From the IMG/VR virus record IMGVR_UViG_3300045974_000132, positions 222,394 to 286,393 of that record: 64,000 bases of DNA. The stretch is one strand, 5' to 3'. Each line of letters begins with the position of its first letter. Positions within the stretch are counted from its first letter, which is position 1. The translations under genes were made by a program, and so were the position numbers. This document shows, piece after piece, positions 1 to 64,000 of the stretch. The notes beneath the pieces were generated by a model that did no database searches, was not told the origin of the DNA, and worked only from the letters and a program-made list of their open reading frames with translations.

Positions 1-76
1 TCATTCTATTAAAACAGGTATGTCTAAGCGTATGCAAGATGTAACTTGGACAGACAACGTTAAGGTTGCATATTAA
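1..76 (+). CDS. 3' end of an upstream gene (partial)
   Basis: Frame 2 is open from the window edge (HSIKTGMSKRMQDVTWTDNVKVAY) to TAA at 74-76. Confidence 0.55.
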   Translation, partial: HSIKTGMSKRMQDVTWTDNVKVAY

Positions 77-88
77 ATAGGCCATATA

Positions 89-994
89 ATGAAACTTACA
101 CGACGCGGTTTTCTAAAGCTTTCTGGCAGCATGTTCTTGGCAGCAGTTCCTATACCTGCTTTCTGTGAGGTATCTTCTTCTGAGAATGTTATAACTCAGG
201 CTTTGCTAAATCCTAGCATCCCTCTACCTATTACAGCACTGACTGACATAAACAATATCATCTGCTCCGTGCATGAAGCTTATGAATTCATTATCAATAA
301 GTTTGAAGTTAATGATGCAAGAACGCAGTCTTACATGCGCGAGGGTGTATATCAAACTATGCAGGAGTTTCAGTCCCGGCGTCAGATATATGATTTCGCT
401 GTTGTCTGTGATGATTCAAACAACCCTGTGTCTGTCATTGATTCTAATGATCTGATACTAGACGTTGCTATTAAGGTATTTCCTTTTGCAGATGCTCATT
501 TGCGATTTTCAATGCAGGAAGACTTACGGGATGTGATTGATAAGTCTTTGCATATTTCAGATGTGATACTTGTCACCAATGATCTGAATCTGGATGTGCA
601 AACGCTTGCTAAGAGTAAGCCTGCCTTATGCGTATATGCAGTAGCCCAATCTGCAACACCTTCAGACTTAGAGAATTTACACTCGGCTATATGCTCCACC
701 TTTTTTGACAATTATCGTTCACATAAAGAATACGGTGAAGATAATACATTGATGGGGCCGCGCAGAGGACTCCTTAGGTCTGAGCATATGTCTAAGGTGA
801 ATTGGAATAGTACCTACTTGTCACACGCTCAACGCGATGCCGCTTATGCGCGAGGTATAAACTCTTTTACTAACTATCCGGGTATGGGTGTATGTGCCTG
901 GAGTTCATTTGCTTGGTTTAACGGTGTTCTGTATGATCGAACTACCATAACATCTTTTACTTCACGCGATATTTCTTTTGAGGAAGTTGTATGA
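89..994 (+). CDS. Tat-signal protein built from tail-sheath-like segments in permuted order
   Basis: N-terminal TRRGFLK twin-arginine motif plus hydrophobic stretch. FEVNDARTQ..RRQIYDFAVVCDDSNNP..IDSNDLILDVAIK resembles the gp18-type sheath C-terminal domain. GPRRG..QRDAAYARGINSFTNYPGMG resembles the sheath segment that normally precedes it. Confidence 0.7.
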   Translation: MKLTRRGFLKLSGSMFLAAVPIPAFCEVSSSENVITQALLNPSIPLPITALTDINNIICSVHEAYEFIINKFEVNDARTQSYMREGVYQTMQEFQSRRQIYDFAVVCDDSNNPVSVIDSNDLILDVAIKVFPFADAHLRFSMQEDLRDVIDKSLHISDVILVTNDLNLDVQTLAKSKPALCVYAVAQSATPSDLENLHSAICSTFFDNYRSHKEYGEDNTLMGPRRGLLRSEHMSKVNWNSTYLSHAQRDAAYARGINSFTNYPGMGVCAWSSFAWFNGVLYDRTTITSFTSRDISFEEVV

Positions 995-1218
995 CTACGC
1001 CTACGCCTACACAACATGATCTGACACGCGAAGAAGCAATTGCATGGGCTATTGCAAACAACTGTAATTTCCAAGCACCTGTGTTTCCTCCGCCTCAGGG
1101 TTGGATGTGGGCTGATCGAGCAGTTGGTGGGGTGTATAGTATTATTCTTACTCCAGTGTTCACAAATACTGAAGACGCTGAAATAACTATCTCTGATTTA
1201 ATTAAGGATATAACATAA
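991..1218 (+). CDS. hypothetical protein
   Basis: ATGA/TAATG coupling to both neighbours. Confidence 0.7.
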   Translation: MTTPTPTQHDLTREEAIAWAIANNCNFQAPVFPPPQGWMWADRAVGGVYSIILTPVFTNTEDAEITISDLIKDIT

Positions 1219-2213
1219 TGAAACAATACTTAGACCTTCTTCGTCGAATTCGTGATACAGGTACGCGTCAAGCTAATCGCACAGGCATTGATTCAATCTT
1301 TGTACCTGGCGCCATGATGCAGTTTGACCTACGCGAAGGCTTCCCAGCTGTCACAACAAAGAAGTTGTTCTTCAAGAAGACTATTGGTGAGAACATCGGC
1401 TTCTTGCAAGGTAAGGACAACGCTGCTGACTTTCGTGCATTAGGTTGTGACATTTGGGATGGCAATGCTAATCGTGACGGCGTTGATCTTGCAGGTAATG
1501 TAGTACCTAATCTGTGGCTGACAAACAAGAATCGCAAAGGTGAAGATGATCTTGGTCGCATCTATGGTGTGCAATGGCGTCACTGGCGTGGCAAGCCTAT
1601 TCTGAAAGAATCTACTCCTGTATTTTCTGATGCAAAGAATATGCACTTCCTAGCTGAAATGGACTTCATTGAAGTCGATCAAGTTCAAAACATCCTGGCA
1701 AAACTCAAGACCAATCCTACAGATCGTCGCATGATTATCAATGCTTGGCGTCCTGATGAATTCGATCAGATGGCTTTGCCTCCGTGTCACATCATGTACC
1801 AGTTCATTGCCAACGTTGAAAAGAATGAACTGCACCTGTGTATGTACCAGCGTAGCTGTGATATGTTCCTCGGTGTTCCGTTTAATATCGCAGGCTCTTC
1901 GATCTTGCTTACTGTGATTGCTGCTTTGACAGGCTTCCAACCTGCTACCTTCACTCACTTCTTAGCTGATGCTCATATCTATGTGAATCACCTTGAGCAG
2001 ATTGAACTGCAACTCAGTCGTGAACCTAAGCAAGCACCTGTTCTTGCTTACACAGGTCCAGGTAGCGAAGAGTGGAACTCTGAAAATGAAATTCCACTAT
2101 ATTCAAGTGACGGCATTATCTGTGCCTCAGTGTTTGATGAATTGAAGCCTGAACACTTCAACCTTCTTGACTACGATCCGCATCCTGCAATCAAAGCTGA
2201 CATGGCTGTATAA
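1218..2213 (+). CDS. thyA: thymidylate synthase (ThyA)
   Basis: MKQYLDLL, NRTG, FDLREGFPAVTTKK, LGRIYGVQWR, RRMIINAW, MALPPCH (catalytic Cys), YQRSCDMFLGVPFNIA, DAHIYVNH and terminal MAV. Confidence 0.97.
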   Translation: MKQYLDLLRRIRDTGTRQANRTGIDSIFVPGAMMQFDLREGFPAVTTKKLFFKKTIGENIGFLQGKDNAADFRALGCDIWDGNANRDGVDLAGNVVPNLWLTNKNRKGEDDLGRIYGVQWRHWRGKPILKESTPVFSDAKNMHFLAEMDFIEVDQVQNILAKLKTNPTDRRMIINAWRPDEFDQMALPPCHIMYQFIANVEKNELHLCMYQRSCDMFLGVPFNIAGSSILLTVIAALTGFQPATFTHFLADAHIYVNHLEQIELQLSREPKQAPVLAYTGPGSEEWNSENEIPLYSSDGIICASVFDELKPEHFNLLDYDPHPAIKADMAV

Positions 2214-2228
2214 CTAAGGAGAATCAAA

Positions 2229-2648
2229 ATGAATGAAACGAGACCTAAATCTAAAAAAGCTATGGCCCGTGCAGCAAGCGGTAGCACTATATCTGCTCCT
2301 AGCTTTGGTATGAAATCCCCAGGTACGTCTATTGGCGATAGCACACCTTCTATCTCTCAAGTTACCGGTGTATTTAGTACAGCAAATCCTGCTGAAGAAT
2401 TAGCTACACCTACTTCTCAAGCCTTTGATGATCTTCGTACTATGCTTGATGCAACTGCTATGTATGTAAGTCAGCTTGAGCGTCGGTTGAAACCCGTATC
2501 TTCCCAACGTGACTGCGGGGAAGGTAAGATGGAATCATATCCTTCTCGCGGGTCAAGTCCTATTGTTACACACATTGAATCTTTGGCCAACTATGTTCAA
2601 AATCTAAACTGTCAACTTTCTTCCATCATTACTGATCTTGAAATCTAA
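2229..2648 (+). CDS. hypothetical protein (disordered N-terminus, helical C-terminus)
   Basis: AAGGAG RBS, in operon. Confidence 0.75.
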   Translation: MNETRPKSKKAMARAASGSTISAPSFGMKSPGTSIGDSTPSISQVTGVFSTANPAEELATPTSQAFDDLRTMLDATAMYVSQLERRLKPVSSQRDCGEGKMESYPSRGSSPIVTHIESLANYVQNLNCQLSSIITDLEI

Positions 2649-2653
2649 TCACC

Positions 2654-3619
2654 ATGACTAAATCTACACAAGCTTCATCCAATAAAATCACCATCAATCA
2701 CATGTACGACCTCTATGAGTTGTACGCGGTTATGTACTCACGCGACTATGCTTGGAAGGCAGCAGAAGCTCGGGGCCTAAGTTATGTTATGACCCAGGCT
2801 GCAATCCGTTCTAAGAAGCTCCTTGCTCAAGGCAAGAAAGCTTATGACTATGCTAAGAACGGTTTCAACGTGCTTGAAGTATTCAGCGGCAAGGGTGAGC
2901 ATCTTCCTCACGTTAAGCTGCCTAAAGACCTTACACTGAAGTCTTACACCCATAATGATCTTCGTAATCATACAGGTGTTGCTACAAACTTTGTTCAAGG
3001 TGACGCACTGACCACTAAGTTTGATGGTCACAACTTTGCTTGTGCTTTGTTCTATAGCATGAGCAGCCTTCATGATGAACACGGGTCCCACAATCGGAAG
3101 TATCTGATCCAGCTGTTCAAGAACATGTATGACAGTCTGCCTGAAGGCGGCTGCTTCTTCGTAGACTTCTGCCCAGATGGTTATCGTCTAAGCTTGTCTG
3201 TTGAATCTACTGACAACGAAGACATGGCTGAAATCACCGTTGATCCTAATGCTGATCTTCGTGAACGTTTCAACATTCCTTTTGATGTTGAGTGTAAGCT
3301 CCGGTACAAGAAGCATGTGTATTATGATCGTTCATTGGCTCAGTGCTTCGATCAATTCACTACACCCGTTTCAATCATGGTCGGTAACAAGACTGTTGCC
3401 AGTATTACAATCGAAGAACCGATGACTCAGCGGTATTTCTCTGAAGCAGAGTTGGCCGATATTGCTCGGGAAGCTGGCTTCAAAGACTTCATGTTCTTCG
3501 ACCTCAACTACTCCAATAGTGATTTCAGTGTTGCTGAAAACATTGTTGAAAGCGATGAAGGTATTGAAACTGAAGAAGCGGACGGCTATATGGTTAACGG
3601 CATGATGGTGATAAAATAA
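2654..3619 (+). CDS. class I SAM-dependent methyltransferase-like protein
   Basis: Motif I-like VLEVFSGKGEH, FVQGDA, and LFKNMYDSLPEGGCFFVD (motif of the L.PGG.F..D type). Confidence 0.75.
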   Translation: MTKSTQASSNKITINHMYDLYELYAVMYSRDYAWKAAEARGLSYVMTQAAIRSKKLLAQGKKAYDYAKNGFNVLEVFSGKGEHLPHVKLPKDLTLKSYTHNDLRNHTGVATNFVQGDALTTKFDGHNFACALFYSMSSLHDEHGSHNRKYLIQLFKNMYDSLPEGGCFFVDFCPDGYRLSLSVESTDNEDMAEITVDPNADLRERFNIPFDVECKLRYKKHVYYDRSLAQCFDQFTTPVSIMVGNKTVASITIEEPMTQRYFSEAELADIAREAGFKDFMFFDLNYSNSDFSVAENIVESDEGIETEEADGYMVNGMMVIK

Positions 3620-4245
3620 TGCTTACACCTGATCAAATTGAACATAACTGGAATGAGCTTCAACGTTACATTCCTGAGCATCTAAAACCTATCTTCTCTC
3701 GTTACAATCACGATGTGCAAGTAGAGGATGTTCAAATACTAGGACTCATGTGTGCACCTGCTGGTAAGGGTGTGCATCATGCTTATCAAGGAGGCTTAGT
3801 TGAGCATATCCTTGAAATGGTCTACTATCTCAATTCTTTTGATAGTCTTCTTGACGAGAGTGATAATCGTGCTTCCTTGGATCACGCAGCTATGATTGAA
3901 GGCGCTCTGTTGCATGATATTCATAAAGGCTTCATGCACTTCTATGTACAGAAGGACGGTAGCTTTGATTACTACAAGGGTGCTTGGAACGCTTTCAACA
4001 CACCTAATCAAAAAACTATTGCTATGCTGATGGAGTGCGATGTTATTATCAGTCCGAAAGTATTGCACATCCTCAATTGTAGTGAAGGCGGCTGGGCTGA
4101 GAATGCTCCTCGCGAAGCAACGGTAGAAGCAAAGCTCGTTTATGTTGCAGATGAATTGAGCGTTGTCAATAGCCGTCTCAAGCAAGGTAACACTAAATCT
4201 ATTCGTGACCAAAAGCCTTCTTGGTTTGATCTATCCGCTTTTTAA
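3619..4245 (+). CDS. HD-domain phosphohydrolase (YhaM/Cbf-like)
   Basis: PAGKGVHHAYQGGLVEH, ALLHDIHK and distal ADE. Confidence 0.88.
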   Translation: MLTPDQIEHNWNELQRYIPEHLKPIFSRYNHDVQVEDVQILGLMCAPAGKGVHHAYQGGLVEHILEMVYYLNSFDSLLDESDNRASLDHAAMIEGALLHDIHKGFMHFYVQKDGSFDYYKGAWNAFNTPNQKTIAMLMECDVIISPKVLHILNCSEGGWAENAPREATVEAKLVYVADELSVVNSRLKQGNTKSIRDQKPSWFDLSAF

Positions 4246-4254
4246 AAGGTACTT

Positions 4255-4701
4255 ATGTCACAACATCCTCTTCCCATTACATCTAAAAAAGGTGTATCTA
4301 CTCGCTGCTTTGTTGAATATGAAATCGACCTAGGTGGTAGTGAGCTTAAACTTCAAACACCTGTGCTGTTCAAGCGTATCCTGCGCGTGGGTACTAAGTT
4401 TATTGTCGTCGCTGAGATTCTCGGTAATCCTGTGGCGGAGTATTCTTTGCAAATTCTCCAAGTAGCTTCAATGAACTACATCCCACTAAGTGCGAAGTAC
4501 ATTGATTCTATAGTGCTTGCAGATAGTACCTTGGTGCATTTCTTTGCTCAACCTAAGGGCGCAAGTACCGATACTTCTGCACCAGTATCTGAACTAGCGG
4601 CTGCTCAAGTACGTCGTCCTACTAGCCCTCCTCGCGAAGAAGACCTAGTACGTCAAAGTAAGAGCAATCTTCGTGAACAAGTAAAGAACGACAAGGAATA
4701 A
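4255..4701 (+). CDS. hypothetical protein
   Basis: ORF with AAGG RBS, in operon. Confidence 0.7.
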   Translation: MSQHPLPITSKKGVSTRCFVEYEIDLGGSELKLQTPVLFKRILRVGTKFIVVAEILGNPVAEYSLQILQVASMNYIPLSAKYIDSIVLADSTLVHFFAQPKGASTDTSAPVSELAAAQVRRPTSPPREEDLVRQSKSNLREQVKNDKE

Positions 4702-4705
4702 TATC

Positions 4706-5407
4706 ATGCACGTAATCCCACTCGGTACCGGCGGCGCTTTTGATGAATACGAAACCTGTTACCTAGTTAATGATTCTGTTTTGATTGACTGCGGTCCGTC
4801 TTCAATCAAACGAGCATTCCGGTATGGGTGGGCTGAAGATATTACTCACGTGTTCCTTAGTCACATACATGCAGACCACATTGGTGGTTTTGAAGCCTTG
4901 TACTACTATCGCAAGTATGTGACTAAGACACCTATCAAGGAAGTATATTGTCCGGGTGAATTCTATAAGCTTGCAAAGCAAATGCCTTTCTTACGTAACA
5001 ATAAGGTCAACTTCCAGTTCAACTTCCTAGCAAGCTATTCCAGCAACTTCGTATTTATTGATACTGAGTTTGGTACTATAGGTGTACAACCGTTTCATGT
5101 GCTGCACGGTGAACTAGAAGCTTACGGCTTTACTATCATTGACCAAGCAACTGGTAAAGTATTAATCATATCAGGTGATACAGACGGCCCTGTTAATGCT
5201 CGCCGCAGTAAATTTGATCTTATGTTTCATGACATAGGATGGGAAGGTCTACCCACTGAGTCTGATGACCATAAAGTTCATCCTCGTGAGTCCGAACTCG
5301 TAGAAGCTTTTGGGGAAGGGGCACCGATTGTTACAATTCACACCGCTGATCGTACTCCCCTTGGTGTATATCCCCGCGCTAAAATTGATAAGGTGTACAA
5401 TGTCTGA
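4706..5407 (+). CDS. metallo-beta-lactamase-fold hydrolase, Apyc1 (anti-Pycsar)-like
   Basis: LGTGGAF, LIDCG, SHIHADHIGGFE (HxHxDH), SGDT, MFHD, KVH and IHTAD. The MBL fold is certain. The Apyc1 subtype is from recalled motif similarity. Confidence 0.8.
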   Translation: MHVIPLGTGGAFDEYETCYLVNDSVLIDCGPSSIKRAFRYGWAEDITHVFLSHIHADHIGGFEALYYYRKYVTKTPIKEVYCPGEFYKLAKQMPFLRNNKVNFQFNFLASYSSNFVFIDTEFGTIGVQPFHVLHGELEAYGFTIIDQATGKVLIISGDTDGPVNARRSKFDLMFHDIGWEGLPTESDDHKVHPRESELVEAFGEGAPIVTIHTADRTPLGVYPRAKIDKVYNV

Positions 5408-6782
5408 TAACAAACCGTTAGTTGTGTATCACAAAATCTCAGAGGCTCTCGATTGCTCTGATGGTTTTGCGTCTGCTTTTGTATTCTGGTTGCGCCACGG
5501 TGATAGCTATGACTACGTACCGGGTATGTACCATAAGAGGCTACCTCTTGAACTCTTTAAAGATCGTGAAGTTTATTTCGTAGACTTTGCCTATGATGAT
5601 ACCGAGTACATGGATCAGATAAATTCAGTTTCTGAATCGTTATTAGTGCTAGACCACCATAGAACTTCGATGATCTCTTTAGGCACTAAGCCTTATGCTA
5701 GATTGGACACTAAAAGTTGCGGCTGCAAGATGGCTTGGGATCTTTTATTTCCAACTCTTCCTTTTCCTTTGATGCTCGATCAGGTGTTTGATAAAGATGT
5801 CCAGTCTAAAAGACTTGCAGATAATGAGCCTTTTATGCAACGCTTACGTAGTATGCCCAATGACTTTAAAGTATGGCATAAGCTCCAGCTTACGTTAGAT
5901 ACTCGTGGCCCTGCATATGATAAGTTTGTTAAAGAAGGCGACCTCCTTCTCGCTGGGCATAATCAACATTGTGATATTATTGCAGCCAGTGCTTTTCCTA
6001 TTGTCTTAGGTGGCATTGAAGGGCTTGCAGTAAATGCTAATAAGTTTTATGCCCATGACGTAGGTGAACTTCTTGCACTAAAGTCTAATACTTTTGGAGC
6101 CTCTTTCCATTTTCGTGAAGATAACTGTGTAGAATTCAGCCTTACAAGTGTAAATGACTTTGATGTAGAAAAGCTTGCCTTTAAGTATAAAGGAGGAGGC
6201 CATATTAACGCATCCGGCTTCTATATTCCTATTACAAGCTTCTCCAGCATAGTCGACCTTTCAAGTAAGAATGTTTCCTTCTATCTTACTCTTCAAACGC
6301 ACATTGATGAATTCTGCACATCGTATTCTGCACCTTTATTCAGTGAGCAAGCTTCTCATAGGATTGTGCATGATCTAGCAGAATACCTATCTACTAAGTT
6401 GGGTAGTGTGGTAGATGAACTTCAGATTAAAGTCACTACAGTTCGTTCTGAGAATATTGCCCTTAATACTCGAATCCTTCTGTTCATTGCTAATACACTG
6501 AATCTACCTATGAAGGACTCTAAGAAACGATGGTATCATCATATACTTCCTTACAAGATAAAATCAGTTCCTGTATATGACGACAGCCAGATTTCAGAAC
6601 TGCTGGAGTTAGCCCGTTCTGATAATCAAGCGGATACTAACGATTTCATCGTTAACAACCTTCTTCAAACTGTAAAATATAGGTATGAAGCAACACTTAT
6701 AGACCCTACTGCTTATGAAGCATCTGTCAACGTTAGCTTCCCTAATAGCAATTTCTTCATCCAACATAAATTCTCTGTCTAA
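5400..6782 (+). CDS. DHH-DHHA1 phosphoesterase with an extra C-terminal domain
   Basis: Start at ATG 5400 (MSDNKPLVVYH). Motifs DCSDGFASA, VDF, LDHH and GGGHINASGF. About 170 additional C-terminal residues. Confidence 0.88.
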   Translation: MSDNKPLVVYHKISEALDCSDGFASAFVFWLRHGDSYDYVPGMYHKRLPLELFKDREVYFVDFAYDDTEYMDQINSVSESLLVLDHHRTSMISLGTKPYARLDTKSCGCKMAWDLLFPTLPFPLMLDQVFDKDVQSKRLADNEPFMQRLRSMPNDFKVWHKLQLTLDTRGPAYDKFVKEGDLLLAGHNQHCDIIAASAFPIVLGGIEGLAVNANKFYAHDVGELLALKSNTFGASFHFREDNCVEFSLTSVNDFDVEKLAFKYKGGGHINASGFYIPITSFSSIVDLSSKNVSFYLTLQTHIDEFCTSYSAPLFSEQASHRIVHDLAEYLSTKLGSVVDELQIKVTTVRSENIALNTRILLFIANTLNLPMKDSKKRWYHHILPYKIKSVPVYDDSQISELLELARSDNQADTNDFIVNNLLQTVKYRYEATLIDPTAYEASVNVSFPNSNFFIQHKFSV

Positions 6783-6794
6783 GGAATACACACC

Positions 6795-7493
6795 ATGATT
6801 TTCAATACTCCCGCTCACCCTCTTAAACTTACCGGAACGGTATTCAAAGCTATTGATCCTTTAACCGGTGAGCGCGACTCTTATATCAGTTTGGCCATTC
6901 GTACTGCCTCTCCTTTGAATGATCGCCAGAATCTGCTTCATGCGGTACTGGGTATTGCTGATGAACTGGTTGAACTCGGTAGCTTAATCCGCTATGAGCA
7001 ACCTGTTGAAGGTGCTGTATCGGCTTTTGAAAAGTTTAATCTAGCCCTGATTAAAGAGCTAGGCGACATTACTTGGTTTACGGCTCTGTTCGCTGATTGG
7101 GTTCAAAAGGTAAGCTTGGATGTTGATGCCAACACTCTATTTACTCAAATGGTTGAGACATCTACCAATAACTTCTTGGCTACTAAAGAAGTTAGTCAAG
7201 GTGATACCTCTGATGATCTTATCAGCGACATCTATCAAGAAGGTGTGTACGGTACTGTTGGTCGGTGTATTTCTTTGACTAAGAAGGAATACGCTTACGG
7301 TAAGCCGATGTCCTTAGATGCTGCTCAACGCTTGTTTGAGGAAGCTCTTACTATCGTTATGACCGTTACTGGTGAAAAGAATATTCCTTTTCTTGATGTG
7401 CTGGATCGCAACATTGAAAAGCTTTCTGCTCGTTACAAGAAAGCAACCTTCACGCAAGAAGAAGCTATCAATCGTGATGAAACGAAGGAGTAA
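6795..7493 (+). CDS. MazG-like NTP pyrophosphohydrolase
   Basis: LLHAVLGIADELVEL, KELGDITWF and NIEKLSARY. Confidence 0.82.
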   Translation: MIFNTPAHPLKLTGTVFKAIDPLTGERDSYISLAIRTASPLNDRQNLLHAVLGIADELVELGSLIRYEQPVEGAVSAFEKFNLALIKELGDITWFTALFADWVQKVSLDVDANTLFTQMVETSTNNFLATKEVSQGDTSDDLISDIYQEGVYGTVGRCISLTKKEYAYGKPMSLDAAQRLFEEALTIVMTVTGEKNIPFLDVLDRNIEKLSARYKKATFTQEEAINRDETKE

Positions 7494-7495
7494 TC

Positions 7496-7897
7496 ATGGC
7501 ACCTGATACTCCACCCTCTGCACAAGCTGTCCTAAACGGCTTTGAAGAACTGTATGTAGCCAGTACCTATTATGCAAATCTGCGTAAAGCTTTGTATGAA
7601 ATAGAAGCTACCACTTTTACAATGATGGATATTTCTGTACAGGATAACATCATTGCTTCGATCCAAACAAGCTTGCTTCATTTCTTTCTGGAAGTTGGTG
7701 GGTTGTTAGAAGATAATTATTCTTTTGATCCCTTTATCAACATCAACTTCCACAGTGACTTGTGTACGGCTCACTACATACCTTTTGCTATCACTATGCT
7801 GTTTGACAAGAAGGGTGACGAAAAAGACTTAGGGCTTCTTTCAGTTCTATTCAGTCTCACAATCCTTGAAGGTCGTATTGTTCTGCGATGCGAATAA
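7496..7897 (+). CDS. hypothetical protein
   Basis: AAGGAG RBS, in operon. Confidence 0.7.
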   Translation: MAPDTPPSAQAVLNGFEELYVASTYYANLRKALYEIEATTFTMMDISVQDNIIASIQTSLLHFFLEVGGLLEDNYSFDPFININFHSDLCTAHYIPFAITMLFDKKGDEKDLGLLSVLFSLTILEGRIVLRCE

Positions 7898-8229
7898 CCA
7901 CTTTCCAGTGGCAACAACGAGTCTTCACCGCTAAGTCATACAAGATCAAGAAGGAAATGGTCGAGTGTGTAGCTTCAGATGGTGAAGCTCGTTCTTTCCC
8001 ACTTAAAGACCTTATCTGGGTGAATGAACTAAAACGTGGTAAGCATATTCGTTTTCGAGTCTGCTATCGTGTTAAGCAGGAAGTTAGTGGTGTTCAGATA
8101 AAGAGCATTAAAAACTCTCCAGCTGTTCCCGGATTCTCAACTGCTATTCTTCCTGACGGTAGTACTCTACTTGTTAATAGGAAGTTGAATACTTTATATC
8201 GTAAGGACCCTCCTGATGCAAGTCGGTGA
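7888..8229 (+). CDS. hypothetical basic protein
   Basis: Short overlaps with both neighbours. Confidence 0.65.
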   Translation: MRITTFQWQQRVFTAKSYKIKKEMVECVASDGEARSFPLKDLIWVNELKRGKHIRFRVCYRVKQEVSGVQIKSIKNSPAVPGFSTAILPDGSTLLVNRKLNTLYRKDPPDASR

Positions 8230-9169
8230 ATACATAATCCTAGCAATCACGCCTATCAAGAATGTTTTAGGGCGCGTAGTCAAGATGGATAAAGAACGAA
8301 AGAAGTATCAAGCTGTTCTTGAAAAAGATAGCGTCGATGGTCAAAATGTTCCGTTTGACTTTAAGCTTGCTGAGGTAGTTGCTTACTTAGGTAGATCACC
8401 TAAAGCAGGTAGTGCGTACGGTGTTCAAGTAGAGCCTCTTCGTGAGCGTATCGACCATTCGTATTGGGGCGAGATTCGTATCTTTGCTGAGATTGATGAC
8501 AACCAGCGTAAAGCAATACGCCTTGCTCTGAAACTCACCAAAGAGAAGCTTGCAAAGATGCGTATGCCTCAGCTTCCTTTGACTGTTGAGATTCGTGAGC
8601 AAAAAGGTAAGCTGCGCGGTTTTTACAAGCACAAGCCTAAAGCAGAGTTTGATACCCTGTGCGCAAAAATCGACGAAGGTGTTTCAGAAATGGACTATAT
8701 CGTGTCGCACGAATACGCGCATGGTATTTGGTTCCGTCACATGACACCTAAGCAGCGCATGTCATGGGTACGTCTATACCATGATGCGATCACGTTGAAT
8801 GATGTTGCACCGAAAGAACTCAAAGCAATTCTTGAAGACCTCAAGAGTAACGGTGATCTTCGTTCGTATGCTAAGGAAGTTGAGGAAGAAACATTGTTAA
8901 TCCTCAAAGCTGTCTTCCGTCATATCAGTCAGGTTCACTCTATTACTCGCCAGCACTTTGAAATGGCTTTGATGCTAGGTGACGATGTATCTGTCTACTG
9001 GCCGAAGAGTGTAGAGCTTAGTGAGAAGAATGTACTCCTAACGGAATACTCAAAACGCTCGCCTGAGGAATTATGGGCAGAAGCCTTTGCTTTGCATTTT
9101 ACAGGCAAAAAATTACCTAGTAAGATACATGATCTTCTTGATCGGCACATGCGTACCTTAGTTAAGTGA
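8216..9169 (+). CDS. zincin-type metallopeptidase-like protein
   Basis: HEYAH (HExxH) plus distal EY...SPEELWAEAF third-ligand motif. Confidence 0.72.
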   Translation: MQVGEYIILAITPIKNVLGRVVKMDKERKKYQAVLEKDSVDGQNVPFDFKLAEVVAYLGRSPKAGSAYGVQVEPLRERIDHSYWGEIRIFAEIDDNQRKAIRLALKLTKEKLAKMRMPQLPLTVEIREQKGKLRGFYKHKPKAEFDTLCAKIDEGVSEMDYIVSHEYAHGIWFRHMTPKQRMSWVRLYHDAITLNDVAPKELKAILEDLKSNGDLRSYAKEVEEETLLILKAVFRHISQVHSITRQHFEMALMLGDDVSVYWPKSVELSEKNVLLTEYSKRSPEELWAEAFALHFTGKKLPSKIHDLLDRHMRTLVK

Positions 9170-9176
9170 GGCTTAT

Positions 9177-9494
9177 ATGGGTGCAGTTACTGGTTTAGAT
9201 TATACACCTGTTACACGATATGAAAATACTCATACGAATGATGAACTTATAAGCCTAGCCCTTAACTCTCCTAGCGATCTTGTTAAAGAGCTTGGGCTAC
9301 GTTTGCATCTTGCACTATTAGGTGAGTACGATGATGAAGGCAATCCTAAGTCTGACGGAGAGGAAAAAGAATTCTCCGTTACTAAGGTTAAGGGTAATGT
9401 GATTACATGTCAAGACGCAGCAACATTTCAAGTTACCTGCCCGGGTTGCTATCATCCTTTTAAACTTATTCAATCGTTAAATGAAAGAACATAA
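9177..9494 (+). CDS. hypothetical protein with C-terminal CxxC
   Basis: GAGG RBS and TCPGC. Confidence 0.7.
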   Translation: MGAVTGLDYTPVTRYENTHTNDELISLALNSPSDLVKELGLRLHLALLGEYDDEGNPKSDGEEKEFSVTKVKGNVITCQDAATFQVTCPGCYHPFKLIQSLNERT

Positions 9495-9961
9495 TGAGTT
9501 TAGACTTTAAGGAAGTTCTTGATCTTCGCATAGCTGTGCAAGAAAAGATTAAGAATGATCCAGAGGTATCTTCGGAAGCTTTAATTCGGGACGCTATTAT
9601 CTGTAGTAATACGGCTCTTGCAGGCAGTACGCCTAGATCCTGTTTGATTGAAGCGATTGCTTTACTAACAGTGGCTGTAGACCTTAATGATTATGAAAGG
9701 CATACTCCTCACCATAAGATTAAAGCTTTACTAGTCAATGGTACTAAGCACGGTGAGATTGTTGAAGTCTCCCCTGAAATAAGTATGCACCTTGCTGATG
9801 ATAGTAAAGAAATCTATACTCGACATAGCCATACTGAAAAGGATGGTCACTACTATCTAGTACTGGTGTTGGAACTGTCTTTAGTCTCTGTGCATCTGAT
9901 AAGTATAGAAGAAAACATTGCACATGCTAAATCTAAAATGAAGTTAGGAGTATCTGCATGA
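9494..9961 (+). CDS. hypothetical protein
   Basis: Coupled start and stop codons. Confidence 0.7.
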   Translation: MSLDFKEVLDLRIAVQEKIKNDPEVSSEALIRDAIICSNTALAGSTPRSCLIEAIALLTVAVDLNDYERHTPHHKIKALLVNGTKHGEIVEVSPEISMHLADDSKEIYTRHSHTEKDGHYYLVLVLELSLVSVHLISIEENIAHAKSKMKLGVSA

Positions 9962-10713
9962 AACTACTATTAGTCGGTGGGTCTTGTCATGGCTCCACCC
10001 ATGATGTTGCATCCCCTTATTCTGCTTTTTATGCACTTAAGGGCTGTGCTTACAAAGTTACTCCTGAAACGATCACTGTAGAAGAACGTAAGCAGAAAGT
10101 AACCGTTGCTATCTATGAAGGTTGCAGCGACCTTGAAACTTGGGAATTATCTGAGCGCATACTAAATGCTATTCACCTGTATGCTGCTAAGGCTGTAGAA
10201 CAGATAGGTGAGGAAGGCGTACAAAGTGTTAAGTGTGTACCCGGTCTTTCTGGACCCAATATTCCAAATATCGTCGGTGAAGCTGCTGACAAGGTACCCG
10301 GTGCAGACAAACGTACTGTTGCTGGCGTAGTAGGCCGCTTGCTAGAAGAAGCTGTTGAACTAGCTCTTGAAGCAGGACTTCCTACAGGTGAGATATATGC
10401 ACATGTTACAGACAGTATCTATAATCAGTATGTCAAAGCTTCAAAAGTAACAGGTAGTATCATCTACCCTTCTACTAAGCTTGACGATGATCCTTGGGCG
10501 TTCCGAGCAGAAGTCGCGGGTGAAATAGGTGACGTTGCTGTGATGCTTATGGATGTAGCACACCGTGCCGGAATTGACTATGAAGCAGCACGCCAAGCAA
10601 AGATACAGTCCTTCATTACTAAGGTAGACGAGGGCAAGTTCTATGCCAATGATAAAGGCTTGCTGTACGTTCGTAAACCGCACATGGATTTTAAGAACAA
10701 TGGAACTGAATAG
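9958..10713 (+). CDS. MazG-like (all-alpha NTP pyrophosphatase) domain protein
   Basis: RLLEEAVELAL and EVAGEIGDVAVML motifs in the C-terminal half. Confidence 0.7.
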   Translation: MKLLLVGGSCHGSTHDVASPYSAFYALKGCAYKVTPETITVEERKQKVTVAIYEGCSDLETWELSERILNAIHLYAAKAVEQIGEEGVQSVKCVPGLSGPNIPNIVGEAADKVPGADKRTVAGVVGRLLEEAVELALEAGLPTGEIYAHVTDSIYNQYVKASKVTGSIIYPSTKLDDDPWAFRAEVAGEIGDVAVMLMDVAHRAGIDYEAARQAKIQSFITKVDEGKFYANDKGLLYVRKPHMDFKNNGTE

Positions 10714-10909
10714 CAACCTACAAGAAATTGTTGAACACCATGTTCACGTAGATAGAGAAGGTGTCATTCATAAGTGCTACCACCAATGTCGCAGACTAAT
10801 GACTGACCCTTCTTTTTGGGTAGGCTTAACTATAGGTTTTCCTTTTGAACATCTGCTTTGGGAAAAGGTATGGCCCTTTAAACTGCTTACTGCTTTAATG
10901 GGCCTATAA
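10700..10909 (+). CDS. small hypothetical protein
   Basis: Likely start MELNSNLQ at 10700. Confidence 0.6.
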   Translation: MELNSNLQEIVEHHVHVDREGVIHKCYHQCRRLMTDPSFWVGLTIGFPFEHLLWEKVWPFKLLTALMGL

Positions 10910-10920
10910 GTGTAAAAGAC

Positions 10921-11421
10921 ATGAATAAAGAATCTCAGAAGGTGAATGTGCAAGAGTTAATGAAGCAGGTAGATGCTTCTATTGCAGCCTCTAAAGTATT
11001 TGACTATAAAGGCTTAGCTGATGGTGTTACAAAGGCTACTTTCAATTTTTTTGCCGACTTAAGGGATCGAGGTGTTATCACCTCTTTTGCCGTTTCTGAT
11101 GCAAAAGTAGTACGTCACACTTGGACAACATTGTATCCTAATTTGCTAAAGCGCCTTCTAGCTTGGATTGCTTATGACTTAGGCTTAGGCGATGAAACAA
11201 CACCTAGGTGGTATCATCGTGTTCTACCTTACACTGTTATTAAAGCTATCGTAGTAAATCAAGAATACTTCGATACTGATACACCTAAAGAAGAAGTGTA
11301 TTGGTATATTAATGAAATATATGAGGCTACGATTAAGTATCCTCATGAAACAATCTGTCAAGACATAGCGGTAGCTCCTGTAACTCCTATAGAGCGTATC
11401 TGCATAACACTTAAAGCTTAG
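10921..11421 (+). CDS. hypothetical protein paralogous to the DHH C-terminal domain; weakly sheath C-terminal-like
   Basis: RLLAWIAYDLGL..RWYHRVLPY..YEATI matches RILLFIANTLNL..RWYHHILPY..YEATL in 5400..6782. Confidence 0.7.
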   Translation: MNKESQKVNVQELMKQVDASIAASKVFDYKGLADGVTKATFNFFADLRDRGVITSFAVSDAKVVRHTWTTLYPNLLKRLLAWIAYDLGLGDETTPRWYHRVLPYTVIKAIVVNQEYFDTDTPKEEVYWYINEIYEATIKYPHETICQDIAVAPVTPIERICITLKA

Positions 11422-11432
11422 GGCATAACATA

Positions 11433-12548
11433 ATGGAATCCACTTCACTAGCAGTCAAGTATCGTCCTAAGACTCTAAATGGGCTGATAGGACAAGACCA
11501 TATTATCTCTGCTGTTACAGGCATGCTGAAGACTAAGAAAATGCCTTCTGCTATCATGTTGTATGGTCCAACAGGTTTGGGTAAGACAACTACTGCCCGC
11601 ATCATTGTTCGCTACTTGAACTGTGCAAACCCAAATCCTGAAACATATGCTCCTTGCGGCGAATGTCAAAGCTGCAAGATGAAAGAACACCCAGACGTTA
11701 TGGAACTCAACGCTGCTGACTCTCGCGGTATTGATGACGTTCGTAATCTTATCAACTTGGCTAAGAACATGCCTACGTTTGGTAAGAAACGTTTTATGAT
11801 TATCGACGAAGCACAGCAGCTTCCTACTTTGTCACAACAAGCTTTGCTGAAACCTATCGAGGAGCCACCTAAAGATACAATCTGGATCATTTGTACGATG
11901 ACTCCAGAGAAGATGCTTCCTGCTATTGCAAAGCGTTGTACTAGATTGCAAGTTAAGCCTGTTGAGGCGCAAGTATTGGTGAAGCGCCTTTGGCAAATCG
12001 GCAAGCGTGAAGGTGTAGATTTTAAAACAATTGAAAACGGTACTAAGGTACTTAAAACAATTGCTGATTTCTCTAACGGTGGGGTACGTGATGCTATCTC
12101 TGCTTTAGAACCTATTATCTATGCTGTACAGAGCGGAGAAAATGTAGATCCTAATACCGTATTATCTAACTTCCTCGCAAGCCCTGAAGCGGAACTAGAT
12201 AAGCAAGCTGTGAATGTCCTTATCGCTGTATTCAAGAATGATCTGAAACTTTTGTTAGAACAAACGCAGGTGTCAGATAATATTCGAGGCATTCTTAATA
12301 AGCTTCGCTGGTTGATCGACTACCTTCTGTCTAACAGTATAGGTAAAGCAAAGTTCATTCCTTATAGCGGGCGTCTATTTGCTAAAGAGTCTAAAGCTTA
12401 CAGTATAAAGGTAACACTTGCTACCCTTATCAGCCTTCAGAGTCTTCTGGTAGATATTGAAGTTCGCTTAAATAGCTTCAGCCTTGAGGAGCGCGTTGTC
12501 TTTACTGCGATGGTAGGAGAACTCATTAATAACAGGGCTTCAAAATGA
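11433..12548 (+). CDS. dnaX: clamp loader ATPase, DNA polymerase III gamma/tau-like
   Basis: LAVKYRP, IGQDH, Walker A GPTGLGKTT, Zn module LNC..PCGECQSC, ELNAADSRGIDDVR, IIDEAQQL, ALLKPIEEPP, KRC (SRC variant) and GGVRDAIS. Confidence 0.93.
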   Translation: MESTSLAVKYRPKTLNGLIGQDHIISAVTGMLKTKKMPSAIMLYGPTGLGKTTTARIIVRYLNCANPNPETYAPCGECQSCKMKEHPDVMELNAADSRGIDDVRNLINLAKNMPTFGKKRFMIIDEAQQLPTLSQQALLKPIEEPPKDTIWIICTMTPEKMLPAIAKRCTRLQVKPVEAQVLVKRLWQIGKREGVDFKTIENGTKVLKTIADFSNGGVRDAISALEPIIYAVQSGENVDPNTVLSNFLASPEAELDKQAVNVLIAVFKNDLKLLLEQTQVSDNIRGILNKLRWLIDYLLSNSIGKAKFIPYSGRLFAKESKAYSIKVTLATLISLQSLLVDIEVRLNSFSLEERVVFTAMVGELINNRASK

Positions 12549-12763
12549 AGTATGTCTTAATCCTATTTATCTTTCTGGCCGGATGCGCTAATGAAGACTG
12601 GCAAGAAACACGTAAAAATAATCTTGATAAGGTGAAAGCGTCGTGTGCTAGTTCTGGTGGACAACTAACTATCACTTATGAAGTATCGACCTTTACTTCA
12701 TCTATTCGTGTTACCTGTTCCTATCCTTCACAGCTTGACCCTAACTTGGACTTACAACAATGA
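12545..12763 (+). CDS. small lipoprotein
   Basis: Signal peptide with LAGC lipobox. Confidence 0.7.
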   Translation: MKYVLILFIFLAGCANEDWQETRKNNLDKVKASCASSGGQLTITYEVSTFTSSIRVTCSYPSQLDPNLDLQQ

Positions 12764-13242
12764 AACATCTTACACAAACTCAACTGGTCAATCGAATCTC
12801 TGCTCTAATCAAAGGTCAGCTTGCTTCAGATTGTGTTAATGCACTACTGATGAATGCTACCAGTATCTTTGAGAACTGTGGTCACAACCTGCTCAAGATT
12901 TCTATTGCTGGCACTATGACGACCCTAACAGGCCGTTTGACTCAGCACCTTGTAACTGAAAAAGCTTTTTCTCTCAATGCTGAACTGCAACAATTGCTGG
13001 AAGACATTGTAGAGAATGGGCCGATCAATACTGTTGGCCATCCTGTCGATTCTGACAACTTGGTGAAAGCAGGTTTGCTTGTGCGTATCGTTAATCAAGG
13101 TATGCCGACATTCATTGCTGCTACGCCTAATGGTCTTGCTCTATACCTTAGTTGGTATAGTGTATCTACTATTGAAGAAGCTAAGGCTAAGAAAGCAGCG
13201 CCTACAGAAAATCCGCTTCAGCCTAGCTTGGTTGAGAGTTAA
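12760..13242 (+). CDS. hypothetical protein
   Basis: ATGA coupling. Confidence 0.7.
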   Translation: MKHLTQTQLVNRISALIKGQLASDCVNALLMNATSIFENCGHNLLKISIAGTMTTLTGRLTQHLVTEKAFSLNAELQQLLEDIVENGPINTVGHPVDSDNLVKAGLLVRIVNQGMPTFIAATPNGLALYLSWYSVSTIEEAKAKKAAPTENPLQPSLVES

Positions 13243-13244
13243 AC

Positions 13245-13667
13245 ATGTTTTCAGAACAGTTCCTTAAAGAACTTAGGCATGCTATAGCCAGTGTAAGAAC
13301 TTCTAGGTTTTCTGTTCCTATTAGTGTCCAACTACTCGCAAACATGCGAAGGTCTATCACTGATAAAAATATACCTGTTACGCATATCGTATGCGGTTCA
13401 GATGTATGGCCTATACTGTCTTCAGATGACACACTGCGTGCCCTGATTATACCTACTGAAAACATAGAGCAGGTTAATATAGGCTTCGTTGCAACAGTCT
13501 TTGCGCTACCCATAATCTGCGAAGGTGCGCTACCTAAGCTTAAACGATTTTTAAAGCCGAATACTCTTGCTGTTGCAGCCCTGGATACTACACATAAGAA
13601 TACTTGGCATACTAAATTTCCAGAGCTTAGTGTCTTAGATGCAGTAGCCTCTTCTATCAGCCGTTAA
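13245..13667 (+). CDS. capsid-domain-like paralog 1
   Basis: PISVQLLANMRRSITDKNIPVTHIVCG, shared with 13719 and 43156. Confidence 0.6.
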   Translation: MFSEQFLKELRHAIASVRTSRFSVPISVQLLANMRRSITDKNIPVTHIVCGSDVWPILSSDDTLRALIIPTENIEQVNIGFVATVFALPIICEGALPKLKRFLKPNTLAVAALDTTHKNTWHTKFPELSVLDAVASSISR

Positions 13668-13718
13668 TTAAAAACTTCTGTTTAATGTTCTTCAATCAAC
13701 TGAGTTTAAGGATGTATA

Positions 13719-14312
13719 ATGAATAAACAAGCATTGGAAACCTTAGAAGCACTGCATAAAGATATGGGTAAACAGATAGAAACTTTGCTGCAGGATATTA
13801 AGCGTTCTGTTCCTCTTTCACCCGAACTAAAAGAGTTCCTTACTGAGTGGGCCGCTGGTCGTACACCTGTAGCCCCGATTGATGACCAGCCCCCTACTTA
13901 CTCAAAAGAATTTCTTTTGCAAGTTCGTGAGTTGGCTTTGCATGAGTCTTCAGAGGTGCGCTTTATTACACCTATTAGTGCGGGTCTTATTTCCAACATG
14001 CGTAGCTCCATCAGCAAGGGTTGCTCTTTCACACCTACGCACATACTAGCAGGCAATGACTTTTTTAAGTTGATGTTTTCAGAATACACTTTAAGCAAAC
14101 TGTTCGATCCGATTACTCGTTATACCGATGTTATATCTGGTTACTTGGGTACTCTGATTGGTCTAGATGTTCTCATTGACTCTTACGACTCTCCGGAGAA
14201 ACGAATTCTTCCCAATGGGTTTTTAGCAGTTGTTTCTATAGAAACTTATAAGAACGATGACGGTTCTATCTACCTTAAAATGCACCGCTGCGTTAATGCG
14301 TTAATCTCATAA
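13719..14312 (+). CDS. capsid-domain-like paralog 2
   Basis: NMRSSI..THILAG..LFDPITRYTDVISGYLGTLIGLDVLIDSYDSPEKRILP. Confidence 0.6.
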   Translation: MNKQALETLEALHKDMGKQIETLLQDIKRSVPLSPELKEFLTEWAAGRTPVAPIDDQPPTYSKEFLLQVRELALHESSEVRFITPISAGLISNMRSSISKGCSFTPTHILAGNDFFKLMFSEYTLSKLFDPITRYTDVISGYLGTLIGLDVLIDSYDSPEKRILPNGFLAVVSIETYKNDDGSIYLKMHRCVNALIS

Positions 14313-14334
14313 TTAAAAGCTACAAGGTTGGAAT

Positions 14335-16713
14335 ATGCTTACCATCAGCGGATTAGACTTGAACGACGTTATCTCCTTCAAGAAAGTATCTGTAGACTTT
14401 AAAGAAGGCCTTACATATGTTCGAGGTATTAACAAAGACTCTGATCTAGCTCGCCCTACAGGTAACGGTACAGGTAAGTCATTGTTCTTCTCTGCAATAC
14501 CTAATGTTGTCTATGCTGCACCTCCTCTTGCTTTACGTAAGAAGTCGCGTAAAGACTTGCTTGGGCGTAAGGGTAGTAACATCGGATTTATTCTTAGACC
14601 TAGTGCAGATAGTCCTGAGTATGAGATTATTCAGACAGGCAGCAAATACACAATCTTTGAAGATGGAAAAGACTTAGAGGTAAATACAATTCCTCGATCT
14701 GAAGCTTTCATCAAGAAGCTATTCCCTATTTCTGAGATTGACTTCTACAGTAGGTGCTATGTATCAACACAGAAGCCCTACGCTTTACTGCGTGATTCTG
14801 ATTCCGATCGGCTTCAGCATATAATTGATATTGCTCTCCTAGATCAGTATAGCGACCTGCAAAAGTTCTTCTCCTTGAAAGCAAGTGCAATTAAGGATAA
14901 TGAAATTAGGCTGTCAGTGCTGGAGCAGCAACTAGCAGGTGTTAAGAAGAAACTTCGTGAGTCTAAGTCTGACATTACGAAGGTAGAGTATCGCAAGTTG
15001 AAGACCCAGTATGATGGGTATGCTGAGAAAATTGAAAAGCTCCAATCTAATAAGTTTAAGCTACTCACCCAACAACAAGCTCTCCAGTCATTGCTTACTG
15101 TCGAGAAAGAGTTGGACGAACTTCGTAGCAAATACACCTTTAAAGCACCGCCTTCTAAACAGTTGAAAGCTTTACGTGCAGATAAAGATGCAGCTAGTGA
15201 ATGGGAAACTTATGTTGCAGAAGTAGCTAAGGCTTCTAAGTCCCAGCAACGCTTACGCCTTGCAATAAAGAAGATTGAAAAATCTCTGCCGGAAGAGGCT
15301 ACCGAGGGCTTGAGCAAACGTGCTAAGACCTTGAACAAAGAATTGAATACCGTGACTTCCGAAATTGCTAAAATGGAAGGCATTGAAACGCAAGTTGAAG
15401 AACTGCGTGAGGAACAAACAAGCTTACAAGAAGAGTTCGATGGGCTTGAAGTAGATGAAAGTAAAGTAGTCCTTGAGAAGGACTACGGTGAGTTTATTGC
15501 TGAGGCAAAGATTCGTCTAAAGTTGGAGGCTTTGTTAGAGCATGAAGATAGCCATGCTTCATCCGGGACTTGCCCTACTTGCCAAGCTGAGATTGACTAT
15601 GACGCCATTCGGAGTATTGTTAGAGGTGAACGTAAGGCTTTAAACATTGCTGTAAAGAACAAGAAGGCTCAGCAATGTTTAATCGCTCTTAAGGATGTTA
15701 AACGGAAACTTGCAAAGCTTTCCTTTGATGCCCCTGAACTTAAAGCACTCCGCACTAAAAAGAAGCAACTCGCAAAGGATGTTGAGACCGTTGAAGAGAA
15801 CTTGGATAAGTTTGAGGAGTTGTCTTCCCTTCGCAATCAACTACGCGCAATTGAAATACCGGTTGAACCCGAGTGCGAGAAGCCTGCCCTAGATTTATCC
15901 GATATTGAAGAGGGCATTGATCTTTGCCATGAGATTGAAAAACATCTAAAGGCTAAGGCTGCAATCATTGAAAATCATTCCGACTTTGAATCCTTTCGTA
16001 GTGCCAAGGCTGTTTCTACGGAGAATACAAAGGTAGGAGAACAGATAGCAAAGATTTCCAAGGAGATACGTACCCTAGAATCTGCTCAGGCTGACTGTGC
16101 CGGTAAGGTTTCTTCCTATGAGCAATATGCCAATACTGTAAAAATATATCAAGGGGAGCAAGAAACTACCCAAGCTGAGATTGATAAGCTCCGTCCTTCC
16201 GTGGATGATAAGAAGCTAGTTACAATCCTTAGCAAAGCTTACGGCACTAAAGGCTTGCGGGCTTATGCTGCAAATGCCTTTTGCAACCTCTTGCAAACCA
16301 ACTTAAATCACTATCGGGATTTGATCTTTGCAGAGCCCTTTGAATTTAGTGTAGAGGCATCGGATTCGGGCGTTTCTATAATGGTTGATCGTAATAACGG
16401 TAAGCCGGATGCTGTATCAGATGTACGCCATTTATCGGGTGCAGAGTCTGAGTGTTTTGCTCTGCTTTGCGCTGCCTCACTGATAACACTGACGCCTGAT
16501 AGTCGCAAGTTAAATATGATCGTGCTGGATGAGCCTACCTCACACATGCACCAAGTTACACGGGAACTTTTTAATCAGAAGTTCGTACCGTTTCTACGTG
16601 AGCTAGTTCCTTCTATCTTTATTATTACACCGCACGACGATGACTGTAGCCCCAATAGTGCTGAATGGGTCGTCGAAAAGAGCAAAGGTGTATCACGACT
16701 AATTCAAATGTGA
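14335..16713 (+). CDS. SbcC/Rad50-like (gp46-type) recombination ATPase
   Basis: Walker A NGTGKS, long coiled coil with CPTC zinc hook, signature LSGAE, Walker B VLDEPT and H-loop ITPH. Confidence 0.93.
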   Translation: MLTISGLDLNDVISFKKVSVDFKEGLTYVRGINKDSDLARPTGNGTGKSLFFSAIPNVVYAAPPLALRKKSRKDLLGRKGSNIGFILRPSADSPEYEIIQTGSKYTIFEDGKDLEVNTIPRSEAFIKKLFPISEIDFYSRCYVSTQKPYALLRDSDSDRLQHIIDIALLDQYSDLQKFFSLKASAIKDNEIRLSVLEQQLAGVKKKLRESKSDITKVEYRKLKTQYDGYAEKIEKLQSNKFKLLTQQQALQSLLTVEKELDELRSKYTFKAPPSKQLKALRADKDAASEWETYVAEVAKASKSQQRLRLAIKKIEKSLPEEATEGLSKRAKTLNKELNTVTSEIAKMEGIETQVEELREEQTSLQEEFDGLEVDESKVVLEKDYGEFIAEAKIRLKLEALLEHEDSHASSGTCPTCQAEIDYDAIRSIVRGERKALNIAVKNKKAQQCLIALKDVKRKLAKLSFDAPELKALRTKKKQLAKDVETVEENLDKFEELSSLRNQLRAIEIPVEPECEKPALDLSDIEEGIDLCHEIEKHLKAKAAIIENHSDFESFRSAKAVSTENTKVGEQIAKISKEIRTLESAQADCAGKVSSYEQYANTVKIYQGEQETTQAEIDKLRPSVDDKKLVTILSKAYGTKGLRAYAANAFCNLLQTNLNHYRDLIFAEPFEFSVEASDSGVSIMVDRNNGKPDAVSDVRHLSGAESECFALLCAASLITLTPDSRKLNMIVLDEPTSHMHQVTRELFNQKFVPFLRELVPSIFIITPHDDDCSPNSAEWVVEKSKGVSRLIQM

Positions 16714-16720
16714 GAATCAA

Positions 16721-17545
16721 ATGGTCAGAGTATTCGGTGTTGCAAATCATTCGCCTGAAGCAGTAATCCGCGCCTTAATTAAATTCAAACGTGCGGGAAC
16801 TCCTGATATAGGTATTCTACCTGTTCAGAATATTCTGTCAATTAAGAAGCCCGTTAAGCACACCTTTCTTTTGTTCTTGACGGTAGCTGACTTGATGCGT
16901 AATTTGGAGGTATTAAATTCTCCTAAGTACGAAGGCTGTAGTGCTATTGTATTTGCCAATCCTATGAAGCTACATGAATTGGTAGGATTGCAACCCTTAG
17001 ACTTTGCACCTAATCCTGAGTTTAAAGGCTTCGGCTTTACTCTAAGAACTCTCGATATGAATAAGATTCGCACCTTCAAAGGTAGTGAGACTATTGAACG
17101 GCGTTCTGGTAAGTATCTTGCGAAGCTTGTTGAACATGTTCAGCAGGGTAGCTTACTAAATCCGTTTATGACTTTCATCTATACTCTACCTTCAGTAATG
17201 CAAGGGCCAACTAAGACAGCCGTACTTCGCTGGCTGTTTACTGGAAAGTCGGATACATATCTTACTAAAGCTCTTGACGGTATTGAGCAAGGGACAGTTA
17301 CTGCGCGTGTTCGGACTAAGTTGAAAGACATACTTCTAACGGAAGTTGGTCGTTCTTTCCAAGTGGCTTTTAAAGCCTACAGGGAATCCAAGAAAGCAGG
17401 GAGCGTTAATATAACAAAACTGGCTAAAGCCCATAGCGTGTCTGACTACGAAATGCGTTACATCCTTTCTGTTATTGAGAATGTTAAACGCTCTGATCTG
17501 TATGTGGACAGCTTCGATAAAGCCAAGAACAGAAAGCGAGCCTAA
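16721..17545 (+). CDS. hypothetical protein
   Basis: 274 aa ORF directly after the Rad50-like gene. Confidence 0.8.
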   Translation: MVRVFGVANHSPEAVIRALIKFKRAGTPDIGILPVQNILSIKKPVKHTFLLFLTVADLMRNLEVLNSPKYEGCSAIVFANPMKLHELVGLQPLDFAPNPEFKGFGFTLRTLDMNKIRTFKGSETIERRSGKYLAKLVEHVQQGSLLNPFMTFIYTLPSVMQGPTKTAVLRWLFTGKSDTYLTKALDGIEQGTVTARVRTKLKDILLTEVGRSFQVAFKAYRESKKAGSVNITKLAKAHSVSDYEMRYILSVIENVKRSDLYVDSFDKAKNRKRA

Positions 17546-17547
17546 TC

Positions 17548-17991
17548 ATGTCCTCAGATGACACTGAGGTTTCCAGAATTCTGATAAATCTAGGTGGTGA
17601 ATTTTCGCTAGGTGACGGACGGGTTGGTACAGTGGTAAGTTCCCCCGAATTGTCTGAGCTTAATTCATTCCTGGGTGTCCTTAAGGAATCACTGGAACCG
17701 ACAAACGGTTTTGAAACGTTATTTGCAAAACTCGGTAAGAAGTTTCGTAAGCAAAAAGGAAGTATTCTTGAGATTCGGACTACTTCGGATGGGAAAGAAC
17801 TCACCCATTCATTCAGTCTGTCTAATCAGGAAAATTTGACTTATGAAGAAACGGATGAATTGCTGACAAAAGCAGGGTGGTCTTTAGACTGCTGGCATCC
17901 GTTGGAAATCAGTTGTGCTGAAGGGACGGGATCAGTAGCTACAGGGCACGCAGCTAAACTCCTAATTAAACACCTTCAGCAAACCCTATGA
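17548..17991 (+). CDS. hypothetical protein
   Basis: Last ORF before the sigma70 promoter. Confidence 0.7.
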   Translation: MSSDDTEVSRILINLGGEFSLGDGRVGTVVSSPELSELNSFLGVLKESLEPTNGFETLFAKLGKKFRKQKGSILEIRTTSDGKELTHSFSLSNQENLTYEETDELLTKAGWSLDCWHPLEISCAEGTGSVATGHAAKLLIKHLQQTL

Positions 17992-18036
17992 CAATCGTAT
18001 TGCTAGAGGGTCTGAAAACTACGCAAAATCGAGGGC

Positions 18037-18065
18037 TTGACAAAGTTCTTGATTTATGCTATAAT
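18037..18065 (+). promoter_or_regulatory. consensus sigma70 early promoter
   Basis: TTGACA (18037-42), 17 bp spacer, TATAAT (18060-65) with extended -10 TG. Confidence 0.92.
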
Positions 18066-18161
18066 ACGTATACGCGCGAAGCTGTGCGCGAAGAATGATT
18101 ATTGAATACTGCTCGAATGAGTATGAGCGTGTTTTGTCGAACCTGTACGACGGAGCCAAAA

Positions 18162-18539
18162 ATGCAAGCCCAAGTCCAAAGCCTGATTAGTACCGTGAAC
18201 CTTTCCTCAATCGTTCCCGAAGAAGATTGCACCCTCTGCACTCTTGTAAGCCTGCTCAAGCAGGTTGAACTGTCTGACGAAGTAGATCAAGCCGAAATCT
18301 TTGAAGAGGACGGCTGCCGCTACCTTACGAACGGCCAGTTCGATGAAATCCCTCCTTTGATTCAACGCATTCTTTCTCTTGCAGATGACCTCCTCATTAC
18401 GAGTGACGGTGGTTGCAACTATGCTTCCCATAGCTACCTTCGTGGCTTTGGCTTTAACGTCACGCCTGGTGAGAAAGATTCGTTCGGGTGGCTCACAGGT
18501 TGTATTCATACAAAGAAGGGTATCATCGTTTACGGCTAA
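18162..18539 (+). CDS. early hypothetical protein
   Basis: GGAG RBS before ATG 18162. C-terminus GEKDSFGWLTGCI. Confidence 0.75.
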   Translation: MQAQVQSLISTVNLSSIVPEEDCTLCTLVSLLKQVELSDEVDQAEIFEEDGCRYLTNGQFDEIPPLIQRILSLADDLLITSDGGCNYASHSYLRGFGFNVTPGEKDSFGWLTGCIHTKKGIIVYG

Positions 18540-18567
18540 GCATAAACCTGTTTAGCCCATTTTATTT
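18534..18567 (+). terminator. hairpin followed by a T-rich tract (possible weak terminator or processing site)
   Basis: GGCTAAGCA-6 nt-TGTTTAGCC, then CATTTTATTT. Confidence 0.45.
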
Positions 18568-18584
18568 ATACGTCGAGGTCAATC

Positions 18585-18887
18585 ATGGCTACCTTAAAGC
18601 AATTGCGTGAGTTATCCGCAAAAGCTCTTGCAAAGCATCACAGTTATGAGCGCCGTATTAAAGCGCTCCTTGAAAAACGAAAAGAAACATGCCCTCACAT
18701 CAAGACGCGCGTTGTTCGCCAAGACTATATGGAAGAAGGGCGTATGCGATCTCCTATAGAATGGGAAGAGCTTTTATGTTGTCGGTGTAAGAAGGTCCTT
18801 GCTACGCGCGGTGACAATGTAGTAAAAAGCGAATGGCAAGCTAAAGAAGGTATCAATCTTGAAGCCGTTCTAGTAAAGGGGACTTAG
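18585..18887 (+). CDS. early hypothetical protein (Cys motifs)
   Basis: GAGG RBS, CPH and CCRC. Confidence 0.75.
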   Translation: MATLKQLRELSAKALAKHHSYERRIKALLEKRKETCPHIKTRVVRQDYMEEGRMRSPIEWEELLCCRCKKVLATRGDNVVKSEWQAKEGINLEAVLVKGT

Positions 18888-18893
18888 CAAATT

Positions 18894-19040
18894 ATGAATA
18901 GTTTTTTGCGGTATCTTGTGTTGTACATCCTGTTAGCTGTGTATGGTGTTTACATAGGGGCTGAGATTTCTACTCTGATCCTCTCTTCCGTTGCACTAAC
19001 AATTTTAATGGGTATGGCTCCTTCGAGCTTATCTATCTAG
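18894..19040 (+). CDS. small membrane protein (48 aa, not in ORF track)
   Basis: MNSFLRYLVLYILLAVYGVYIGAEISTLILSSVALTILMGMAPSSLSI fills the gap. Confidence 0.65.
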   Translation: MNSFLRYLVLYILLAVYGVYIGAEISTLILSSVALTILMGMAPSSLSI

Positions 19041-19049
19041 GGAGCAGTA

Positions 19050-19529
19050 ATGATTTCGTTTTTCTTCTTTACTAAGAAAGCTGTTTACAAGCGGCAGCTT
19101 CTTCGCATTGATGTTGAAACCTCTTATCACAGTTTGAAAGATGCAAGCAAGCGCGTGTGCCCTGAAGTTCTTTTGTTTGCAGCAGCTGGCATATATGACC
19201 ACGATGAAAAGCGGTGGCCTAAGTTCAACTACGATGCGTTGCCTAATCCCAGACTTACTGAATCTGAAACACAAACGATTCTACCGGATGAAGTAAAGGT
19301 TGAAGTCGATCATACCTTCTTCAACATGATGGGTTTATGTTGGCACATCATTTCAGATGATCGCTTTCATCTTGACTTCCGAAACTGCTGCTCTAGGTTT
19401 TGTGAGTTCAATGCTTCATTGAAGATGGGCCAGTCTGCGGAGTGTGAGGCCCTGAAAGAGTTTTTGAAGAGCAGGTGTCATGGACAACTCCATGAAGAGT
19501 CTCTTGCTTATACGTATTTTCCGTTGTAG
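19050..19529 (+). CDS. early hypothetical protein
   Basis: GGAG RBS. Confidence 0.7.
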   Translation: MISFFFFTKKAVYKRQLLRIDVETSYHSLKDASKRVCPEVLLFAAAGIYDHDEKRWPKFNYDALPNPRLTESETQTILPDEVKVEVDHTFFNMMGLCWHIISDDRFHLDFRNCCSRFCEFNASLKMGQSAECEALKEFLKSRCHGQLHEESLAYTYFPL

Positions 19530-19565
19530 TTCAAAACCTGTAGTCAAATCGTGAGGGTAGCTAAA

Positions 19566-20369
19566 ATGAGTTCAGTAGTTAATATAAATAGCGTCGCTGC
19601 TAAAGATGATCGGGTTCATATTGTCTGGAACCATCCCGAGAAGCTTAGTATCACTAGGACATTCATGCGACTGTACGGAAAGACGCTCAAGGGTATTGTT
19701 GTTTCCCAAGCACTGCGCGTTGTTCAGGATACGTGTGTTGCTGAAAATACGCTGGCAGCACATCGTGTTCGTACAAGTATCCCAGGTGCAGCATCCTTTC
19801 CGTGGTTTGATAAATACGTCAAACTGGTTGAAGCTGAACAGCGGTCTGCTATCAAGCATCAAAATGCTGAAGAAGAAGACGCTCCGATGGAAGACATTGC
19901 AGAAGAAGAGGATGAGACGGGCGCTCCTCCTTATCAGCGAACTCTTGAAATCTTTCCTCGTCCCAAGATTCGCAACTTTGAACCTGCTTCTTATTCCAGC
20001 GTGAATGAATTCTATGAACGGAACGTTGAGTTCATTCAAGATAACGCAGGCCGTTTTACTATCGAACAAGCTTCCAGCATCGTTAAGCTACTGACGGGCA
20101 GCTTCGGTGCTTCGATACTTGGTAAGAAGTCTGGCCCTATAGTCGCACTGGTTAGCAATAACAGTTACTTCCAATTCCTGGCAGACAGTAGCGAACAGTC
20201 TTGCAAACACATCGTTGTTGTTTCGGTTGAAGACATTAAGCACAACAAGGATGTACTCAGCGAAGCTTCTGAAATCTTTTCTATCGAAAATGAAGGCCGT
20301 CAATTTGACTTTGACGTTACCCGTATTACTTTCGGTGGCTTCGTTAAGTTTCTAAAAGAAGGATGCTAA
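19566..20369 (+). CDS. early hypothetical protein with acidic linker
   Basis: GAGG RBS before ATG 19566. Confidence 0.75.
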   Translation: MSSVVNINSVAAKDDRVHIVWNHPEKLSITRTFMRLYGKTLKGIVVSQALRVVQDTCVAENTLAAHRVRTSIPGAASFPWFDKYVKLVEAEQRSAIKHQNAEEEDAPMEDIAEEEDETGAPPYQRTLEIFPRPKIRNFEPASYSSVNEFYERNVEFIQDNAGRFTIEQASSIVKLLTGSFGASILGKKSGPIVALVSNNSYFQFLADSSEQSCKHIVVVSVEDIKHNKDVLSEASEIFSIENEGRQFDFDVTRITFGGFVKFLKEGC

Positions 20370-20752
20370 CACGAAACCTATACAACGCCGTTATCAATAT
20401 TAAGATAACGGCGTTGTCAAAGAACTACGATGCAGCCCGTAGTCTAGTTCGTAAGGTTGCAAGCAAAATTCGTGAGCAGAGTAGGAAGACAAAAAGAGGA
20501 TTTGGAATTCCAAACTTCAGCCTCTCTTGTGCAATCTCTTCACTTCGTAAAGCAGAAAACTACGAAGGCCAGTATGATGCAAACTTGGTAGTAACTATAT
20601 TGGTTGAAGAGGCGACTATTCACAAAGCAGAACTCTTTACAGGCTCTTCTTCAAAGCGTATTAAAGAGGAAGCAAGGAAGCACAAAAAAGAACTTGGGTT
20701 TACTCTGGTTTGTAAAGTCGCCAGCGTAAGTCATATAAAACGTTTGATCTAA
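20363..20752 (+). CDS. early hypothetical basic protein
   Basis: Tightly packed ORF. Confidence 0.65.
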   Translation: MLTRNLYNAVINIKITALSKNYDAARSLVRKVASKIREQSRKTKRGFGIPNFSLSCAISSLRKAENYEGQYDANLVVTILVEEATIHKAELFTGSSSKRIKEEARKHKKELGFTLVCKVASVSHIKRLI

Positions 20753-20755
20753 AGG

Positions 20756-21658
20756 GTGGGTGAAATGTCTTCAATAGATGGTTCAAAAGTTTTTGAAACA
20801 CGTTGGAACTGCAATGCGCTGTACGGAAAGTTTACTGGGCGCTTCTTGCTCCCTTTGCTTGATAGCACCCTTCTTGGCAACCTTCTGTGCGTCAAGGAAG
20901 ACGTTTATGACTTTTACAATTTCTTTCCGCAAATTGCTAATCGTTTTCCTGAACCGTATCGGGATAAGATGGTCGCTGTGAAATATGGTTATGCTCCTGC
21001 TACTAAAGCAAACCTATTTACACTGCTGAAGCAATCAATCGAACTGGCCGCACTTTTTGATCTGCCCTTGTCTGTTGATGCTTTGAAGCAAGAAATACGA
21101 ACTGCGATCTTGGGTAAGAATGTGTATGTTCGGTATATCAATGTGTATAAGACTTCAGGAAGATGTGAAGCAACCCTTGTTCATCCGAAGCAGCTTGCCC
21201 GAGAGGCGCGTGAAGAAGCCGAGACTCTACGTCGGAATAAAAGCATAACTGTTCATCTGTGCGATGACACTGTTCCTATTAAAGCACCTGTTGTGAAGCC
21301 TGATCCCGTTGTTGCTGCGGTAGTACCACCGAAAGTTGTTGAAGCTAAGCCTGAACCCAAAGCTGAGCCTGCTATTGCTGCTGAACCAGAAGATGAAGAG
21401 TACGCTCATATAAATACGAACTTGCCTTCGGTGTGCGGCTTCCCAGAAGCGGGTATGTCTGAAACGTTTTGCTTCTGCGGTGTTCCTGAATACGAGTATC
21501 AAGATCCGTATGACACGTTTGATACTGAGTTGCACAGCATACTTAGGCATATGCCTAAAGCAGGTTTGTTCTCGCGTACTTACTTATTAGGTGACGGTAA
21601 AGATTACATTCAACTGCCTGTTGTGTCTACCGTTGATCGTGATTGGTTGAAACATTGA
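20756..21658 (+). CDS. early hypothetical protein with Pro/Ala/Glu linker
   Basis: 300 aa ORF. Confidence 0.75.
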   Translation: MGEMSSIDGSKVFETRWNCNALYGKFTGRFLLPLLDSTLLGNLLCVKEDVYDFYNFFPQIANRFPEPYRDKMVAVKYGYAPATKANLFTLLKQSIELAALFDLPLSVDALKQEIRTAILGKNVYVRYINVYKTSGRCEATLVHPKQLAREAREEAETLRRNKSITVHLCDDTVPIKAPVVKPDPVVAAVVPPKVVEAKPEPKAEPAIAAEPEDEEYAHINTNLPSVCGFPEAGMSETFCFCGVPEYEYQDPYDTFDTELHSILRHMPKAGLFSRTYLLGDGKDYIQLPVVSTVDRDWLKH

Positions 21659-21674
21659 TAACGCGGGGAATGAA

Positions 21675-21989
21675 ATGCCTATCAATAAACTCAAAGGTGC
21701 TTCACAGATGGTTGCGAACATGCTCAAGCGTGACAACACGCCTGTTCGTACAGAAGCTGTTGAGGAACTCCTGAATGTTGTCGCTGATGTTGAGTCGGGT
21801 TATGCTAAAAGCCGTGAACGTGCTTTGACTCAAGCGCGTAAGGCCGATGAACTTTCTGACATGCTTGAGAAGGTAACTAAGCTGTGGGAAGATCGCTTTC
21901 AAGCAGCTGGGTTGGAAGGCGTTACTTTTCATCCTGACATTGTTGCATGTGTCAAGGACTCACGCTCTCTTTTGAATCGAAAGGGTTGA
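21675..21989 (+). CDS. early hypothetical protein
   Basis: RBS, packed ORF. Confidence 0.7.
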   Translation: MPINKLKGASQMVANMLKRDNTPVRTEAVEELLNVVADVESGYAKSRERALTQARKADELSDMLEKVTKLWEDRFQAAGLEGVTFHPDIVACVKDSRSLLNRKG

Positions 21990-21991
21990 AA

Positions 21992-22405
21992 ATGGATTTG
22001 TTTCTTTTAGTAAATGACCATGAGAAGAAGTATGCTTTTGCTCCTGCTCATTCTCAATTCAATCTGGGTGATACGTGGGTACCTACTTGGATTTCTGATT
22101 GCGCTGACTACGCAGGTACTTACTTACTTCCTTGTAAGGATATGCGCGATGAAGTACAACATTATGTAGCACCTGACTACGCAGAAGTACCGTTTCAAGA
22201 ATTGGTTCCTACAATCGGTTGGGTGCTTCGTTCTGACTATCGTGTGTTCCTCAAGTTGTACAAAGAAACGTATGCTGCTACCCAACGTCGCGGTCAAGCT
22301 TTTCTGAATCACTTCAATGATCGCTTCCCTGATCCTTGGCCTGAACTCTTCTACTGCGAAGATGACAACAAGGTGATGGCAATGCTTAACGATAAGGTGT
22401 TCTAA
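21992..22405 (+). CDS. early hypothetical protein
   Basis: Start MDLFLL. C-terminus QRRGQAFLN..ELFY. Confidence 0.7.
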   Translation: MDLFLLVNDHEKKYAFAPAHSQFNLGDTWVPTWISDCADYAGTYLLPCKDMRDEVQHYVAPDYAEVPFQELVPTIGWVLRSDYRVFLKLYKETYAATQRRGQAFLNHFNDRFPDPWPELFYCEDDNKVMAMLNDKVF

Positions 22406-22406
22406 C

Positions 22407-22634
22407 ATGGCACGCATTAAACTTGTGAAACTCGACATCCCTTACACTGTGCGCGAGACTACCGAAAAGAATTATACGGTGCAGCAAGCTCTTGAAGCTG
22501 CCAGTGTTCGTGTTAATGGCCGGCCGATTTGCCTTGATGCAATTAGACGCCGTAGTCGTGATGAAAAGATCACGCTGGTCGAGTTGAACGAAATCGCTGA
22601 TTCTGTTGTTGACGATACTCATTACTACGGGTGA
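22407..22634 (+). CDS. early hypothetical protein
   Basis: Packed ORF. Confidence 0.65.
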   Translation: MARIKLVKLDIPYTVRETTEKNYTVQQALEAASVRVNGRPICLDAIRRRSRDEKITLVELNEIADSVVDDTHYYG

Positions 22635-22638
22635 CACT

Positions 22639-22986
22639 ATGTTTGCAAACCAGTTTGTTTCACTTACGAATGGGTTTACTGATCGACAACGAATTGCCGC
22701 CGAGCTACTAATTATCGGTGTAGCTTTTCAAAGAACCAATACAACTTGGCAAGTTATTTCAATCGAAGGTGACGATCTAGGTGTTATAAGCACCTTCGTT
22801 GTTTCTGAAACAGCTTGTATGTTAAAGAAATGCGGTTTGAAGTCTAATGCCGCTAAGAAATTTTATATGGGCATGGACAAGCCTTATATAACTTTTGCTC
22901 ACGATGACAAGCTTTCTAGTATTCCTGATGAAGTAGTTCGTGAAATGCTTGATCGTCGCTTTCGCAACCCTGTTACCTTAATGTGA
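22639..22986 (+). CDS. early hypothetical protein
   Basis: Start MFANQ. Confidence 0.65.
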   Translation: MFANQFVSLTNGFTDRQRIAAELLIIGVAFQRTNTTWQVISIEGDDLGVISTFVVSETACMLKKCGLKSNAAKKFYMGMDKPYITFAHDDKLSSIPDEVVREMLDRRFRNPVTLM

Positions 22987-23570
22987 GGTTGGTCATGTAC
23001 TCCTTCTCTAAGTTGTTAAATACGTTCCGTGTAGGTACTGCTGTGTGGTGCAGCAACAATGCAACGGTGTCTCGTTTGCTAGCCTGTGTAGCATTCAATC
23101 TTGCAACTGGCCGCTCTAACGAAAATCAAAATGTGGCTTACACCTACTCGATGTTTAGCCGTAACACTGATTGTATGAAGTACATATTGGAAGGCTTGCA
23201 GTATCCGGAGTTCTACGAAGACGCAATGCGTATCTTGATTGAAGATTCTGAAAAAGGGATTATCTGGAAACGTGAACTCCATCATGCTTTCAATTACTTT
23301 TCGATCTACTATGATCGACAGAGTAAATACACATGCCAGTCCATCAGTATTGACTTCAATCAGTCTGGCCCTCGGGTGTTTCTCCGTGAGAAAAAGATGC
23401 TTCGCTATTTCGAGGAATGTTGTCGTCTCCATGCTCAAGGTATGATTGAAAACATCATTTACTTTGACACTGAAATGGATGAACTTGATTCAGCCCTAGA
23501 CAGTATCTGCCTTGATGATCGTGAGTCAGACTATGATGAAGACCCTCACTACAACGGCTACCAAGATTAA
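22983..23570 (+). CDS. early hypothetical protein with acidic C-terminus
   Basis: Packed ORF. The start may be the internal ATG. Confidence 0.7.
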   Translation: MRLVMYSFSKLLNTFRVGTAVWCSNNATVSRLLACVAFNLATGRSNENQNVAYTYSMFSRNTDCMKYILEGLQYPEFYEDAMRILIEDSEKGIIWKRELHHAFNYFSIYYDRQSKYTCQSISIDFNQSGPRVFLREKKMLRYFEECCRLHAQGMIENIIYFDTEMDELDSALDSICLDDRESDYDEDPHYNGYQD

Positions 23571-23578
23571 GGACTAGC

Positions 23579-23788
23579 ATGTTCGATCTATTAATGTATG
23601 CGCTCATAGTATTTGCTATGTCCTTCATAAGTGACCAGATAATTGAAGCTCCTCACTTTGAAATAGCTGTCCTAAATTGCAAAGATCATGGCAGCTTAAA
23701 GTCACTTGAAGCTAGTTCCTACTTCGGCAAGAAAGCTTTTACTGCTCATTGTACTGACGGTACTAGCATTACGGAGAAAACAAAATGA
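23579..23788 (+). CDS. small membrane-anchored protein
   Basis: Hydrophobic N-terminus, AAGGA RBS. Confidence 0.65.
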   Translation: MFDLLMYALIVFAMSFISDQIIEAPHFEIAVLNCKDHGSLKSLEASSYFGKKAFTAHCTDGTSITEKTK

Positions 23789-24006
23789 AAGTAGGCGTCG
23801 TTACACGTAGGCTGGTTCTAAGTCCAAATCTTCACTACGATCCGGTTGTCAGTGCTGTGTTCGAGGATCCAAATGATCCCGAGATTGATGACTTGGAACA
23901 TTACTTCAAGTCTCGCATGGACGATCATGCTAAGGAATTCGCAGCAAAGTTTGTTGAGTTCAAGGATGCTGAATGGCATCTTACTGTGATGGACACTTTG
24001 AAATGA
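23785..24006 (+). CDS. early hypothetical protein
   Basis: ATGA coupling, GGAG RBS. Confidence 0.65.
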   Translation: MKVGVVTRRLVLSPNLHYDPVVSAVFEDPNDPEIDDLEHYFKSRMDDHAKEFAAKFVEFKDAEWHLTVMDTLK

Positions 24007-24075
24007 AAGTAAATGTGTATGAGGCTATTCGGCCTCTACTAGATTAACTAAGTAGCAAAACGTTTGGAGACTGCA

Positions 24076-24651
24076 ATGCTCAAATTGCCAGATTTTATTC
24101 CCTTCCCCAAAGATGCAAAGGTGCGATTTCTTGATGTACCCGAGATACCACAATTCAATATCCGTCCAGACCCAGAAGTTGCATCGCGCTTGGGCCTAGG
24201 TACCGACGCCCATTTTGATTACATCAAGCGTAATGCTTGCGAAGCGTGGGAGTCTTTAGCGGACTTGCACGTAAAAGTCTTGAACTGTGAGACTGTACCT
24301 GTTAGAGGGCGCCACTCGCATTCTGAAAACGAAACGGACGCAGAACAACGGGCTCACTGTATGGGTTGTATCATTGAAAAGAAGCAAGCTGAAGGGCGTC
24401 CCGTTGTTCGCGTCCAGGTTATGGCACTTCGTGATGTGCAACCTGTCGAGCTTGTTGAAACACCTGTTGTTCCTCAGCAGCACAAAAAGAAACGCTGGAT
24501 GTCCGAAACGTATCACAGACGAACGCAAAAGAAATGGAACAAGAAGGTTGCGGGTTTGACTGAGCTTCGGCCTAAGCAGGAGACAGTTATGATTTCAATG
24601 TCTCAGGCAGCGTTCAAAGCAATCTCCAATAAATTTGCAGGACAATACTAA
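24076..24651 (+). CDS. early hypothetical protein
   Basis: GGAG RBS. Basic HKKKRW..QKKWNKK segment. Confidence 0.7.
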   Translation: MLKLPDFIPFPKDAKVRFLDVPEIPQFNIRPDPEVASRLGLGTDAHFDYIKRNACEAWESLADLHVKVLNCETVPVRGRHSHSENETDAEQRAHCMGCIIEKKQAEGRPVVRVQVMALRDVQPVELVETPVVPQQHKKKRWMSETYHRRTQKKWNKKVAGLTELRPKQETVMISMSQAAFKAISNKFAGQY

Positions 24652-24652
24652 A

Positions 24653-24883
24653 ATGGCAACAATCGAAATCAACGACATGTCTGCTATGTCAATGGCCGCT
24701 CAGGTGTTTACTGAACTCAGCGATGAACAGTATGCAAAGCTGTACAACCGAATTGTTCGTGAAGGCAAGTATCGTCGCAATCTCGATTTTGAAGCGTTGG
24801 TTAAAAAGACTCAACGCTCTTGGGGAGCAGAACCTGTGAAGCATTCAAAATCAGTGGATGCAGACGAAACTATGGGGCTTTAA
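24653..24883 (+). CDS. early hypothetical protein
   Basis: Start MATIE. Confidence 0.65.
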   Translation: MATIEINDMSAMSMAAQVFTELSDEQYAKLYNRIVREGKYRRNLDFEALVKKTQRSWGAEPVKHSKSVDADETMGL

Positions 24884-24884
24884 C

Positions 24885-25115
24885 ATGGCTGATTCAAAAT
24901 GTATTCTGCCCCACAAGGATGTTCATATAACGACATTCATTGCCAACAACTTTTCTAACAGCGGTCTTATGCACAAGCCTGTTGTCGAGCTAGGCTTCAC
25001 AAAGATGACAGATGGTACTTTCTGGTCAAGCTTGCAGTTAAATTCCAGGAAGGATGCTTTGACTCTTGCTAATGCAATCCTCGAAGCTGCTGAATTTTTA
25101 CCGGAGAATTCATAA
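24885..25115 (+). CDS. early hypothetical protein
   Basis: Start MADSK. Confidence 0.65.
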   Translation: MADSKCILPHKDVHITTFIANNFSNSGLMHKPVVELGFTKMTDGTFWSSLQLNSRKDALTLANAILEAAEFLPENS

Positions 25116-25666
25116 TGACGAAATTCAAACGAATCAAAGCAGGTGAACTTGCGGCCATCTTGTTGCAGAACCCTGAGCAGTATGTAGTGGTCGAAGATCA
25201 AGAGTGCTGCCTTGTAGCTCATGATAGTATTGCTGTTACACAAGTAAACCATGAGCACCTAGGCCCTTGCGTGAATCTTATTGTTCTTCCACCGGCCGAA
25301 CGCAAACCAAACTTTCAGTACCGTGCAGAAGAAGCTACACCTAAAGCTCAGTGCCTCAGTTTCACCGCCGGCGATGACAGTGAAAAGATTTTGACGCCGT
25401 ACAAGTATCGCAGCCTACCTTGCACTAACTCAACGCATTCAGTTTGCGGTACTGACAAGCTAAGCGGCCAAGGGGTTCTTGAATGGTGCAGCACTCTTTT
25501 AGATGCTCAGATAATGTTTGACAGAATGTCTGAGTATGCTCAGTTTGAAAATCTTACAATTCGCTGTAATCTGGATACCAACATGGACGAAGAAGTCAAA
25601 CAACAACCCGTACCTCCAGGCCATCATGTACGCTTAAGGTGGTCATCACTGGGTGCAGGAAGTTGA
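25115..25666 (+). CDS. early hypothetical protein
   Basis: TAATG coupling. Confidence 0.7.
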   Translation: MTKFKRIKAGELAAILLQNPEQYVVVEDQECCLVAHDSIAVTQVNHEHLGPCVNLIVLPPAERKPNFQYRAEEATPKAQCLSFTAGDDSEKILTPYKYRSLPCTNSTHSVCGTDKLSGQGVLEWCSTLLDAQIMFDRMSEYAQFENLTIRCNLDTNMDEEVKQQPVPPGHHVRLRWSSLGAGS

Positions 25667-25958
25667 TTTCGATGGGCGTCTCGGTGAGACAATCGTTCTT
25701 CAGTGGGCTCCCGGTGTAAAGCGTTGGGTGCATTCTGGTAATCTTGCTACAGGCACTTACGTGAATATCGAAGGCTGGAAGTATGTTGCTGCGTGTCCTA
25801 TGCCTCCCTTCGAGAAAGCAGAAGACCTGACTATCGAGGAGCTTTCAAGCATTGCTTTTACGGTGGGTGTTGAAGAACATGGCCCACTGACAAGGAACTG
25901 GAGCTTTGAACAAAAGCAGCTTCTTGCATTCGTCAAAGCTTTGACCAATCATGCCTAA
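25653..25958 (+). CDS. early hypothetical protein
   Basis: Packed ORF. Confidence 0.55.
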   Translation: MQEVDFDGRLGETIVLQWAPGVKRWVHSGNLATGTYVNIEGWKYVAACPMPPFEKAEDLTIEELSSIAFTVGVEEHGPLTRNWSFEQKQLLAFVKALTNHA

Positions 25959-26163
25959 CTGCGACAACTGCGGGAGACCACATACGCGGAAACGGTTTTG
26001 CAGCAACAAGTGTAAAGATATTTATCACAATCGAAACAATCCTCGCGGTCTTGCTTTACAAAGAAACGATGAAGGTGAGAGTATCGAGCATGATGAACAC
26101 ACTGCTGCAATGGACGGGGCAACGACTGGTTGGGATGAAGGTGGCTGGTTGGGGGACGATTAA
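25951..26163 (+). CDS. small Cys4 zinc-finger protein
   Basis: CDNCG..RFCSNKC. Confidence 0.7.
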   Translation: MPNCDNCGRPHTRKRFCSNKCKDIYHNRNNPRGLALQRNDEGESIEHDEHTAAMDGATTGWDEGGWLGDD

Positions 26164-26178
26164 GTCTGAGGAGTAACT

Positions 26179-26343
26179 GTGTTTAAAGTACATATAAAAT
26201 ATACGGACGCTAAAGGTAACATTCATTACTGCCCGTATGAAATTAGCGCAAAAACTCGGGAAGAAGCTGGAACAAAAGCTTTGGCAGCAGCTTCAAGAAA
26301 TCGTCAGACCAATGCTTCTGTCCATTCGACTCGACAATTGTAG
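26179..26343 (+). CDS. small hypothetical protein (54 aa, GTG start, not in track)
   Basis: GAGGAG RBS, MFKVHIKYTDAKGN..RQL. Confidence 0.6.
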   Translation: MFKVHIKYTDAKGNIHYCPYEISAKTREEAGTKALAAASRNRQTNASVHSTRQL

Positions 26344-26355
26344 TAGGAGAAAATC

Positions 26356-26565
26356 GTGAACATGATTACGAAAGAAGAGGTAGAAGTGAAACGCTACAAG
26401 AACTCTGAAAAGGTTCCTGAGGTCGATGACGTAGTTGATACGGGCTATGAAAAGCAAGTAGTTGGACAACTCGGTGGCTGCATGACGATGTTTCAGAATT
26501 GCACGTTCGGTAGCACGTTCGTTCTGACGCATCCCGAAGAATGTACTTTGGTCAAAGGAGCCTAA
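26356..26565 (+). CDS. early hypothetical protein
   Basis: TAGGAG RBS. Confidence 0.65.
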   Translation: MNMITKEEVEVKRYKNSEKVPEVDDVVDTGYEKQVVGQLGGCMTMFQNCTFGSTFVLTHPEECTLVKGA

Positions 26566-26566
26566 C

Positions 26567-26998
26567 ATGGCTACGGTTAAGAAACCAATTAAAGAGCCTA
26601 GCATTCGCAATGCTGGCTACACGCTTACTTACAAGCAAATCGCTTTTGAAGATACGCGCTGCCACTTTCTAACTTCCAACTCTACAGAGGTTGCGCGTTT
26701 CAAGAAGGGTCAGTTCAGTATTGAATTCCTGACCGCTTTTACGTCTGCTCAATTGAAAGACTATGCAAAGCTTGTTGAGGCTTACGACAAGTGGCTTGAT
26801 ACTCAACCGAAGTATTCTCTTTCAAAGAAAGCTGCTACGATGGTCGATAATGTCATCAAGGCGGCACGGGATCAGGCGTGGGCTGAAGAATCAAGCGGCG
26901 CTTCTGCTGTAGATAAAGCTGACAAGAAGTTGCAGTTTGTTTCTGTCTTACTTCATACCTATATCGCCGAACTGGAGCAGCGTCCATCATGTACGTAA
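26567..26998 (+). CDS. early hypothetical protein
   Basis: AAGGAG RBS. Confidence 0.7.
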   Translation: MATVKKPIKEPSIRNAGYTLTYKQIAFEDTRCHFLTSNSTEVARFKKGQFSIEFLTAFTSAQLKDYAKLVEAYDKWLDTQPKYSLSKKAATMVDNVIKAARDQAWAEESSGASAVDKADKKLQFVSVLLHTYIAELEQRPSCT

Positions 26999-27324
26999 CT
27001 ATTAATCAAGCTGTAAATTTCTGGCATGAACTTGTCGGGTGTTATTATTCAGACAACGGATTCGGCGGTGACACTGCTGAAATCTATATCCATACGATGA
27101 TGGAGCACAGTAATAGCTACGCTCAAAAGATGGAAGGTAACTCTTCAGAAGAAGCTCGACGTAATGCTTGCCAAGCGATGTACAATCTGTGCAAGAAGTT
27201 TGAAGCACTGTACAACTGCAAGGTAGAGTTTGCAGACGGGGCTTCTATTGAAGTTTTGAATCAGCAGCCCTTGTCGTGGCGCATACACCTTAAAGTAGTT
27301 CGTGGAGACCAAAATGGCTCATGA
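26989..27324 (+). CDS. early hypothetical protein
   Basis: Packed ORF. Confidence 0.7.
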   Translation: MYVTINQAVNFWHELVGCYYSDNGFGGDTAEIYIHTMMEHSNSYAQKMEGNSSEEARRNACQAMYNLCKKFEALYNCKVEFADGASIEVLNQQPLSWRIHLKVVRGDQNGS

Positions 27325-27517
27325 GAAACTTAAAGAGATTTACAAACAAGCTCGGTGCTTACGAATGTCGACCAATGACTTCGCATTGGAAGACTGGGAA
27401 ATAAAATTCGCAGAAGCGATTGTACGTGATTGTGCTACCCTCGTAAATAAAAATGACTTTGAAGGTAGCAAGCTCGGTGACTCACTTCTTTTTGAACACT
27501 TTGGACTCGGGAAATAA
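27314..27517 (+). CDS. early hypothetical protein
   Basis: Start MAHEK. KFAEAIVRDCA motif. Confidence 0.65.
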   Translation: MAHEKLKEIYKQARCLRMSTNDFALEDWEIKFAEAIVRDCATLVNKNDFEGSKLGDSLLFEHFGLGK

Positions 27518-27518
27518 A

Positions 27519-27899
27519 ATGCCGCTGGCTAAGAAAGAAGTCTATATTGGGTATTGGAATAACAGCCATAATCAATACCCTCAGTTCGGGATGCCTGTCG
27601 ATGTGGGATGTGACAATACTAAGGTTGTCAGCGAACTGGAAGCTGTGTTCGAGATACTTACTTGGTCTACCGCGCGAAAGGTTGACTACACAGTGGAAGC
27701 CTACCGCGGCCTGTCAGGGTGTCGTATATGTGGGATCATGAATGGTAATGAGGAACACGAAGTAACGTTGGGCGATACTAAGTACCTCATACCTAAGGGA
27801 TACGTGCATTATCTGAAAGATCATCATATTGCGCCTGATCCTCAGCTACAAACGATGTTCAATGAAGTAAAACGACTCGTAGGCGAAGGCCACCGGTAG
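27519..27899 (+). CDS. early hypothetical protein (CRIC..HY..H metal-binding-like)
   Basis: YRGLSGCRICG and YVHYLKDH. Confidence 0.7.
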   Translation: MPLAKKEVYIGYWNNSHNQYPQFGMPVDVGCDNTKVVSELEAVFEILTWSTARKVDYTVEAYRGLSGCRICGIMNGNEEHEVTLGDTKYLIPKGYVHYLKDHHIAPDPQLQTMFNEVKRLVGEGHR

Positions 27900-27948
27900 T
27901 AACGTATCTACTACCTGTAACCAAAGATTACCAATTGTGGAGAATAAA

Positions 27949-28596
27949 ATGTCTAAAAATTATCCTGTAGGTGTGTGGACTGCGGAAGGGGCTTCTGTCT
28001 TTCGCGTTCAGCACTCAGGCAGCTATCGTCGTGGCGAACCTATTACTTCAAATGATTTCTACATGCGCGTTCAGCCTGGGTATCAAATGGCGACAGAGCA
28101 ACAAGCTGAAGACTTGGCGAAGAAACTCGAAACACTTCTTCGCCTTGAAGACTACTCTGACAAGCTCGACTACAATCAAGCGCCTGGCCGTGTATTCACA
28201 ATCTACAACGGCGATCATGGCCAGTACTGGAATCCAAGTTGCGAAGGCAAGGACGGTCATTGGTATGAAGATCAATACCTGAGCCGTCGTTACGCAGATC
28301 CCTTCGATGCTCTGTGCGAAGTGTTGCGTATGGTTCGCTACAGGATAATCGAAAACTTTGAAGATGTTCGTATCGTTCCCCAAGACTCTGAGCATTTTAA
28401 GAATCCGCTCAACGTCGAAGGCAAACCGTTTGTTGTTCTCAAGGGCTTGAAAGAAGGTAATGTTTTCTTTACCTCGTCTAGCAAGGATGACAACCCTACG
28501 CTACTATATACAGGTGTTGTTGCCTACACTGTCTGTGAATACGTAGATACGGTTGAAGAAGCACAGGCAGCAATTCCTAAGTATTATAGTCGTTAG
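27949..28596 (+). CDS. early hypothetical protein
   Basis: GGAG RBS before MSKNY. Confidence 0.7.
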   Translation: MSKNYPVGVWTAEGASVFRVQHSGSYRRGEPITSNDFYMRVQPGYQMATEQQAEDLAKKLETLLRLEDYSDKLDYNQAPGRVFTIYNGDHGQYWNPSCEGKDGHWYEDQYLSRRYADPFDALCEVLRMVRYRIIENFEDVRIVPQDSEHFKNPLNVEGKPFVVLKGLKEGNVFFTSSSKDDNPTLLYTGVVAYTVCEYVDTVEEAQAAIPKYYSR

Positions 28597-28631
28597 TCGT
28601 TGATCGTAATCGTTTCTTAAAGGGAGTAAAA

Positions 28632-28892
28632 ATGAAACTCGTAACAAAAGCTGTTTGTACCATTGTATTTACGCTAGTCGCAGGACTGCTGTATAAAGCA
28701 CTGTTGCCCGTTGCGGCGGTGCTTGCAAATCCTGTGATCGTCAACCAACTTGAACATTCTGACGCGGCCTTCGTTGCAAGTCAGTATGTCGGCGACGGTA
28801 GCTCCTGGGCACGCATTGCTGTTCTGGTGTTCTACTTCTTAATCATGGCTCTTATCTGGCTTGCAATCCCTACTAACAAAGGAACTAAGTAA
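28632..28892 (+). CDS. two-TM membrane protein
   Basis: Two hydrophobic helices. Directly precedes the SPFH gene. Confidence 0.75.
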   Translation: MKLVTKAVCTIVFTLVAGLLYKALLPVAAVLANPVIVNQLEHSDAAFVASQYVGDGSSWARIAVLVFYFLIMALIWLAIPTNKGTK

Positions 28893-28893
28893 C

Positions 28894-29853
28894 ATGAAAC
28901 GCTTCAACTTTCTTCTTATCGCAGTTCTTGCCTTTAGCTTGGCTGCTTGCTCGAAACCAAAACCAGTCAGTGTTGTTGAAGAGATTGGCCCTAACGAAAC
29001 TGCTTTCCTGATTGCGCTCGACGGTAACACTGTTGCCAATCAAAAGAAGTTTGACAGTGTTGAAGCACTCAATCAGCCTGAAGTAAAGGTTGCGGTTAAA
29101 CGTGTCATCATCCCGCAAAAGGTAATCGACATTTGTCCTGATTGTTCGGATGGTGCCGATAAGAAGTGGCAAGTCGTCCCTACTGCCAAGCTGATTAAGA
29201 TCAATCGCGCTATGGTCAGCCGGGAATGGACATCTTCAAAGGAAAAGGGAACTACTGCTCAGAATCAAGCTATCACAGTTGAAACAAATGAGTCTATCGA
29301 CTTCGACCTTGGTGCAGTTATCACTGCTCAGATCGAGGAAGCAAATGCTGCACTATTCCTTTATACGTACGGTGGCAAGCAGTTGGATGCTGTGATCGAC
29401 AGTGACATCCGCAACTACGTAGCACAGTCCTTGAGTTCTTCGTTCGGCACGCACAATCTCGAACAGGGCCGGCATGATAAGATTCTGTACTTCCAAGCGG
29501 CTTTCACGGCTGCAAAAGAATTCTTCAAGACCAAGGGTATTACGATATTGACGTTCGGTTCTACTGAAGGTATGACGTACAAGGATGAATCAATCCAACG
29601 TGCGATCAACAAGAAGTTTGAAGCACAGATGGCCAATGAAGCGGCTGACGATATGGCAAAAGCAGCATCCAAGCTTGTGTCCAATCGTGACGCTGTGATT
29701 CTCCAGCAGAACTACGAAATCCGTAAGCAGGAAGTCGAGAACCAAAAGGCAGCTATTGCTAAGTGGAATGGGGTTGGGGCTACGGTCATGACTCAAGGTG
29801 GTACAGGCCAGATGTTCAACATCCCGGTCACTGTAAGCCCAGGTAGTAAATAA
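28894..29853 (+). CDS. SPFH/Band-7-like lipoprotein
   Basis: LAAC lipobox, EIGPNETAFLI, GITI..YKDESIQRAI, coiled coil and AKWNG tail. Confidence 0.75.
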   Translation: MKRFNFLLIAVLAFSLAACSKPKPVSVVEEIGPNETAFLIALDGNTVANQKKFDSVEALNQPEVKVAVKRVIIPQKVIDICPDCSDGADKKWQVVPTAKLIKINRAMVSREWTSSKEKGTTAQNQAITVETNESIDFDLGAVITAQIEEANAALFLYTYGGKQLDAVIDSDIRNYVAQSLSSSFGTHNLEQGRHDKILYFQAAFTAAKEFFKTKGITILTFGSTEGMTYKDESIQRAINKKFEAQMANEAADDMAKAASKLVSNRDAVILQQNYEIRKQEVENQKAAIAKWNGVGATVMTQGGTGQMFNIPVTVSPGSK

Positions 29854-29854
29854 A

Positions 29855-29864
29855 ACTGTAAATA
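29855..29864 (+). promoter_or_regulatory. ACTGTAAATA motif (putative phage promoter class A)
   Basis: Same intergenic motif at 57035 and 61251, variant at 38205. Confidence 0.6.
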
Positions 29865-29876
29865 ACAAGTAACTTA

Positions 29877-29901
29877 TTAGGGGAGCTTTTGTCTCCCCTA
29901 A
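29877..29901 (+). terminator. stem-loop
   Basis: TTAGGGGAG-7 nt-CTCCCCTAA. Confidence 0.5.
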
Positions 29902-29937
29902 CTCAACTTTATTATCAATACGTCGAGGTATATTAAA

Positions 29938-30423
29938 ATGGATCAATATATGATTCGTTGGGCAAACAAAGTCCAAGGTGTAACCAAGGAAGAGTATCTT
30001 CGTATTCAATCGGAACAAGCTCTGCTGGATAGTGCAGAACCTGTTGATTTCGATTCTTCTGACTTAGGAAACCTTTACAGCGGACAAGTTGTACGCAATG
30101 TACAACCCTCAGCACTTCCTACAGTGCTTGAAATGCCCTCAATCCCACCCTACTCAAATCCTTTCCACTACGATCAGTTCAATATGGGCTGCGATCTTTG
30201 CGGCCCTTGGATGGCAATGTACTCATGCCATGCGGGCATCAAACAAGAACACAACAAAACCGAAGAGGATAAGCAAAGTTCATTTCCTGTATTCTATGCA
30301 GAACCTGAATACATCATCTTCGTCAATCAAAAAACGGGCCAACGCTTCCGTCTTGAATTTCCTTCAGTTATCGCAGCGCGTCAGCAAGAACTAGCTGCCC
30401 TTCGTATTTGCGACGAAGGTTGA
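29938..30423 (+). CDS. hypothetical protein
   Basis: GAGG RBS. Confidence 0.7.
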   Translation: MDQYMIRWANKVQGVTKEEYLRIQSEQALLDSAEPVDFDSSDLGNLYSGQVVRNVQPSALPTVLEMPSIPPYSNPFHYDQFNMGCDLCGPWMAMYSCHAGIKQEHNKTEEDKQSSFPVFYAEPEYIIFVNQKTGQRFRLEFPSVIAARQQELAALRICDEG

Positions 30424-30429
30424 ACAGTC

Positions 30430-30756
30430 ATGGCCACTATCGAATTCATCGACGATCAATTTGATTCCGTTATTACACGTTCCGCTATAGTCCTATCTAC
30501 CGATAGGCGTGTACAGATAATAGAGTACAGTGCTTCTCTATATTGCGTTTCAGTGCAAAGAGAAGGAAATATGCCTGACACAATTTGGCTGTCTGAAAAA
30601 GCTTTTATGATGATGGCCCTAGCTTTTAAAAAGCTCAATGACTTGCCTATGTACAAGCACGGGCAGTCTACTGTTAAAGAAGAATACTTTGACGGTGACT
30701 ATGCAATACCCAGTGATCTACCAACTTGCAACACCCAAACGTCTTCTGGAGAATAA
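30430..30756 (+). CDS. hypothetical protein
   Basis: Packed ORF. Confidence 0.65.
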   Translation: MATIEFIDDQFDSVITRSAIVLSTDRRVQIIEYSASLYCVSVQREGNMPDTIWLSEKAFMMMALAFKKLNDLPMYKHGQSTVKEEYFDGDYAIPSDLPTCNTQTSSGE

Positions 30757-30760
30757 AATC

Positions 30761-31540
30761 ATGCGCTATGAAATCGGTCAAAAGATTCCTGTCATTTCCT
30801 TCATCGTCAAAGGTAAAATCTCAAATGGCGGAGGTGCATACTCTCGCAGTGCTGTACATTTCATGCCCTGGGATGAACAAGTTGAAAGTTCTGAAATCGT
30901 TTACCTGACTGTCGTTGAACATCACCGCGTGCCAAACTCTTACGATCAGACGAATGAACCGACTTGCGATGGTTACATTCTGGAAACTGCTGAAGGTGAA
31001 CGCTGGTTCAATCAATACCCGCGTGCTTCATATGGCCAGCTTAGTGATGCGGCTGATCGTATGTTCCATCGTGAAAACTTTAAAGGGTCTAAGTACAGAC
31101 AATACGTTTCTCTAGTCTCGTACATGGAAAACCTGCTTTGCGGTGAGAGCCAGCTTATTGCAGAAAAGCCTGAGCGCGCCAATATGCTTCGTACCCAATA
31201 CGAAGAACTCAAATCGCGTTACGAAGAACTTACGGGCTACGTTATAGTCAGTCAACCGCTTGTGTTTGAACTGAATGACGGCACGAAAGATATTCTTCCT
31301 GGGTGGTTTACTATTACTGCTGACCTGCCTAGCGTTATCGGCAAGAAGTTGTATAAGGACTTCATCGAGACACTCGATCCCAAGGTGCCTGTTGCTATGC
31401 CTGCGTTCAATATCGGCCTTACTGCTTTCGTCGAAGCGCATACGGCGCATGTACTTGTGAAGGATGCTGCGTTCGATTTCAAGGATGAACAGATGCTGGC
31501 TGACTGCGATGGTCAGACGCCCCAACACTCTTCATGGTGA
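30761..31540 (+). CDS. hypothetical protein
   Basis: Start MRYEIG. NQYPRASYGQLSD motif. Confidence 0.75.
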   Translation: MRYEIGQKIPVISFIVKGKISNGGGAYSRSAVHFMPWDEQVESSEIVYLTVVEHHRVPNSYDQTNEPTCDGYILETAEGERWFNQYPRASYGQLSDAADRMFHRENFKGSKYRQYVSLVSYMENLLCGESQLIAEKPERANMLRTQYEELKSRYEELTGYVIVSQPLVFELNDGTKDILPGWFTITADLPSVIGKKLYKDFIETLDPKVPVAMPAFNIGLTAFVEAHTAHVLVKDAAFDFKDEQMLADCDGQTPQHSSW

Positions 31541-31545
31541 TCTAA

Positions 31546-31785
31546 ATGAAATACCTTCAGTTAGTGATAGCGTTGTCAGTTATCTGTTTGTTATCTTGTG
31601 CTAAAAAACCAGAAACCGGTACTGTAGAGCAGCCCGCGGCGTCTGCACAAACGGTATTACTTCCGTCTGCTAAATACATAGTAGATGCTTCGAGCGGAAC
31701 TGTTAGCAGGCATGTAGATGATGAATACGGAAACGTCTGCTATTTTTATGGAAACAGTATTAGTTGTGTTCCTATCAAGAGGTAG
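31546..31785 (+). CDS. small lipoprotein
   Basis: Signal peptide with LLSC lipobox. C-terminus CY..SISCVP. Confidence 0.7.
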   Translation: MKYLQLVIALSVICLLSCAKKPETGTVEQPAASAQTVLLPSAKYIVDASSGTVSRHVDDEYGNVCYFYGNSISCVPIKR

Positions 31786-31789
31786 GGCT

Positions 31790-32008
31790 ATGAGTGCAGA
31801 AGAGTACGAAGCTAAAGCTGAGTCAAATGTCGAAGCTTTGATCTGGAACGGATGGGAAGTAAAACGCTGTAAGTGGAATACTTCTTTCTTTCAATGGCGT
31901 TCGCCTAGAGGCATATCAGGTAGCGAGTGGGTATCAAAGTTTCTGTACGTCATTCCTAAGCCTGTTCTCGAAGATGCTGAACGATATTCGGAGTTGACTA
32001 TATTATGA
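31790..32008 (+). CDS. hypothetical protein
   Basis: Start MSAEE. Confidence 0.6.
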   Translation: MSAEEYEAKAESNVEALIWNGWEVKRCKWNTSFFQWRSPRGISGSEWVSKFLYVIPKPVLEDAERYSELTIL

Positions 32009-32472
32009 GCCTTGAATTCGTAGGCTACAGTTGTAAGGTCAAGTGCAACAAGCAAGAAATCGGTAGCGGCTTTTCAGAAGTAGGGCCATTATGCTCACCG
32101 ACAGATGCTCTCCAACTTGCTTTGAACAATAAAGAAGTCAAGGAGATGATCGAAAAGACCGACTCCCTTTATTGGACACGCTTCCTCGAGATTGAATTTA
32201 ACACAGGTACTTCTATGCCTAGTCATAGGCAACCGGAACTACCCAAGATGTACAATTTGGAAAAAGATACCCTTGAGTATAATCGCCGTGTCGATGCGTT
32301 CATGCAAGACCTCAAGCGTATTTGTTTCAAGCATGGCCTTCAACTTGATCCTAGCAATGCAACCTTTGACGGGGAGCATGCTTTGATCGTCCGTGAGTTA
32401 AGCGGTATGTTTGATCGTAAGGTTATCTACGATCTTAGCAAAGAGGATTGCCCCGATGCTCAATCTACATAG
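32005..32472 (+). CDS. hypothetical protein
   Basis: ATGA coupling. Confidence 0.7.
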   Translation: MSLEFVGYSCKVKCNKQEIGSGFSEVGPLCSPTDALQLALNNKEVKEMIEKTDSLYWTRFLEIEFNTGTSMPSHRQPELPKMYNLEKDTLEYNRRVDAFMQDLKRICFKHGLQLDPSNATFDGEHALIVRELSGMFDRKVIYDLSKEDCPDAQST

Positions 32473-32851
32473 TTTGGTAAACTTTCAACCGCAGTATCGT
32501 TATCTTGTTCTTTGTGACCTTCTTGTCGCTTCTGTGCATTCTGTATGTGAAGAACTTAAAGATACCGGACTGCTTGTCATGCCTGTATTAGGTTCTACTA
32601 GCGATGACGATCGGACTGAAGCTTTCGCAAAGTTTAAGCAAGGCAGCATACTTGTTTCTTCAAAGAGAATCCTACTATATGGTATTAAGTGGGATACAAT
32701 TCCTGACGTTCAGGACATTATTGTACTCAACTTCAAAGCGACACACGACGAAATAACACAAGCACGCTATCGCTTTCGGCCGACACCCGCTACCGTGATT
32801 GCTATCACACCTATGTCGCATATTGACAAGTTCTCCTCACTTTTAGGCTAA
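32456..32851 (+). CDS. stand-alone degenerate SF2 helicase C-terminal-like domain
   Basis: G...DDRTEAFAKFKQGSILVS..ILLYGI..PDVQDII..QARYR echoes HELICc motifs IV-VI. Confidence 0.5.
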   Translation: MLNLHSLVNFQPQYRYLVLCDLLVASVHSVCEELKDTGLLVMPVLGSTSDDDRTEAFAKFKQGSILVSSKRILLYGIKWDTIPDVQDIIVLNFKATHDEITQARYRFRPTPATVIAITPMSHIDKFSSLLG

Positions 32852-32853
32852 TC

Positions 32854-33174
32854 ATGAATGTACATGAAGAATGGGACTCCCTGAAGCTTCTGTACAGTGA
32901 GTTGCGTCCAACAGCTGGCGAACCTACAAGGCTTCAAGAAAAGTTGGCTTTTGCTAAACAAGAATTTCCTATAGACGCTATTGTTAAGGTTAAATACACT
33001 TCGTACAAGGGTGTCGTAACGGGCTACAACATGACTCTTGGTGGCTTCTATCCAGGTGAGCGCTATCCTGTATATGTAAAGATACTCGATGACGGTGAAC
33101 TAGGTGGTGGGCTGCACAAAGTAGTCGGTGAAACTTTTGAATACAGTTGTGAATGTTTGGAGATTGAAAAATGA
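32854..33174 (+). CDS. hypothetical protein
   Basis: Packed ORF. Confidence 0.65.
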   Translation: MNVHEEWDSLKLLYSELRPTAGEPTRLQEKLAFAKQEFPIDAIVKVKYTSYKGVVTGYNMTLGGFYPGERYPVYVKILDDGELGGGLHKVVGETFEYSCECLEIEK

Positions 33175-33875
33175 CTCAGCGCGGTGGAAAGTTGAAAAAA
33201 GAAGGTAAGACCCTGGATCACAAGCACTTCGAGGCAAACTTGCTTGAAATTGAAACCAAGAATCCTCAAGTTCGCTTGGACAAGAATGAAGATCGCTTCA
33301 ATTGGGACAAGCATGCCCAACGTTACACGAATCTGGTTACTCAAGCAATGTGGCTGGGCTACACTATTGCTGTCTCGGCTTCTCGCACTTATGCGAAAGG
33401 TAACTTCATCATCGCACATACTGACGAAGCCAAAGGTTTGCCTGTATTCACTGAACGTCCGTATGTTCATCCTTCATTCTCACGAGGCGTAGGCGAACTG
33501 AAGCGTTTGGCCAGCCGCTATCGTGGACGTAAATTTGTTCTGTACAACTCTGTTCAAGTTGCACACTGCGAACCCTACGCAGAAGAACGAGCTATAGAAG
33601 GTGGTATTGATACAGGCTTTATCGACGATCAGGGTATAAAGATTTTTGTTGGAGATACTCTTCACAACTTTGAAGACTATGATGTGACGGTGTGCTGTGT
33701 AGCGGAATCCGAAGGCTTACACTTCTACGGTAAGCTTGTGTGTGAACCGGGTCACTCTTGCGAGAATATTCCGTATAGCTTGAACGAAGGTAAAGGCCAC
33801 ACTATTATCAAATTCGTTACAGACTTTGAAGAAGTAGAGCCTGAAGCAGAGTGCGCTCTTGATGAATCCTTCTGA
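33171..33875 (+). CDS. hypothetical protein with YopX-like C-terminal segment
   Basis: TGFIDDQGIKIFVGDTL resembles YopX TG..D..G.EIYEGDI. Confidence 0.55.
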   Translation: MTQRGGKLKKEGKTLDHKHFEANLLEIETKNPQVRLDKNEDRFNWDKHAQRYTNLVTQAMWLGYTIAVSASRTYAKGNFIIAHTDEAKGLPVFTERPYVHPSFSRGVGELKRLASRYRGRKFVLYNSVQVAHCEPYAEERAIEGGIDTGFIDDQGIKIFVGDTLHNFEDYDVTVCCVAESEGLHFYGKLVCEPGHSCENIPYSLNEGKGHTIIKFVTDFEEVEPEAECALDESF

Positions 33876-33891
33876 TTGTCGGGAGCCCAAG

Positions 33892-34197
33892 ATGCCGAGG
33901 AAACTTCAGCCTAGCCGTAAAGAGTATGAGGCAGATATTTCAGTTCGTCTTCGCTTTGAAAGTCCTAACAGTCCTCAAGCTCGATTACTCGCAAGCCAAT
34001 TGTCACAATTTTTGCGCTCTTTAGAACTGAAGGACGCAGACATACACTCAACCAAAGTTCAATCTATTCTGCTAGTTCGTAGGAATATAGCAGAGGAGCA
34101 GGAACAGCGTAAGAAAGAGGAAGCGCATACACCCTCACCTAATTATGTGATTGATGAAGAGCATCCTAGATTTCATCCGTCTCATGCAGAAACTTAA
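33892..34197 (+). CDS. hypothetical protein
   Basis: GGAG RBS before MPRK. Confidence 0.6.
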   Translation: MPRKLQPSRKEYEADISVRLRFESPNSPQARLLASQLSQFLRSLELKDADIHSTKVQSILLVRRNIAEEQEQRKKEEAHTPSPNYVIDEEHPRFHPSHAET

Positions 34198-34801
34198 ACC
34201 AACGTTAAGGAAGACTCTGAGGAAAACATCTGATCCGAAGAATCTGATTATCATGCTGTTTGAACAATTCATGGACTGGCATGTGCCTAGCCCTGTTGTT
34301 CATACAGACGGTGCAAATGACAGCAAGTATGGCATGGCCTTCATGCTCGATCTTTACTGTGAAAATCACGGGTATGAGAAAGACGGTAACACGCATCACC
34401 CTGAATGGAAGCGTAACTATCGCAAAAATATTCATGTGATTATTCTTCGTCCGCGAATGGTATTCATTGCCGTAACTGACGAGACTCACCTTGAGCTTGT
34501 GCCTCCTTCTGAGTTCAATAATACGTCCAATCATGATTCATGCTGGCGTACAGACGGCTTACGTCTTCTTCGTGAAGAATCCTGGCGTGCATATAATCAT
34601 TGTTACGATCACATGCCTGAAGAACACAAACCCTTGATTGGTCTATCTACGCTTGACATGGACATTGCTCAAGTCTTTGGTAAGCCGATGCGTTTTGTCC
34701 GCGTTGAACACAAACCTTTGAACGACGATAGCTACCATCGTGAACTTACTGAAATCAAAGAGGCTCCTTATGAATTGCGCGTCTCCCAGCCCACAAAATA
34801 G
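34151..34801 (+). CDS. hypothetical protein
   Basis: Packed ORF, start uncertain. Confidence 0.65.
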   Translation: MMKSILDFIRLMQKLKPTLRKTLRKTSDPKNLIIMLFEQFMDWHVPSPVVHTDGANDSKYGMAFMLDLYCENHGYEKDGNTHHPEWKRNYRKNIHVIILRPRMVFIAVTDETHLELVPPSEFNNTSNHDSCWRTDGLRLLREESWRAYNHCYDHMPEEHKPLIGLSTLDMDIAQVFGKPMRFVRVEHKPLNDDSYHRELTEIKEAPYELRVSQPTK

Positions 34802-35012
34802 TTCCACTACAGCCGAAGGCTACGGCTTGCAAGGTTTAGAAGAAGTCTTACGCGATGTACAAATAGAAATGAAATCTACTACCTTAATGGAAGAAGCTAT
34901 TCGCCCTATGTTTGAGAATACGCATATCGTACCCATGTCTAAGGCAATTCTTCTTGAGTTGATGTTTACCGCTTTTAAGTTAGGCAAGCAGATGGGAGCA
35001 AAGAATGTTTGA
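34740..35012 (+). CDS. hypothetical protein
   Basis: Fills the gap, start uncertain. Confidence 0.55.
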   Translation: MNLLKSKRLLMNCASPSPQNSSTTAEGYGLQGLEEVLRDVQIEMKSTTLMEEAIRPMFENTHIVPMSKAILLELMFTAFKLGKQMGAKNV

Positions 35013-35472
35013 TTTTAAAAACTGGCTGGCTGCTTTCTTTTCAGCACCTGTTCAATGTATGTCGCATGATATAGCACATGCTTTTGTGTCTCTTGTTCTT
35101 GCGGAACAGAAGGATATTCGCAATCCTGAAATTGAAGCAAAGATGAAGGAGGACTTTCTCTTTCAAGTGTTGGAATCAAAATGTGCGAAGGTAGGACTTG
35201 AGGCTAATATTTTCTTCAAATGCTTTATAGCCGCTCTATGCGAAGACCCAGCGGAAGTAACAATGTACATTGTTGCCCTTCGCAGCAAGATGAAGACGGC
35301 TACAATGATGGAGTTAGGTAGAACGTTAGCTAACGGTTTTCCTTCACGTAACACCCTTTCGCACCTGTGGGGTCTGCAAAAGCTATCTGACGAAGAACGT
35401 AAGTCTCACGGTGGTATTATCGACAACGGTATTGATTTTATTTGGGAGAAAGATTATGGCACTAATTCCTAA
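35005..35472 (+). CDS. hypothetical protein
   Basis: GGAG RBS. Confidence 0.7.
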   Translation: MFDFKNWLAAFFSAPVQCMSHDIAHAFVSLVLAEQKDIRNPEIEAKMKEDFLFQVLESKCAKVGLEANIFFKCFIAALCEDPAEVTMYIVALRSKMKTATMMELGRTLANGFPSRNTLSHLWGLQKLSDEERKSHGGIIDNGIDFIWEKDYGTNS

Positions 35473-35806
35473 GATTGCAAACATCAAAGGTACACCTCTT
35501 TTTATTGAAACACTGATTAACATTCATGTACGTCCAGATGCTAATCTGAATTCACCTGGTGCTAAACAGGTGATTGAGTATTGCAAGAAAGAAAAATTGA
35601 TCGGCTTGATCGGCTTGACTGACCAGCCTACTAAAGGATCAATGTATCGCTTGACTGAACGAGGCAAAGCTTTCTTGAAGATGCTTGAAGATACACCTCT
35701 TCCTTCTGTCAAGCAAGTGTATGCTGATCCTCGTACAGGTGAGCAAGTAGGCAGCTTTGTAGTACCTGGTGAAATTAGCGATGACGAGGATGAGGACGAC
35801 GAATAA
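35456..35806 (+). CDS. hypothetical protein, possible winged helix with acidic tail
   Basis: MYRLTERGKAFL wing-like motif. Confidence 0.55.
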   Translation: MALIPKIANIKGTPLFIETLINIHVRPDANLNSPGAKQVIEYCKKEKLIGLIGLTDQPTKGSMYRLTERGKAFLKMLEDTPLPSVKQVYADPRTGEQVGSFVVPGEISDDEDEDDE

Positions 35807-36138
35807 TGGCTAAGTATTGTGCAGCCGTGCGCTTCCCAGACGGTACTGTTTTCTACAATGTATTTCAGGGTACTGTTGATTGTGTATCACCTAGATTATT
35901 CTTGACAGAAACAGATGCTCGACTTGTATGGGATGAAGATCAGTCAAAAGTTGACTGCCCGAAACAAGAAGGAGATGAAATTGTTGAAGTCATTCCGTAT
36001 TATCTATACGGTGACAAAAAAGTTGCGTTCAAAACATTTGCAAACCGTGAGCACCTGTTGATAACAGGACCACGTTGTTGGGATACGGCTCAATACAATG
36101 CTGACTTGTATCCACCTAATCGGAGCATATATGACTAA
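35806..36138 (+). CDS. hypothetical protein
   Basis: TAATG coupling. Confidence 0.7.
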   Translation: MAKYCAAVRFPDGTVFYNVFQGTVDCVSPRLFLTETDARLVWDEDQSKVDCPKQEGDEIVEVIPYYLYGDKKVAFKTFANREHLLITGPRCWDTAQYNADLYPPNRSIYD

Positions 36139-36439
36139 GAAGAAAGAAAAGACGCGAGGTAGTAAGAAAGATGTTTCTAAGTTACTTCGTAAGATTCGCA
36201 AGTTTTACTATGAGTTATTCCTTGTACAACATGTATCAACGGTAGGTGTGCAGATAACGGTGCCTAATAAAGTACTACCTGCTCTTATATTAAGAGAGGA
36301 TCGCTCTTATGAATCCTTTGCAGAGGACTGTGCTATCTACCATGAGCATTTACTTTCTATGTATGATAATAGGAAGCCAAAAGTGCTGCTGCTTTCAAGA
36401 GCGATGTTCCGACGTATCGAAAAACGTAATAGTTGGTGA
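36131..36439 (+). CDS. hypothetical protein
   Basis: GGAG RBS before MTKKK. Confidence 0.65.
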   Translation: MTKKKEKTRGSKKDVSKLLRKIRKFYYELFLVQHVSTVGVQITVPNKVLPALILREDRSYESFAEDCAIYHEHLLSMYDNRKPKVLLLSRAMFRRIEKRNSW

Positions 36440-36447
36440 GGTGTAAT

Positions 36448-36798
36448 ATGTCTTTTGATAAAAGTGATATATCGAATTGGGTTAAGTCTGAAGATGGAAA
36501 GCACTTTGAACTCAAACCTGAGTTGATGCAGCCTTATAAAGAGTCTGCTCAAAAGCAACTTGCGTTGTGGGTGGCAGGTAATCCTCAGCACAATACCTTC
36601 GCTGATGAATGCTGTCCTGACTTCTCTTGCTGCCAACCAGAACTTCTATGGCCTGAGGAGAAACGCAAAGCTTTTGCAGAAGCAAATGAGGAATATCGAA
36701 ATCATATGCTGATGGGAGGCATCAATGCTATTATGGTGTTGAACGATACCGAAGCTTACGTTGCAGGCCAGATTCCCGATACTGATGTGAGGCAATAA
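36448..36798 (+). CDS. hypothetical protein (ECCPDFSCC motif)
   Basis: GAGG RBS before MSFDK. Confidence 0.7.
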   Translation: MSFDKSDISNWVKSEDGKHFELKPELMQPYKESAQKQLALWVAGNPQHNTFADECCPDFSCCQPELLWPEEKRKAFAEANEEYRNHMLMGGINAIMVLNDTEAYVAGQIPDTDVRQ

Positions 36799-36799
36799 C

Positions 36800-37330
36800 A
36801 TGAATACTACTACGCTGACCAGCACTTTGTTTTGTCCGGCCTGCACTGCACGGTTATGTATAGTAAAGCAAGATGAAAACAGTATGTTAAATGCAGAGCA
36901 GTTTGATTCGTTGAAAGCTGGCGATTACTACTGCCCTAACTGCCCTCCTACTAAAGAAGGCTTGAAGTATCGTTACTTCAATACAACAGATGCTGCCTTC
37001 ATCACAGCTTCTACTTTTACGGATAAGGTGAATCTAGCTGAATTCTCTGAAGAGTTTGTTGCAGCCTGTCGTGAAATGAAGTTACCGCTTGAGACCCTTA
37101 CGCAAAGCTCAATAAAAATTCTTGAGCATGTATGGGATCATGGTCGAGGTGTGGCAAGTGCTGATCCTGTAGACCTTCTCAATCTTTTGATTCTGCAAGA
37201 AAAAGCAAATATGCTTAATCTATCTGCTTCTGGTCCCGCTAAGTACGGATACGAGTTGGTGCATGTTTTTATGACTTCTGATATTGTGCAACCTCGTTAC
37301 AAAAAACTATATGAGGAGATGACCAAATGA
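36800..37330 (+). CDS. zinc-ribbon protein
   Basis: CPAC..CPNC. Confidence 0.65.
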   Translation: MNTTTLTSTLFCPACTARLCIVKQDENSMLNAEQFDSLKAGDYYCPNCPPTKEGLKYRYFNTTDAAFITASTFTDKVNLAEFSEEFVAACREMKLPLETLTQSSIKILEHVWDHGRGVASADPVDLLNLLILQEKANMLNLSASGPAKYGYELVHVFMTSDIVQPRYKKLYEEMTK

Positions 37331-37599
37331 TAAAGAAGAAGTATTGGAAGTTCACTAAGTATAGTCATGCTGCGGGCTATGCTTATAGTACTACGTCTGA
37401 TCTTATCCAGCACAACATGCCCGATCGGGAAGATCAAATCTCTCAACTACAAAATCGTATTGAATACTTGACGGACATTGTTGCCTTCTTGCTTGATACC
37501 AAGAAGAGTGTTGATGCTGACAAGCTTAAGGCGTTGCTGTCTTTGCACGACCTTGAAGAAGTGTCTGAAGAAGAATACGAAAAACATCGTTGGAGTTAA
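37327..37599 (+). CDS. hypothetical protein
   Basis: GAGGAG RBS. Confidence 0.65.
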   Translation: MIKKKYWKFTKYSHAAGYAYSTTSDLIQHNMPDREDQISQLQNRIEYLTDIVAFLLDTKKSVDADKLKALLSLHDLEEVSEEEYEKHRWS

Positions 37600-37603
37600 T
37601 CTC

Positions 37604-38203
37604 ATGCAATTATTCAAACAAGTACCTAGTGAGCTTCAATCCAAGTACATTGTCAATGGCTGGCGCTCTGCTGACGGACTAGTATCAAAAGAGATAGAAG
37701 TTCCCACAGGCATTACTGATCCTTGGGAAAAGCTGGACATAGTTAGTCCTACTCTTATTCAGCGCGGTAAGATCAATAGGCCGTTGAACAAGTTTAAAGG
37801 GTTGTCTTTAACTAGTGCTGTTACTTTGCACTATATGGGTATCGACATCCTTAAAAATAATGTGTTGACTATGTCCTTACTTCACATGGATGCGCAGTTG
37901 TTCAACTATAAAACAATAGTAGTGCCTACTGTTACAAAATTGTTCAGCGGTAAGCCCTGCTCCCTTCGTGTCTACGGTAGCTTTGACACACTCAATCAAG
38001 TGAATCACTACACCAACTACCTGCAAAATATGTATGCGGGGAATCTTCCTCTTAGAAGCTGGCCGGACTTTGACGCTGAGTCTATTACTTCTGACTTTTG
38101 GTGGGATGTAGATAACGGAATAATGTTTAGCTTTGATCGTAATTTCATGACCGACCTACCAATCATTGTCCAAGCTACCTTGAATCAGGTAGCTATTAAA
38201 TAA
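37604..38203 (+). CDS. hypothetical protein
   Basis: Start MQLFK. FWWDVDN motif. Confidence 0.7.
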   Translation: MQLFKQVPSELQSKYIVNGWRSADGLVSKEIEVPTGITDPWEKLDIVSPTLIQRGKINRPLNKFKGLSLTSAVTLHYMGIDILKNNVLTMSLLHMDAQLFNYKTIVVPTVTKLFSGKPCSLRVYGSFDTLNQVNHYTNYLQNMYAGNLPLRSWPDFDAESITSDFWWDVDNGIMFSFDRNFMTDLPIIVQATLNQVAIK

Positions 38204-38204
38204 A

Positions 38205-38235
38205 ACTGTAAAATAAAGATAGCAATATCTAATTA
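38205..38235 (+). promoter_or_regulatory. ACTGTAAAATA plus CTAATTA tandem promoter-like motifs
   Basis: Variants of both recurring intergenic motifs in one 45-bp gap. Confidence 0.5.
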
Positions 38236-38248
38236 AGGACCTATTGTC

Positions 38249-38569
38249 ATGTCTCGTTGTGGCCTTGAAACTTATTCTCCTCCGGCACGTGTTGACTTTA
38301 ACCCGGAAGACCAAGAGCATCTACTTGCTCTCGCACTACTTCAGTTGCACGGCAGGCAGCATCCTACACTGCGCTTTAAGTTGAATCCTACGCAGTACGG
38401 TAACGTGTATCTGGCGTTGATTGACAAGTTTATCCGAGCTTATATACCTGAAGACATTCAGCTACAAGCTTCCGTATATGCAGAAGATCGCAAACCCTTA
38501 ATCATCGGTAGCTTGATTGACAGTGCAACTGATGTACGTATTAAACTGAAGGAACCCAAAAATGGTTAA
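38249..38569 (+). CDS. hypothetical protein
   Basis: AAGGA RBS. Confidence 0.7.
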   Translation: MSRCGLETYSPPARVDFNPEDQEHLLALALLQLHGRQHPTLRFKLNPTQYGNVYLALIDKFIRAYIPEDIQLQASVYAEDRKPLIIGSLIDSATDVRIKLKEPKNG

Positions 38570-39302
38570 GAAACTTCCTGGGCCAAATGCCTCGTCGAAT
38601 AAAAAGATTTTCCATGACGGCGCTTATAAGATAGCTGCCTCTACTAAGACGGATAGCATTATTATCTTCCGTCGTCAAGATTCTGGTAAGTACAAACAAG
38701 CTGATATTGTCTCGGCTACTAACAACAATTACAGTGCTGCGGTTAAACGAATCAATCGTATGCACGCCCGTGACAAAAGTGCTGCAATGATTGCAAATAA
38801 CATATCTCGTATTGCGAAGGCCGCAGATGAAGCAGTCTCTCCGATACGCACTAAAGTTCCACTTGAGCGTAAGGTGCAAGAAGACCTTCAAAATTTCGCT
38901 CAGTCTTCTTTTACTCTTCCTAGCAACATTCCAAATGTAAGTCGTACATACCTGATTCGTAAAGCAAAGAAGAAAATCGTAGGTAGTAAGGACACTACAT
39001 TAGATGCTACTTTGTATCTGGTTGCGACTTACGACTTAAATAAGATAATTAATATTGACCATTTCATCGGTGTAGGCTGTGTAAAGAAAGCTATTGAGCG
39101 CGCCCGACTTGATGCCTCTTTGCTTAAGCCTGCTGAAATAGTTGTTCAAACACGCGGTGAAAACTGGGTAGGTGAATCTGCAAGCTTCTCAGCCAAACAT
39201 GTTATCTATATAGGTAGTAAGGAATCTGTTGAACATGTTCAACAAGGTTTAACAGGGGCTATCAACAAATTCTTTTTAAAGCTGACTAGCAAAAAGCCAT
39301 AA
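38562..39302 (+). CDS. hypothetical basic protein
   Basis: 246 aa ORF, AAGGA RBS. Confidence 0.75.
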   Translation: MVKKLPGPNASSNKKIFHDGAYKIAASTKTDSIIIFRRQDSGKYKQADIVSATNNNYSAAVKRINRMHARDKSAAMIANNISRIAKAADEAVSPIRTKVPLERKVQEDLQNFAQSSFTLPSNIPNVSRTYLIRKAKKKIVGSKDTTLDATLYLVATYDLNKIINIDHFIGVGCVKKAIERARLDASLLKPAEIVVQTRGENWVGESASFSAKHVIYIGSKESVEHVQQGLTGAINKFFLKLTSKKP

Positions 39303-39307
39303 TGCTA

Positions 39308-39315
39308 CTAATTTA
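39308..39315 (+). promoter_or_regulatory. CTAATTTA motif (putative late promoter class B)
   Basis: CTAATTT recurs at 40924, 45702, 48039 and 58297. Confidence 0.5.
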
Positions 39316-39369
39316 TGTAGGATGCTTATATTGTATTTGCATTTTATTCACAGATTAGGAGCAACTGCT

Positions 39370-39738
39370 ATGCCCATACTGTCACAAAAAGAAAAGCTAC
39401 ACCTTCTTGTTGTTCGAGACGCCCGTAAGCCTGTAGTCTTTGAAGTCTCTGACATAACGCCGACTATGCTGGAGCAAGGTGTTGTTGTTTACGGCTCTCA
39501 ATCTTTTTCAGGTGATTACAATCCTTACTTTTTTGTGTATAAGGACATTGTAAACATCTACCACGTTATTAAATTTACGCAGATTGAAGCTTCTGAAGTA
39601 TTTCAAACTAGGTATGCAGAGGAAGCTTTATTTAAAGCGCAAACCCATAGTGAAGAAGCTCTGAGCATTACCAATACTGCTGTAAAGTCATTAGGTGGTG
39701 TGCCTATGTCTTTAAAAGCACTGTCCTGCAAGGTGTGA
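39370..39738 (+). CDS. hypothetical protein
   Basis: TAGGAG RBS before MPILS. Confidence 0.7.
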   Translation: MPILSQKEKLHLLVVRDARKPVVFEVSDITPTMLEQGVVVYGSQSFSGDYNPYFFVYKDIVNIYHVIKFTQIEASEVFQTRYAEEALFKAQTHSEEALSITNTAVKSLGGVPMSLKALSCKV

Positions 39739-39739
39739 T

Positions 39740-39994
39740 ATGGAATATTTGAATATCGTTTTCAAAACATTGGTAGACTTGTGGCTATTTGACGTTGATG
39801 TGTTTAGCAGCAAGTGGTTGTATATACCTTTGTGCATCCCAGCAATGGTCTATATGATGTTCTTCATGATGAAATGGACAGTCATCACTATGCCCATATG
39901 GTTGCCAATAACTATACTTGTTGCAAGCGCATCTTCAATAATAACCAGCATATCTAATGGGCTGGCTTCCATAATAACTGCTATTCGCAAATAA
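39740..39994 (+). CDS. small membrane protein
   Basis: Hydrophobic, KWTVITMPIWLP. Confidence 0.7.
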   Translation: MEYLNIVFKTLVDLWLFDVDVFSSKWLYIPLCIPAMVYMMFFMMKWTVITMPIWLPITILVASASSIITSISNGLASIITAIRK

Positions 39995-40003
39995 GGTATC
40001 ATC

Positions 40004-40612
40004 GTGTCTCAGGATCTGTCTCAACAAACGCAAGAGCAACAAGAAAACCCTATTCGTGATTATGGTACATTCGATCCGTTGAAGGAAACGTCAAACTATA
40101 TAAATACTTGTCTTTGTGGAAAAGAACTCGATAAAGAAAACATCCTATATGGGCAACCTGAACCTGCTCAGTTAGGATTGAAAGAAGGCAGTGACATTCG
40201 TATCAAACGTTTCTTTGTCTGCTGCCCGTCTTGCGGTAGTAAAGGGCCTGCAACTAAGTTGGCTATATACGCTGCCTTGCAGTGGAACCTTAGCTTCTTG
40301 TGCTGCAAACCTTCTTACAGAGAACTTCCTTTGTTTGGCTTATCTGGCTTATCTGGTGTAGAGGCTGCTACAAAACTCCAAGCTATTCGACGCGATCTTA
40401 AGGAGCGCCTTGACGAATGTGCAGAGCGCCTGAAGTTGGAAGATGTGACGAAGCATCCGGGTCCAAGGTATCATGCAAAGTTAGGTGCTTACTTTGCATG
40501 GAACTTTTATGGGTTGCATCTGCTATCTGATAACTTGTTCTTCAGAGGTAATCCTCACGGTGTTAAAGGTAGCATCACAAACTCAAACTCAACTGAAACG
40601 GGAGTAGCATAA
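40004..40612 (+). CDS. zinc-ribbon protein, Lar (restriction alleviation)-like segment
   Basis: CLCG..VCCPSCGSKGP..AALQWN. Confidence 0.55.
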   Translation: MSQDLSQQTQEQQENPIRDYGTFDPLKETSNYINTCLCGKELDKENILYGQPEPAQLGLKEGSDIRIKRFFVCCPSCGSKGPATKLAIYAALQWNLSFLCCKPSYRELPLFGLSGLSGVEAATKLQAIRRDLKERLDECAERLKLEDVTKHPGPRYHAKLGAYFAWNFYGLHLLSDNLFFRGNPHGVKGSITNSNSTETGVA

Positions 40613-40927
40613 ATGGCTGATATTAAGGTAGCTAGATTGGTAACTGGTGAAATTGTCATCTTTGAAGAACTGGGTTCTGATGAACAAAATATCATTATGC
40701 AGAATCCGCACCTGCTCATTAATAGCCACGCAGGTCCAGGACTTGCTCCTCTGATGCCGTGGGCCGCAAAGGGGCGTAACTTTGTTATCCACATGCCTTC
40801 TGATAAGATCATGTTTTTCTTCCCTGACGATCATTGTGAACCTATTGTTACGAGTTACATTCAAGCTACTAGCACCATTGATCTTTCTGCCCTGGGTAAT
40901 GTTTCTCAGTTTGTGAAGTCTAACTAA
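40613..40927 (+). CDS. small beta-barrel (Sm-like) phage protein
   Basis: IKVARLVTGEIVI..LAPLMPWA pattern. Confidence 0.5.
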   Translation: MADIKVARLVTGEIVIFEELGSDEQNIIMQNPHLLINSHAGPGLAPLMPWAAKGRNFVIHMPSDKIMFFFPDDHCEPIVTSYIQATSTIDLSALGNVSQFVKSN

Positions 40928-40965
40928 TTTATATACTCGATCAACTCTAAGTCACTTCACACACC

Positions 40966-41322
40966 ATGCCAACAACTTCAACCGCAGCACCTATTACACA
41001 AGAAGCTGCCGTAGTTCCTGATTTCTACTTTACATGTTCTACTCTTAATTGCACATTGCGGGCGTCTTCGTGTGCAAGAAATCGAAAGGAATCAAGTAAG
41101 GTGCAATCATTGATGATTATCAAAGGTTCTGCCCGTTGTAAAGGTTGTAAGAATTTTGAAAACGAACAAGCTTCTACTCCTATCTCGATTGAAGTATATC
41201 ATGCTCAAGTGATGTCCGATTCAGCAGCACAACCTAAAGCAGGATACGATCACAATCAGCCTAAGCCCGGTATTCATTCCTTGTGGGAAGGCCGTGGACG
41301 TAGTAAAACACGCGTAAGTTAA
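40966..41322 (+). CDS. hypothetical Cys-containing protein
   Basis: C..LNC..C..CKGC. Confidence 0.65.
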   Translation: MPTTSTAAPITQEAAVVPDFYFTCSTLNCTLRASSCARNRKESSKVQSLMIIKGSARCKGCKNFENEQASTPISIEVYHAQVMSDSAAQPKAGYDHNQPKPGIHSLWEGRGRSKTRVS

Positions 41323-41336
41323 ATACTGAGAACATA

Positions 41337-42215
41337 ATGGCTAAAACAAAAACACTGCTTGTAGTTGACGGATTTAATGTATTGTACCGAGGATTTTGGG
41401 CTTCCAACTATGGACGCAAGCCTGAAGATATGGACGCTGCTTTGGCAGTACGCGGTGTTATATCAATCATCATGTCCGACCTTGTTTTTGTAGAAGCTAC
41501 TCATTGTGCAGTAGTGTTCGATAGAGAAGGTGACAACTTCCGTCATCGTCTCTACCCTGAATACAAAGGTACTCGTGAGCGTCTTGATGAATCTGTCGAA
41601 CTCCATAAACAAATATTCCCATTGAAGCGTTTGATTAATGCAATGGGTATTAAAGTCTTTGGTATTCGTGGGCAAGAGGGTGACGATCTAGTAGGATCAC
41701 TTGCTGTATCTGCAAACCAAGATGATCCTAAAGCACAAATCTATATCGGTAGCCGTGATAAAGACTTTGCTTCTCTGGTAAACAAACGAATTCATCTGCT
41801 TCAACCTCAGAAAGAAATCCTTGATGAACAAGGTGTATTCGACAAGTGGGGTGTTAAGCCCTCGCAGATGGTTGAATACTTGATGTTGCTAGGTGACGGT
41901 GTAGATAACATTCCAGGTGTCTATAAAGTAGGCCCTAAAGTTGCTGCAAAGATTTTGAATACACACGGTAGCATTAAGAAATGGCTACCTACTAAGAAGA
42001 CACCTGCTCTGCATAAGAACGTAGAGGCTGTAAAGGACTTCTTCCCAACAAGTAAGAAGCTGATTACGATCAAGACCAACTGTTTCCCCGACATGACTCT
42101 TGATAAGCTTAGAATAAAGCCGTACAATGAAAAACAACTTGAGCGCATCTGCAAAGAGTTGGACTTTCATAGTACCTATCACCAAATACGAAAACAGCTT
42201 GGTAAGCTTCCATGA
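41337..42215 (+). CDS. 5'-3' exonuclease / flap endonuclease (PolA N-terminal domain-like)
   Basis: LLVVDG..YR, VVFD, FRHRLYPEYKGTR, EGDDLVGSLA, SRDKD and LLGDGVDNIPGV..VGPKVAAKIL (H3TH). Confidence 0.95.
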   Translation: MAKTKTLLVVDGFNVLYRGFWASNYGRKPEDMDAALAVRGVISIIMSDLVFVEATHCAVVFDREGDNFRHRLYPEYKGTRERLDESVELHKQIFPLKRLINAMGIKVFGIRGQEGDDLVGSLAVSANQDDPKAQIYIGSRDKDFASLVNKRIHLLQPQKEILDEQGVFDKWGVKPSQMVEYLMLLGDGVDNIPGVYKVGPKVAAKILNTHGSIKKWLPTKKTPALHKNVEAVKDFFPTSKKLITIKTNCFPDMTLDKLRIKPYNEKQLERICKELDFHSTYHQIRKQLGKLP

Positions 42216-43066
42216 CAACTTCCCTAACAGTAACGTATCCCATTGTTGTATATGAACGGGATTTCTCAAATAGCCCTTTCGACACCTTATCTGTAGATGA
42301 CAAGATTAAGGCAACTATTCAAAAACGTAAACGATCACAAGCCCGACTTGATTCAGCGGTTGCTAAGATTTCACGTATGACTGCTTCCATCAATAAGCAC
42401 ACTGAAGAGAGTGCTGCTGCCTTGCATGGACTGATGATTGAAATTCAGCATTTGGAAGAAGAGCAACGCGCACAAATTCTTGCCAACCAACCTAAACTGT
42501 CTTCTGAGGAAGAACATAGGGCAGAAGCTGATTTAGAGTTTGAGTTTGACCAGTATGATAGGGATCAACAGCGTAAGGAAGCAGAAGAAGCGATACGTAA
42601 TTTTAATGAAATGTTTTCTATGCCCGCTAAAGATGCTAGGGTAAAGAAACTGTATCGTAAGATTTCAATGCGCACCCATCCCGATCGCACTAAAGATACT
42701 GAGAAGCACAAACTATTTGTTGCGGCCAAACAATACTACGCCGATAACAACCTAGAAGGGTTGGAGAACATCTGGCAAATATTGAATGGTAAGGTTAGCT
42801 CTCTGTTTGATCGCCTGTATAAGAGATTGCACGAAGAATTGATGCAGTTGGAGTTGGTCGAGAAGATACTTAATTCAACCTTATCAAGTGAGGACTATGA
42901 ACTTGCTCAGTTATTTGAGAAAAATAGTTTCATTGTCCTGGAGCAGATTGAAAAGAAGTTGCAGTTCCAAATAATTGTGTTACGTTCTCAGCGTAACAAC
43001 CTTCGTGAAGCACTAGGTAAGCCTGATGTATGTGCAACCAGTAGCTTTGCAAACTTCGAGTTTTAA
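42212..43066 (+). CDS. coiled-coil protein with J-domain-like HPD motif
   Basis: VKKLYRKISMRTHPDR..LFVAAKQYY. Confidence 0.72.
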   Translation: MTTSLTVTYPIVVYERDFSNSPFDTLSVDDKIKATIQKRKRSQARLDSAVAKISRMTASINKHTEESAAALHGLMIEIQHLEEEQRAQILANQPKLSSEEEHRAEADLEFEFDQYDRDQQRKEAEEAIRNFNEMFSMPAKDARVKKLYRKISMRTHPDRTKDTEKHKLFVAAKQYYADNNLEGLENIWQILNGKVSSLFDRLYKRLHEELMQLELVEKILNSTLSSEDYELAQLFEKNSFIVLEQIEKKLQFQIIVLRSQRNNLREALGKPDVCATSSFANFEF

Positions 43067-43088
43067 AAGAATCGGAAAACTAGGTCGT

Positions 43089-43132
43089 AAAAAAGCCCGC
43101 AGTCCTTAATTGGATTTGCGGGCTTTTCTTTT
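43089..43132. terminator. bidirectional intrinsic terminator between convergent blocks
   Basis: AAAAAAGCCCGCA..TGCGGGCTTTTCTTTT. Confidence 0.9.
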
Positions 43133-43155
43133 GTCCAGCGTTCAGAGATTAGGTA

Positions 43156-43614
43156 TTACGCTACTAAGGCAGAAACAAGCTGTCGAATAATAGGTTCTTC
43201 TGCAGGAGTCGGAGCCATAGTTATAGCAATGACTGCACAGAAGTCTTTAGGCAGCAATCGTTCTTCTGGTGCAAAGTAAGCATCTGTCAGAACATCCATC
43301 CCTAATAACACTCCTAAGAAACCTGAAAGTAGGTCTTCTCTTCGTGAAGTAGGGTCGAACAACATAGAGAATGATGGATCTACTACCATCTTAGACAGTA
43401 GAGCAGAGCCTAATATAATATGAGTAACCGGGATAACTTTGTCAGTTATAGCGGATCGCATGTTTGCAATTAGCGTGGGCGAAAGTGGAATTACAAAGTC
43501 TGATTCACGCGCTTTAGCTACAGCTTCAACCAACAAAGCTTTGATAAAGGATTCTTCGTACTTTACTGTTTTGATTAAGCATACGGGCTCCCTTGAAATA
43601 GGAAAGGGTGCCAT
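43156..43614 (-). CDS. capsid-domain-like paralog 3
   Basis: PLSPTLIANMRSAITDKVIPVTHIILG..LFDPTSRREDLLSGFLGVLLGMDVLTDAYFAPEERLLP. Confidence 0.6.
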   Translation of the reverse strand: MAPFPISREPVCLIKTVKYEESFIKALLVEAVAKARESDFVIPLSPTLIANMRSAITDKVIPVTHIILGSALLSKMVVDPSFSMLFDPTSRREDLLSGFLGVLLGMDVLTDAYFAPEERLLPKDFCAVIAITMAPTPAEEPIIRQLVSALVA

Positions 43615-43637
43615 ATAAGCACCCTTTGGTATTAAAC

Positions 43638-44252
43638 TTACTTAACGATGTGCTTTGCAGCTTCAGTCTTAACCTTAGCATGGACACTGTTGTTCACAAT
43701 GTAACGCAGTTCTTCAGTATTCAAAGAATCTGCATTGGAACGAAGTGAGGACAGCAGGTCGTCTTCGTTACCGTCATTGTTGTGAGCAAGGTTCATTGCA
43801 TAGCCGCCGACGGTACCTGCATTTTCATTGAGCAGATCCTTAACAGCTTCAGGAGCAGTCTCTTGAAGATCCGGCAGTTCATCGTAGCCCAAGCTAAACA
43901 AACGCTTCTGTTCTTCTTGTGCTTCCGGCGTGCTAAGAAGGTCGGTAGCGTGATCTTCGCTAACGATTGCAACCATACGGCCTTGAACAAGACGACGGAA
44001 CTGCGGATTCGTCAAGATTGCATTCTTAGTAGCTTGCGTAGTCAAGTCAATAGGAATAGACGTAACAGGCACACGAATAGTATGCACTTGACCGTTGCCT
44101 TCAGGGATTGTAATGTTGATAACACCCTTCTGCTTACCGCTACCTCCGCTGTTATTTAGTACCCACAGAGAGGACGATGCTTTGTCCTTTTCTGCTTGGG
44201 CGATTGTCTGGTATGCAAATGCTGTCGGTTTGTCTTTCAGTGCTGTGTTCAT
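43638..44252 (-). CDS. hypothetical protein
   Basis: AAAGGT RBS, 204 aa. Confidence 0.8.
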   Translation of the reverse strand: MNTALKDKPTAFAYQTIAQAEKDKASSSLWVLNNSGGSGKQKGVINITIPEGNGQVHTIRVPVTSIPIDLTTQATKNAILTNPQFRRLVQGRMVAIVSEDHATDLLSTPEAQEEQKRLFSLGYDELPDLQETAPEAVKDLLNENAGTVGGYAMNLAHNNDGNEDDLLSSLRSNADSLNTEELRYIVNNSVHAKVKTEAAKHIVK

Positions 44253-45036
44253 TGTCGGTACCTTTATATGGAGAGTTAAATTCAGAAATCAAACGTTCAA
44301 ATTTCACAGGTTTAATAGATATGATTTGCTGGAGAGTGTATTCCTTACATTCACCAGTAGTACCACGCAAGAACTCATCCCAGACTGTCGTATCTAGTAG
44401 ATATTCCCACATCCAGTTTTCCCAGCCAAGCTTCTTAATCTTGAAGGGATATAACTTTTCTACTTCTAAGATAGTAGGTGTAGCAAATACTCCACCTTCT
44501 TCCTTATTAAGTCTTAGGTAGTTGATAAACTTGTGCAAGATCAACAAGCACTTAATTTTATCTACTGCCTTCTTCCTCTTGATCTGGACTATACGTCCTT
44601 TAAGGCCAGCATCCTTCAGTTTGTAGAAATGAATCTCTGCATCTGAAATTATCTTAGCACCTTCTGGCCTTACGCGATCTAAGGCAATACACTTTCTTTC
44701 AGTCTGATCGGTATGGTTCTTACACGTTTTAATTGTGCAAGCAGTAAATTGATACCAATCTACGTAAGGACAAGTACCCTTGGGCTCTACATACTTAACT
44801 TCTTTTGCCTTAACAGGTGCTTTCTCTTTAGGCTTTTCTACTAACTCTAGCTTTGGCAGGAGCCTTGCGACTTCCTCTGGTGGCTTTTCTTTTTGTTTGA
44901 GAACCTTTCCGTTTAGAGCCGCGCATTGCTTTAACCGCGTGCTTAGGGGCTTGTGGTGTGCGAGCTTTACGTGTCCTTGTTGTGCACCTTGGTGCTGCAC
45001 TACCTTTGTTCTTGCTGCGGTTGTTCCGGGTCTCAT
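44152..45036 (-). CDS. hypothetical basic protein with Cys cluster
   Basis: AAGGA RBS, CP..C..TC..C. Overlaps both neighbours. Confidence 0.7.
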   Translation of the reverse strand: MRPGTTAARTKVVQHQGAQQGHVKLAHHKPLSTRLKQCAALNGKVLKQKEKPPEEVARLLPKLELVEKPKEKAPVKAKEVKYVEPKGTCPYVDWYQFTACTIKTCKNHTDQTERKCIALDRVRPEGAKIISDAEIHFYKLKDAGLKGRIVQIKRKKAVDKIKCLLILHKFINYLRLNKEEGGVFATPTILEVEKLYPFKIKKLGWENWMWEYLLDTTVWDEFLRGTTGECKEYTLQQIISIKPVKFERLISEFNSPYKGTDNEHSTERQTDSICIPDNRPSRKGQSIVLSVGTK

Positions 45037-45604
45037 TTACAGGTTCCTTATTTGCTGCCAAAAGCTGTTGTGTAAAATCTTTTATGTTATCCAACGCTTG
45101 AAAACAAGGTATCTCTTCTGGAAACACTTGTGACGCACCATATATTGCAATGCTTGTTGCATCAATTGGGTGTGGTGGCATAGGGTGTAATTGTTTATAG
45201 TAGGCTTTTAAGTCATTATGTCTGTTCCACTGATTCTTCCATTGTGCCGCTGTGACAAATTGAACATGCTTTATACCTAGGTGCAGCAAGGCGCACAACA
45301 TAAAGCTAACAACCTCAATCGTAGTGCCTTGGCTAGAAGCACCTCTTGTCATGAAGCGTTCAGCAAATGCAGCATCAACCTTATAGATGCGCTTTAGTTT
45401 ACGCACCTCTGTCTTAAATCGGCCTACCCTTTTAGCAACGCCTGCTCCCGTTAGGTCATTAACGGAGTTTTTAATCATGCCGTGTGCTAATATCTTATAC
45501 CTAAAGGGCGCAAGCTTAATCCTTACAACAGAGTATGCAGTGTTTGTCTTACCTGGGTCTATTCCTAATATGGTATAGTAAGGCGGGTGTGCAGGTGCAT
45601 TCAT
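44828..45604 (-). CDS. RuvC-like Holliday junction resolvase with basic C-terminal extension
   Basis: ILGIDPG, AFAERF and HPIDA acidic catalytic positions. Confidence 0.85.
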   Translation of the reverse strand: MNAPAHPPYYTILGIDPGKTNTAYSVVRIKLAPFRYKILAHGMIKNSVNDLTGAGVAKRVGRFKTEVRKLKRIYKVDAAFAERFMTRGASSQGTTIEVVSFMLCALLHLGIKHVQFVTAAQWKNQWNRHNDLKAYYKQLHPMPPHPIDATSIAIYGASQVFPEEIPCFQALDNIKDFTQQLLAANKEPVNETRNNRSKNKGSAAPRCTTRTRKARTPQAPKHAVKAMRGSKRKGSQTKRKATRGSRKAPAKARVSRKA

Positions 45605-45793
45605 TTATTTTCCTTTGTTCACCTGCTTAAATTAAGTTTTACAACTCGATTTTAGCAATTGTATGTTTTTTACACTTTTGTGCATTTAGCAACCGTTTAA
45701 ACTAATTTTTATGTATGTTAAAAGTAATGAATGCAAGGTGCTATTATGTACATCCCTGGTGGTAATTAAGCCTCAACTGATTAGGAGTCAATC
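45605..45793. promoter_or_regulatory. divergent AT-rich promoter region
   Basis: CTAATTT at 45702 on the + strand. TGTAAA cores on the minus strand upstream of RuvC. Confidence 0.55.
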
Positions 45794-46873
45794 GTGACTA
45801 TACAAAAAGGTCTTCCTTCTATTAGGCGAGTGCACGGCAAGAACTTTATCCAAGATCAGGCGCAGGCACGACTTGAGGAATCTGTAACACCTTATCAACA
45901 ACAAGGTTTGAATGCACTAGGTGTAGACTACCATGAAGTATATGTCTACCTAAAGAACATGTCCTCGCGAGTATGTACCTGTAAGCAGGTGCAAGAGGTT
46001 ATTACTGAAATGGACATCACGGCTGAAGCAAAGCCTAAGTATAAAGGTATTGCACAAAGCCAAGAGATACGTATTGACTGGAACAAGCCCTTATTCGGTG
46101 AACCTAATGAGGCGAAGTTTAGTGCAGACGGTACTTATGATGAAGGTGATGAATTCGATTTAGAGGATGAAGCACGCCTTAAAGATCCTTCTTTGATTGG
46201 CACTTCTATCATTGAATCAAGTCCTGACTGTGGTGTATGTTTCAGGTCTGGGTTTGTACCAGGCTTTGAACAGTATGGGCGTACAAGGTACATACTAACT
46301 ACACAGGACATTGTAGATCAAAACTCTGTCAACATAGACCGCAGCGTAGGGCCGCATGTGTTTGAACGTTTGGCCTCAACAGGCTGGGTGTTATTTTCAC
46401 TTCAGATACCTAAATACTTTAAGTCTATAACCTATTCTGTTCGTAATGGTCATGAAATACTTAATGAACAGCTATGGAATAATAACGTACCCCTCACCTT
46501 AGCAGAACTGCGTATGAATGCAGGACGCAATGTTCTTATTAAGGTGAAGGCGAAACAATTTACACATGTTGACATAACCTTTGATCTAGGTAGTGATCCT
46601 ATTCATGCCAACATTGCACAAATGTCTAAGGTTACAGACTGGACACAGTTCGTAACAATAGGTAACTTGAACATTATTCTTCCCATGACGATACCTGAAC
46701 TGCCTGTAGGTAGTTTCTTGTATCTGCCTAAGAAGAGTATGGGCATGCGTATTACAGATGTTCCTCAATTAAGAACAGCTAGTGGGCGTAACATTGATTG
46801 GGCAGTTAACACTAGGGTGTTACAACCTCAAGAGCCTTTATTAAGCATTGCAAAAGGCTTTAGACTATTCTAA
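45794..46873 (+). CDS. probable virion neck/head-completion protein
   Basis: RVCTC..CGVCFRSGFVPGF motif, recalled from jumbo-phage neck proteins. First gene of the late block. Confidence 0.5.
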   Translation: MTIQKGLPSIRRVHGKNFIQDQAQARLEESVTPYQQQGLNALGVDYHEVYVYLKNMSSRVCTCKQVQEVITEMDITAEAKPKYKGIAQSQEIRIDWNKPLFGEPNEAKFSADGTYDEGDEFDLEDEARLKDPSLIGTSIIESSPDCGVCFRSGFVPGFEQYGRTRYILTTQDIVDQNSVNIDRSVGPHVFERLASTGWVLFSLQIPKYFKSITYSVRNGHEILNEQLWNNNVPLTLAELRMNAGRNVLIKVKAKQFTHVDITFDLGSDPIHANIAQMSKVTDWTQFVTIGNLNIILPMTIPELPVGSFLYLPKKSMGMRITDVPQLRTASGRNIDWAVNTRVLQPQEPLLSIAKGFRLF

Positions 46874-46959
46874 TTGTTTAGTACGCAAATGTACAAAAAG
46901 ATAACTTTTAGACAACAAAAAGTAGTTTTATAGAAGTGTGTATTTTTGTGCTGACCATA

Positions 46960-47158
46960 CTAATTAAAGGTCACGTTACACAGATTAGGTGTAGTTGTTT
47001 AGCAGCATAAAACGCTATACCAAAAGATCAAAACATTGGTAAACACCTCAAATCATTTATCAATTTTTGACCTAACCGAGTATCCTTCCGTACGAAAGGT
47101 TGCTCATGTTTAGTTAGGATTTGCAAATCCTGTCATTAACCTCCTAAGGAGAAATACT
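46960..47158 (+). promoter_or_regulatory. CTAATTA motif followed by a structured leader of about 190 nt
   Basis: Several overlapping inverted repeats, a 16-bp palindrome at 47116-47131 and an SD hairpin at 47141-47151. Confidence 0.5.
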
Positions 47159-47932
47159 ATGGCCGTTACACGCCGTGTTAAAGCTGTTACTCAAAAGAGT
47201 ACCAAGCCGAAGAAAAAAGATATGTCTGCTCCCGCAGTGAAGGCCCGCAAGGCTGCTGCTAAGGTCCGTAAGAACCCGGCCGTCAAGGCTAAGGTTGCTA
47301 AGGCCCGCAAGGTTCGTGAAGCTCACAAGACCACCAAGGAAAAGCAATTTGACAAAGAGCGCGCCGCTGCTCTGCGTGCAAAGCGCGAAGGTAAGAACCC
47401 GGCTGAAGCCGTAAAGAAGGTTCGTGCCAAGAAGGCTGCTCCGGCCGCTGCTAAGTCCACTCGTGCTGCTAAGGCTGCTACGAAGGCTAAGACTCTGACG
47501 GAAAAGAAGGTTTCGACCCGTAAGCCGCGTACTACTAAGGCCAAGGTTGCTGCTAAGAAGGTCTCGACTCGCAAACCCCGCGCTTCCAAGGCTGTGAAGC
47601 CAGCAGCCAAGAAGGTCAGCACCCGTAAGCCGCGTACCGCTAAGGTCGCTGCCAAGAAGGTCTCGACTCGCAAGCCCCGTGCCACTAAGGTTGCTGCTAA
47701 GCCGGCCGCCAAGAAGGTTTCGACCCGTAAGCCGCGTACTGCCAAGGTTGCAGCCAAGAAGGTTTCGACCCGTAAGCCGCGTACTACTAAGGCCAAGGTT
47801 GCTGCCCCGAAGAAGGTTTCTACGCGTAAGCCGCGTACTTCTAAGCCGGCCGCTCCGAAGAAGGTTTCGACCCGTAAGCCGCGTACCGCTAAGCCGGCCG
47901 CTGCTAAGGTTCGTCGCCCCCGCGCTAAGTAA
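47159..47932 (+). CDS. histone H1-like Lys/Ala/Arg-rich DNA-binding protein
   Basis: Eight KKVSTRKPR repeats, almost no acidic residues in the C-terminal half, AAGGAG RBS. Confidence 0.85.
   Translation: MAVTRRVKAVTQKSTKPKKKDMSAPAVKARKAAAKVRKNPAVKAKVAKARKVREAHKTTKEKQFDKERAAALRAKREGKNPAEAVKKVRAKKAAPAAAKSTRAAKAATKAKTLTEKKVSTRKPRTTKAKVAAKKVSTRKPRASKAVKPAAKKVSTRKPRTAKVAAKKVSTRKPRATKVAAKPAAKKVSTRKPRTAKVAAKKVSTRKPRTTKAKVAAPKKVSTRKPRTSKPAAPKKVSTRKPRTAKPAAAKVRRPRAK
47504..47884 (+). repeat. coding tandem repeat (8 x AAGAAGGTxxxxACxCGxAAxCCxCGx)
   Basis: Units of 45-57 bp with synonymous variation. Confidence 0.9.
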
Positions 47933-47956
47933 TCTAACGGTTACTTGTTGTGCTAC

Positions 47957-47989
47957 GAAAACCCTCCGTAATTGGAGGGTTTTCCATTT
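47957..47989 (+). terminator. intrinsic terminator
   Basis: GAAAACCCTCC-6 nt-GGAGGGTTTTC. Confidence 0.85.
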
Positions 47990-48038
47990 GTGCTTTAGAT
48001 ATGCAAAACCCTTGAAGTGTAGTTTTACTACCTAAAAT

Positions 48039-48046
48039 CTAATTTA
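48039..48046 (+). promoter_or_regulatory. CTAATTTA putative late promoter
   Basis: Recurring motif 34 bp upstream of the start. Confidence 0.6.
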
Positions 48047-48079
48047 AAGTCATGTTGATACATTTAAGGTGCCCGGAAA

Positions 48080-49252
48080 ATGGCTTCTAAGAGACTGGAA
48101 AAGATTAAGAAAGCCCGCAGCCTTAATGACATTATGGATGTCGTTAATGATATTGCCTTTGAGTTTAAGAACAGTCAAGCGGTTGTTGAGCGCCTTTTAG
48201 GCAGCCTTTCCGCTGAGATTTCCTTTGATGCTCGTGGAAAACGTCCTCGGGCTAAGGTACAAGATGTTAAGTTTGTTGCCCCTAAGGCGTCCGACCTGCA
48301 GAAGCATATTACCGTTATTGACAAGCTGTACGCAAATGTCCTGGAATTGGACTCTGCTGAAGCAATGGTTAAACAAGCCTTTGTCGGTAACAAGAAACAG
48401 CCTGCTGCTTTAAAAGCTATTGCCGAATTGAAGGCAAGCATTGATCCCATTATCAATGACGCTTTTGATGCCCTACAGGAGATTGCTAATAAGCATCTCC
48501 CAGCAGGTATGTCAAAGTTTGTAGATGATCTGACTTCCTATATCATCGACCGTTTAGATGCTAAGTCTTATAAGGATGTATTCCGTCAGGTATATGTTAC
48601 GTATGATCCTGAGGATAAAGACTTACTACACTTCTCTGAATATATCGGTATCGAAAACCTGAAGACTTCTTCTGGCTTTACTTTCGATCAGTATTACATT
48701 GTTGTTACAGGCGTTATTGACAAATCCGGTAATCTTACTTACTATGTCAATAGCTTCCCTGACTTCAAAGTACCGGGTAAGTACCCAGTCGGTAAAGAAA
48801 CACCTACGATTGATGCAGCTAAGAAGCGCGTAGACCTTCTTCTTTCGCACAATGAGTTTATCGTTATCGGTGATAAGCTTCCGATGCCCGTTACGGATGA
48901 ACGTGCTAAGACTAGTGGTCTTTCGACCATCAAGGGTGTTAAGAAGGCCTCTGTAGTAGATGACGAATTAATCATTAACTGGGATCGCGCTGTTATCAAG
49001 ACTGACGCGGCCAAGCAGAAGATGATTATTGATATTATGGCACGCTTGAATGCAATTGTTAATAGCCGGGCTTCACGTAAAATCTTTACGTACAAGTTGG
49101 ACAATGTAGCCCGTACATTAACATTCATCCTAGTACCTAATGTTGATAAGTCTACCAAGCATTTCAATCTTGAGAAGCTAGATGATGCAGCTACCATCCT
49201 AGACTTGGATGAAAAGCAGAAGAAGGCTCTGCGCTTCGCTCTACAGAACTAA
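48080..49252 (+). CDS. probable virion protein
   Basis: Late block. LGSLSAE motif near residue 42-46. Confidence 0.6.
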   Translation: MASKRLEKIKKARSLNDIMDVVNDIAFEFKNSQAVVERLLGSLSAEISFDARGKRPRAKVQDVKFVAPKASDLQKHITVIDKLYANVLELDSAEAMVKQAFVGNKKQPAALKAIAELKASIDPIINDAFDALQEIANKHLPAGMSKFVDDLTSYIIDRLDAKSYKDVFRQVYVTYDPEDKDLLHFSEYIGIENLKTSSGFTFDQYYIVVTGVIDKSGNLTYYVNSFPDFKVPGKYPVGKETPTIDAAKKRVDLLLSHNEFIVIGDKLPMPVTDERAKTSGLSTIKGVKKASVVDDELIINWDRAVIKTDAAKQKMIIDIMARLNAIVNSRASRKIFTYKLDNVARTLTFILVPNVDKSTKHFNLEKLDDAATILDLDEKQKKALRFALQN

Positions 49253-49261
49253 GGAACGATC

Positions 49262-49522
49262 ATGGAGATAATTATTTCTCTATCTAATACTCCTGAGAAT
49301 GAAGCATACCGCCGTCAGCATATGCCCGTACCGGGTAAAGAGTATAACTTATCTTTGCTAAAAGGCAGCGGTAAGGGCTACTGGGCAGACATGGGCCGAG
49401 TTCATATCGGGTCTATCATAAACGGCATACTCAACTTTATGCGTGTAGGTGCAGACGACGATGAACGGGTGCAACATATCCGTGCTGAGACTATTCCTAC
49501 ACAAGCTCTATTCTCAAGTTAA
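49262..49522 (+). CDS. small protein with SxS leader
   Basis: MEIIISLSN. Confidence 0.7.
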   Translation: MEIIISLSNTPENEAYRRQHMPVPGKEYNLSLLKGSGKGYWADMGRVHIGSIINGILNFMRVGADDDERVQHIRAETIPTQALFSS

Positions 49523-49525
49523 CTT

Positions 49526-50518
49526 ATGAAACATAGACAAACTCCGTACAACTTCAAACTAGAGGTGCTTCCCTTATCGGGCGGCACCTTTTCGGCGCTT
49601 GTACGGAGTCAATATGTTGATGTTGGTACCCTATTTGATACCTACATAGCTCCTGCTTTGTACAGTACCCCGAAGGTATTCTCCGCCCGTGAGCCTTTTA
49701 CTTTGGTAAATGTTACATGTACTCATGCCGGAGTATCTTTTGGATACTTAGAAACGCCTCCTAAAGAAGCGCAACCTTTGGCCTGTACTTGGTTGTTCAC
49801 CTTTGCAATCTCTGATGAACAATATACGCATTTGTCTAAGGTAGGTTATACGTCGCTTCGTTGGATTAACACTCGCGTATGGGGACAGAAGTCTTCTAAG
49901 TTTATCACTATCGGTATTCCTCACACCCAGTCTCAATACCTGGGCCTGAAGTACGATAGCTTGACACCGCGAATTGTTTACTTCCTAATAGGGTGCATTT
50001 CTAAGTCTTTTGTCAGACAGCACAAATACTGGAATCCAAATATCACAGACTATGAAGGTAGTTACAAAGCCTTCAATCTGCCGATGGTGCATAGCGGTTT
50101 CTATATGCAGCCTATGTACAATTTCATGTCACGCACCCCATATCATCTATGGGTATTTAATCGCCACATCTGGTTGTCTGCCCCTAATATGCTCTCCGCA
50201 AAACACATAACTCCTACGACTATGCTGTACATCCTAATGTACATACGCGTAGATAACGGTATGCTAACTAAGGTAGTCGAAGACAAGGTTTTAGACTACC
50301 TAGAGAATAGTTTGTTATCTACCCTTCAGCGTACTCAGCAGGAGATTGCTCCTAGCGGTTTTGAAGACTGCTTATACACGGCTCTTATGTACAGGGATGA
50401 GATTCCAGAGAACCATACTCTTGAGTGGCTGACCGCAAAAGAAAAGTCAGTTATGGAATTTGGATTAGACAACGTTACTGACTACCGTGATTATGTGCGT
50501 ACTCAGTTCTACGCATAA
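49526..50518 (+). CDS. hypothetical protein
   Basis: 330 aa ORF. Confidence 0.75.
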   Translation: MKHRQTPYNFKLEVLPLSGGTFSALVRSQYVDVGTLFDTYIAPALYSTPKVFSAREPFTLVNVTCTHAGVSFGYLETPPKEAQPLACTWLFTFAISDEQYTHLSKVGYTSLRWINTRVWGQKSSKFITIGIPHTQSQYLGLKYDSLTPRIVYFLIGCISKSFVRQHKYWNPNITDYEGSYKAFNLPMVHSGFYMQPMYNFMSRTPYHLWVFNRHIWLSAPNMLSAKHITPTTMLYILMYIRVDNGMLTKVVEDKVLDYLENSLLSTLQRTQQEIAPSGFEDCLYTALMYRDEIPENHTLEWLTAKEKSVMEFGLDNVTDYRDYVRTQFYA

Positions 50519-50529
50519 GGAGCTTCATT

Positions 50530-51657
50530 ATGTTACGAGCAGTTGATGGGTCGGTTGCTACTGCACTGATGACCTTCTTAGATGAAGATGATACGACGAT
50601 CATTCCTGCTCCTGGGTATCCCAGAGTAGCTCTGCTGGATAAAGACAAGACGGTTATTGCTCAATACAATGCAAGTCCTACTGCAAACCCTGGTGAATGG
50701 GAAGCAGCGGTTAGCTTGCCTAACTTAGGTGTTGAGCGTACAGACGAATACCGTCTTCGCTGGCGTATGAGGGCTGCAAACGGCGAGAAGTATCAGAACT
50801 TCGATACGATGTTGATTGATCCTCGTGTCGATCGGCGTGACAGTGAAATAGTAGTGTTGGACGGTGATGATACTGTCGAGCTTGCACTTCCCTTTGCGTA
50901 TTTCGCAAGCAACACACCTAGCAAGTTTCAAGTGTATTCCGGTAACAATGAAGTGCTATCAGGTGCAGTAAGCTTTGAAGATCCTTCTGTTACAAAGACA
51001 GTAGGTGCTGAGAAAACACTAGTTAGCTTTCCGGCAATCATGCTTATGCCTTCTTTGAAAGCAAACCTTTTAATTGTAAAGAGTAAGATCAACGGTCGTC
51101 CTCGTACTTACAGTTATCGCTACTGGTGTATAACTCCGCAGATCGCGTTGGCAGCAACAATGATCGAAGACTTCCTGAATAAGTCTCGTATCCAGAATGT
51201 TATTCCTGAATTGGAATACACTGCAGGTGATATACTCGGCTATCTTGAACGAGGCTTATACCTGTTCAACATGACTGCCGCGACAACAACATTCACAGGT
51301 ACCAACATGCAAGGTATGCTGTTGGATGCGTGGATTACTTGTGCGTCTTACTATGCTCTTGCAACCCAATTGATTGCAGAAGGTAGTTTAGCTTTCGACT
51401 TCAGCGGTCAGGGCATTAGCTTGAACGTTGATCGTACTCCCCAGCTTGATGCAGCTTTAGGACGTATTGAAGCACGTATTCAAGATACTGTAGTCCCATT
51501 GAAGAAGCAGATTACGCAACAAGGCTTCTTTGGCGGTGACGGTAGCCAAGGTGGTACAGCTATGCGTAATCCTTACGCTACAGGTATTCTTTCACTTACG
51601 AATTCCCCAACTACCCGGGTCAATGGATTTAGCAACTTTGTTGGTCGGAGGTTCTGA
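50530..51657 (+). CDS. probable virion neck/adaptor protein (beta-rich N-terminus, helical C-terminus)
   Basis: AAGGAG RBS. FDFSGQGISLNVDRT segment. Confidence 0.5.
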   Translation: MLRAVDGSVATALMTFLDEDDTTIIPAPGYPRVALLDKDKTVIAQYNASPTANPGEWEAAVSLPNLGVERTDEYRLRWRMRAANGEKYQNFDTMLIDPRVDRRDSEIVVLDGDDTVELALPFAYFASNTPSKFQVYSGNNEVLSGAVSFEDPSVTKTVGAEKTLVSFPAIMLMPSLKANLLIVKSKINGRPRTYSYRYWCITPQIALAATMIEDFLNKSRIQNVIPELEYTAGDILGYLERGLYLFNMTAATTTFTGTNMQGMLLDAWITCASYYALATQLIAEGSLAFDFSGQGISLNVDRTPQLDAALGRIEARIQDTVVPLKKQITQQGFFGGDGSQGGTAMRNPYATGILSLTNSPTTRVNGFSNFVGRRF

Positions 51658-51981
51658 TGGAACTATCTATTTCTTTTGGCAATCCTCTACCTTCTCAGTT
51701 TGCGTTGGGTGAGACTGTAGCTGTAGAGCTTCAGAAACTTCAATTAGAAGCTCAAGTTATCGCTGTTGCTTTTGTAGAAGGTAAAGTCCTATACACTGTT
51801 GCCATATATACAGGCTTCACTGAACTAGAGCTTGCTTCGCAGTACGGTTTAACAAATTCAGTAGGCTGGGATGAAAACGGTAGAGAGTTTGTGCGACTGC
51901 AAAACATTGACAGTATCTTCATAAAGCCCTTCAATCCTTTACCAACTTTATTGGTCGGAGGCTCAGATGGAACTGTTTATT
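51620..51981 (+). repeat. imperfect direct repeat of about 50 bp (51620-51671 and 51931-51981) flanking one gene
   Basis: TTTAGCAACTTTGTTGGTCGGAGGTTCTGATGGAACTATCTATT versus TTTACCAACTTTATTGGTCGGAGGCTCAGATGGAACTGTTTATT. Confidence 0.9.
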
Positions 51982-51983
51982 AG
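51657..51983 (+). CDS. hypothetical protein (SH3-like), inserted between the repeats
   Basis: MELSISFG..FALGETV..GKVLYTV..NIDSIFI. Confidence 0.75.
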   Translation: MELSISFGNPLPSQFALGETVAVELQKLQLEAQVIAVAFVEGKVLYTVAIYTGFTELELASQYGLTNSVGWDENGREFVRLQNIDSIFIKPFNPLPTLLVGGSDGTVY

Positions 51984-52233
51984 CGTGTCCGCCCCGGCTA
52001 ACTATGCTGCTTGGCGTAAGCTAATAGAGTTACGCACTAAAGGATCTAGTAGATTTATATGGGCTGACCTAATGGCTGATATAACTGCTCATAACTGTGC
52101 ACCTCGAAACTGGGATCAAGTGCGTAGGGTTGTTAAATAGTTTATCGACAAAGGTAGCTTAGTAGTAATTCATACTAAATCTCATGGACAAGTGTATGTA
52201 ACTCCTAAGTATCTTGAGGAGAATCCTGAATGA
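51967..52233 (+). pseudogene. SxS-leader gene interrupted by an in-frame TAG
   Basis: MELFISVSA..RRVVK-TAG(52138-40)-FIDKGSL..EENPE-TGA. The TGA overlaps the next ATG. Confidence 0.7.
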
Positions 52234-52619
52234 AAGTTGTTATCTGCATGGGTGTACCTACACCTTTAAGTTTAGCTGAAATGTTATTTGACAACTTTTA
52301 TAACAGGACTGATAAAGTAAAAGCTCAGTCTAAATACACCTCTAAGATAGAAGCAATCCTAAAGCCTCTGTTTGTTGAAGCAGCCCGCATAGGTGCAGCA
52401 TTAGCTGAAAGCAATGTAAAAGAGGTTCCGAAGATCGACATACTACGCGGTCTTCCTTCTTTTTCTAAAGGTATATACAAGTTTTTACAAACAGGTTCGC
52501 ATGTTTCAGATCCTAATGACTCACGTTGTCAAAAGGGTATTAGGTACGTACATGTTGAACTCAATCAAGCTTTATCAGAAGTGGCTCAACACGAAATAAA
52601 TTCACATAAGAGGAAATAA
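52230..52619 (+). CDS. hypothetical protein
   Basis: GAGGAG RBS. Confidence 0.75.
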   Translation: MKVVICMGVPTPLSLAEMLFDNFYNRTDKVKAQSKYTSKIEAILKPLFVEAARIGAALAESNVKEVPKIDILRGLPSFSKGIYKFLQTGSHVSDPNDSRCQKGIRYVHVELNQALSEVAQHEINSHKRK

Positions 52620-52623
52620 TCAA

Positions 52624-54087
52624 ATGCCTGTCAATGCTGAATCTGTTGTTAAACTTAAACAACTTATTAAAAATAATCCCGACAATGAATCGCATTATGT
52701 AGACCTAGGCCTTGAGTATTACCAATCAGGTGATAAGGAAACCGCTAAGTTTTCTTGGAAGGAAGGTATCATATACGCAACCTGTTGTGATACTCTTCGT
52801 AGCAACCTTGCTGTTATTATGATCGAGGAGCGTGATTATGTTCGTGCTTCTCAATTACTCTCCCGTGTTGTTATCCCTTCTGCAACAACCTTCAACTCTT
52901 GGGGCATGGTCAAACATGCAGACTTAGACTATGAAGGAGCTATTGATTACTTCAAGAAATCGGTCACTCTAAATCCTAAGTTTAGTACCGCTTACAGCAA
53001 CTTGGGTTTGATGTATCAAGAACTGAATAACTTCCAACAAGCTCAGGCTTACTACTTGTTTGCCTTAGAAGCTGATCCCACTAAGTTGGAAGTCTATTAC
53101 AAGCTAAGTGAACTGTACTTGATGAACGGTGATTACTATAAAGGCTTTGAACTTTATGAGTACCGTTTTCAAGGAGCAGGAGGTGTCCAGTTAAAAGCTA
53201 CATTGGACACTCTAAGCAAGATTAAAGTACCTCGTTGGGGCGGTCAAGCTACAGATCGCTTGTTGTTGATTGCCGAACAAGGCTTCGGTGATAGCTTGAT
53301 GATGCTGCGGTATATAAACCGTATTCGTGACGAAGGACGTGTAGGTAATATCACAATCCATTGTCCGCCTGCTCTTAATCGCATTTTCACTTCTCAAGGT
53401 GTTGATGTTATTAACGACCTTTCGAGTGTTCATGAGAACTGCGATTACACGCATTACTTTCTGACAATGAGTCTTCCTTATCTGTTCAAGGAAGTTCTTG
53501 ATACCGTCAGTGGCAAACGTTACTTGGATATTTCAAGTACGTTGGTGCGATCTGGTAACAACGGCAAGCCCTCTATCGGTATCTGCTGGGCAGGTAGTAA
53601 TACAAACATCAAAGATGCAACACGTAGTCTACCGTTTGAAGTCTTACAACCTTTGTTCTTTGTTGATGAAATTCAACTAGTTTCTTTGCAAAAAGGACTG
53701 AACGTAGAAGGTATCAATAACGATATAAATATATGCGGTGACTTCTATGATACCGCTGCGTTGGTGAATAGTTGTCAGCATATTGTATCAGCAGATACTG
53801 CGGTCATCCACTTAGCCGGTTCTTTAGGTAAGCATGCTTTCTTACTCAATCGTGCAACTAGTGAATGGCGCTGGGGTGTAGAAGGTAGTAAGTCTGTATG
53901 GTATGACAGTGTTGAGATACTACGCCAGAAAAAGCTGTATGACTGGCAACCTGTTATATTGGAGTTGCTGGTTCGATTGAATGCGTTGTACAAATTCGGT
54001 CCATCTACTATTGCTAAGTTGGAGCATTATTACTTATCAAGGAATGATGTAGATAGTGCATTGGTCGTCAAATCACTTAAAGGGTAG
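52624..54087 (+). CDS. TPR-repeat protein with C-terminal GT-B (GT9-like) glycosyltransferase domain
   Basis: TPRs (AYSNLGLMY), EQGFGD, IGICWAG, DFYDTAAL, SADTAVIHLAGSLG, WRW and WY..LRQ..DW. Confidence 0.88.
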   Translation: MPVNAESVVKLKQLIKNNPDNESHYVDLGLEYYQSGDKETAKFSWKEGIIYATCCDTLRSNLAVIMIEERDYVRASQLLSRVVIPSATTFNSWGMVKHADLDYEGAIDYFKKSVTLNPKFSTAYSNLGLMYQELNNFQQAQAYYLFALEADPTKLEVYYKLSELYLMNGDYYKGFELYEYRFQGAGGVQLKATLDTLSKIKVPRWGGQATDRLLLIAEQGFGDSLMMLRYINRIRDEGRVGNITIHCPPALNRIFTSQGVDVINDLSSVHENCDYTHYFLTMSLPYLFKEVLDTVSGKRYLDISSTLVRSGNNGKPSIGICWAGSNTNIKDATRSLPFEVLQPLFFVDEIQLVSLQKGLNVEGINNDINICGDFYDTAALVNSCQHIVSADTAVIHLAGSLGKHAFLLNRATSEWRWGVEGSKSVWYDSVEILRQKKLYDWQPVILELLVRLNALYKFGPSTIAKLEHYYLSRNDVDSALVVKSLKG

Positions 54088-54170
54088 TATCGTAAAATAA
54101 TTTTCGTAGTACCACTAAGGGCTGAGCCAGGTAAAAATCGCCGAGCGGCCTGAACTTAAGGAGTTTTAAA

Positions 54171-55061
54171 ATGCAATCTAGTCGTCGTATGTCCACTTCT
54201 GTTTCTTCTGTTGCTGCTAACTTAGCTGCTGAGAAGGTTCCTACCATAAACCTTATCGGCTACGCTCTTGCTGGTGACGGTCTTGCGCGTGTCGTCGTTG
54301 ATGTTATGCACACCCGTGCAAGCCGTGAAGATCATGCTCTTGTGGGTCAATCTCTGAGCAAGATTTTCGACAACAAGCTGATGGCTGTTTGTGGCTCCTT
54401 CCAGTCTGTTGACAAAGCTCCGTACTCGGAACGCGTTGAAGGCATCGTTCGTGTCAATACTCAGTCAGTTGCTTTCCAAGAAGGCATGTCGGGCTTCCGT
54501 TCTGTTTCTTCCAACATCTTTATGGATGACGAAGAAAAGATGTGGGTTCTGCGTAAGACTGAAGCTGGTGATCTGTTGGTTAAGGGTACTGGTATCGAAG
54601 ATCACGAATCCCTCAAGGGCTTGCTTGATGTTGTATGCAGCAGCGGTTATAGCCTGTCTAGCGAATACAAGAAGGCAACTGCTAAACTGTCTGCCAAGCA
54701 GAAAGCTGTTGTCGGCGGCCACTTCATTGCTTTCGTTTCCAATTCTAGCGGTGAAGTCAATTTCGGCTTCGTTGTTGCCAGCGATGAAGCTAATGACAAG
54801 CTGATCGTTCTGCCTGTCGGTGCGGAACCTGAGTCTGAAGGTGAAGTTGTTGATAAGGTTGCTGTTGTTGAATCTTTCAACATTGAAGACTTCCCGGAAC
54901 CGGAAATGTCTGAACAAGAACAGATGGACCAAGCTGTTTGTACTGCTCGTGGTGTCGTTAATCTTTCGACTCTGCTGGCTTTCTACAAGAAGGTCTTTGC
55001 TCGTTCGCCAGCTTTCTACGCAGAGTTCGCCAAGCGCGCCCGTGCCCACGCTTTCATGTAA
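54171..55061 (+). CDS. probable abundant virion protein
   Basis: AAGGAG RBS, biased codons, ATAATTTT upstream at 54097 and its own downstream hairpin. Confidence 0.55.
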   Translation: MQSSRRMSTSVSSVAANLAAEKVPTINLIGYALAGDGLARVVVDVMHTRASREDHALVGQSLSKIFDNKLMAVCGSFQSVDKAPYSERVEGIVRVNTQSVAFQEGMSGFRSVSSNIFMDDEEKMWVLRKTEAGDLLVKGTGIEDHESLKGLLDVVCSSGYSLSSEYKKATAKLSAKQKAVVGGHFIAFVSNSSGEVNFGFVVASDEANDKLIVLPVGAEPESEGEVVDKVAVVESFNIEDFPEPEMSEQEQMDQAVCTARGVVNLSTLLAFYKKVFARSPAFYAEFAKRARAHAFM

Positions 55062-55071
55062 TTGACTAACT

Positions 55072-55099
55072 GGTGGGTATTTTTAATTAGATACCCACC
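55072..55099 (+). terminator. stem-loop
   Basis: GGTGGGTAT-10 nt-ATACCCACC. Confidence 0.6.
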
Positions 55100-55128
55100 T
55101 ATTCCCATATAAACTCAAAGGTGTTGAA

Positions 55129-55419
55129 ATGAAACTAACTATTGAAGTTGCACAATCTCTAAGTGCTGAAGCTAAAAAGTCTAAATGGACAAAAGCTCAA
55201 TTGAAAGCAGACCTTAAAATTCTTGATGCTATTGCTAATAAACAAGTCTTTAGAGAGCATCTAAAGACTAATCTTACAGATGCTCGTAGATTTGGTAATT
55301 CTCGTCCAATGACTCATAAAGTTAATATACGAGGAGCGAACGACGAGATTAAAGAATTAAAAGCTAAACTAGTTACAGGTTTGACCCGGGTTAAAATAAT
55401 GAATTTGTTAAAAGATTAA
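55129..55419 (+). CDS. small basic protein with SxS leader
   Basis: MKLTIEVAQSLSAE. Confidence 0.7.
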   Translation: MKLTIEVAQSLSAEAKKSKWTKAQLKADLKILDAIANKQVFREHLKTNLTDARRFGNSRPMTHKVNIRGANDEIKELKAKLVTGLTRVKIMNLLKD

Positions 55420-55431
55420 CAAGGATTAAAA

Positions 55432-56184
55432 ATGTACATCCTCATTTCAACTGCCGGCGACATTGATAAGAAGCTAATATCTGAGGAAGACATTGGCCCT
55501 TATATAGTTCGTAAAGAACTGTGGTCTATGGGTTTTGATAAAACTACACCCGCCACAGAAATGACTTCAGCTTATGCTAAAGACGGCTCGTACATTGGCA
55601 ATGAGGATGTTGCAAAACGTCTTTATGAAAAGTACGGTATTATTCCTCAACGCTCGACTGACAAGCATACGGTTAGCAGTATAGGCAAGAGTGAAACCGA
55701 TGGCAAATGGTATGGTTGGTCACATCGTGCAATTTACGGCTTCCAAGTAGGTGACAAGATTAAAGACGGCGATTGCGGCTTTGATCCTTCAGTAGGCGAA
55801 TACACAATCCAAACAGAACAAGACGCAAAGGTAGCAGCTATGAATTTCGCAGAATCAGTATCCGCAGAAACAACACTTCTTATTAAGTCACGGATCTCTG
55901 TGTCTGATGAAGAACCCGGATACAATGAAAAGCTGTTAATTGCTTTGTTGAAAGCCACCGGCTGTAAGCCTACAAAGATTAAGTACGAAGCAAAAGCCAA
56001 TGTGTATAAGTGCATTAACTGGTCTGCTAAAGTAATGACTAAGATGCAACATATCGGCTGGGAGCCACAACCTGATCTGTCACCTACTTCAACTGGTGAA
56101 TATCACTTCGTTCATTCTGGTGATGAAGCGTGTGTAGTTTCTCCAGAAGGTGGTAAGTTTAGTGTAGAGTTCCCTAAGTTATAA
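55432..56184 (+). CDS. two-domain protein with leader and internal SVS sites
   Basis: MYILISTAG, KWYGWSHRAIYGF domain, ESVSAE and RISVSD, then a domain paralogous to 56714. Confidence 0.75.
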   Translation: MYILISTAGDIDKKLISEEDIGPYIVRKELWSMGFDKTTPATEMTSAYAKDGSYIGNEDVAKRLYEKYGIIPQRSTDKHTVSSIGKSETDGKWYGWSHRAIYGFQVGDKIKDGDCGFDPSVGEYTIQTEQDAKVAAMNFAESVSAETTLLIKSRISVSDEEPGYNEKLLIALLKATGCKPTKIKYEAKANVYKCINWSAKVMTKMQHIGWEPQPDLSPTSTGEYHFVHSGDEACVVSPEGGKFSVEFPKL

Positions 56185-56200
56185 TCAGAGGAGTATTCTG

Positions 56201-56389
56201 ATGAAGATCACGTTTCCTTTGGTTTCCGAATCTAAGAAACCGCACAAGCTTAAAAACCCATTGTTGATTAAGATACACAACCTTGAGCAACAGTTGGACA
56301 AATTACGTGCCCAGCATAAAGCAGAAGAGAAGAAAAAGCTCCAATCTAAGCTTCAGCATGTCACAAAGCCCGTGAAACACAAGGCTTGA
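56201..56389 (+). CDS. small basic protein with SxS leader
   Basis: MKITFPLVSESKK, GAGGAG RBS. Confidence 0.65.
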   Translation: MKITFPLVSESKKPHKLKNPLLIKIHNLEQQLDKLRAQHKAEEKKKLQSKLQHVTKPVKHKA

Positions 56390-56414
56390 CATTCTTGCGT
56401 TTTTGTGATATAAT
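56386..56414 (+). promoter_or_regulatory. consensus sigma70 promoter
   Basis: TTGACA (56386-91), 17 bp spacer, TATAAT (56409-14), extended -10 TG. Confidence 0.9.
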
Positions 56415-56450
56415 CTGCTCACGAAGCAGAATAACACAAGGAGCAAGAAA

Positions 56451-56702
56451 ATGACGAAAGCAAAGAAACTTGTTGATGAACTTGAAGCGAAAAATGCTGC
56501 TCGTAAAGATCGGGTAGCAAAAGCAAGAATTGCTCGAAAGGCAGAGGAGTTGGAGATCGGCACTTCTGATCCTATCCTGCTAAGTCTGTATCGTGATCTG
56601 CGTGGCTCCCAAGATCAAAGGTTGAAGACAGCGATCAACCAATACGAAGTAGGTTTGATAACAGGTGCAGAATGTGTGCGCCAGATGTTGAAAAATTCAT
56701 AA
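56451..56702 (+). CDS. early hypothetical protein
   Basis: AAGGAG RBS behind the sigma70 promoter. Confidence 0.75.
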   Translation: MTKAKKLVDELEAKNAARKDRVAKARIARKAEELEIGTSDPILLSLYRDLRGSQDQRLKTAINQYEVGLITGAECVRQMLKNS

Positions 56703-56713
56703 AGGGTTTTGTT

Positions 56714-57025
56714 ATGGAAATCGAAATCTCAGTATCGTCTTCTACACCTAATGAAGACAAGTTGGTTGCTTTCTTCAAGAAATCTGGCTGCAATCCTCAG
56801 CGTGTTCACAGCCCTGGTTCTTATGACTTTGAATGTCAAAACTGGGATCTTGAGTTACTCAAGAAAGCTATGAAAGACTGTGGCTGGGAGTCACAAGGTA
56901 AAGGGCTGTTCCCATCTAATGATGAAGGTACTGCATACTTCATTCAAAAGAAAGGTGACGAGCAACTTTGCTGCTTAACTCCGGAACCGTCAGGTTTGTT
57001 TTACATGGCATTCAACGGTTATTGA
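56714..57025 (+). CDS. small protein with SxS leader
   Basis: MEIEISVSS. Paralog of the 55432 C-terminal domain. Confidence 0.75.
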   Translation: MEIEISVSSSTPNEDKLVAFFKKSGCNPQRVHSPGSYDFECQNWDLELLKKAMKDCGWESQGKGLFPSNDEGTAYFIQKKGDEQLCCLTPEPSGLFYMAFNGY

Positions 57026-57034
57026 TTTCGTAAT

Positions 57035-57044
57035 ACTGTAAATA
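57035..57044 (+). promoter_or_regulatory. ACTGTAAATA putative promoter
   Basis: Recurring motif. Confidence 0.6.
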
Positions 57045-57123
57045 AAGGGTATGTGTGACAATGGTGTTTCACCTGCCCTAACTGTTTCACAAATAATCTA
57101 CCACAAAGAAAGCGAGTTTTAAA

Positions 57124-58200
57124 ATGACCACCAATTTCCTGTCCAAAGATGGCCTCCTGAACGTCGAAGCGATTGTTGCACTGGCTCGCGAAATCGACAA
57201 GGTTGCAACCAAGGAACAACTCAAGCCTGCTGAAATTCACTTCGCTGGCAAGGTTATTCCGAAGTACGACGCAGCAAAGGCCAAGGCAGGCGGCGAAGCT
57301 TTTACCAAGAAGCGCGCCCAACTCATTAAGGTTCGTTCGCGTATGCCTGCTTCGGGTTCGCGTGTAAAGATGGTTGCAATGCTTCGCAACTACAAGGAAC
57401 TGGAAGAGTTTGAAGACTTCACGGCAGACTTCAATGCTGCTCTGAAGGCAATTGCAGTCCACAACAAGTTGGCTGAAAAGCTGATCGCTACTTCCAAGAA
57501 GGAAGGTGCCAAGAAGCGTGAAATCGGCGCAAAGGAATTCGACAAGAATGCCGATGCTTTCATCAAGCTGATGGCTGAAGCAGGTGTTAAGTCGAGCAAC
57601 ATCGCAATCGGCATGTCGATGATGGGTAAGACAATCATCGTCAAGCTTCCGAATGGTGGTTATGTTTCTGTGGGCAAGGCTGATGCAGAACGTTTTGCTA
57701 AAGCCAAGGAAGGTGCTTCTGCTGCTCCGGCGAAGGCTGCTGCTACTTCTACACGCGGTTCGACACGCGGTGCTGCAAAGGCTGAACCCAAATCTGTGCC
57801 GCGTCGTTCGCGGGAAGTCTCGAAGCTTGCACCGATCTCCGATGCAATCAAGAAGGTTGGTGCTTCCCGTCGTGCAGCAAAGGGCGTTGCTGAAAAGACT
57901 TCTACGCGCGGTGCACGTGCAGCGAAGGCCGGTACTACCGCAGCGCGTGAAACTCGTTCGGAACGGGCATCGCGTCGTGAAGCTACTGACAAGGTTGTTG
58001 CAAAGGCTTCCCGCTCGGCAGGTAGTGCTTCGTTGAACGCTACGAAGGCCAAGGTTGCCGCTGCTACAAAGCCTGCAAGCACTCGTTCGTCACGTGCCCC
58101 GGCCGCTGCTACAAAGCCGGTTAAGAAGGTTGCTGCAAAGCCGGTTGCTGCTGCAAAGAAGGTTGCCGCTTCATCTACCCGTGCATCGCGTCGCGGTTGA
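57124..58200 (+). CDS. basic nucleoid-like protein A (globular N-terminus plus H1-like Ala/Lys/Arg tail)
   Basis: Tail such as AAATKPVKKVAAKPVAAAKK. Paralog of 58339. Confidence 0.75.
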   Translation: MTTNFLSKDGLLNVEAIVALAREIDKVATKEQLKPAEIHFAGKVIPKYDAAKAKAGGEAFTKKRAQLIKVRSRMPASGSRVKMVAMLRNYKELEEFEDFTADFNAALKAIAVHNKLAEKLIATSKKEGAKKREIGAKEFDKNADAFIKLMAEAGVKSSNIAIGMSMMGKTIIVKLPNGGYVSVGKADAERFAKAKEGASAAPAKAAATSTRGSTRGAAKAEPKSVPRRSREVSKLAPISDAIKKVGASRRAAKGVAEKTSTRGARAAKAGTTAARETRSERASRREATDKVVAKASRSAGSASLNATKAKVAAATKPASTRSSRAPAAATKPVKKVAAKPVAAAKKVAASSTRASRRG

Positions 58201-58228
58201 TAGTTGATCTACTTGTTAAGTAACACCG

Positions 58229-58257
58229 AAGGGAGCCTTAAAAAGCTCCTTTTTTTT
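58229..58257 (+). terminator. intrinsic terminator
   Basis: AAGGGAGC-8 nt-GCTCCTTTTTTTT. Confidence 0.9.
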
Positions 58258-58296
58258 ACGTCCACACCTTTGGTATAGAAAATTCAAAGGTAGATG

Positions 58297-58304
58297 CTAA
58301 TTTA
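58297..58304 (+). promoter_or_regulatory. CTAATTTA putative late promoter
   Basis: Recurring motif 35 bp before the start. Confidence 0.6.
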
Positions 58305-58338
58305 GACATATGGTTTATTAACTAAAGGACGACTTAAA

Positions 58339-59172
58339 ATGGCTAAAATTTCCTTTTCCGCAGCCTTGCTGGCGGATGACTCTTCTATCAAAGTTTCTGT
58401 TTCTGCTGCAAATCCCTATCTTTCTGCGGATGGTTTGATTGATGTTGCTGCCCTAACTAAGTTGGCAAACCGTATCATGACAGCTAATGGGAAAATCCCT
58501 GAATCAGCTAGTCGTGCAAAGCTTATTAGTCCTACCTTCTATACAGCAAAACCTGCTGAGAAGTATTCTGCTTCACTGGAAAAGAAGAATGACCACAAGT
58601 ACAAAACTCTTCGTGGACAACAAGTAAAGTCCCGTACTAAGTTACCTCCTGCAGGTAGCAGCATTAAATTCAAGTTGTTACTTCCTGCGCTACTTGAAGG
58701 TGCTGATAAGACGGTCGCTGCTGAAGTCCGTAAAGCTGTTTCCGCTATCAATAGCCACAACAAGAAGGCTGTTAAGGTAGTAGATAAGGTTAAGACTGAA
58801 AAGGGCAAGATTCGTGATGCAGCCAACAAAGAGTTTGATGCCAACGTTGACGTTGTTACTCAAATCCTTCTTGCTGGTGGTATCAAGGAAACCGGTATTG
58901 CTGTAGGCCAGTCTATGTTCGGTAAGGTTGTGCATGTTAAGCTTCCGAACGGCGGTGTTATCTCTATCGGTAAGTCTGATACTTCCAAGTTCAATGCTGC
59001 TAAGAAGTCCGGTGGTGAAACTGCTGCTGCTCCTGCTGTGAAGCCAGGTCGTGTAACTATCTCCCGCAAAGCACCTGCTGCCAAGCCCGCACGTTCTGCT
59101 CGCGTTGCTACAACTCGCGGTGTTCGTAAGACAAAGGCCGCTACATCTGTTCGCCGGGCTGCTGCTAAGTAA
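58339..59172 (+). CDS. basic nucleoid-like protein B (paralog of 57124 with extra SxS leader)
   Basis: IAVGQSMFGKVVHVKLPNGGVISIGKSD versus IAIGMSMMGKTIIVKLPNGGYVSVGKAD. Confidence 0.75.
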   Translation: MAKISFSAALLADDSSIKVSVSAANPYLSADGLIDVAALTKLANRIMTANGKIPESASRAKLISPTFYTAKPAEKYSASLEKKNDHKYKTLRGQQVKSRTKLPPAGSSIKFKLLLPALLEGADKTVAAEVRKAVSAINSHNKKAVKVVDKVKTEKGKIRDAANKEFDANVDVVTQILLAGGIKETGIAVGQSMFGKVVHVKLPNGGVISIGKSDTSKFNAAKKSGGETAAAPAVKPGRVTISRKAPAAKPARSARVATTRGVRKTKAATSVRRAAAK

Positions 59173-59183
59173 GGAGGCCTGTA

Positions 59184-59837
59184 ATGGCTATCTCTCGTAG
59201 TAATGGCGTTACCCGTCGTAGGGCACGTAAAGCAGGTTTAGATAATGTTGACGGTAATCGCATCATTATTGATGGCCCAAAGATCGTTCGCCGCCTTAAG
59301 GGTGCTTATGTTAAGAAGGGGGCGGCTCTTACTAAGAATGATCTGAAGCAAGAGGAAATAGCACCTTCTGATGATACAGAATCCTCTACCCAGGATCTTC
59401 CCGAAGTAGAGTCTGTTACGGTTACTGACTCTAACACTAAAAAGGAACCTAAAGTTATGGAACGCGTTAAGATCGCCTTATCGGGTGACGTTATCTTCAC
59501 CCCTTACACAGACGGTACTCAGTATGCTTGCCGTCGTGATGCGCTGGCCAATCTACGTCGTCGTATGCCCTCTTTCGAGGTAATGCTGTCAGATGTTACA
59601 GGTGAAGGTCAAATTGACTTTACCTTATCAAATGAGTTTGACATTGAAGGTGAAGAAGTGGCCTTGACTGCACGTGGACTTGCTTCTCCGTATGAAATGG
59701 CTATTCACACTATTACTATCAACTACAAGGATAAGAAGTTTGATGTTAATCCTGTAGATCGTGCACGTAGTCCTGAAGATACTGTTAACTTCCTTAAGCG
59801 AGTGGCGGTGAATTGTGTTAACGGCGTTTATGCTTAA
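59184..59837 (+). CDS. hypothetical protein
   Basis: AAGGAGG RBS. Internal MERVKIALSG. Confidence 0.75.
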   Translation: MAISRSNGVTRRRARKAGLDNVDGNRIIIDGPKIVRRLKGAYVKKGAALTKNDLKQEEIAPSDDTESSTQDLPEVESVTVTDSNTKKEPKVMERVKIALSGDVIFTPYTDGTQYACRRDALANLRRRMPSFEVMLSDVTGEGQIDFTLSNEFDIEGEEVALTARGLASPYEMAIHTITINYKDKKFDVNPVDRARSPEDTVNFLKRVAVNCVNGVYA

Positions 59838-60039
59838 AGTGCAAGCAGAGGCTCGTCGAAAGGTATGTGACTCCTGTGACCAGAAGCGTACTTCTTTCGG
59901 CGTAGACCTTTGCAATAAGTGCGGCTGCGTAATTACTTTTAAAGTCAAGTTACGTGAGTCTGTTTGTCCTCTACATAAATGGGATTCAATAGATGCGGCC
60001 TCAAAAAATACGAATCCTCTCAAGCCATCCCAAGCGTGA
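59830..60039 (+). CDS. small Cys-rich protein (DUF6171-like)
   Basis: R..VC..C..C.KCGC...KVKL...CPL.KW. Confidence 0.65.
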   Translation: MLKVQAEARRKVCDSCDQKRTSFGVDLCNKCGCVITFKVKLRESVCPLHKWDSIDAASKNTNPLKPSQA

Positions 60040-60229
60040 AGAAGAGATACCCAACATTACACACTGGCTTAAAGCAAACCAATGTTCTTTAGTAATGCCT
60101 AATCAGGTATATCATAAGGGCAAGCATATAGGTACGCTTAATGCAGTGGACAGTAAGTTGGTGTTTATTCCTTCAATCACTTGGGAAGAGTGGGACGCTA
60201 TAGATAAAGCACATCCGCACTCTTCGTAA
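59993..60229 (+). CDS. hypothetical protein
   Basis: Fills the gap, start uncertain. Confidence 0.5.
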   Translation: MRPQKIRILSSHPKREEEIPNITHWLKANQCSLVMPNQVYHKGKHIGTLNAVDSKLVFIPSITWEEWDAIDKAHPHSS

Positions 60230-60251
60230 GGCTTAGATCGAGATATATAAC

Positions 60252-60953
60252 ATGAGTGAGATTACTATGCCTAACGGTCGTAAACCAGGTAAGGTTGAAG
60301 CAAAGAAACCGGGTCTAGTAGGGAAACCTGTTGAGCCTGAACAGAAGCGTAAGAAAAAGAAACGTCCTACTGAGGATGCACAACCTAAAGCTGATAAGCG
60401 TTTAAATCGTGCTACCAAGAGACTACCTGATCTTCAATCACAAGCTTCTGACTTGGAAGAGGAGATAGGTAGTTTAGACTTAGAAGGCTCGGGCGGACCG
60501 GAAGCTGTATTCAAACGTGAATACGTTAGTATGCTTCAGTTCAATGCCAAGCTTATCAAACGGTTGAATACGCAACTTGAAAGCACGTTATCTTCGCGGG
60601 ACATATATGCGCTTAGTACGATAATGTCCCAACAGCGGGAGGTTATTGCAGACCTTCGTACTATTGTTGACATGAGCGAACAAGTAGAAATGGTTCAACG
60701 CCAAGTCTTAGTTCCTTTTGTCAGTGATACTACCCAGCTTTTGACTGACGTATATTTCCAACTACGTCGTCTTATAACGGAAACATCCACACCTAGACAA
60801 ACTCAGTTTGCTTTAAATCAATTAGATGATTTGGTAAAGCAGTTTGGATCGGGCTTGCAGACTACGCATGAAACCTCCAAGGATAAGCTTTACCAAATCT
60901 TGCTAGGGGATGCACAACCTGCTACTGCTAAGAAAAGGAAGAACAAGAAATGA
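60252..60953 (+). CDS. hypothetical helical protein with basic termini
   Basis: 233 aa ORF. Confidence 0.75.
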   Translation: MSEITMPNGRKPGKVEAKKPGLVGKPVEPEQKRKKKKRPTEDAQPKADKRLNRATKRLPDLQSQASDLEEEIGSLDLEGSGGPEAVFKREYVSMLQFNAKLIKRLNTQLESTLSSRDIYALSTIMSQQREVIADLRTIVDMSEQVEMVQRQVLVPFVSDTTQLLTDVYFQLRRLITETSTPRQTQFALNQLDDLVKQFGSGLQTTHETSKDKLYQILLGDAQPATAKKRKNKK

Positions 60954-61245
60954 GTACGATTCAGGTTTCTATTTCAGGTATTGACGGCATTACAGCTTTT
61001 ATATTCCTTCCCAAAACTAACAAGCACGTTGCTTTTAACCATGTCTGTGTTAAAGAAGCTAAAAAGATTGTTAAGGAATTTGGCTTTATGAAGAAATGGA
61101 ATTTGGCAAAGACTGGCTTTGGGATACTAAAGGTCAACCTAACTACGTAACAGAGTCCTTCTACGTAAAGAATCGTAAAGCTATTCACTTTGCTGGGGAT
61201 AGAGCCATCTTGAACTTCCTTCTCTGGCTAAACCGTCAAGTATAA
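60950..61245 (+). pseudogene. SxS-leader gene apparently frameshifted near 61075-61082
   Basis: MSTIQVSISG..KKIVKE continues plausibly in the -1 frame as WLYEEMEFGKDWLW..AILNFLLWLNRQV to TAA 61245. Confidence 0.5.
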
Positions 61246-61250
61246 CCAAT

Positions 61251-61260
61251 ACTGTAAATA
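61251..61260 (+). promoter_or_regulatory. ACTGTAAATA putative promoter
   Basis: Recurring motif 22 bp before the start. Confidence 0.6.
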
Positions 61261-61281
61261 TATTGTATAAAGGAGGGCGTA

Positions 61282-61734
61282 ATGTCCTATTCGACTTTCA
61301 AAGAAATGGAGAACCGGATTAGTCCGTTCTTGCGGTTTGCCGAACAAAAAGGTATGTTAGCTTCTCATTCTGAAGAGTCTAAAATGCCTAAGCCTGATAT
61401 GCCGCAACTCAGCTACCTGCGCATTGAATTAGATCGTCTTCGTCCAGGTATGGCTGACTATATCGTCCGTGTTTCTACTCCTTTGTATGAAGGCGTCGAT
61501 AAGTCAAATACAGTCCTTAGCATACGCGGCAATCGTAGCCTTGCTAAGTTTGAAGCTGTGAAGAAGCTAGCCGACGTTATCGGTAAGGAAATGATTGAAC
61601 GTGAAGATGCTACCCATGATTGGGAAAACTTCGATAGCGAACATCTTGCCGACTTGATCGCAAACTTCCTTAAGTTCTTTGCCCTTACAGCCAACGCAGA
61701 TCGTCTTCAATTCACCACTGAAGCTTTGTCTTAA
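61282..61734 (+). CDS. hypothetical protein
   Basis: AAGGAGG RBS. Confidence 0.8.
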   Translation: MSYSTFKEMENRISPFLRFAEQKGMLASHSEESKMPKPDMPQLSYLRIELDRLRPGMADYIVRVSTPLYEGVDKSNTVLSIRGNRSLAKFEAVKKLADVIGKEMIEREDATHDWENFDSEHLADLIANFLKFFALTANADRLQFTTEALS

Positions 61735-61749
61735 ACATAGGTGTAATAA

Positions 61750-62496
61750 ATGAACACCTCGCTTAACGGACTATTTTCTCAGTTTGGCGCTAAAGGTATG
61801 CCTCCCTTTATTAGTGAAGATTTTTCATCTTCATGGGACGCCTATGATGAAAGCGGCCACCTAAAAGAAACCACACCCAGGGAACGCGTGATAAGCGTCC
61901 TTGGGTTTTTGCATTTGATGAAGCAAGCAGGCTATAAGAAAACAGCAGTAAATCCGTACAAAGCGTATGAAGATTTGCTTGCTGAAGAGTTTGGTCAGTA
62001 TGCTAAGACTCTCGCACAGGAGCTTCGTAAGCTTCGTGTGTTTGACCTGTTCCGCATATATAAGACTCACTTCGAGGTAGCGCCTGTGCTACGAGGTAGT
62101 CGTGATATTCATCTAAGCTTTTGTGTTATGCCTAAGCGTAAAGAACCTTTAGATAATACGCTCAACAAAGCAGAAGGCTATTTGTATAATCGTGATCTAC
62201 CCATCTTTCTCCAAGAACGTTGGAAGAAGATGAATATTAAATCAACGTCGATTAAGCCTAGGTCTGCACTACCTAAATACTTTGATCTTATGAAGAGTCC
62301 TTCTGTACTTGGGCGTCTTCCGCTTCTCATTAATAACAATTATTCTTTGCATGTATCTCGATCTGCTGGTGATATGCTTGTCTTCCGCTTTAAGGTTGCC
62401 CAGCCTGTAGAACAAGTATCGTGGATGAGTAAACATGCTCACAACCAGTTACTACGTAAGCTGTGGGTAGCTTCTTTCAAATCTTTGCAGGGCTGA
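61750..62496 (+). CDS. hypothetical protein
   Basis: 248 aa ORF. Confidence 0.75.
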   Translation: MNTSLNGLFSQFGAKGMPPFISEDFSSSWDAYDESGHLKETTPRERVISVLGFLHLMKQAGYKKTAVNPYKAYEDLLAEEFGQYAKTLAQELRKLRVFDLFRIYKTHFEVAPVLRGSRDIHLSFCVMPKRKEPLDNTLNKAEGYLYNRDLPIFLQERWKKMNIKSTSIKPRSALPKYFDLMKSPSVLGRLPLLINNNYSLHVSRSAGDMLVFRFKVAQPVEQVSWMSKHAHNQLLRKLWVASFKSLQG

Positions 62497-62502
62497 CATA
62501 TC

Positions 62503-62937
62503 ATGAAACCTAGCGTACTTAAAGCTCTTGAGCGGGTAGCTTCATTATCTGCGGAAAGTGCAAATTTGGTTGGACAACTAAAGTCCAATCCGAATGAACA
62601 AATAACCGGTGATAATACAGCCACTATAGCGAAGCTTACTTCAAGCATTACCCAATTGAATTCAGAGCTATCTCTTCTACGCATGGAAGCGATTCCTGTA
62701 GATGCGGTATTATCTGATAGTGAGATTGAAAACTTCACTACTTCCTTTGAAGAGTATCTGTCTAAGTCTACCAATATCAAAACAACATTGCTAGGCTTCA
62801 CTAGGACATTCTTTTTGCCCTACTCTCCTCCTGTACGAGTAGTGATTGCTAACACAATCCTAAACTACTGTACAAAAAATGACCTGTCGGCTTCTGATCT
62901 GTGGCGTGACATTGTTGCGAATACGGGGTATCTCTAA
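62503..62937 (+). CDS. hypothetical protein with SLSA motif
   Basis: MKPSVLKALERVASLSAE. Confidence 0.75.
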   Translation: MKPSVLKALERVASLSAESANLVGQLKSNPNEQITGDNTATIAKLTSSITQLNSELSLLRMEAIPVDAVLSDSEIENFTTSFEEYLSKSTNIKTTLLGFTRTFFLPYSPPVRVVIANTILNYCTKNDLSASDLWRDIVANTGYL

Positions 62938-64000
62938 ATGTTTATTAAACCTAAAATGCCTAGGCTGTTTGCAGAGGCGGATGTTCTGTCTTTGTCAGCG
63001 GCTGCAAAACCCACAGGTTCTACGATTGAAAGCTTTCTACCTGTTGCTCTTGATCCAGATAGCGATGCTGATTTCCGTAGGCATCTACACCCGCGGCGCT
63101 CGGTAAAAGCTCCTAAGATGTACGTAGAACTTGCTACGTACATGTGTGAGCTTAGTGCCTACCTTGAAGCAATCTTCGGTGGCCTAAGTGAAGGCCTTGT
63201 TAATCAGAAGCGTTGGACAGATAACGGTAGAGATATTGGAGCTGAAATCAGCAAGACTATCGACCATCTGTACTCTACGGCTGTTGACAAAGAAGGTACT
63301 GTCAAGCGTTACATTCAAGCAATGTCGCAAGGTGCCAACCATATCATCAAGCCTAGCGTTCGTTTCAAAGACGGCATGGATGTTATGTTTGTTGGGCAGC
63401 GTGGTGCAAATAAAAGCACTATTCTTAGCCTGCCCGTGGCTAATATGCCTGTTACTATTCCTACGACAACAAACTCATATTTTCATCGTGAGCTTGATGA
63501 AAACCAAATGAATGATCCTAAGTCTAAGGCGTACATTGATACCGCTTGGGCTATTCAGAAGATTTTCTTCAAGACTGAATTGAATTCTATTAAGAGTTCC
63601 TATTCACGCATTGTCGATCAAAAAGCTATCGGTGAACTTGAAAAGAGCCTTGCCGAAATTACCCGCATCCTTACTACAGGGCCACTTGCAAAGATTGGGG
63701 TTGCTATTCAACCGCTCCCATTTGCAGGTGTTCTATCTCCGACAGTAACTACCTATCTAAACAAGTATAACAGCTTGTTGGTTGTGCGTGAGCCTGATAG
63801 CACTGCTGTACAAGCCCGTGTTTTGAAAGCAGACCTGCCTGATGAATCTTTAGGCATCAGTATGTTGAAGCAAGCAATGCAACCTACTATTGCATTCTCG
63901 TTTGCTCTTAATCTTCCGATCAACATCGTGCAATACATTGTTCAAGCTAAGGACAAAGTCAGCCTTGCTTCTTTGAACGTATGGGCATCTGTTTGGGCAT
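62938..64000 (+). CDS. N-terminus of a large protein (partial, absent from ORF track)
   Basis: ATG 62938. Frame is open for 354 codons to the window end. MFIKPKMPRLFAEADVLSLSAAA. Confidence 0.85.
   Translation, partial: MFIKPKMPRLFAEADVLSLSAAAKPTGSTIESFLPVALDPDSDADFRRHLHPRRSVKAPKMYVELATYMCELSAYLEAIFGGLSEGLVNQKRWTDNGRDIGAEISKTIDHLYSTAVDKEGTVKRYIQAMSQGANHIIKPSVRFKDGMDVMFVGQRGANKSTILSLPVANMPVTIPTTTNSYFHRELDENQMNDPKSKAYIDTAWAIQKIFFKTELNSIKSSYSRIVDQKAIGELEKSLAEITRILTTGPLAKIGVAIQPLPFAGVLSPTVTTYLNKYNSLLVVREPDSTAVQARVLKADLPDESLGISMLKQAMQPTIAFSFALNLPINIVQYIVQAKDKVSLASLNVWASVWA

What the first reader, a model, noticed from the sequence alone, without database searches (positions are those of the whole stretch)
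13245..43614. Three dispersed stand-alone paralogs resembling a major-capsid subdomain
Seen: 13245..13667, 13719..14312 and 43156..43614(-) share P[IL]S..L..NMR..I....THI..G. The latter two also share FDP......SG[YF]LG.L.G.DVL.D.Y..PE.R.LP. All are only 140-197 aa and lie outside the structural block. From recollection, this pattern matches the A-domain region of HK97-fold major capsid proteins of RSL1/Lu11/Y3-like jumbo phages. Inference: capsid-fragment decoys against capsid-sensing defences (CapRel and Lit are known to sense capsid proteins), or assembly modulators against competing phages.
Basis: partly seen in the sequence, partly recalled or inferred. Interest (0 to 1): 0.72.

Follow-up and report, generated by a model that had tools for sequence, protein, structure and literature searches.

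The report
Stand-alone capsid A-domain mini-proteins
A 286-kb jumbo phage carries three small genes that are old, diverged copies of only the central (axial) domain of its own shell protein; they belong to a fast-evolving accessory family for which I found no description, and their function is unknown, possibly mimicry of the shell protein in conflicts with host sensors.

Summary
The three ORFs (140, 197 and 152 aa) are paralogs (BLASTP E 6e-29 to 2e-16). Each is homologous to residues about 198-365 of the phage's own major capsid protein (MCP), which lies 126 kb upstream of the window (E 9e-12 to 9e-8; profile E 3e-39).

A confident model of pC (pLDDT 92) matches only HK97-fold proteins in six structure searches, one of them an unbiased scan of 48,161 PDB representatives. 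The proteins consist of the A-domain alone. N-arm, E-loop and P-domain are missing.

They are not a quirk of this genome. At least 69 clusters (50% identity) of such stand-alone proteins exist in metagenomes. They form a branch separate from the MCPs. Probable distant members occur in cultured phages Y3, Lu11, Motura and Noxifer.

They sit in variable slots of replication and recombination operons, are absent from PaBG and RSL1, and diverge far faster than their neighbours (30-45% against 70-90% identity).

The function was not established. The co-fold with the MCP gave no answer. The decoy idea remains plausible but untested. A published preprint reports that several bacterial sensors bind exactly this face of the A-domain. 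The closest described kind is the cellular "A-domain encapsulins", but these proteins are not members of that family.

The parts
13245..13667 (+). pA, 140 aa: stand-alone HK97 A-domain protein; subfamily with a C-terminal insertion (H-K-x-T-W in pA)
   Evidence: ORF. BLASTP to own MCP residues 229-270, E 9e-8. Profile match in the own genome, E 7e-67 with A1 and 2.8e-39 with A2. Orthologues P0005, P0008, P0152 and P0009 occupy the same slot in L034, L035, L039, L040 and L041. Groups with them in the tree.
13719..14312 (+). pB, 197 aa: about 60-aa N-terminal extension plus an A-domain; closer to pC than to its neighbour pA; absent from the same slot in relatives L039-L041
   Evidence: ORF. 40% identical to pC, E 6e-29. 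BLASTP to MCP residues 230-312, E 6e-9. Groups with pC, P0004 and P0006 in the tree. In the relatives the slot holds a single mini.
43156..43614 (-). pC, 152 aa: stand-alone A-domain protein; last gene of the RuvC-like operon on the minus strand
   Evidence: ORF. BLASTP to MCP residues 226-312, 33% identity, E 9e-12. AF2 model pLDDT 92.2, pTM 0.83. Fold matches are HK97-fold proteins only. Orthologues P0004 and P0006 lie in the same position after a ~200-aa gene.
12760..13242 (+). 160-aa ORF immediately upstream of pA (2-nt gap here; overlapping in relatives). A syntenic neighbour; no functional link shown
   Evidence: ORF. 47-49% identical orthologue directly before the mini in L039 and L041. 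No Pfam, PHROG or PADLOC family. Atlas look-alikes are weak.
12545..12763 (+). 72-aa ORF with a lipoprotein-type signal; first gene of the accessory cassette between the clamp loader and the SbcC-like gene
   Evidence: ORF. 59% identical orthologue in L041. The cassette is absent from this junction in PaBG, Lu11 and HRDY3. The lipobox was read by eye.
43638..44252 (-). 204-aa core gene (phrog_17686, function unknown) directly upstream of pC
   Evidence: phrog_17686 E 5e-32. Homologues in 62 cultured phages of the group. Followed by a pC orthologue in L005 and L036, but by no mini in PaBG, Lu11 or HRDY3.

Best explanation
SHOWN: the three genes encode compact, folded proteins made of the HK97-fold axial (A) domain alone. 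They correspond to MCP residues about 198-365, minus the ~28-residue P-domain hairpin and the C-terminal tail. They lack the N-arm, E-loop and P-domain that knit capsomers into a shell. They belong to an old lineage that split from the MCPs of the Lu11/PaBG/Y3/RSL1-type jumbo phages. That lineage has persisted as a non-core, fast-diverging gene family with variable copy number, inserted in variable slots of replication and recombination operons. INFERRED (the mechanism I commit to): they act in conflict as non-assembling mimics of the MCP A-domain. They would be made from the replication-gene operons and would occupy proteins that recognise the capsomer-forming face of free MCP. The most likely targets are host capsid sensors (Avs7/8/10- or Dsr1-type, or others), which cannot clamp the missing P-domain and E-loop and so would bind without switching on. 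The several diverged paralogs would then cover different sensors. The identity and evolution part is about 0.95 certain. The confidence given below is for the inferred mechanism.
For: Identity: paralogy; homology to the own MCP (local hmmsearch E 2.8e-39 over MCP 198-365; alignment). The model has pLDDT 92, and every structure library returns only HK97-fold proteins, as does an unbiased scan of 48,161 PDB representatives. Family: 187 profile hits; of the best 150, 78 are <=200 aa and 77 of those start with M. The minis form one side of a branch with SH-aLRT 97 (69 short proteins plus tandem-domain proteins) against the MCPs. Accessory and fast-diverging: the mini is 30-34% identical between the window and L039/L041, while the flanking clamp loader, SbcC-like gene and next gene are 69-80%. 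Between L039 and L041 the mini is 45% against 55-90% for neighbours. No mini lies at the corresponding junctions in PaBG, Lu11 or HRDY3, and a profile scan of the whole PaBG and RSL1 genomes finds none. Copy number ranges from 0 to 3. Shared signature: the seven best-conserved mini positions (D87, P88, G98, G101, G105, D111, L121 in pC) are the same residues as the best-conserved MCP positions. [quoted passage not shown] The abstract of PMC11087589 states that DSAD1, a phage-encoded protein, counteracts DSR2, a sensor of the phage tail tube protein.
Against: There is no direct evidence of any binding partner. The host is unknown (pond metagenome), so no cognate sensor could be tested. MCP-specific conserved residues have been lost or are variable in the minis (D257, R296, F264, V302, and W343, N355 and R323 in the deleted parts). 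The minis have conserved positions of their own (P43, L48, M52, H65), and the column-wise conservation correlates only weakly with that of the MCPs (Spearman 0.30). They are therefore not faithful surface copies of the present-day MCP (33-36% identity). A mimic of a trigger could activate the sensor rather than block it. Expression timing is unknown: the promoter and terminator scans are at chance level, and no RNA run holds the phage. Fast divergence is also what relaxed constraint would give.
Confidence: 0.33

Rival explanations
1. Oligomeric A-domain 'facets' that bind and stabilise a partner protein, as proposed for Family 4 A-domain encapsulins. The mini would self-assemble through the two main A-domain helices into pentamer- or hexamer-like rings and associate with the product of the gene just upstream (160-aa ORF for pA; the 204-aa phrog_17686 protein for pC; UvsX-like recombinase region in Y3).
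For: The model of pC superposes on the solved A-domain encapsulin 2PK8 over 83 of its 94 residues (Z 6.8). In the archaeal systems the A-domain gene lies directly downstream of its partner enzyme gene, and a GAPDH-A-domain complex is reported (PMC8346489). Here each mini also lies directly downstream of a conserved ORF, with a 2-23 nt gap or an overlap, and that pairing is kept in relatives. The minis sit inside replication and recombination operons here and in Y3.
Against: The phrog_17686 gene exists without a mini in PaBG, Lu11 and HRDY3, so no obligate pairing exists. The very fast divergence relative to neighbours is unusual for a housekeeping chaperone. None of the 78 members matches PF08967. 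Oligomerisation was not tested.
Confidence: 0.2
2. MCP binders. The mini would dock on the capsomer-forming face of an MCP subunit in place of a neighbouring subunit. It would either mask or hold the phage's own free MCP before assembly, or poison capsomer formation of a co-infecting related phage (dominant-negative interference).
For: The minis retain the fold and the best-conserved A-domain signature shared with the MCPs. According to PMC8346489, the two main A-domain helices form the main subunit interface of a facet. Accessory status and fast divergence fit phage-phage competition. The pA/pB cassette starts with a small lipoprotein-like ORF, a gene type often used for superinfection exclusion (own knowledge). 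From my own knowledge, HK97-fold homologues that redirect a helper's capsid assembly exist in satellites (Ccm of cos-type PICIs).
Against: A role in the phage's own assembly is unlikely: the profile scans find no mini in PaBG or RSL1, and copy number varies, while the MCP is well conserved (about 80% to the relatives). The MCP+pC co-fold gave no answer, which is neither support nor evidence against. MCP-conserved residues D257 and R296 are not kept. A poison of related capsids would have to spare the phage's own MCP.
Confidence: 0.2
3. Non-functional remnants of partial MCP duplications, or miscalled ORFs.
For: They are short, have no family annotation, and diverge fast.
Against: All three are intact ORFs with plausible ribosome-binding sites. 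The same architecture is kept in at least 69 clusters at 50% identity, nearly all starting at their own Met just before the domain. Orthologues hold the same syntenic positions across genomes whose flanks are only 70-80% identical. The alignment supports a compact, confident fold in which the P-domain hairpin is cleanly excised. The family has conserved positions of its own.
Confidence: 0.03

Closest known systems
Major capsid protein of the Lu11/PaBG/HRDY3/Y3/RSL1-type jumbo phages (phrog_2522; remote solved relative: 6WKK, Gp27 major capsid protein)
   Same: Clear sequence homology over the C-terminal ~165 residues. Same A-domain fold and the same best-conserved D-P...G..G...G.....T-D signature. 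35 of the 78 short proteins hit phrog_2522.
   Different: The minis lack the first ~197 residues (N-terminal region, N-arm, E-loop, spine-helix part of the P-domain), the P-domain hairpin and the C-terminal tail. They lie outside the structural module, are non-core, and form a separate branch.
Family 4 'A-domain encapsulins' (DUF1884, PF08967; structure 2PK8 of Pyrococcus furiosus PF0899), Andreas & Giessen 2021, PMC8346489
   Same: Stand-alone HK97 A-domain of roughly 100-150 aa with all other HK97 elements lost. The pC model superposes on 2PK8 (Z 6.8, 83 of 94 residues). Each lies directly downstream of another conserved gene (one search compared).
   Different: No sequence membership: 0 of 78 hit PF08967. 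The origin is independent, from the MCP of one phage clade. The minis are encoded by phages, not by thermophilic archaea or Bacteroidetes, and have no enzyme partner of known function. The function of the encapsulin family is also still unknown.
DSAD1, a phage-encoded protein that counteracts DSR2, a sensor of the tail tube protein (PMC11087589)
   Same: What I propose the minis work like: a phage protein that neutralises a sensor of a structural virion protein (abstract seen). From my own knowledge, not read here, DSAD1 does this by occupying the sensor region without activating it.
   Different: As far as I know, DSAD1 is not a homologue of the tail tube protein it competes with, whereas the minis are homologues of the presumed trigger. 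Nothing about binding was tested here.
Full-length MCP paralogs with specialised structural roles (for example T4 gp24, the vertex protein, a paralog of gp23; structure 1YUE)
   Same: Duplicated capsid gene kept within one phage genome. 1YUE is among the fold matches.
   Different: gp24 keeps the whole HK97 fold, is encoded in the head module and is built into the shell (own knowledge). The minis cannot form shell contacts because the P-domain, E-loop and N-arm are absent.

Membership tests
HK97-fold major capsid protein (phrog_2522 lineage) | Significant sequence similarity to the family | tested here: met
   BLASTP to the own MCP gives E 9e-12, 6e-9 and 9e-8. The profile of the minis against the MCP gives E 2.8e-39. 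The minis taken singly hit PHROG MCP families only weakly (E 0.0023-0.19).
HK97-fold major capsid protein (phrog_2522 lineage) | Complete HK97 architecture: N-arm, E-loop, P-domain and A-domain | tested here: not met
   The minis align only with MCP residues 198-365 and lack the ~28-aa P-domain hairpin and the C-tail. In the model, residues 19-152 form one compact domain. The best fold matches cover about a third of full MCPs (TM by target 0.16-0.30).
HK97-fold major capsid protein (phrog_2522 lineage) | Encoded in the head-morphogenesis module | tested here: not met
   The true MCP lies next to a virion structural protein (phrog_16710) 126 kb away. The minis lie among clamp loader, SbcC-like, exonuclease and RuvC-like genes.
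HK97-fold major capsid protein (phrog_2522 lineage) | Present in the virion shell | not testable with these tools
   This is an uncultured phage from a pond metagenome. No virion proteome of a relative that lists the homologues was found.
Family 4 A-domain encapsulins (PF08967 / DUF1884) | Protein consists of the isolated HK97 A-domain | tested here: met
   Model against 2PK8: Z 6.8, rmsd 3.3, 83 of 94 residues aligned. Domain boundaries come from the alignment to the MCP.
Family 4 A-domain encapsulins (PF08967 / DUF1884) | Matches the PF08967 profile | tested here: not met
   No Pfam hit for pA, pB or pC at E<=1. 0 of 78 family members hit PF08967 at E<=0.01.
Family 4 A-domain encapsulins (PF08967 / DUF1884) | Two-gene operon directly downstream of a partner enzyme | tested here: inconclusive
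   Each mini lies directly downstream of a conserved ORF (160 aa; 204 aa phrog_17686), and the pairing is kept in relatives. Those ORFs have no recognisable enzyme family, and the 204-aa gene also occurs without a mini.
Family 4 A-domain encapsulins (PF08967 / DUF1884) | Self-assembly into pentameric facets (proposed, not proven, for the family) | not tested
No homo-oligomer prediction or experiment was possible.
Phage anti-defence proteins that neutralise a structural-protein sensor (DSAD1-like mode of action) | Binds the sensor's ligand site without activating it and relieves defence | not testable with these tools
   Neither the host nor its sensors are known.
Phage anti-defence proteins that neutralise a structural-protein sensor (DSAD1-like mode of action) | Accessory, variable, fast-evolving gene | tested here: met
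   The mini is 30-45% identical where the flanks are 55-90%. No mini lies at the corresponding junctions in PaBG, Lu11 or HRDY3. 0 to 3 copies per genome.
Phage anti-defence proteins that neutralise a structural-protein sensor (DSAD1-like mode of action) | Expressed before or together with the trigger | tested here: inconclusive
   The minis are co-oriented with replication and recombination genes. In Lu11 the homologous clamp-loader operon carries an annotated putative middle/late promoter. Consensus scans here are at chance level, and no RNA data exist.

The most novel reading that the evidence does not exclude
These proteins are the first example of a phage copying one domain of its own capsid protein to blind capsid-sensing immunity. 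On this reading, a diversified family of stand-alone A-domain mimics binds the MCP pocket of sensors such as Avs7/8/10 or Dsr1 (or CapRel- and Lit-like systems) without triggering them, and each paralog is tuned to a different sensor.
Probability: 0.25. Interest if true: 0.85.

Novelty: new variant of a known kind. Interest (0 to 1): 0.62.

Why it matters
Capsid proteins are now known to be major triggers of bacterial immunity, and according to a 2026 preprint the A-domain face is what several sensors grip. A large phage family that consists of exactly this domain, is accessory and diverges fast gives a concrete, cheap-to-test candidate for a new counter-defence principle: self-mimicry of a trigger. 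If the function instead resembles that proposed for A-domain encapsulins, it would show that the HK97 A-domain has been cut out and reused independently in viruses and in cells. That bears on how the HK97 fold evolves and on what the minimal self-associating unit of a capsid protein is. In either case, about 70 clusters of unannotated phage proteins and several 'hypothetical' or mis-annotated genes in cultured jumbo phages (Y3 gp244 and gp016; Lu11 gp106, annotated 'major head protein') receive a structural identity.

Tried and rejected
- The first AF2 run on pA used only the 3-sequence alignment and was useless (pLDDT 43). The second run, with 78 sequences, worked.
- The word-indexed protein search found only pC itself.
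- The search for related loci failed with both family alignments because no stretch was conserved enough. With pC alone it found nothing. With the MCP it found three partial contigs that hold no mini.
- blastn of the region against GenBank phages gave no match.
- tblastn of pB and pC against phages hit only full-length MCP genes. The minis of cultured phages are visible only to profiles and fold search.
- The MCP+pC co-fold gave a median score of 0.27 against a mark of 0.32. The verdict was 'no answer', and I do not use it either way.
- Promoter and terminator scans were at chance level.
- PADLOC gave no hit for the minis or their neighbours.
- I rejected the DNA-mimic idea: the proteins are not unusually acidic (pI 9.1, 5.4 and 5.0; family median 5.4, the same as the MCP domains).
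- Near-identical contig pairs show no substitutions in the mini genes, so no dN/dS estimate was possible.
- Laying three pond-metagenome runs on the region gave only identical fragments, with no RNA and no variants.
- The genome search could not open the Logan, ENA or JGI records, so I scanned the fetched loci locally instead.
- The atlas search for the 160-aa neighbour gave only weak winged-helix look-alikes on a poor model, and I do not use it.
- Four literature searches found no description of phage stand-alone A-domain paralogs. The library is incomplete, so this does not prove that none exists.


Full report
**1. The observation**

The three ORFs exist as described: pA 13245..13667(+) 140 aa, pB 13719..14312(+) 197 aa, pC 43156..43614(-) 152 aa.
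- The paralogy is far beyond chance: pB-pC 40% identity over 114 aa, E 6e-29; pA-pC E 6e-21; pA-pB E 2e-16.
- Each ORF starts with ATG behind a purine-rich stretch, and its GC content matches that of the genome.

**2. What they are related to**

The window is the last 64 kb of a 286,393-bp viral record with direct terminal repeats.
- A profile of the three proteins finds one further match in that genome. It lies inside a 365-aa ORF at G000:C1:95806-96903(-).
- That ORF is the major capsid protein: phrog_2522, E 4e-100, and a remote match to the solved Gp27 major capsid protein 6WKK, E 1.6e-7.
- Its nearest cultured relatives are Pseudomonas phages HRDY3 (58%), Lu11 (57%) and PaBG (54%). Dickeya and Erwinia Y3-like phages follow, and Ralstonia RSL1 is more distant.
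- pC, pB and pA align with MCP residues 226-312, 230-312 and 229-270 at 33-36% identity (E 9e-12, 6e-9, 9e-8).
- With a deeper profile of the family, the match covers MCP 198-365, that is, to the MCP's C-terminus (E 2.8e-39).
- The alignment shows that about 28 MCP residues (roughly 318-342) and the last ~10 residues have no counterpart in the minis.

**3. Structure**

- An AF2 model of pC built on 78 family sequences is confident: pLDDT 92.2, pTM 0.83. Residues ~19-152 form a single domain of helices and a five-stranded sheet.
- Foldseek against the PDB returns HK97-fold capsid proteins in all 50 top places, with weak E-values as expected for a sub-domain.
- VIA-align gives Z 8.9-6.5 for those matches. 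HK97 itself scores Z about 7.
- An unbiased scan of 48,161 PDB representatives again returns only HK97-fold proteins in the top 50: phage and herpesvirus capsids, encapsulins, a gene transfer agent, and 2PK8.
- AlphaFold-DB clusters and the ESM atlas agree. In the atlas, TM by query is 0.64, with 124 residues aligned to two MCP clusters.
- Given the boundaries in the sequence alignment, the minis are the A-domain with its preceding helix. The N-arm, E-loop and P-domain are gone. By established knowledge of the HK97 fold, those elements make the inter-capsomer and chain-mail contacts. I did not have coordinates in hand, so I did not map residues onto a capsomer.

**4. A family, not an oddity**

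- An exhaustive profile search of 1.84 billion representatives gave 187 hits at E<=1e-3. Of the best 150, 78 are <=200 aa (77 begin with Met), 21 are 201-329 aa and 51 are MCP-sized. The best-scoring hits are the short ones.
- In a maximum-likelihood tree of 163 domains, one branch (SH-aLRT 97) separates two groups.
  - One group has 77 rows: 69 short proteins, the two halves of tandem-domain proteins P0016 and P0028, and one half of Lu11 gp106.
  - The other group has 86 rows and holds all ordinary MCPs.
- The tree is a quick search, it is unrooted, and it has some long branches. Fifteen short sequences fall on the MCP side: six are nested among MCPs and are probably gene fragments, and nine form a basal group that I did not study.
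- pC and pB group with P0004, P0006 and P0007. pA groups with P0005, P0008 and P0009. The paralogs therefore predate the divergence of several phages, and pB is a relative of pC that sits next to pA.
- No Pfam family matches the minis: 0 of 78 hit DUF1884. PHROGs holds no family of its own for them; 35 of 78 hit the MCP family phrog_2522.

**5. Cultured phages**

- tblastn with pB or pC hits only MCP genes in GenBank phages.
- Fold search in BFVD finds small uncharacterised proteins of Erwinia phage Y3 (125 and 129 aa), Achromobacter phage Motura (116 aa) and Pseudomonas phage Noxifer (138 aa), with TM by target 0.47-0.73.
- The family profile finds the following:
  - Y3 gp244 (125 aa, directly after the UvsX-like recombinase), E 1.8e-4.
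  - Y3 gp016 (129 aa, among DNA polymerase I and primase genes), E 0.013.
  - Lu11 gp106, which consists of two tandem mini-domains (E about 1e-15 each) and is annotated 'major head protein'.
- hhalign gives 81% probability for Y3 gp244 and 43% for gp016. I call these probable distant members.
- In PaBG and RSL1 only the MCP matches.

**6. Genomic setting and rate of change**

- pA and pB lie between the clamp loader (phrog_5846) and an SbcC-like gene (phrog_77). A 72-aa lipoprotein-like ORF and a 160-aa ORF precede them.
- pC ends the minus-strand operon RuvC-like -> 294 aa -> 204 aa (phrog_17686) -> pC. It is convergent with a 5'-3' exonuclease gene and a weak J-domain protein.
- Metagenomic relatives L039, L040 and L041 are collinear with window 1-22 kb. 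They carry one mini (the pA orthologue) in the same slot and have no pB.
- Identities between the window and L039/L041:
  - clamp loader 73%
  - SbcC-like gene 69-71%
  - next gene 78-80%
  - 160-aa ORF 48-49%
  - mini 30-34%
- Between L039 and L041 the mini is 45% identical, against 55-90% for its neighbours.
- pC orthologues follow the ~200-aa gene in L005 and L036.
- In PaBG, Lu11 and HRDY3 the RuvC-to-phrog_17686 operon ends without a mini. At the clamp loader-SbcC junction, PaBG has nothing and Lu11 and HRDY3 have a ~700-aa ORF.
- The minis are therefore accessory genes in variable slots, with 0 to 3 copies per genome, and are the fastest-diverging genes of their blocks.

**7. Conservation pattern**

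- The seven best-conserved positions of the minis (D87, P88, G98, G101, G105, D111, L121 in pC) carry the same residues as the best-conserved MCP positions (D269, P270, G280, G283, G287, D293, L303).
- Several residues kept in about 87-96% of the MCPs are variable in the minis or lie in the deleted parts: D257, R296, F264, V302, W343, N355, R323.
- The minis have conserved positions of their own: P43, L48, M52, H65.
- Column conservation correlates only weakly between the two groups (Spearman 0.30).
- This indicates a preserved fold core with a changed surface, that is, a new function rather than a plain copy.

**8. Function: what could and could not be tested**

- The single complex job (MCP + pC, both with alignments) ended as 'no answer'. 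I do not count it in either direction.
- There are no RNA data and no population variants.
- Promoter and terminator scans are at chance level.
- There is no PADLOC hit.
- The proteins are not acidic, so they are not DNA mimics.
- The function is therefore inferred from anatomy, evolution and the literature.
- A 2026 preprint reports that Avs7 and Dsr1 sense MCPs. [quoted passage not shown]
- Phage-encoded proteins that counteract sensors of structural proteins are known, for example DSAD1 against DSR2 (PMC11087589).
- On this basis I rank the possible mechanisms as follows.
  - A non-assembling A-domain mimic that occupies capsid sensors: 0.33.
  - An encapsulin-Family-4-like oligomeric scaffold or chaperone for the upstream gene product: 0.2.
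  - Binding to MCP itself, either masking the own MCP or poisoning a competitor's capsomers: 0.2.
  - A non-functional remnant: 0.03.
  - The remainder is left for something not thought of.

**9. Comparison with what is known**

- The closest described kind is the Family 4 'A-domain encapsulins' (DUF1884/PF08967, structure 2PK8). These are ~100-aa stand-alone A-domains of thermophilic archaea and a few Bacteroidetes. They are encoded directly downstream of enzymes, are proposed to form pentameric facets, and have no known function (PMC8346489).
- The minis share that architecture and superpose on 2PK8 (Z 6.8). They fail the sequence membership test, arose independently from the MCP of one phage clade, and are viral.
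- They are homologues of the MCP family but fail its defining features: full architecture, position in the head module, and (untested) presence in the shell.
- I found no paper describing phage-encoded stand-alone A-domain paralogs. The library searched is incomplete.

**10. Verdict**

- The decoy or assembly-modulator interpretation is neither shown nor excluded.
- Novelty: a new variant of a known kind, namely truncated stand-alone HK97 A-domains, here as a phage accessory family.
- Interest is moderate to high. The family is large, unannotated, linked to a current question (capsid sensing) and directly testable in cultured relatives.

Noticed in passing
window 12545-12763 (+): A 72-aa ORF with a lipoprotein-type signal peptide (hydrophobic stretch ending in L-A-G-C, read by eye). 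It is the first gene of the accessory cassette that also holds the 160-aa ORF, pA and pB. It is 59% identical in relative L041. Small phage lipoproteins are often superinfection-exclusion factors (own knowledge).
   Followed up: partly
window 4706-5407 (+): A metallo-beta-lactamase-fold hydrolase (PF00753, E 4e-13) with a sub-threshold match to the anti-Pycsar protein Apyc1 (PF23023, 22.9 bits against a cut-off of 50). Its 64-69% identical orthologues in L039-L041 carry a precomputed PF23023 hit. It is a possible anti-defence gene in the same region as HD, DHHA1-like and thymidylate synthase genes.
   Followed up: partly
window 42212-43066 (+): A 284-aa protein with a weak J-domain match that includes an H-P-D motif (PF00226, E 8.6e-5, 23 bits against a cut-off of 27.8). 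It is convergent with pC. It may be a phage co-chaperone; no link to pC is shown.
   Followed up: no
L027 6478-7341 (Pseudomonas phage Lu11 NC_017972.1 77477-78340, gp106): This gene is annotated 'major head protein', but it is a 287-aa protein made of two tandem mini A-domains (E about 1e-15 each). It lies next to a gene annotated as head-tail connector. Metagenomic proteins P0016 and P0028 have the same tandem build.
   Followed up: partly
proteins P0018, P0029, P0041, P0043, P0057, P0067 and others: 21 mid-length (201-329 aa) proteins carry the same domain behind a ~90-aa N-terminal part. Most branch at the base of the MCP side of the tree. They may be a further truncated class or MCPs of other phages.
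   Followed up: no
window 11433-16713, compared with L045, L046 and L047: The junction between the clamp loader and the SbcC-like gene is a variable slot in this phage group. It is empty in PaBG, holds a ~700-aa ORF in Lu11 and HRDY3, and holds the lipoprotein/160-aa/mini cassette here and in L039-L041.
   Followed up: yes
window 44152-45604 (-): The listed ORFs for the RuvC-like protein (44828-45604) and the following 294-aa protein (44152-45036) overlap by about 200 nt. phrog_19006 matches only residues 86-253 of the latter, so its real start is probably further downstream.
   Followed up: no
window 11400-17000: The phage is present in three pond-metagenome DNA runs from three studies: one full-length contig and two sets of identical low-coverage fragments. 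No RNA run was listed as holding it.
   Followed up: yes

Follow-up and report, generated by a model that had tools for sequence, protein, structure and literature searches.

The capsid-targeting sequence (CTS) of bacteriophage T4 is a short N-terminal peptide of about 10 residues, which is carried by the otherwise unrelated proteins IPI, IPII, IPIII, and Alt and is cut by gp21. The peptide (MKTYQEFIAE-like) ends in the motif of the prohead protease, L/I-x-E↓ (the arrow marks the cut, here and below), which is also present in the capsid protein, the scaffold, and the protease itself. The set of tagged genes is hypervariable, with anti-defence proteins among its products, and several of the cargo proteins are small and basic. 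The herpesvirus assemblin (protease family S21) belongs to the fold class of T4 gp21, and its cut follows a small residue (Ala↓Ser) that is preceded by hydrophobic ones. This enzyme of a eukaryotic virus cuts the C-terminus of the scaffold and itself, and has no cargo-tagging role. In the staphylococcal phage 80alpha, the capsid and scaffold proteins have a common short N-terminal leader, which the host-encoded protease Prp cuts off at a fixed position (..F↓A) through mimicry of ribosomal protein L27; only these two substrates are known, with no variable cargo. The jumbo phages phiKZ and SPN3US (prohead proteases gp175 and gp245) use a three-residue motif to process a large number of head proteins, some of which are ejected. 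In SPN3US, the cut follows A-x-E, and the preferred residues are Val at P4 and Ser at P1' (PMC10052503).

We identified an 8-residue N-terminal tag ending in Ser-x-Ser that was common to many otherwise unrelated proteins of a 286-kb uncultured phage and its relatives. Targeting and cleavage as in T4, with a small-x-small specificity, was the best reading of this tag. As in T4, the tag motif was also found in the capsid protein, the scaffold, and the protease, the protease had a predicted gp21-like fold, several putative cargo proteins were small and basic, and the tagged block resembled T4-like internal-protein loci in its hypervariable gene content, which included an anti-defence protein. The motif here was hydrophobic-S/A-x-S/A/G↓, the tag was strand-like, and the clade was that of the Y3/Alexandra/PaBG/Lu11-type jumbo phages. 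In addition, far more genes were tagged than in T4 (at least 10 in about 160 kb of genome), the cargo would reach about 2400 residues, and cleavage and packaging are inferred by us for this clade. The phiKZ and SPN3US sites are similar in their small P3, free P2, and hydrophobic P4, but have Glu at P1, where the motif here has Ser/Ala/Gly. Their propeptides are mostly 111-254 residues long, compared with mostly 8-23 here, and for them no N-terminal tag that is both conserved and portable has been reported; their clade is unrelated, and the phages here are not nucleus-forming. Like the 80alpha leader, the tag was common to different head proteins. Going by what is generally known of assemblin and by the modelled gp21 fold match, the P1 preference proposed here may resemble that of assemblin.

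The window was the whole stretch of 64,000 nt that was analysed, and the features whose coordinate ranges are given below lie on its plus strand. The initial annotation had placed the leader in a late block from 48 kb on and not in the early ORFs, and every N-terminus that it quoted was found in the sequence at its coordinates. The fixed pattern hydrophobic-x-hydrophobic-S-x-[S/A] occurred within the first 25 residues of 7 of the 23 ORFs that lie on the plus strand after 48 kb (49262, 51657, 51967, 55432, 56714, 58339, and 60950). It occurred in 1 of the 77 ORFs upstream, where the sole match (28894) was a lipoprotein signal peptide. A looser search for S-x-[S/A] within 45 residues gave 17/23 and 25/77, the latter being 32% of the early proteins. 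Compared with shuffling of the residues within each protein, the late block had more hydrophobic-S-x-S than expected (23 vs 10.3, z 3.9; none of 300 shuffles reached 23), and the early proteins showed no enrichment (26 vs 24.8 expected). These results were consistent with the proposed distribution. The late status of the block was an assumption, and since g56714 lay behind a consensus sigma-70 promoter, not every leader gene was obviously late.

The tight leader of the source phage, ME[IL]xIS[VLIF][SG], had four copies in the window. Four further leaders lay outside it in the same genome: MELYISVS, MELYISIS, and MKILLSLS near the head module (L192), and MEVLVSIS at 64 kb of the contig. The Ser codons of the leader varied by copy (TCG, TCA, TCC, TCT, AGC, and AGT), which indicated that selection acts on the peptide. 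The leader proteins ranged from 57 to about 2400 residues, and comparison of the tagged proteins with one another gave no common similarity beyond the tag, so most of them were unrelated, as proposed. The exceptions were two paralogue pairs, the C-terminal domain of g55432 with g56714 and g57124 with g58339. A scan across IMG/VR with a strict codon pattern returned 18 matches, about the number expected by chance according to our estimate, which was not a computed figure; therefore, the motif was not a widespread signal.

At the start of the block was a conserved head-region protein of 390 residues (48080..49252, phrog_36434), whose 44-residue N-terminal segment ended in S42-L43-S44↓A45 and was followed by a variable-length linker. 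S-L-S-A was aligned and invariant among the window protein, L003, and Y3 gp184 despite an overall identity of only about 20%, and the L003 orthologue had an insertion of roughly 60 residues directly after it. The leader gene at 49262..49522 (86 residues, MEIIISLS↓N) had no orthologue in L005, a 65%-related phage, and no Pfam or PHROG match. The head-tail connector protein (50530..51657, phrog_17327, E 1e-99), which was 42% identical to Y3 gp182 and 65% to its L003 counterpart, was a backbone gene and bordered the variable block of leader genes on its upstream side. Next to it were two adjacent leader genes, 51657..51983 (108 residues, MELSISFG↓N, a variant with Gly at P1) and 51967..52140 (57 residues, MELFISVS↓A). 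A repeat search found a 44-nt DNA repeat at 51628..51671 with a second copy at 51938-51981 (86% identical), and both copies covered the Shine-Dalgarno sequence, start codon, and first leader codons of these two genes. The conserved backbone protein at 54171..55061 (phrog_17573) had a weak candidate site, STSVSS↓V. SVSS was kept in the L005 orthologue (68% identical), and S-x-S was absent from the L004 and PaBG orthologues.

Further downstream, a basic protein of 96 residues (55129..55419) carried an extended 12-residue leader, MKLTIEVAQSLS↓A, and similar extended leaders ending in SES↓A were found in Y3 gp194, gp187, and gp174. It was followed by the Tad6-domain leader protein (55432..56184, MYILISTA↓G) and a very basic protein of 62 residues (56201..56389) with the extended leader MKITFPLVSES↓K. 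A consensus sigma-70 promoter (56386..56414; 12/12, extended -10 TG) lay upstream of 56451 and of the leader gene at 56714..57025 (103 residues, MEIEISVS↓S). This gene began at an internal ATG of ORF 56672, which was picked by homology to the C-terminal domain of g55432, and a search of 5.8 billion proteins returned nothing but the protein itself. The basic protein g57124 (57124..58200, pI 10.7) was the leaderless paralogue of g58339 (58339..59172), a basic protein whose N-terminal extension of 22-23 residues, lacking in g57124, held both KISFS↓A and KVSVS↓A. The counterpart pair in L005 was likewise composed of 14291 without a leader and 15523 with ..VSES↓A, and in L127 the g58339 homologue lay between the protease and scaffold genes. 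A leader gene of 66 residues was located at 60950..61150 (MSTIQVSIS↓G). The pI was at least 10 for g55129, g56201, g58339, and g60950, and many tagged proteins were very basic or had K/A/R-rich tails.

The backbone protein of 144 residues at 62503..62937 had RVASLS↓A at residues 11-16, and its L005 orthologue retained LVSVSS↓V. The N-terminus of a giant, intein-containing SNF2 helicase of 2388 residues (62938..64000, cut by the window and contig end; gene model derived from a Logan contig) had DVLSLS↓A at residues 15-20. Hydrophobic-S-x-[SA]↓A was kept in the helicase of five phages, with invariant P3 Ser and P1' Ala directly upstream of a conserved LxPVxLDP block. The orthologue in PaBG, gp202, is virion band 1 (PMC7412058, Table 1). 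The N-terminal position described in the initial annotation held for the tight set, and the sites of 48080, 62503, 62938, 55129, 56201, and 58339 were internal or extended. Among the internal cases, 48080 and 62938 were backed by invariant columns of the orthologue alignments. The two cases considered weak from the outset, 54171 and 59184, stayed weak, with support limited to the closest relative.

In L005, S-x-S was located exactly at residues 6-8 in 10 of 33 ORFs, and other offsets gave about 0.5. At least eight proteins of the cultured Erwinia phage Y3 started with M-[KEQ]-I-[FL]-[IV]-S-L-S; its leader proteins included gp193, 195, 205, 206, 208, 231, 240, and 120, of which gp231 and gp240 were among plus-strand genes adjoining those for a sigma factor, SSB, and RNA ligase. 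None of the tight-leader genes of the window had an orthologue in L005, and the backbone genes were conserved. By this sequence comparison, the predicted leader genes were the non-conserved ones between relatives. A Nudix hydrolase with a leader was conserved in two divergent phages, and L005 had a leader protein that may be an ADP-ribosyltransferase (weak PARP match), which would be a parallel to T4 Alt. In Lu11-type phages, the protease site was A-x-A↓F and the leaders had the form M..[IL]ALAA. The protease site and the leaders covaried only partly, since L137 and L143 combined an S-x-S protease with A-x-A leaders, and L127 showed the reverse.

The Tad6 domain of g55432, an inhibitor of Thoeris ThsB, covered residues 24-144 (PF25188, E 7e-36). 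The protein was composed of the leader, Tad6, a flexible linker with an internal RISVS↓DEE, and the C-terminal domain paralogous to g56714. In the AF2 model, pLDDT was below 50 for residues 1-5, above 90 for 11-140, and below 50 for the linker (148-162), which placed the leader (residues 1-5) outside the predicted fold. The seven closest Tad6 homologues had the leader and the distant ones did not. Similarly, Y3 Nudix gp120 had a leader extension of 13-14 residues that was absent from the PaBG Nudix, and paralogue pairs with and without a leader were found (g58339/g57124 and L005 15523/14291). An Acb2/Tad1-like gene of the same genome had no leader; thus, tagging was not general among anti-defence genes.

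Following the proposal of the initial annotation, we looked for the site in the capsid and scaffold proteins, and the motif was present in both. The protease, a PHROG head-maturation protease, carried an N-terminal S-x-S↓F in about 15 lineages (for example RSES↓F, ESKS↓F, MSRS↓F, and LSLS↓F) as well as in the source phage (LSQS↓F). In its AF2 model (pTM 0.80), the first 19 residues, which held the site, were disordered. The three top PDB matches of the model were all T4 gp21 (5JBL, probability 0.91-0.95), the only meaningful match, and the agreement was moderate (TM 0.33-0.49, E about 1e-2). At the sequence level, neither the capsid protein nor the protease had a Pfam S77 or PDB sequence match that would show similarity to T4. 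The major capsid protein of the source phage had LLSTS↓TGEFNA at residues 33-35 and HQSTS↓AE at 67-69, and the Y3/PaBG-type capsid proteins had LALS[ESQ]S↓TGE.NA. At the first site, more distant capsid proteins had ALDxK or lacked small-x-small, so this site may not be cut. The PaBG paper reported processing of the capsid protein without sites, with a mass loss of roughly 20%, which fits the predicted cut at residue 69 of 365. The acidic scaffold-like protein had repeated D-x-[DE]-S-E-S, with 5-6 sites in Y3 and four in JA11. After correction for composition, S-x-S was about twofold enriched in the head-module set (31 vs 16.5 expected, z 3.7) and was not enriched in the early (62 vs 67.6) or replication/tail (156 vs 145) proteins. 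In addition, leader genes clustered beside the protease gene in three genomes. In L127, 7 of the 9 genes between the protease and scaffold had N-terminal leaders or propeptides, four beginning with MKIK[VI]FVSES and a fifth with MKINVMISES. At least 9 of the 17 genes around the protease had a leader in L200, and three leader genes lay 5-7 kb from the protease in the source genome.

Several other explanations of the tag were considered. The site might be restricted to head-assembly proteins (core, scaffold, and DNA-condensing proteins) that are degraded or serve as structural filling without effector delivery, Tad6 and the enzymes being tagged for another reason or active only in the producing cell. 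The high pI of four tagged proteins suits DNA condensation, and the many sites on the acidic scaffold agree with this explanation. It is nevertheless rather unlikely, because some cargo domains have targets in the cytoplasm of the next host, namely Tad6, which binds ThsB, the leader Nudix of two divergent phages, and, as a weaker case, the possible PARP-like domain. The very high gene turnover is also typical of host-interaction genes and not of core assembly proteins. The tag could instead be an uncleaved short beta-strand that docks by strand addition onto one shared partner (the portal, the scaffold, a chaperone, or some other hub of the phage), its likeness to the protease and capsid sites being coincidental or due to the same partner. 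The alternating hydrophobic pattern, the two-residue strand at positions 3-4 of g55432 in the AF2 model, and the fixed distance from Met1 would be expected of such a strand. But the conserved part was two small residues and a small P1' and not the hydrophobics alone, and P2 was free in the gp133 family (E, T, V, A, and L). The motif also recurred inside linkers and repeatedly in the scaffold, and the protease had it in a disordered N-terminal segment, as enzymes that process themselves typically do. We consider docking unlikely on these grounds.

Signal peptidase I prefers small residues at -3 and -1, and small-x-small agrees with this rule. Many leaders also begin with Met-Lys-hydrophobic, so that a Sec- or lipoprotein-like export signal or a ClpXP "Met-basic-hydrophobic" degradation tag has to be weighed, together with an mRNA or translation-initiation element. 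However, the hydrophobic stretch of 3-4 residues was far below the length of a Sec h-region, the one true signal peptide of the window (28894) looked quite different, and the tagged helicase, Nudix, and Tad6 were cytoplasmic enzymes. Residue 2 was Glu and not basic in the source phage, codon variation spoke against an RNA element, and none of these roles would account for finding the motif in the protease, capsid, and scaffold, making a signal of this kind quite improbable. Even less credible, with hardly any probability, was the absence of a common function, in which strand-like starts of small proteins (MKI.I..), local duplication, and post-hoc motif picking produced the pattern. The looseness of several examples, the frequency of S-x-[S/A] in early proteins, the 44-nt repeat common to two leader starts, and the near-chance result of the IMG/VR scan are in its favor. 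These are opposed by the positional spike in L005, by enrichment that survived composition-preserving shuffles, and by the lack of similarity beyond the tag. Moreover, the amino acids were fixed while the codons varied, and the tag was kept across phages whose connector proteins were only 42% identical.

The T4-like tagging and processing reading thus remained the one we favor. It appeared to be supported on the basis of sequences and structural models, and the computational checks able to speak against it all came out favorably. The leader probably serves to target proteins to the capsid and to mark them for processing, and would be recognized by the gp21-like prohead protease, the scaffold core, or both. 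Because the same tag was present on the capsid, scaffold, and protease, it would most likely be an address-and-cut signal that loads changeable cargo into the head. The signal would consist of Met, a strand of 3-5 residues with alternating hydrophobics, and small-x-small (ME[IL]xIS[VLI]S in the source phage). Proteins bearing it would co-assemble into the prohead, where the protease would cut after the second small residue (P4 hydrophobic, P3 S/A, P1 S/A/G). The protease would also use this motif to trim its own chain, the acidic scaffold, and the major capsid protein. The Ser/Ala specificity of the initial proposal fitted these sites and was widened to small-x-small because the sister lineage uses A-x-A. 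Mature cargo would remain in the head and probably be injected together with the DNA. Among the predicted cargo are basic DNA-binding proteins, the Tad6 Thoeris inhibitor, an SprT-like metallopeptidase, and the giant helicase, to which relatives may add the Nudix hydrolase and the possible ADP-ribosyltransferase. Small cargo does exist, but the term "small effectors" was too narrow, since leader proteins reach about 2400 residues. As the tag would be portable, tagged genes would make up a block of rapid turnover flanked by conserved backbone genes. If this is true, the changeable head cargo of these phages includes an anti-immunity protein, Tad6.

The N-termini quoted in the initial annotation were all found in the sequence at their coordinates, and a shared leader, a short hydrophobic strand followed by Ser-x-Ser, was confirmed. 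Its expectation that the motif would be commoner in late genes was borne out. The fixed pattern (hydrophobic-x-hydrophobic-S-x-[S/A] within residues 1-25) was present in 7 of the 23 plus-strand ORFs from 48 kb on versus 1 of 77 upstream, and the sole upstream match (28894; ORFs are named by their start in the window) was a lipoprotein signal peptide. Upon within-protein residue shuffling, hydrophobic-S-x-S was observed 23 times in the late block versus 10.3 expected (z 3.9); in early proteins it was observed 26 times versus 24.8 expected, showing no over-representation. The tight form in the source phage was ME[IL]xIS[VLIF][SG], carried by 49262, 51657, 51967 and 56714, with 55432 and 60950 as near variants. 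Several of the listed examples were N-terminal leaders, but some were internal or extended. The motifs of 48080 and 62938 were backed by orthologue alignments (A3 and A6), in which the serine and the next alanine were among the very few invariant columns. The weaker cases, 54171 and 59184, were still weak. The term "late" for the 48-64 kb block is an assumption. A perfect sigma-70 promoter (TTGACA-17-TATAAT with extended -10 TG; window 56386-56414, plus strand), the sole one in the block, sits upstream of 56451 and the leader gene 56714, inside the supposedly late region. Strong terminator-like hairpins were located at 47957-47984 and 58228-58253.

Other origins of a shared N-terminus were considered. 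Paralogy was ruled out by all-against-all BLASTP, which showed only two paralogous pairs and otherwise no similarity past the tag; apart from these pairs, the description of the proteins as otherwise unrelated stood. A cause at the nucleotide level, such as a common promoter, RBS or repeat, was ruled out because a DNA repeat was common to only one pair of leader starts and the serine codons varied freely between leader copies (TCN and AGY). The conservation was therefore at the peptide level. A Sec or lipoprotein signal peptide was judged by a positive n-region, a hydrophobic core of 7-15 residues and a small-x-small site or lipobox, with the true lipoprotein signal of 28894 as the comparison. 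This was also ruled out, since the hydrophobic stretch of the leader covers 3-4 residues and Glu is often the second residue. When the leader was written as a strict degenerate DNA pattern, IMG/VR gave 18 matches, by our estimate about the chance number. This count is no gauge of how widely the tag occurs, but it shows that the tag is no generic phage N-terminus. For the small leader proteins, scans with Pfam, PHROG and PADLOC turned up no credible family, and a homologue search with g56714 (the ORF at 56714) returned g56714 alone.

The window is the last 64 kb of the 286,393-bp IMG/VR contig IMGVR_UViG_3300045974_000132 (window position = contig position minus 222,393), of which about 160 kb was covered. 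The contig is circularly permuted, because a giant helicase gene cut at the window end resumes at contig position 1. Megablast found no nucleotide match for the block in GenBank phages. The head-tail connector (window 50530, 375 aa; phrog_17327, E 1e-99) was about 42% identical to that of Erwinia phages Y3 and Alexandra and Dickeya phage AD1. Pseudomonas, Burkholderia, Ralstonia, Achromobacter and Yersinia phages have connectors that are more distantly related, and one of these, PaBG gp195, is annotated as a head-to-tail joining protein. The source phage belongs to this clade of 200-300-kb phages, which are not nucleus-forming. Elsewhere in its genome, HAD_SAK_2, GTP cyclohydrolase I and PTPS-like genes lie side by side (contig piece L101 12678-14765, source contig about 19-21 kb), and a thymidylate-synthase-like gene of 331 aa lies at window 1218-2213. 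Together these suggest a 7-deazaguanine or other DNA base-modification pathway.

The tag was also present in relatives. In a related contig (L003, extended as L005) with a connector 65% identical, S-x-S was located exactly at residues 6-8 in 10 of 33 ORFs, and other offsets gave 0-1. Leaders there included MKMLISLS↓A, MKVLISLS↓G, MKTLISIS↓A, MKTVVSLS↓A (twice), MKTFISLS↓K and MKKLISLS↓G, the arrow marking the presumed cut. In the cultured Erwinia phage Y3, the tag was carried by gp193, 195, 205, 206, 208, 231 and 240, the Nudix hydrolase gp120, gp133 and the helicase, and two of the leader genes were among plus-strand genes, adjoining a sigma factor and SSB. A conserved protein of 223 aa, encoded between two tail-tube genes, kept M-L-x-x-[LIV]-S-x-S↓A, with a variable P2 (E, T, V, A) and a variable linker after it. 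One L005 leader protein (4203-6479, 758 aa, MLLSISAA↓P) gave a match to the PARP catalytic domain below threshold (E 9e-5, 22.6 bits vs cut-off 26.7), making it a possible packaged ADP-ribosyltransferase comparable to T4 Alt.

One tagged protein was g55432. Over residues 24-144 it matched Tad6 (PF25188) at E 7e-36, scoring 123.9 bits where the gathering cut-off is 27. Tad6 is a type I Thoeris inhibitor that binds ThsB, and g55432 is predicted to belong to these inhibitors and to share their activity. Its seven closest homologues were all tagged at the start (MKLHISIS↓K, MKLLISLS↓S, MRLHLSTA↓G and others); in many more distant Tad6 proteins of 138-150 aa, the domain begins directly and there is no tag. 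In the AlphaFold model of g55432, residues 1-5 had pLDDT below 50, residues 11-140 were above 90, and a linker at 148-162 was disordered. Within this linker is an internal RISVS↓DEE, and there a C-terminal domain begins that is paralogous to the tagged g56714. The Y3 Nudix hydrolase carries a tagged extension of 13-14 residues that the PaBG Nudix is without, and the Nudix of another relative (L127) has a different extension, ending in ESTS↓A. Tagged extensions were likewise present on g58339 and L005-15523, and none was present on their paralogues g57124 and L005-14291. These comparisons indicate that the tag is an add-on to the protein behind it. The source genome has a second candidate anti-CBASS/anti-Thoeris gene at L107 9471-9779 (source contig about 64 kb), for a leaderless protein of 102 aa that has an Acb2/Tad1 hairpin domain (PF24729).

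The backbone was conserved between the window and L005, namely the connector, g54171, the g57124/g58339 pair, g59184, g60252, g61282, g61750, g62503 and the helicase. No tight-leader gene of the window or L005 had an orthologue in the other phage. The tagged genes thus formed a hyperplastic set of fast turnover that included an anti-defence function, the Tad6 domain. Two neighbouring leader genes had a 44-nt repeat (86% identical) in common, which took in the RBS, the start codon and the first codons of the leader, and by analogy it could promote cassette exchange. Such exchange has been proposed for T4 internal-protein loci.

The head module of the source phage was located at contig 90.7-111.4 kb (L192) using a 24-sequence protease profile. 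A capsid-protein profile and a four-sequence protease profile did not return the source contig, and the stretches viewed from its start held replication and tail genes, with no capsid or protease gene. The protease homologue encoded in L192 was 45% identical to Y3 gp143, the protease of the clade, which matches phrog_18299 (head maturation protease). Since profile searches gave no Pfam match (none to S77) and no true PDB match at the sequence level, the protease was tied to T4 gp21 by fold comparison only. In an AlphaFold (AF2) model built from 24 orthologues (pTM 0.80), the best three PDB matches were gp21 (5JBL; probability 0.91-0.95) and the next match had E 0.8, a moderate indication of a shared fold. 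His124 and Ser181 were invariant and His208 nearly invariant (alignment A5). The phage thus appears to encode a prohead protease of the gp21 family (S77, assemblin-fold).

The N-terminus of this protease was disordered in the model, and in every lineage examined it carried small-x-small followed by Phe: RSES↓F, ESKS↓F, MSRS↓F, LSLS↓F, LSMS↓F and QSIS↓F, with A-x-A↓F in Lu11-type phages. The source protease ORF carries MLSQS↓FGLG. An autoprocessing site would look like this. The source ORF (L192 9584-10720) continues without a stop for 132 codons ahead of MLSQS↓F, the usual start, with a good Shine-Dalgarno before a far upstream ATG; either the protease has a long N-terminal extension, or the true start is the internal Met.

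The initial annotation had proposed looking for the same site in the major capsid and scaffold proteins, and it was found in both. The major capsid protein of the source phage (365 aa) carries LLSTS↓TGEFNA (residues 33-35) and HQSTS↓AE (67-69). The Y3 capsid protein has VHSQS↓AA at residues 66-68, and a cut there would remove about 19% of the protein. This fits the PaBG capsid protein, which is reported to lose roughly 20% of its mass, with no cleavage site given (PMC7412058). In more distant phages, the first capsid-protein site was not small-x-small. The acidic scaffold-like proteins of the source phage carry ASES, ESES and VSVS sites. The poly-acidic region of their counterparts repeats D-x-[DE]-S-E-S five to six times in Y3 and four times in JA11, and these proteins also hold FDSLS↓A and then LVSLS↓R (Y3) or LVSIS↓R (JA11). 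Upon correction for composition, S-x-S occurred 31 times in the source head set versus 16.5 expected (z 3.7, reached in 0 of 300 shuffles), and 156 times in replication and tail proteins versus 145 expected, showing no enrichment. Three head proteins thus conserve the small-x-small motif of the leader: the protease (at its N-terminus), the capsid protein and the scaffold, which holds it several times. An ORF of 152 aa in the early region (window 43156-43614, minus strand) was 33% identical to residues 226-312 of the phage's own major capsid protein (pairwise E 9e-12), and the adjoining ORF (43638-44252, minus strand, 204 aa) had no capsid similarity. The 43156 ORF is a truncated capsid-like paralogue, which might be the remnant of a gene or might serve as a decoy against defences that sense the capsid.

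Leader genes were also placed beside the head module. In the 261-kb contig L127, the protease and scaffold genes are separated by nine genes; four start with MKIK[VI]FVSES↓[AS], a fifth with MKINVMISES↓A, and two more with MKVLVSLNS↓A and MRVLVSIA↓K. The interval also holds a homologue of the g57124/g58339 family with a propeptide ending in VSTS↓A. Of the 17 genes that surround the protease gene in L200, from the metagenome shared with L003, at least 9 start with the tag. In the source genome, genes starting with MELYISVS↓G, MKILLSLS↓K and MELYISIS↓K are 5-7 kb from the protease, and the product of the MKILLSLS↓K gene is a KMPT-N/SprT-like metallopeptidase. Inserted among the head-region genes, window 52624-54087 (plus strand) encodes a TPR protein of 487 aa that has no leader and is glycosyltransferase-like in its C-terminal region (weak PHROG matches).

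An indirect link to the virion was given by the giant SNF2 helicase (2388 aa; window 62938-64000, continuing into L006 10436-17602). It is the orthologue of PaBG gp202 (221 kDa), which is band 1 of the PaBG structural proteome (PMC7412058, Table 1). In all five phages compared, hydrophobic-S-x-[SA]↓A preceded the first conserved block by about 10-15 residues, in N-termini that were otherwise unalignable. In the called product, an intein carries a LAGLIDADG endonuclease (weak Pfam matches). At window 47159-47932 (plus strand), a 257-aa protein of pI 12 has about ten KKVSTRKPR-type repeats (tandem DNA repeats, period 45-102) and no leader was seen. It is probably a packaged histone-like DNA-binding protein, because its gene is placed where those of the lysine-rich Y3 gp185 and the PaBG virion protein gp191 sit.

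The Ser/Ala specificity originally proposed was restated as small-x-small with a hydrophobic P4, which includes the A-x-A of Lu11-type phages. In that group, the protease carries A-x-A↓F (or LALG↓F) and tagged proteins start with M..[IL]ALAA or M.ISLAA, so that protease site and leader type covary; L137, L143 and L127 are exceptions. This partial covariation supports one common reader of all small-x-small sites. Because of the exceptions and the different first capsid site in distant phages, the specificity was given as small-x-small and the covariation was taken as partial support only.

The closest known system is the capsid targeting sequence (CTS) of T4 internal proteins and Alt, which is cut by gp21. 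In both systems a short conserved N-terminal peptide is common to otherwise unrelated proteins. However, T4 cuts after Glu (L/I-x-E) in an MKTYQEFIAE-type tag, and the clade has Ser/Ala/Gly at P1; the tag would therefore be a functional analogue of the CTS and no member of its sequence family. Herpesvirus assemblin prefers Ala↓Ser, to which the P1 of the clade is closer than to that of SPN3US and phiKZ. The proteases of those phages cleave behind A/S/G-x-E, where P4 is Val and P1' is Ser (PMC10052503), sharing the small P3 and hydrophobic P4 with the clade and differing at P1. The T4 internal proteins are a diverse defence-countering set with the CTS alone in common (PMC3012670). No cleavage motif or leader for the clade, or for its protease family, was found in the literature searched.

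Since the comparative evidence converges, we consider it fairly probable that the tag is a protease-linked signal for capsid targeting and processing, by which the proteins would be encapsidated and cleaved. More tentatively, and with somewhat less than even confidence, we propose that this clade of non-nucleus jumbo phages (Y3, Alexandra, PaBG, Lu11-type and uncultured relatives) uses a portable 8-residue tag to pre-load a fast-changing arsenal, for example Tad6, that is delivered with the DNA. The tag would be read by a gp21-fold protease switched from Glu to a small-residue, assemblin-like P1. The head would contain a Thoeris-sensor inhibitor, a Nudix hydrolase, an SprT-like protease, a possible ADP-ribosyltransferase and the 2400-residue helicase, and immune inhibitors would arrive with the DNA before expression of any phage gene.

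If this is true, a processing motif would be defined for a prohead protease family with no cleavage site reported in the literature searched, and the mature boundaries of capsid, portal and scaffold proteins would be predictable in dozens of jumbo phages. The tag would be a simple rule for listing the packaged and ejected proteome from the genome alone. It would also be a candidate portable tag for loading large phage heads with foreign proteins, a use already made of the T4 CTS. The proteins so listed would be the candidates to consider for first-strike anti-defence activity, and one of them can already be recognised as a Thoeris (ThsB) inhibitor. Delivery of a pre-made Tad protein, as predicted here, would add a new mode to the known ways in which Tad proteins act. 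The internal-protein strategy of T4 would then have evolved again, or diverged past recognition, with a different protease specificity.

What the first reader, a model, noticed from the sequence alone, without database searches (positions are those of the whole stretch)
57035..59172. Natural experiment: tandem nucleoid-like paralogs differing by the leader and by promoter class
Seen: 57124 (MTTNFLSKDGLLNVEAIVALAREI) and 58339 (..SVSA-ANPYLSADGLIDVAALTKLANRI) are paralogs. Homology begins exactly after the extra leader of about 24 aa ending SVSA in 58339. The leaderless copy follows ACTGTAAATA and has its own terminator. The leadered copy follows CTAATTTA. Both have H1-like basic tails. Inference: one copy condenses or shields phage DNA in the infected cell and the other is packaged and processed in the virion.
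Basis: partly seen in the sequence, partly recalled or inferred. Interest (0 to 1): 0.78.

Follow-up and report, generated by a model that had tools for sequence, protein, structure and literature searches.

The report
Paired basic proteins of jumbo phages
A 286-kb pond phage carries two neighbouring old copies of an unknown, strongly basic protein, and the same pair with the same two promoter types recurs in at least ten related uncultivated phages. One copy is made alone and has a long histone-H1-like tail. The other is made with the particle genes and has a short N-terminal leader. The pair is a real, conserved division of labour, probably in coating phage DNA, but its function is untested.

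Summary
ORFs 57124-58200 (A, 358 aa) and 58339-59172 (B, 277 aa) are paralogues: 36% identity over 211 aa, E 9e-31. Homology starts at A residue 5 and B residue 27. A follows ACTGTAAATA and has its own terminator. B follows CTAATTTA.

It is not a recent "natural experiment". The window is the end of a 286-kb jumbo phage related to PaBG, HRDY3 and Y3. The family is metagenome-only, with 116 clusters at 50% identity.

- **B-type** is the ancestral form. It has an N-terminal leader ending h-S-x-S-A and a very basic core, usually with no tail.
- **A-type** is one derived clade. It is leaderless, with a less basic core and a variable basic tail.

A lies upstream of B in 10 phages. ACTGTAAA(T)A is kept upstream of A in nine phages and a terminator follows A in all eleven. 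CTAATTT(A) follows that terminator in six. In this genome CTAATTTA precedes the sheath, tube and prohead protease genes, and ACTGTAAATA precedes the SSB gene.

The core folds confidently (pLDDT 93) but matches nothing in PDB, AFDB, BFVD, the ESM Atlas, Pfam, PHROGs or NCBIfam.

DNA binding, virion packaging and leader cleavage are plausible but only inferred. The H1 likeness is compositional.

The parts
57035..57044 (+). ACTGTAAATA promoter-like motif upstream of A (non-structural or 'middle'-type class)
   Evidence: 3 in the window against 0.11 expected. 10 exact copies in the genome and 23 of 50 copies with up to 1 mismatch are intergenic. It precedes the SSB gene and other non-structural genes. 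It is conserved upstream of A orthologues in L006, L008, L033, L035/36, L039, L040, L041 and L042.
57124..58200 (+). Gene A: leaderless paralogue, 358 aa, pI 10.7. The core is residues 1-200 (57124-57723, net +13). The disordered Ala/Lys/Arg/Ser/Thr tail is residues 201-358 (57724-58197, net +32, with STRG-type repeats).
   Evidence: AlphaFold model of the core has pLDDT 93.3. GC3 of the core is 0.545, close to the MCP and SSB genes; the whole gene ranks 34 of 309.
58228..58261 (+). Intrinsic terminator after A (9-bp stem, 8-nt loop, T8)
   Evidence: A hairpin followed by a T run sits after the A-type gene in all 11 related loci.
58297..58304 (+). CTAATTTA late-type promoter-like motif upstream of B
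   Evidence: 21 of 27 genome copies are intergenic. It precedes the tail sheath, tail tube, tail-fibre-like and prohead protease genes. CTAATTT(A) follows the A terminator in L008, L033, L037, L040 and L041.
58339..59172 (+). Gene B: leadered paralogue, 277 aa, pI 10.4. The leader is residues 1-23 (58339-58407), ending VSVSA. The core is residues 24-225 (58408-59013, net +19). The basic tail is residues 226-277 (59014-59169, net +13).
   Evidence: The leader has pLDDT below 50 in the AlphaFold model.
59184..60953 (+). Two co-oriented downstream genes (59184-59837 and 60252-60953) with basic N-terminal stretches. They are probably transcribed with B. The second is the homologue of Erwinia phage Y3 gp180 (phrog_23026).
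   Evidence: There is only an 11-nt gap after B and no terminator was called between them.

Best explanation
A and B are the two members of a conserved gene module in a clade of uncultivated jumbo phages related to PaBG, HRDY3 and Y3. Both encode a roughly 200-residue, strongly basic domain with an unrecognised fold.

Shown:
- The leadered form (B-type) is ancestral.
- One old duplication gave the A-type. It lost the leader, gained a disordered H1-like basic tail, and became a monocistronic unit with its own ACTGTAAATA promoter and terminator.
- B stayed under the CTAATTTA class that also drives structural genes.

Inferred:
- A is an abundant protein of the infected cell. It coats or compacts replicating phage DNA, with the core as the dimerising or DNA-contacting module and the tail as a charge-neutralising arm, like H1, Hc1 or HupB tails.
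- B is made late and enters the prohead. Its leader is removed at h-S-x-S-A by the prohead protease.
- B then travels with the packaged DNA as an internal head protein, in the manner of T4 internal proteins or adenovirus pVII.
For: - Paralogy.
- Two architectures across about 180 family members: B-type cores carry net +15 to +28 and usually no tail. A-type cores carry +3 to +18 plus a tail of +8 to +32.
- A-type forms one starred clade of 59 rows nested among leadered sequences.
- The order A then B is kept in 10 phages. The promoter motif is kept upstream of A and a terminator follows A in all 11 loci.
- CTAATTTA precedes the sheath, tube and prohead protease genes. ACTGTAAATA precedes the SSB gene, an ATPase gene and an HNH gene.
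- The phage encodes its own sigma-70-family factor, as reported for the PaBG group (PMC7412058).
- GC3 of the A core is 0.545, like MCP (rank 10) and SSB (rank 28). B ranks 211 of 309.
- The leader varies from 6 to about 250 residues, yet S-x-S-A always sits directly before the fold. The leader is modelled as disordered.
- A begins exactly where the proposed mature B would begin.
- The MCP has a conserved L-S-x-S-T at residues 33-37, and the prohead protease has L-A-S-S-S-T just before its catalytic domain.
Against: - There is no direct evidence for DNA binding, virion location or cleavage.
- S.SA as such is not enriched in the proteome: 51 observed against 41 +/- 6 expected.
- A similar N-terminal M-x-L-x-I-S-x-S motif heads at least 10 unrelated small proteins. 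It also begins an internal domain of the Tad6-like protein, so it may be only a structural first strand.
- The CTAATTTA class also drives homing endonuclease genes, so 'late' does not mean 'virion'.
- ACTGTAAATA also precedes a second tail-tube gene.
- The genes downstream of B lead to a giant SNF2 helicase gene, not to head genes.
Confidence: 0.4

Rival explanations
1. Both proteins are non-virion nucleic-acid-binding factors that act at different times. A acts with the replication genes and B with the late genes, for example as accessory factors in transcription, recombination or packaging. The leader is an uncleaved N-terminal strand or interaction peptide.
For: - B sits in an operon that runs towards a giant SNF2 helicase gene and a DNA polymerase gene, not towards head genes.
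- The same N-terminal motif heads many small, apparently non-structural proteins. In one case it is clearly part of a domain.
- The late motif also drives endonuclease genes.
Against: - The leader length is highly variable and the leader is predicted disordered, yet it ends in a fixed motif at the domain border.
- A similar motif is found in the MCP and the prohead protease.
Confidence: 0.3
2. The pair is an anti-defence device. The basic proteins coat phage DNA to hide it from host nucleases or sensors, with B injected alongside the DNA and A covering new copies. This is a sharper version of 'shielding', not nucleoid organisation.
For: - The neighbourhood is rich in counter-defence genes. A Tad6-like gene lies at 55432-56184.
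- An Acb2/Tad1-hairpin gene and an Acb1 gene lie near the A orthologues in L040 and L041.
Against: - No match was sought in PADLOC and no known anti-defence family matches A or B.
- The association with those neighbours is loose, at the scale of kilobases.
- The module position is fixed relative to the helicase cluster rather than to variable islands.
Confidence: 0.15
3. Both are head-assembly proteins (scaffold or core). The 55-residue helix drives oligomerisation, and both leave or stay in the capsid.
For: - The models show a long central helix, residues 97-152 in A and 124-179 in B.
- B is under a late promoter.
Against: - A is co-regulated with the SSB gene and other non-structural genes, and is a stand-alone unit.
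- The genes lie far from the head module at genome positions 93-116 kb.
- Scaffolds are usually acidic. These proteins have pI above 10.
Confidence: 0.1
4. This is a recent tandem duplication whose differences in leader, promoter and terminator are accidental.
For: The two genes are adjacent and co-oriented.
Against: - Identity is only 36%.
- Both types are present in 10 divergent phages with the same order and signals.
- A-type is a separate, well-supported clade.
Confidence: 0.02

Closest known systems
Phage T4 internal proteins IPI, IPII and IPIII, with their capsid targeting sequence (own knowledge)
   Same: They are small basic proteins made late. A short N-terminal peptive directs them into the prohead and the prohead protease removes it. 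They are packaged with the DNA and injected. This matches the proposed fate of B.
   Different: - There is no sequence or fold similarity.
- T4 cleaves after Glu in L/I-x-E. Here the conserved motif is h-S-x-S-A and Glu is optional.
- T4 has no leaderless intracellular paralogue.
- Packaging and cleavage are not shown here.
Adenovirus core protein pVII / VII (PMC7998265, PMC11852808)
   Same: It is a histone-like, Arg/Ala-rich DNA-condensing protein. It is made as a precursor whose N-terminal peptide is removed by the virion protease, and it enters the cell with the genome.
   Different: It is a eukaryotic virus protein and is not homologous. It has no folded 200-residue core of this type and no paired unprocessed paralogue.
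H1-like basic tails: eukaryotic linker histone C-terminal domains, chlamydial Hc1 and Hc2, and the H1-like proteins reported in 'moraphage' jumbo phages (PMC12619734)
   Same: They share the Ala/Lys/Arg/Pro/Ser/Thr-rich disordered tail composition seen in A, in the B tail and in the 47159-47932 repeat protein. The idea that jumbo phages use such proteins to compact their DNA has already been raised.
   Different: - A and B give no Pfam H1, Hc1 or HC2 match. Only the separate gene 47159-47932 gives a sub-threshold HC2 hit.
- The folded core is unrelated to the winged helix of H1.
- The moraphages are a different lineage.
phiKZ and SPN3US inner-body or head proteins cut by a T4 gp21-like protease (PMC10052503; Thomas et al. 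2012 as cited in PMC5646251)
   Same: These are jumbo phages that package many proteins after propeptide removal at a short consensus.
   Different: Their consensus is S/A/G-X-E. This phage is not phiKZ-like, and nothing is known about its protease specificity.
Motif-only phage promoters read by phage sigma factors: the T4 late promoter TATAAATA with gp55 (own knowledge) and the sigma factor of the PaBG group (PMC7412058)
   Same: They are short AT-rich single-box motifs 20-80 nt upstream of starts. TGTAAATA differs from the T4 late box by one base. A phage sigma-70-family gene is present.
   Different: - Here the structural genes use the other motif, CTAATTTA.
- Which factor reads which box, and the timing of each class, are unknown.

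Membership tests
Histone H1 / Hc1 / HC2-like nucleoproteins (Pfam PF00538, PF07432, PF07382) | Sequence match to the family profile | tested here: not met
   The Pfam scan of A and B at E <= 1 gave only chance hits, bHLH_NPAS4 and DUF6582. No recurrent family appeared across 139 members.
Histone H1 / Hc1 / HC2-like nucleoproteins | Lys/Arg/Ala-rich disordered tail of high positive charge | tested here: met
   The A tail has net +32 over 158 aa and the B tail +13 over 52 aa, both with pI 12. A-type tails carry +8 to +32 across the family. This is a likeness of composition, not membership.
Bacterial nucleoid-associated proteins (HU/IHF, H-NS, Fis, NdpA) | Profile or fold match | tested here: not met
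   There were no Pfam, NCBIfam or PHROG hits. Foldseek and VIA found nothing significant. One AFDB 'nucleoid-associated protein' hit had TM 0.16, which is noise.
Capsid-targeted, protease-trimmed internal head proteins (T4 IP type) | Late transcription together with structural genes | tested here: inconclusive
   B follows CTAATTTA, the motif before the sheath, tube and protease genes. No transcript data exist.
Capsid-targeted, protease-trimmed internal head proteins (T4 IP type) | N-terminal propeptide removed by the prohead protease at a consensus shared with other head proteins | tested here: inconclusive
   h-S-x-S-A is conserved at the leader-domain border. L-S-x-S-T is conserved in the MCP, and a like motif sits before the protease domain. 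S.SA is not enriched overall, and no cleavage data exist.
Capsid-targeted, protease-trimmed internal head proteins (T4 IP type) | Presence in purified virions | not testable with these tools
   The family is absent from all cultured phages searched. The positive control was.
VOC / glyoxalase-bleomycin-resistance fold (paired beta-alpha-beta-beta-beta modules) | Structural superposition over both modules | tested here: not met
Rho-independent terminator | GC-rich hairpin followed by a T run at the gene end | tested here: met
   The element lies at 58228-58261. Equivalent hairpins follow all 11 A-type genes.

The most novel reading that the evidence does not exclude
A and B define a new, orphan-fold family of phage 'chromatin' proteins working as a two-state system. 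One is a highly expressed, H1-tailed form that coats phage DNA inside the cell. The other is a protease-matured form packaged and injected with the genome. Further, the leader motif (M-x-h-x-h-S-x-S...) would be a general capsid-targeting and processing signal in this phage clade. It is shared by ten or more otherwise unrelated proteins, including a Tad6-like anti-Thoeris protein. That would mean these phages inject a cargo of counter-defence proteins addressed by one common tag.
Probability: 0.15. Interest if true: 0.8.

Novelty: new variant of a known kind. Interest (0 to 1): 0.55.

Why it matters
Jumbo phages must manage and protect a quarter-megabase of DNA, both in the cell and in the capsid. 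Outside the nucleus-forming phages, little is known about how they do this.

This finding offers a conserved, well-delimited pair of basic proteins with three useful properties:
- a confidently predicted but unrecognised fold;
- clear regulatory separation into two conserved promoter classes, one of which gives a stand-alone transcription unit;
- a built-in comparison between a leadered, tail-less form and a leaderless, tailed form.

Together these make a ready experimental handle on phage DNA packaging proteins, propeptide-guided capsid loading and promoter classes in an uncultivated clade. If the leader is a general capsid address tag, it would also predict which other proteins, including counter-defence proteins, are injected.

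Tried and rejected
- **Family libraries.** Pfam, PHROGs and NCBIfam scans of A and B gave nothing. A Pfam scan of all 139 members found no recurrent family.
- **Cultured phages.** tblastn of A and B against 50,697 GenBank phages gave no match. A megablast of the region gave no match. A profile search of Y3, HRDY3, PaBG and RSL1 found nothing. The positive control on the phage's own genome worked.
- **Solved structures by sequence.** A profile against PDB sequences found nothing.
- **Y3 gp181.** hhalign of the family against gp181, the gene at the syntenic position, gave probability 0.1%.
- **Collection scans.** IMG/VR and metagenome scans with the family alignment gave only 1 and 5 loci. The 139-sequence alignment was too diverse for that tool.
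- **RNA evidence.** No RNA run was listed. DNA runs are pond and freshwater metagenomes.
- **Glu-specific cleavage.** A T4- or phiKZ-type cut in the leader was rejected because many leaders have no Glu.
- **Sec signal peptide.** Rejected. Typical leaders are only 8-13 residues long and have no hydrophobic core.
- **Proteome-wide S.SA enrichment.** Not significant, at 51 against 41 +/- 6. S[VLI]SA is mildly enriched, at 18 against 8.8 +/- 3.
- **DNA-level explanation of the shared N-terminal motif.** Rejected, because the codons differ.
- **Fold search availability.** It was retried only after the stated wait.
Full report
**Where this is.** The window is the last 64 kb (222,394-286,393) of a 286,393-bp virus record with direct terminal repeats. 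The DNA is held by pond and freshwater metagenome runs. The head-tail connector is 42% identical to those of the Erwinia Y3, Alexandra and Dickeya AD1 jumbo phages. The major capsid protein is 58% identical to Pseudomonas phage HRDY3 and 54% to PaBG. The phage is therefore an uncultivated member of the PaBG/Y3-like jumbo myoviruses, not a phiKZ-like nucleus former. It encodes a sigma-70-family factor, as described for the PaBG group (PMC7412058).

**Check of the observation.** ORF A (57124-58200, 358 aa) and ORF B (58339-59172, 277 aa) exist. They are clear paralogues: 36% identity over 211 residues, E 9e-31. These are the only two copies in the genome. The alignment starts at A residue 5 and B residue 27, so B has 23 extra N-terminal residues ending VSVSA.

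ACTGTAAATA lies at 57035-57044. It occurs 3 times in the window against 0.11 expected, and none of 100 shuffles reached 3. A hairpin plus T8 terminator lies at 58228-58261. CTAATTTA lies at 58297-58304.

Both proteins end in Ala/Lys/Arg/Ser/Thr-rich tails of pI 12, with net charge +32 and +13.

**The family.** Neither protein matches Pfam, PHROGs or NCBIfam, and neither matches any of 50,697 GenBank phage records. Metagenome protein collections hold many relatives:
- 18 clusters close to B;
- 78 clusters close to A;
- 116 representatives at 50% identity for the family profile.

Sorting about 180 full-length members by what lies outside the shared core of about 200 residues gives two architectures.
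- **B-type.** These begin with a leader of 6 to about 250 residues. It usually opens with M-x-K and a hydrophobic strand, and it always ends in h-S-x-S-A(A)N(P)F/Y-L-x-x-D-G. The core is very basic (net +15 to +28). There is usually no C-terminal tail.
- **A-type.** These begin directly at (N)(P)F-L-x-x-D-G. The core is less basic (+3 to +18). There is a low-complexity basic tail (+8 to +32) whose sequence is not conserved.

On a tree of the core, the leaderless, tailed proteins form one supported clade (59 rows, support 96). It is nested among leadered sequences, and B of the window sits in a neighbouring leadered clade. The leadered form is therefore ancestral and the A-type arose once. The basic tail on this particular B is unusual for its type.

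**The pair is old and its signals are conserved.** In every related contig with enough context, an A-type gene lies upstream of a B-type gene on the same strand, 0.1 to 5 kb apart. The contigs are the window, L004, L006, L008, L033, L037, L039, L040, L041 and L042.

ACTGTAAA(T)A is present 45-125 nt upstream of the A-type gene in the window, L006, L008, L033, L035/36, L039, L040, L041 and L042. A hairpin followed by a T run comes after the A-type gene in all eleven loci. CTAATTT(A) follows that terminator, or sits just before the B-type gene or its operon, in the window, L008, L033, L037, L040 and L041.

These phages share only 35-60% protein identity in this family. The conservation of the short DNA motifs is therefore good evidence that they are functional signals.

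**What the two motifs drive.** In this genome, 21 of 27 CTAATTTA copies lie in the 10% of sequence that is intergenic. They typically sit 18-50 nt before a start codon. Downstream genes include two tail sheath genes' neighbours: a tail sheath gene, a tail tube gene, a tail-fibre-like gene and the prohead protease gene. They also include several homing endonuclease genes.

ACTGTAAATA has 10 exact copies, and 23 of 50 copies with at most one mismatch are intergenic. It precedes the SSB gene, an ATPase gene, an HNH gene and several unknown genes. It also precedes a protein with basic STR/RGRR repeats and a poly-acidic tail, and oddly a second tail-tube gene.

I read CTAATTTA as the late class and ACTGTAAATA as a class dominated by non-structural (middle-type) genes. 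The timing itself is inferred, because no RNA run could be listed.

Third-position GC is a codon-bias proxy in this genome. The MCP ranks 10th and SSB 28th of 309 genes. The A core has GC3 0.545 and whole-gene A ranks 34th, while B ranks 211th. Together with the stand-alone promoter-gene-terminator layout, this suggests that A is made in large amounts.

**Structure.** With 19 sequences, B modelled at pLDDT 71.5 and the leader and tail fell below 50. With a 139-sequence alignment, the A core modelled at pLDDT 93.3 and pTM 0.81. The order of elements is:
- a beta-alpha-beta-beta-beta unit;
- a 55-residue helix;
- a three-stranded sheet;
- a final helix.

An Atlas lead to the VOC/glyoxalase fold covers only the common beta-alpha-beta-beta-beta unit and did not hold up. 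The fold gives no functional hint.

**The leader.** Arguments for a removable propeptide:
- Its length and sequence vary freely, yet the S-x-S-A motif is fixed at the border of the fold.
- It is modelled as disordered.
- The paralogue A works without it and begins exactly at that border.
- The MCP has L-S-x-S-T at residues 33-37, conserved in PaBG and Y3 and nearly so in HRDY3.
- The prohead protease has L-A-S-S-S-T just before its catalytic domain. Prohead proteases commonly cut themselves at such a place (own knowledge).

Arguments against:
- S.SA is not enriched in the proteome as a whole.
- Glu-specific cleavage of the T4 or phiKZ kind is excluded.
- A similar N-terminal motif (M-E/K-L/I-x-I/L/V-S-x-S) heads at least ten mutually unrelated proteins of this phage, 9 against 1.2 expected, and it is conserved at the protein level rather than the codon level.
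- In the Tad6-like protein the same motif starts an internal domain homologous to the small protein encoded at 56714-57025.

That shared motif could be a general capsid address. It could equally be a favoured first beta-strand. I cannot decide between these.

**Best reading.** The architecture, phylogeny and regulation are shown. Function is inferred.

An ancestral, late-expressed, very basic protein with an N-terminal leader probably enters the prohead, is trimmed and stays with the packaged DNA, like T4 internal proteins or adenovirus pVII. It was duplicated long ago.

One copy lost the leader and moved part of its positive charge into a disordered H1-like tail. It became a strongly expressed stand-alone gene co-regulated with SSB, probably coating phage DNA in the cell.

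Rival readings cannot be excluded. These are non-virion nucleic-acid-binding factors acting at two times, a DNA-hiding counter-defence role, or scaffold-like head proteins. The idea of a recent accidental duplication is refuted.

**Comparison with the known.** The tails resemble H1, Hc1 and HC2 in composition only; profile membership was tested and not met. H1-like proteins have been noted in another lineage of aquatic jumbo phages, together with the suggestion that they compact phage DNA (PMC12619734). The present family is unrelated to those. Its novelty lies in the orphan fold, the conserved pairing of a leadered and a leaderless, tailed form, and the conserved assignment of the two to different promoter classes.

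No cultured phage carries the family (control). Tests will need heterologous expression or a new isolate.

**Verdict.** I rate interest at 0.55 and novelty as a new variant of a known kind.

Noticed in passing
window 49262-49522, 51967-52140, 56714-57025; genome starts 64037(-), 79265(-), 107344(-), 108578(-), 108992(-), 114143(-), 132788(-), 113086(-): At least ten mutually non-homologous proteins begin with the same peptide motif, M-E/K-L/I-x-I/L/V-S-x-S. That is 9 within the first 10 residues against 1.2 expected. The codons differ, so selection is on the peptide. Genes right after B in relatives start the same way (MQISISAL, MKTIISAN). One protein, at genome 112385-113086(-), starts MKISISAANP, like the end of the B leader. 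This is a possible common address or processing tag, or a favoured first strand.
   Followed up: partly
genome 95806-96903(-) (MCP) and 100674-101810(-) (prohead protease): The MCP has L-S-x-S-T-G-E at residues 32-38, conserved in PaBG and Y3 and nearly so in HRDY3. The protease has L-A-L-A-S-S-S-T-G just before its catalytic domain. This is a candidate cleavage consensus of the prohead protease and resembles the end of the B leader.
   Followed up: partly
window 55432-56184: This 250-aa protein has a strong Pfam match to Tad6, a type I Thoeris inhibitor (E 6.9e-36, residues 24-144). Its C-terminal domain is homologous to the small protein encoded at 56714-57025. In relatives, Acb1 and Acb2/Tad1-hairpin genes lie near the A orthologue (L041, L040).
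   Followed up: partly
window 47159-47932: This 257-aa protein has pI 12 and carries about nine tandem copies of AAKKVSTRKPRT. Its GC (0.57) and GC3 (rank 5 of 309) are unusually high. It gives a sub-threshold Pfam HC2 (histone H1-like) hit at E 0.0016. It is a better candidate for a pure H1/Hc2-like DNA condenser than A or B.
   Followed up: partly
genome 171017-172111(-) and 170554-170928(-): Two more proteins share the STR/RGRR/AKAAP basic repeats seen in the A tail. The first (364 aa, phrog_22271) follows an ACTGTAAATA motif and ends in a poly-Asp/Glu tail of about 90 residues.
   Followed up: no
window 56386-56414: A perfect sigma-70 consensus, TTGACA-17-TATAAT with an upstream TG (12 of 12), lies before the small ORF 56451-56702. 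It is probably a host-RNAP early promoter and would be a third promoter class within 2 kb of the finding.
   Followed up: no
genome 201208-202320(-): A phage-encoded sigma-70-family factor (Sigma70_r2, E 1.2e-7) lies next to the SSB gene. It is a candidate reader of one of the two motif classes.
   Followed up: no
genome 24580-26274(+), 90771-92360(-), 89313-89870(-), 88670-89230(-): There are two tail sheath genes and two tail tube genes. The second tube gene follows ACTGTAAATA placed directly after the stop codon of the first.
   Followed up: no
window 61282-62937 and the genome start: The gene order downstream of B is conserved from this phage to Erwinia phage Y3. It runs from the Y3 gp180 homologue at 60252-60953, through small genes, to a giant SNF2 helicase gene of about 1,900 aa that here must lie across the genome ends. 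Y3 has an unrelated acidic protein (gp181) where A and B sit.
   Followed up: partly
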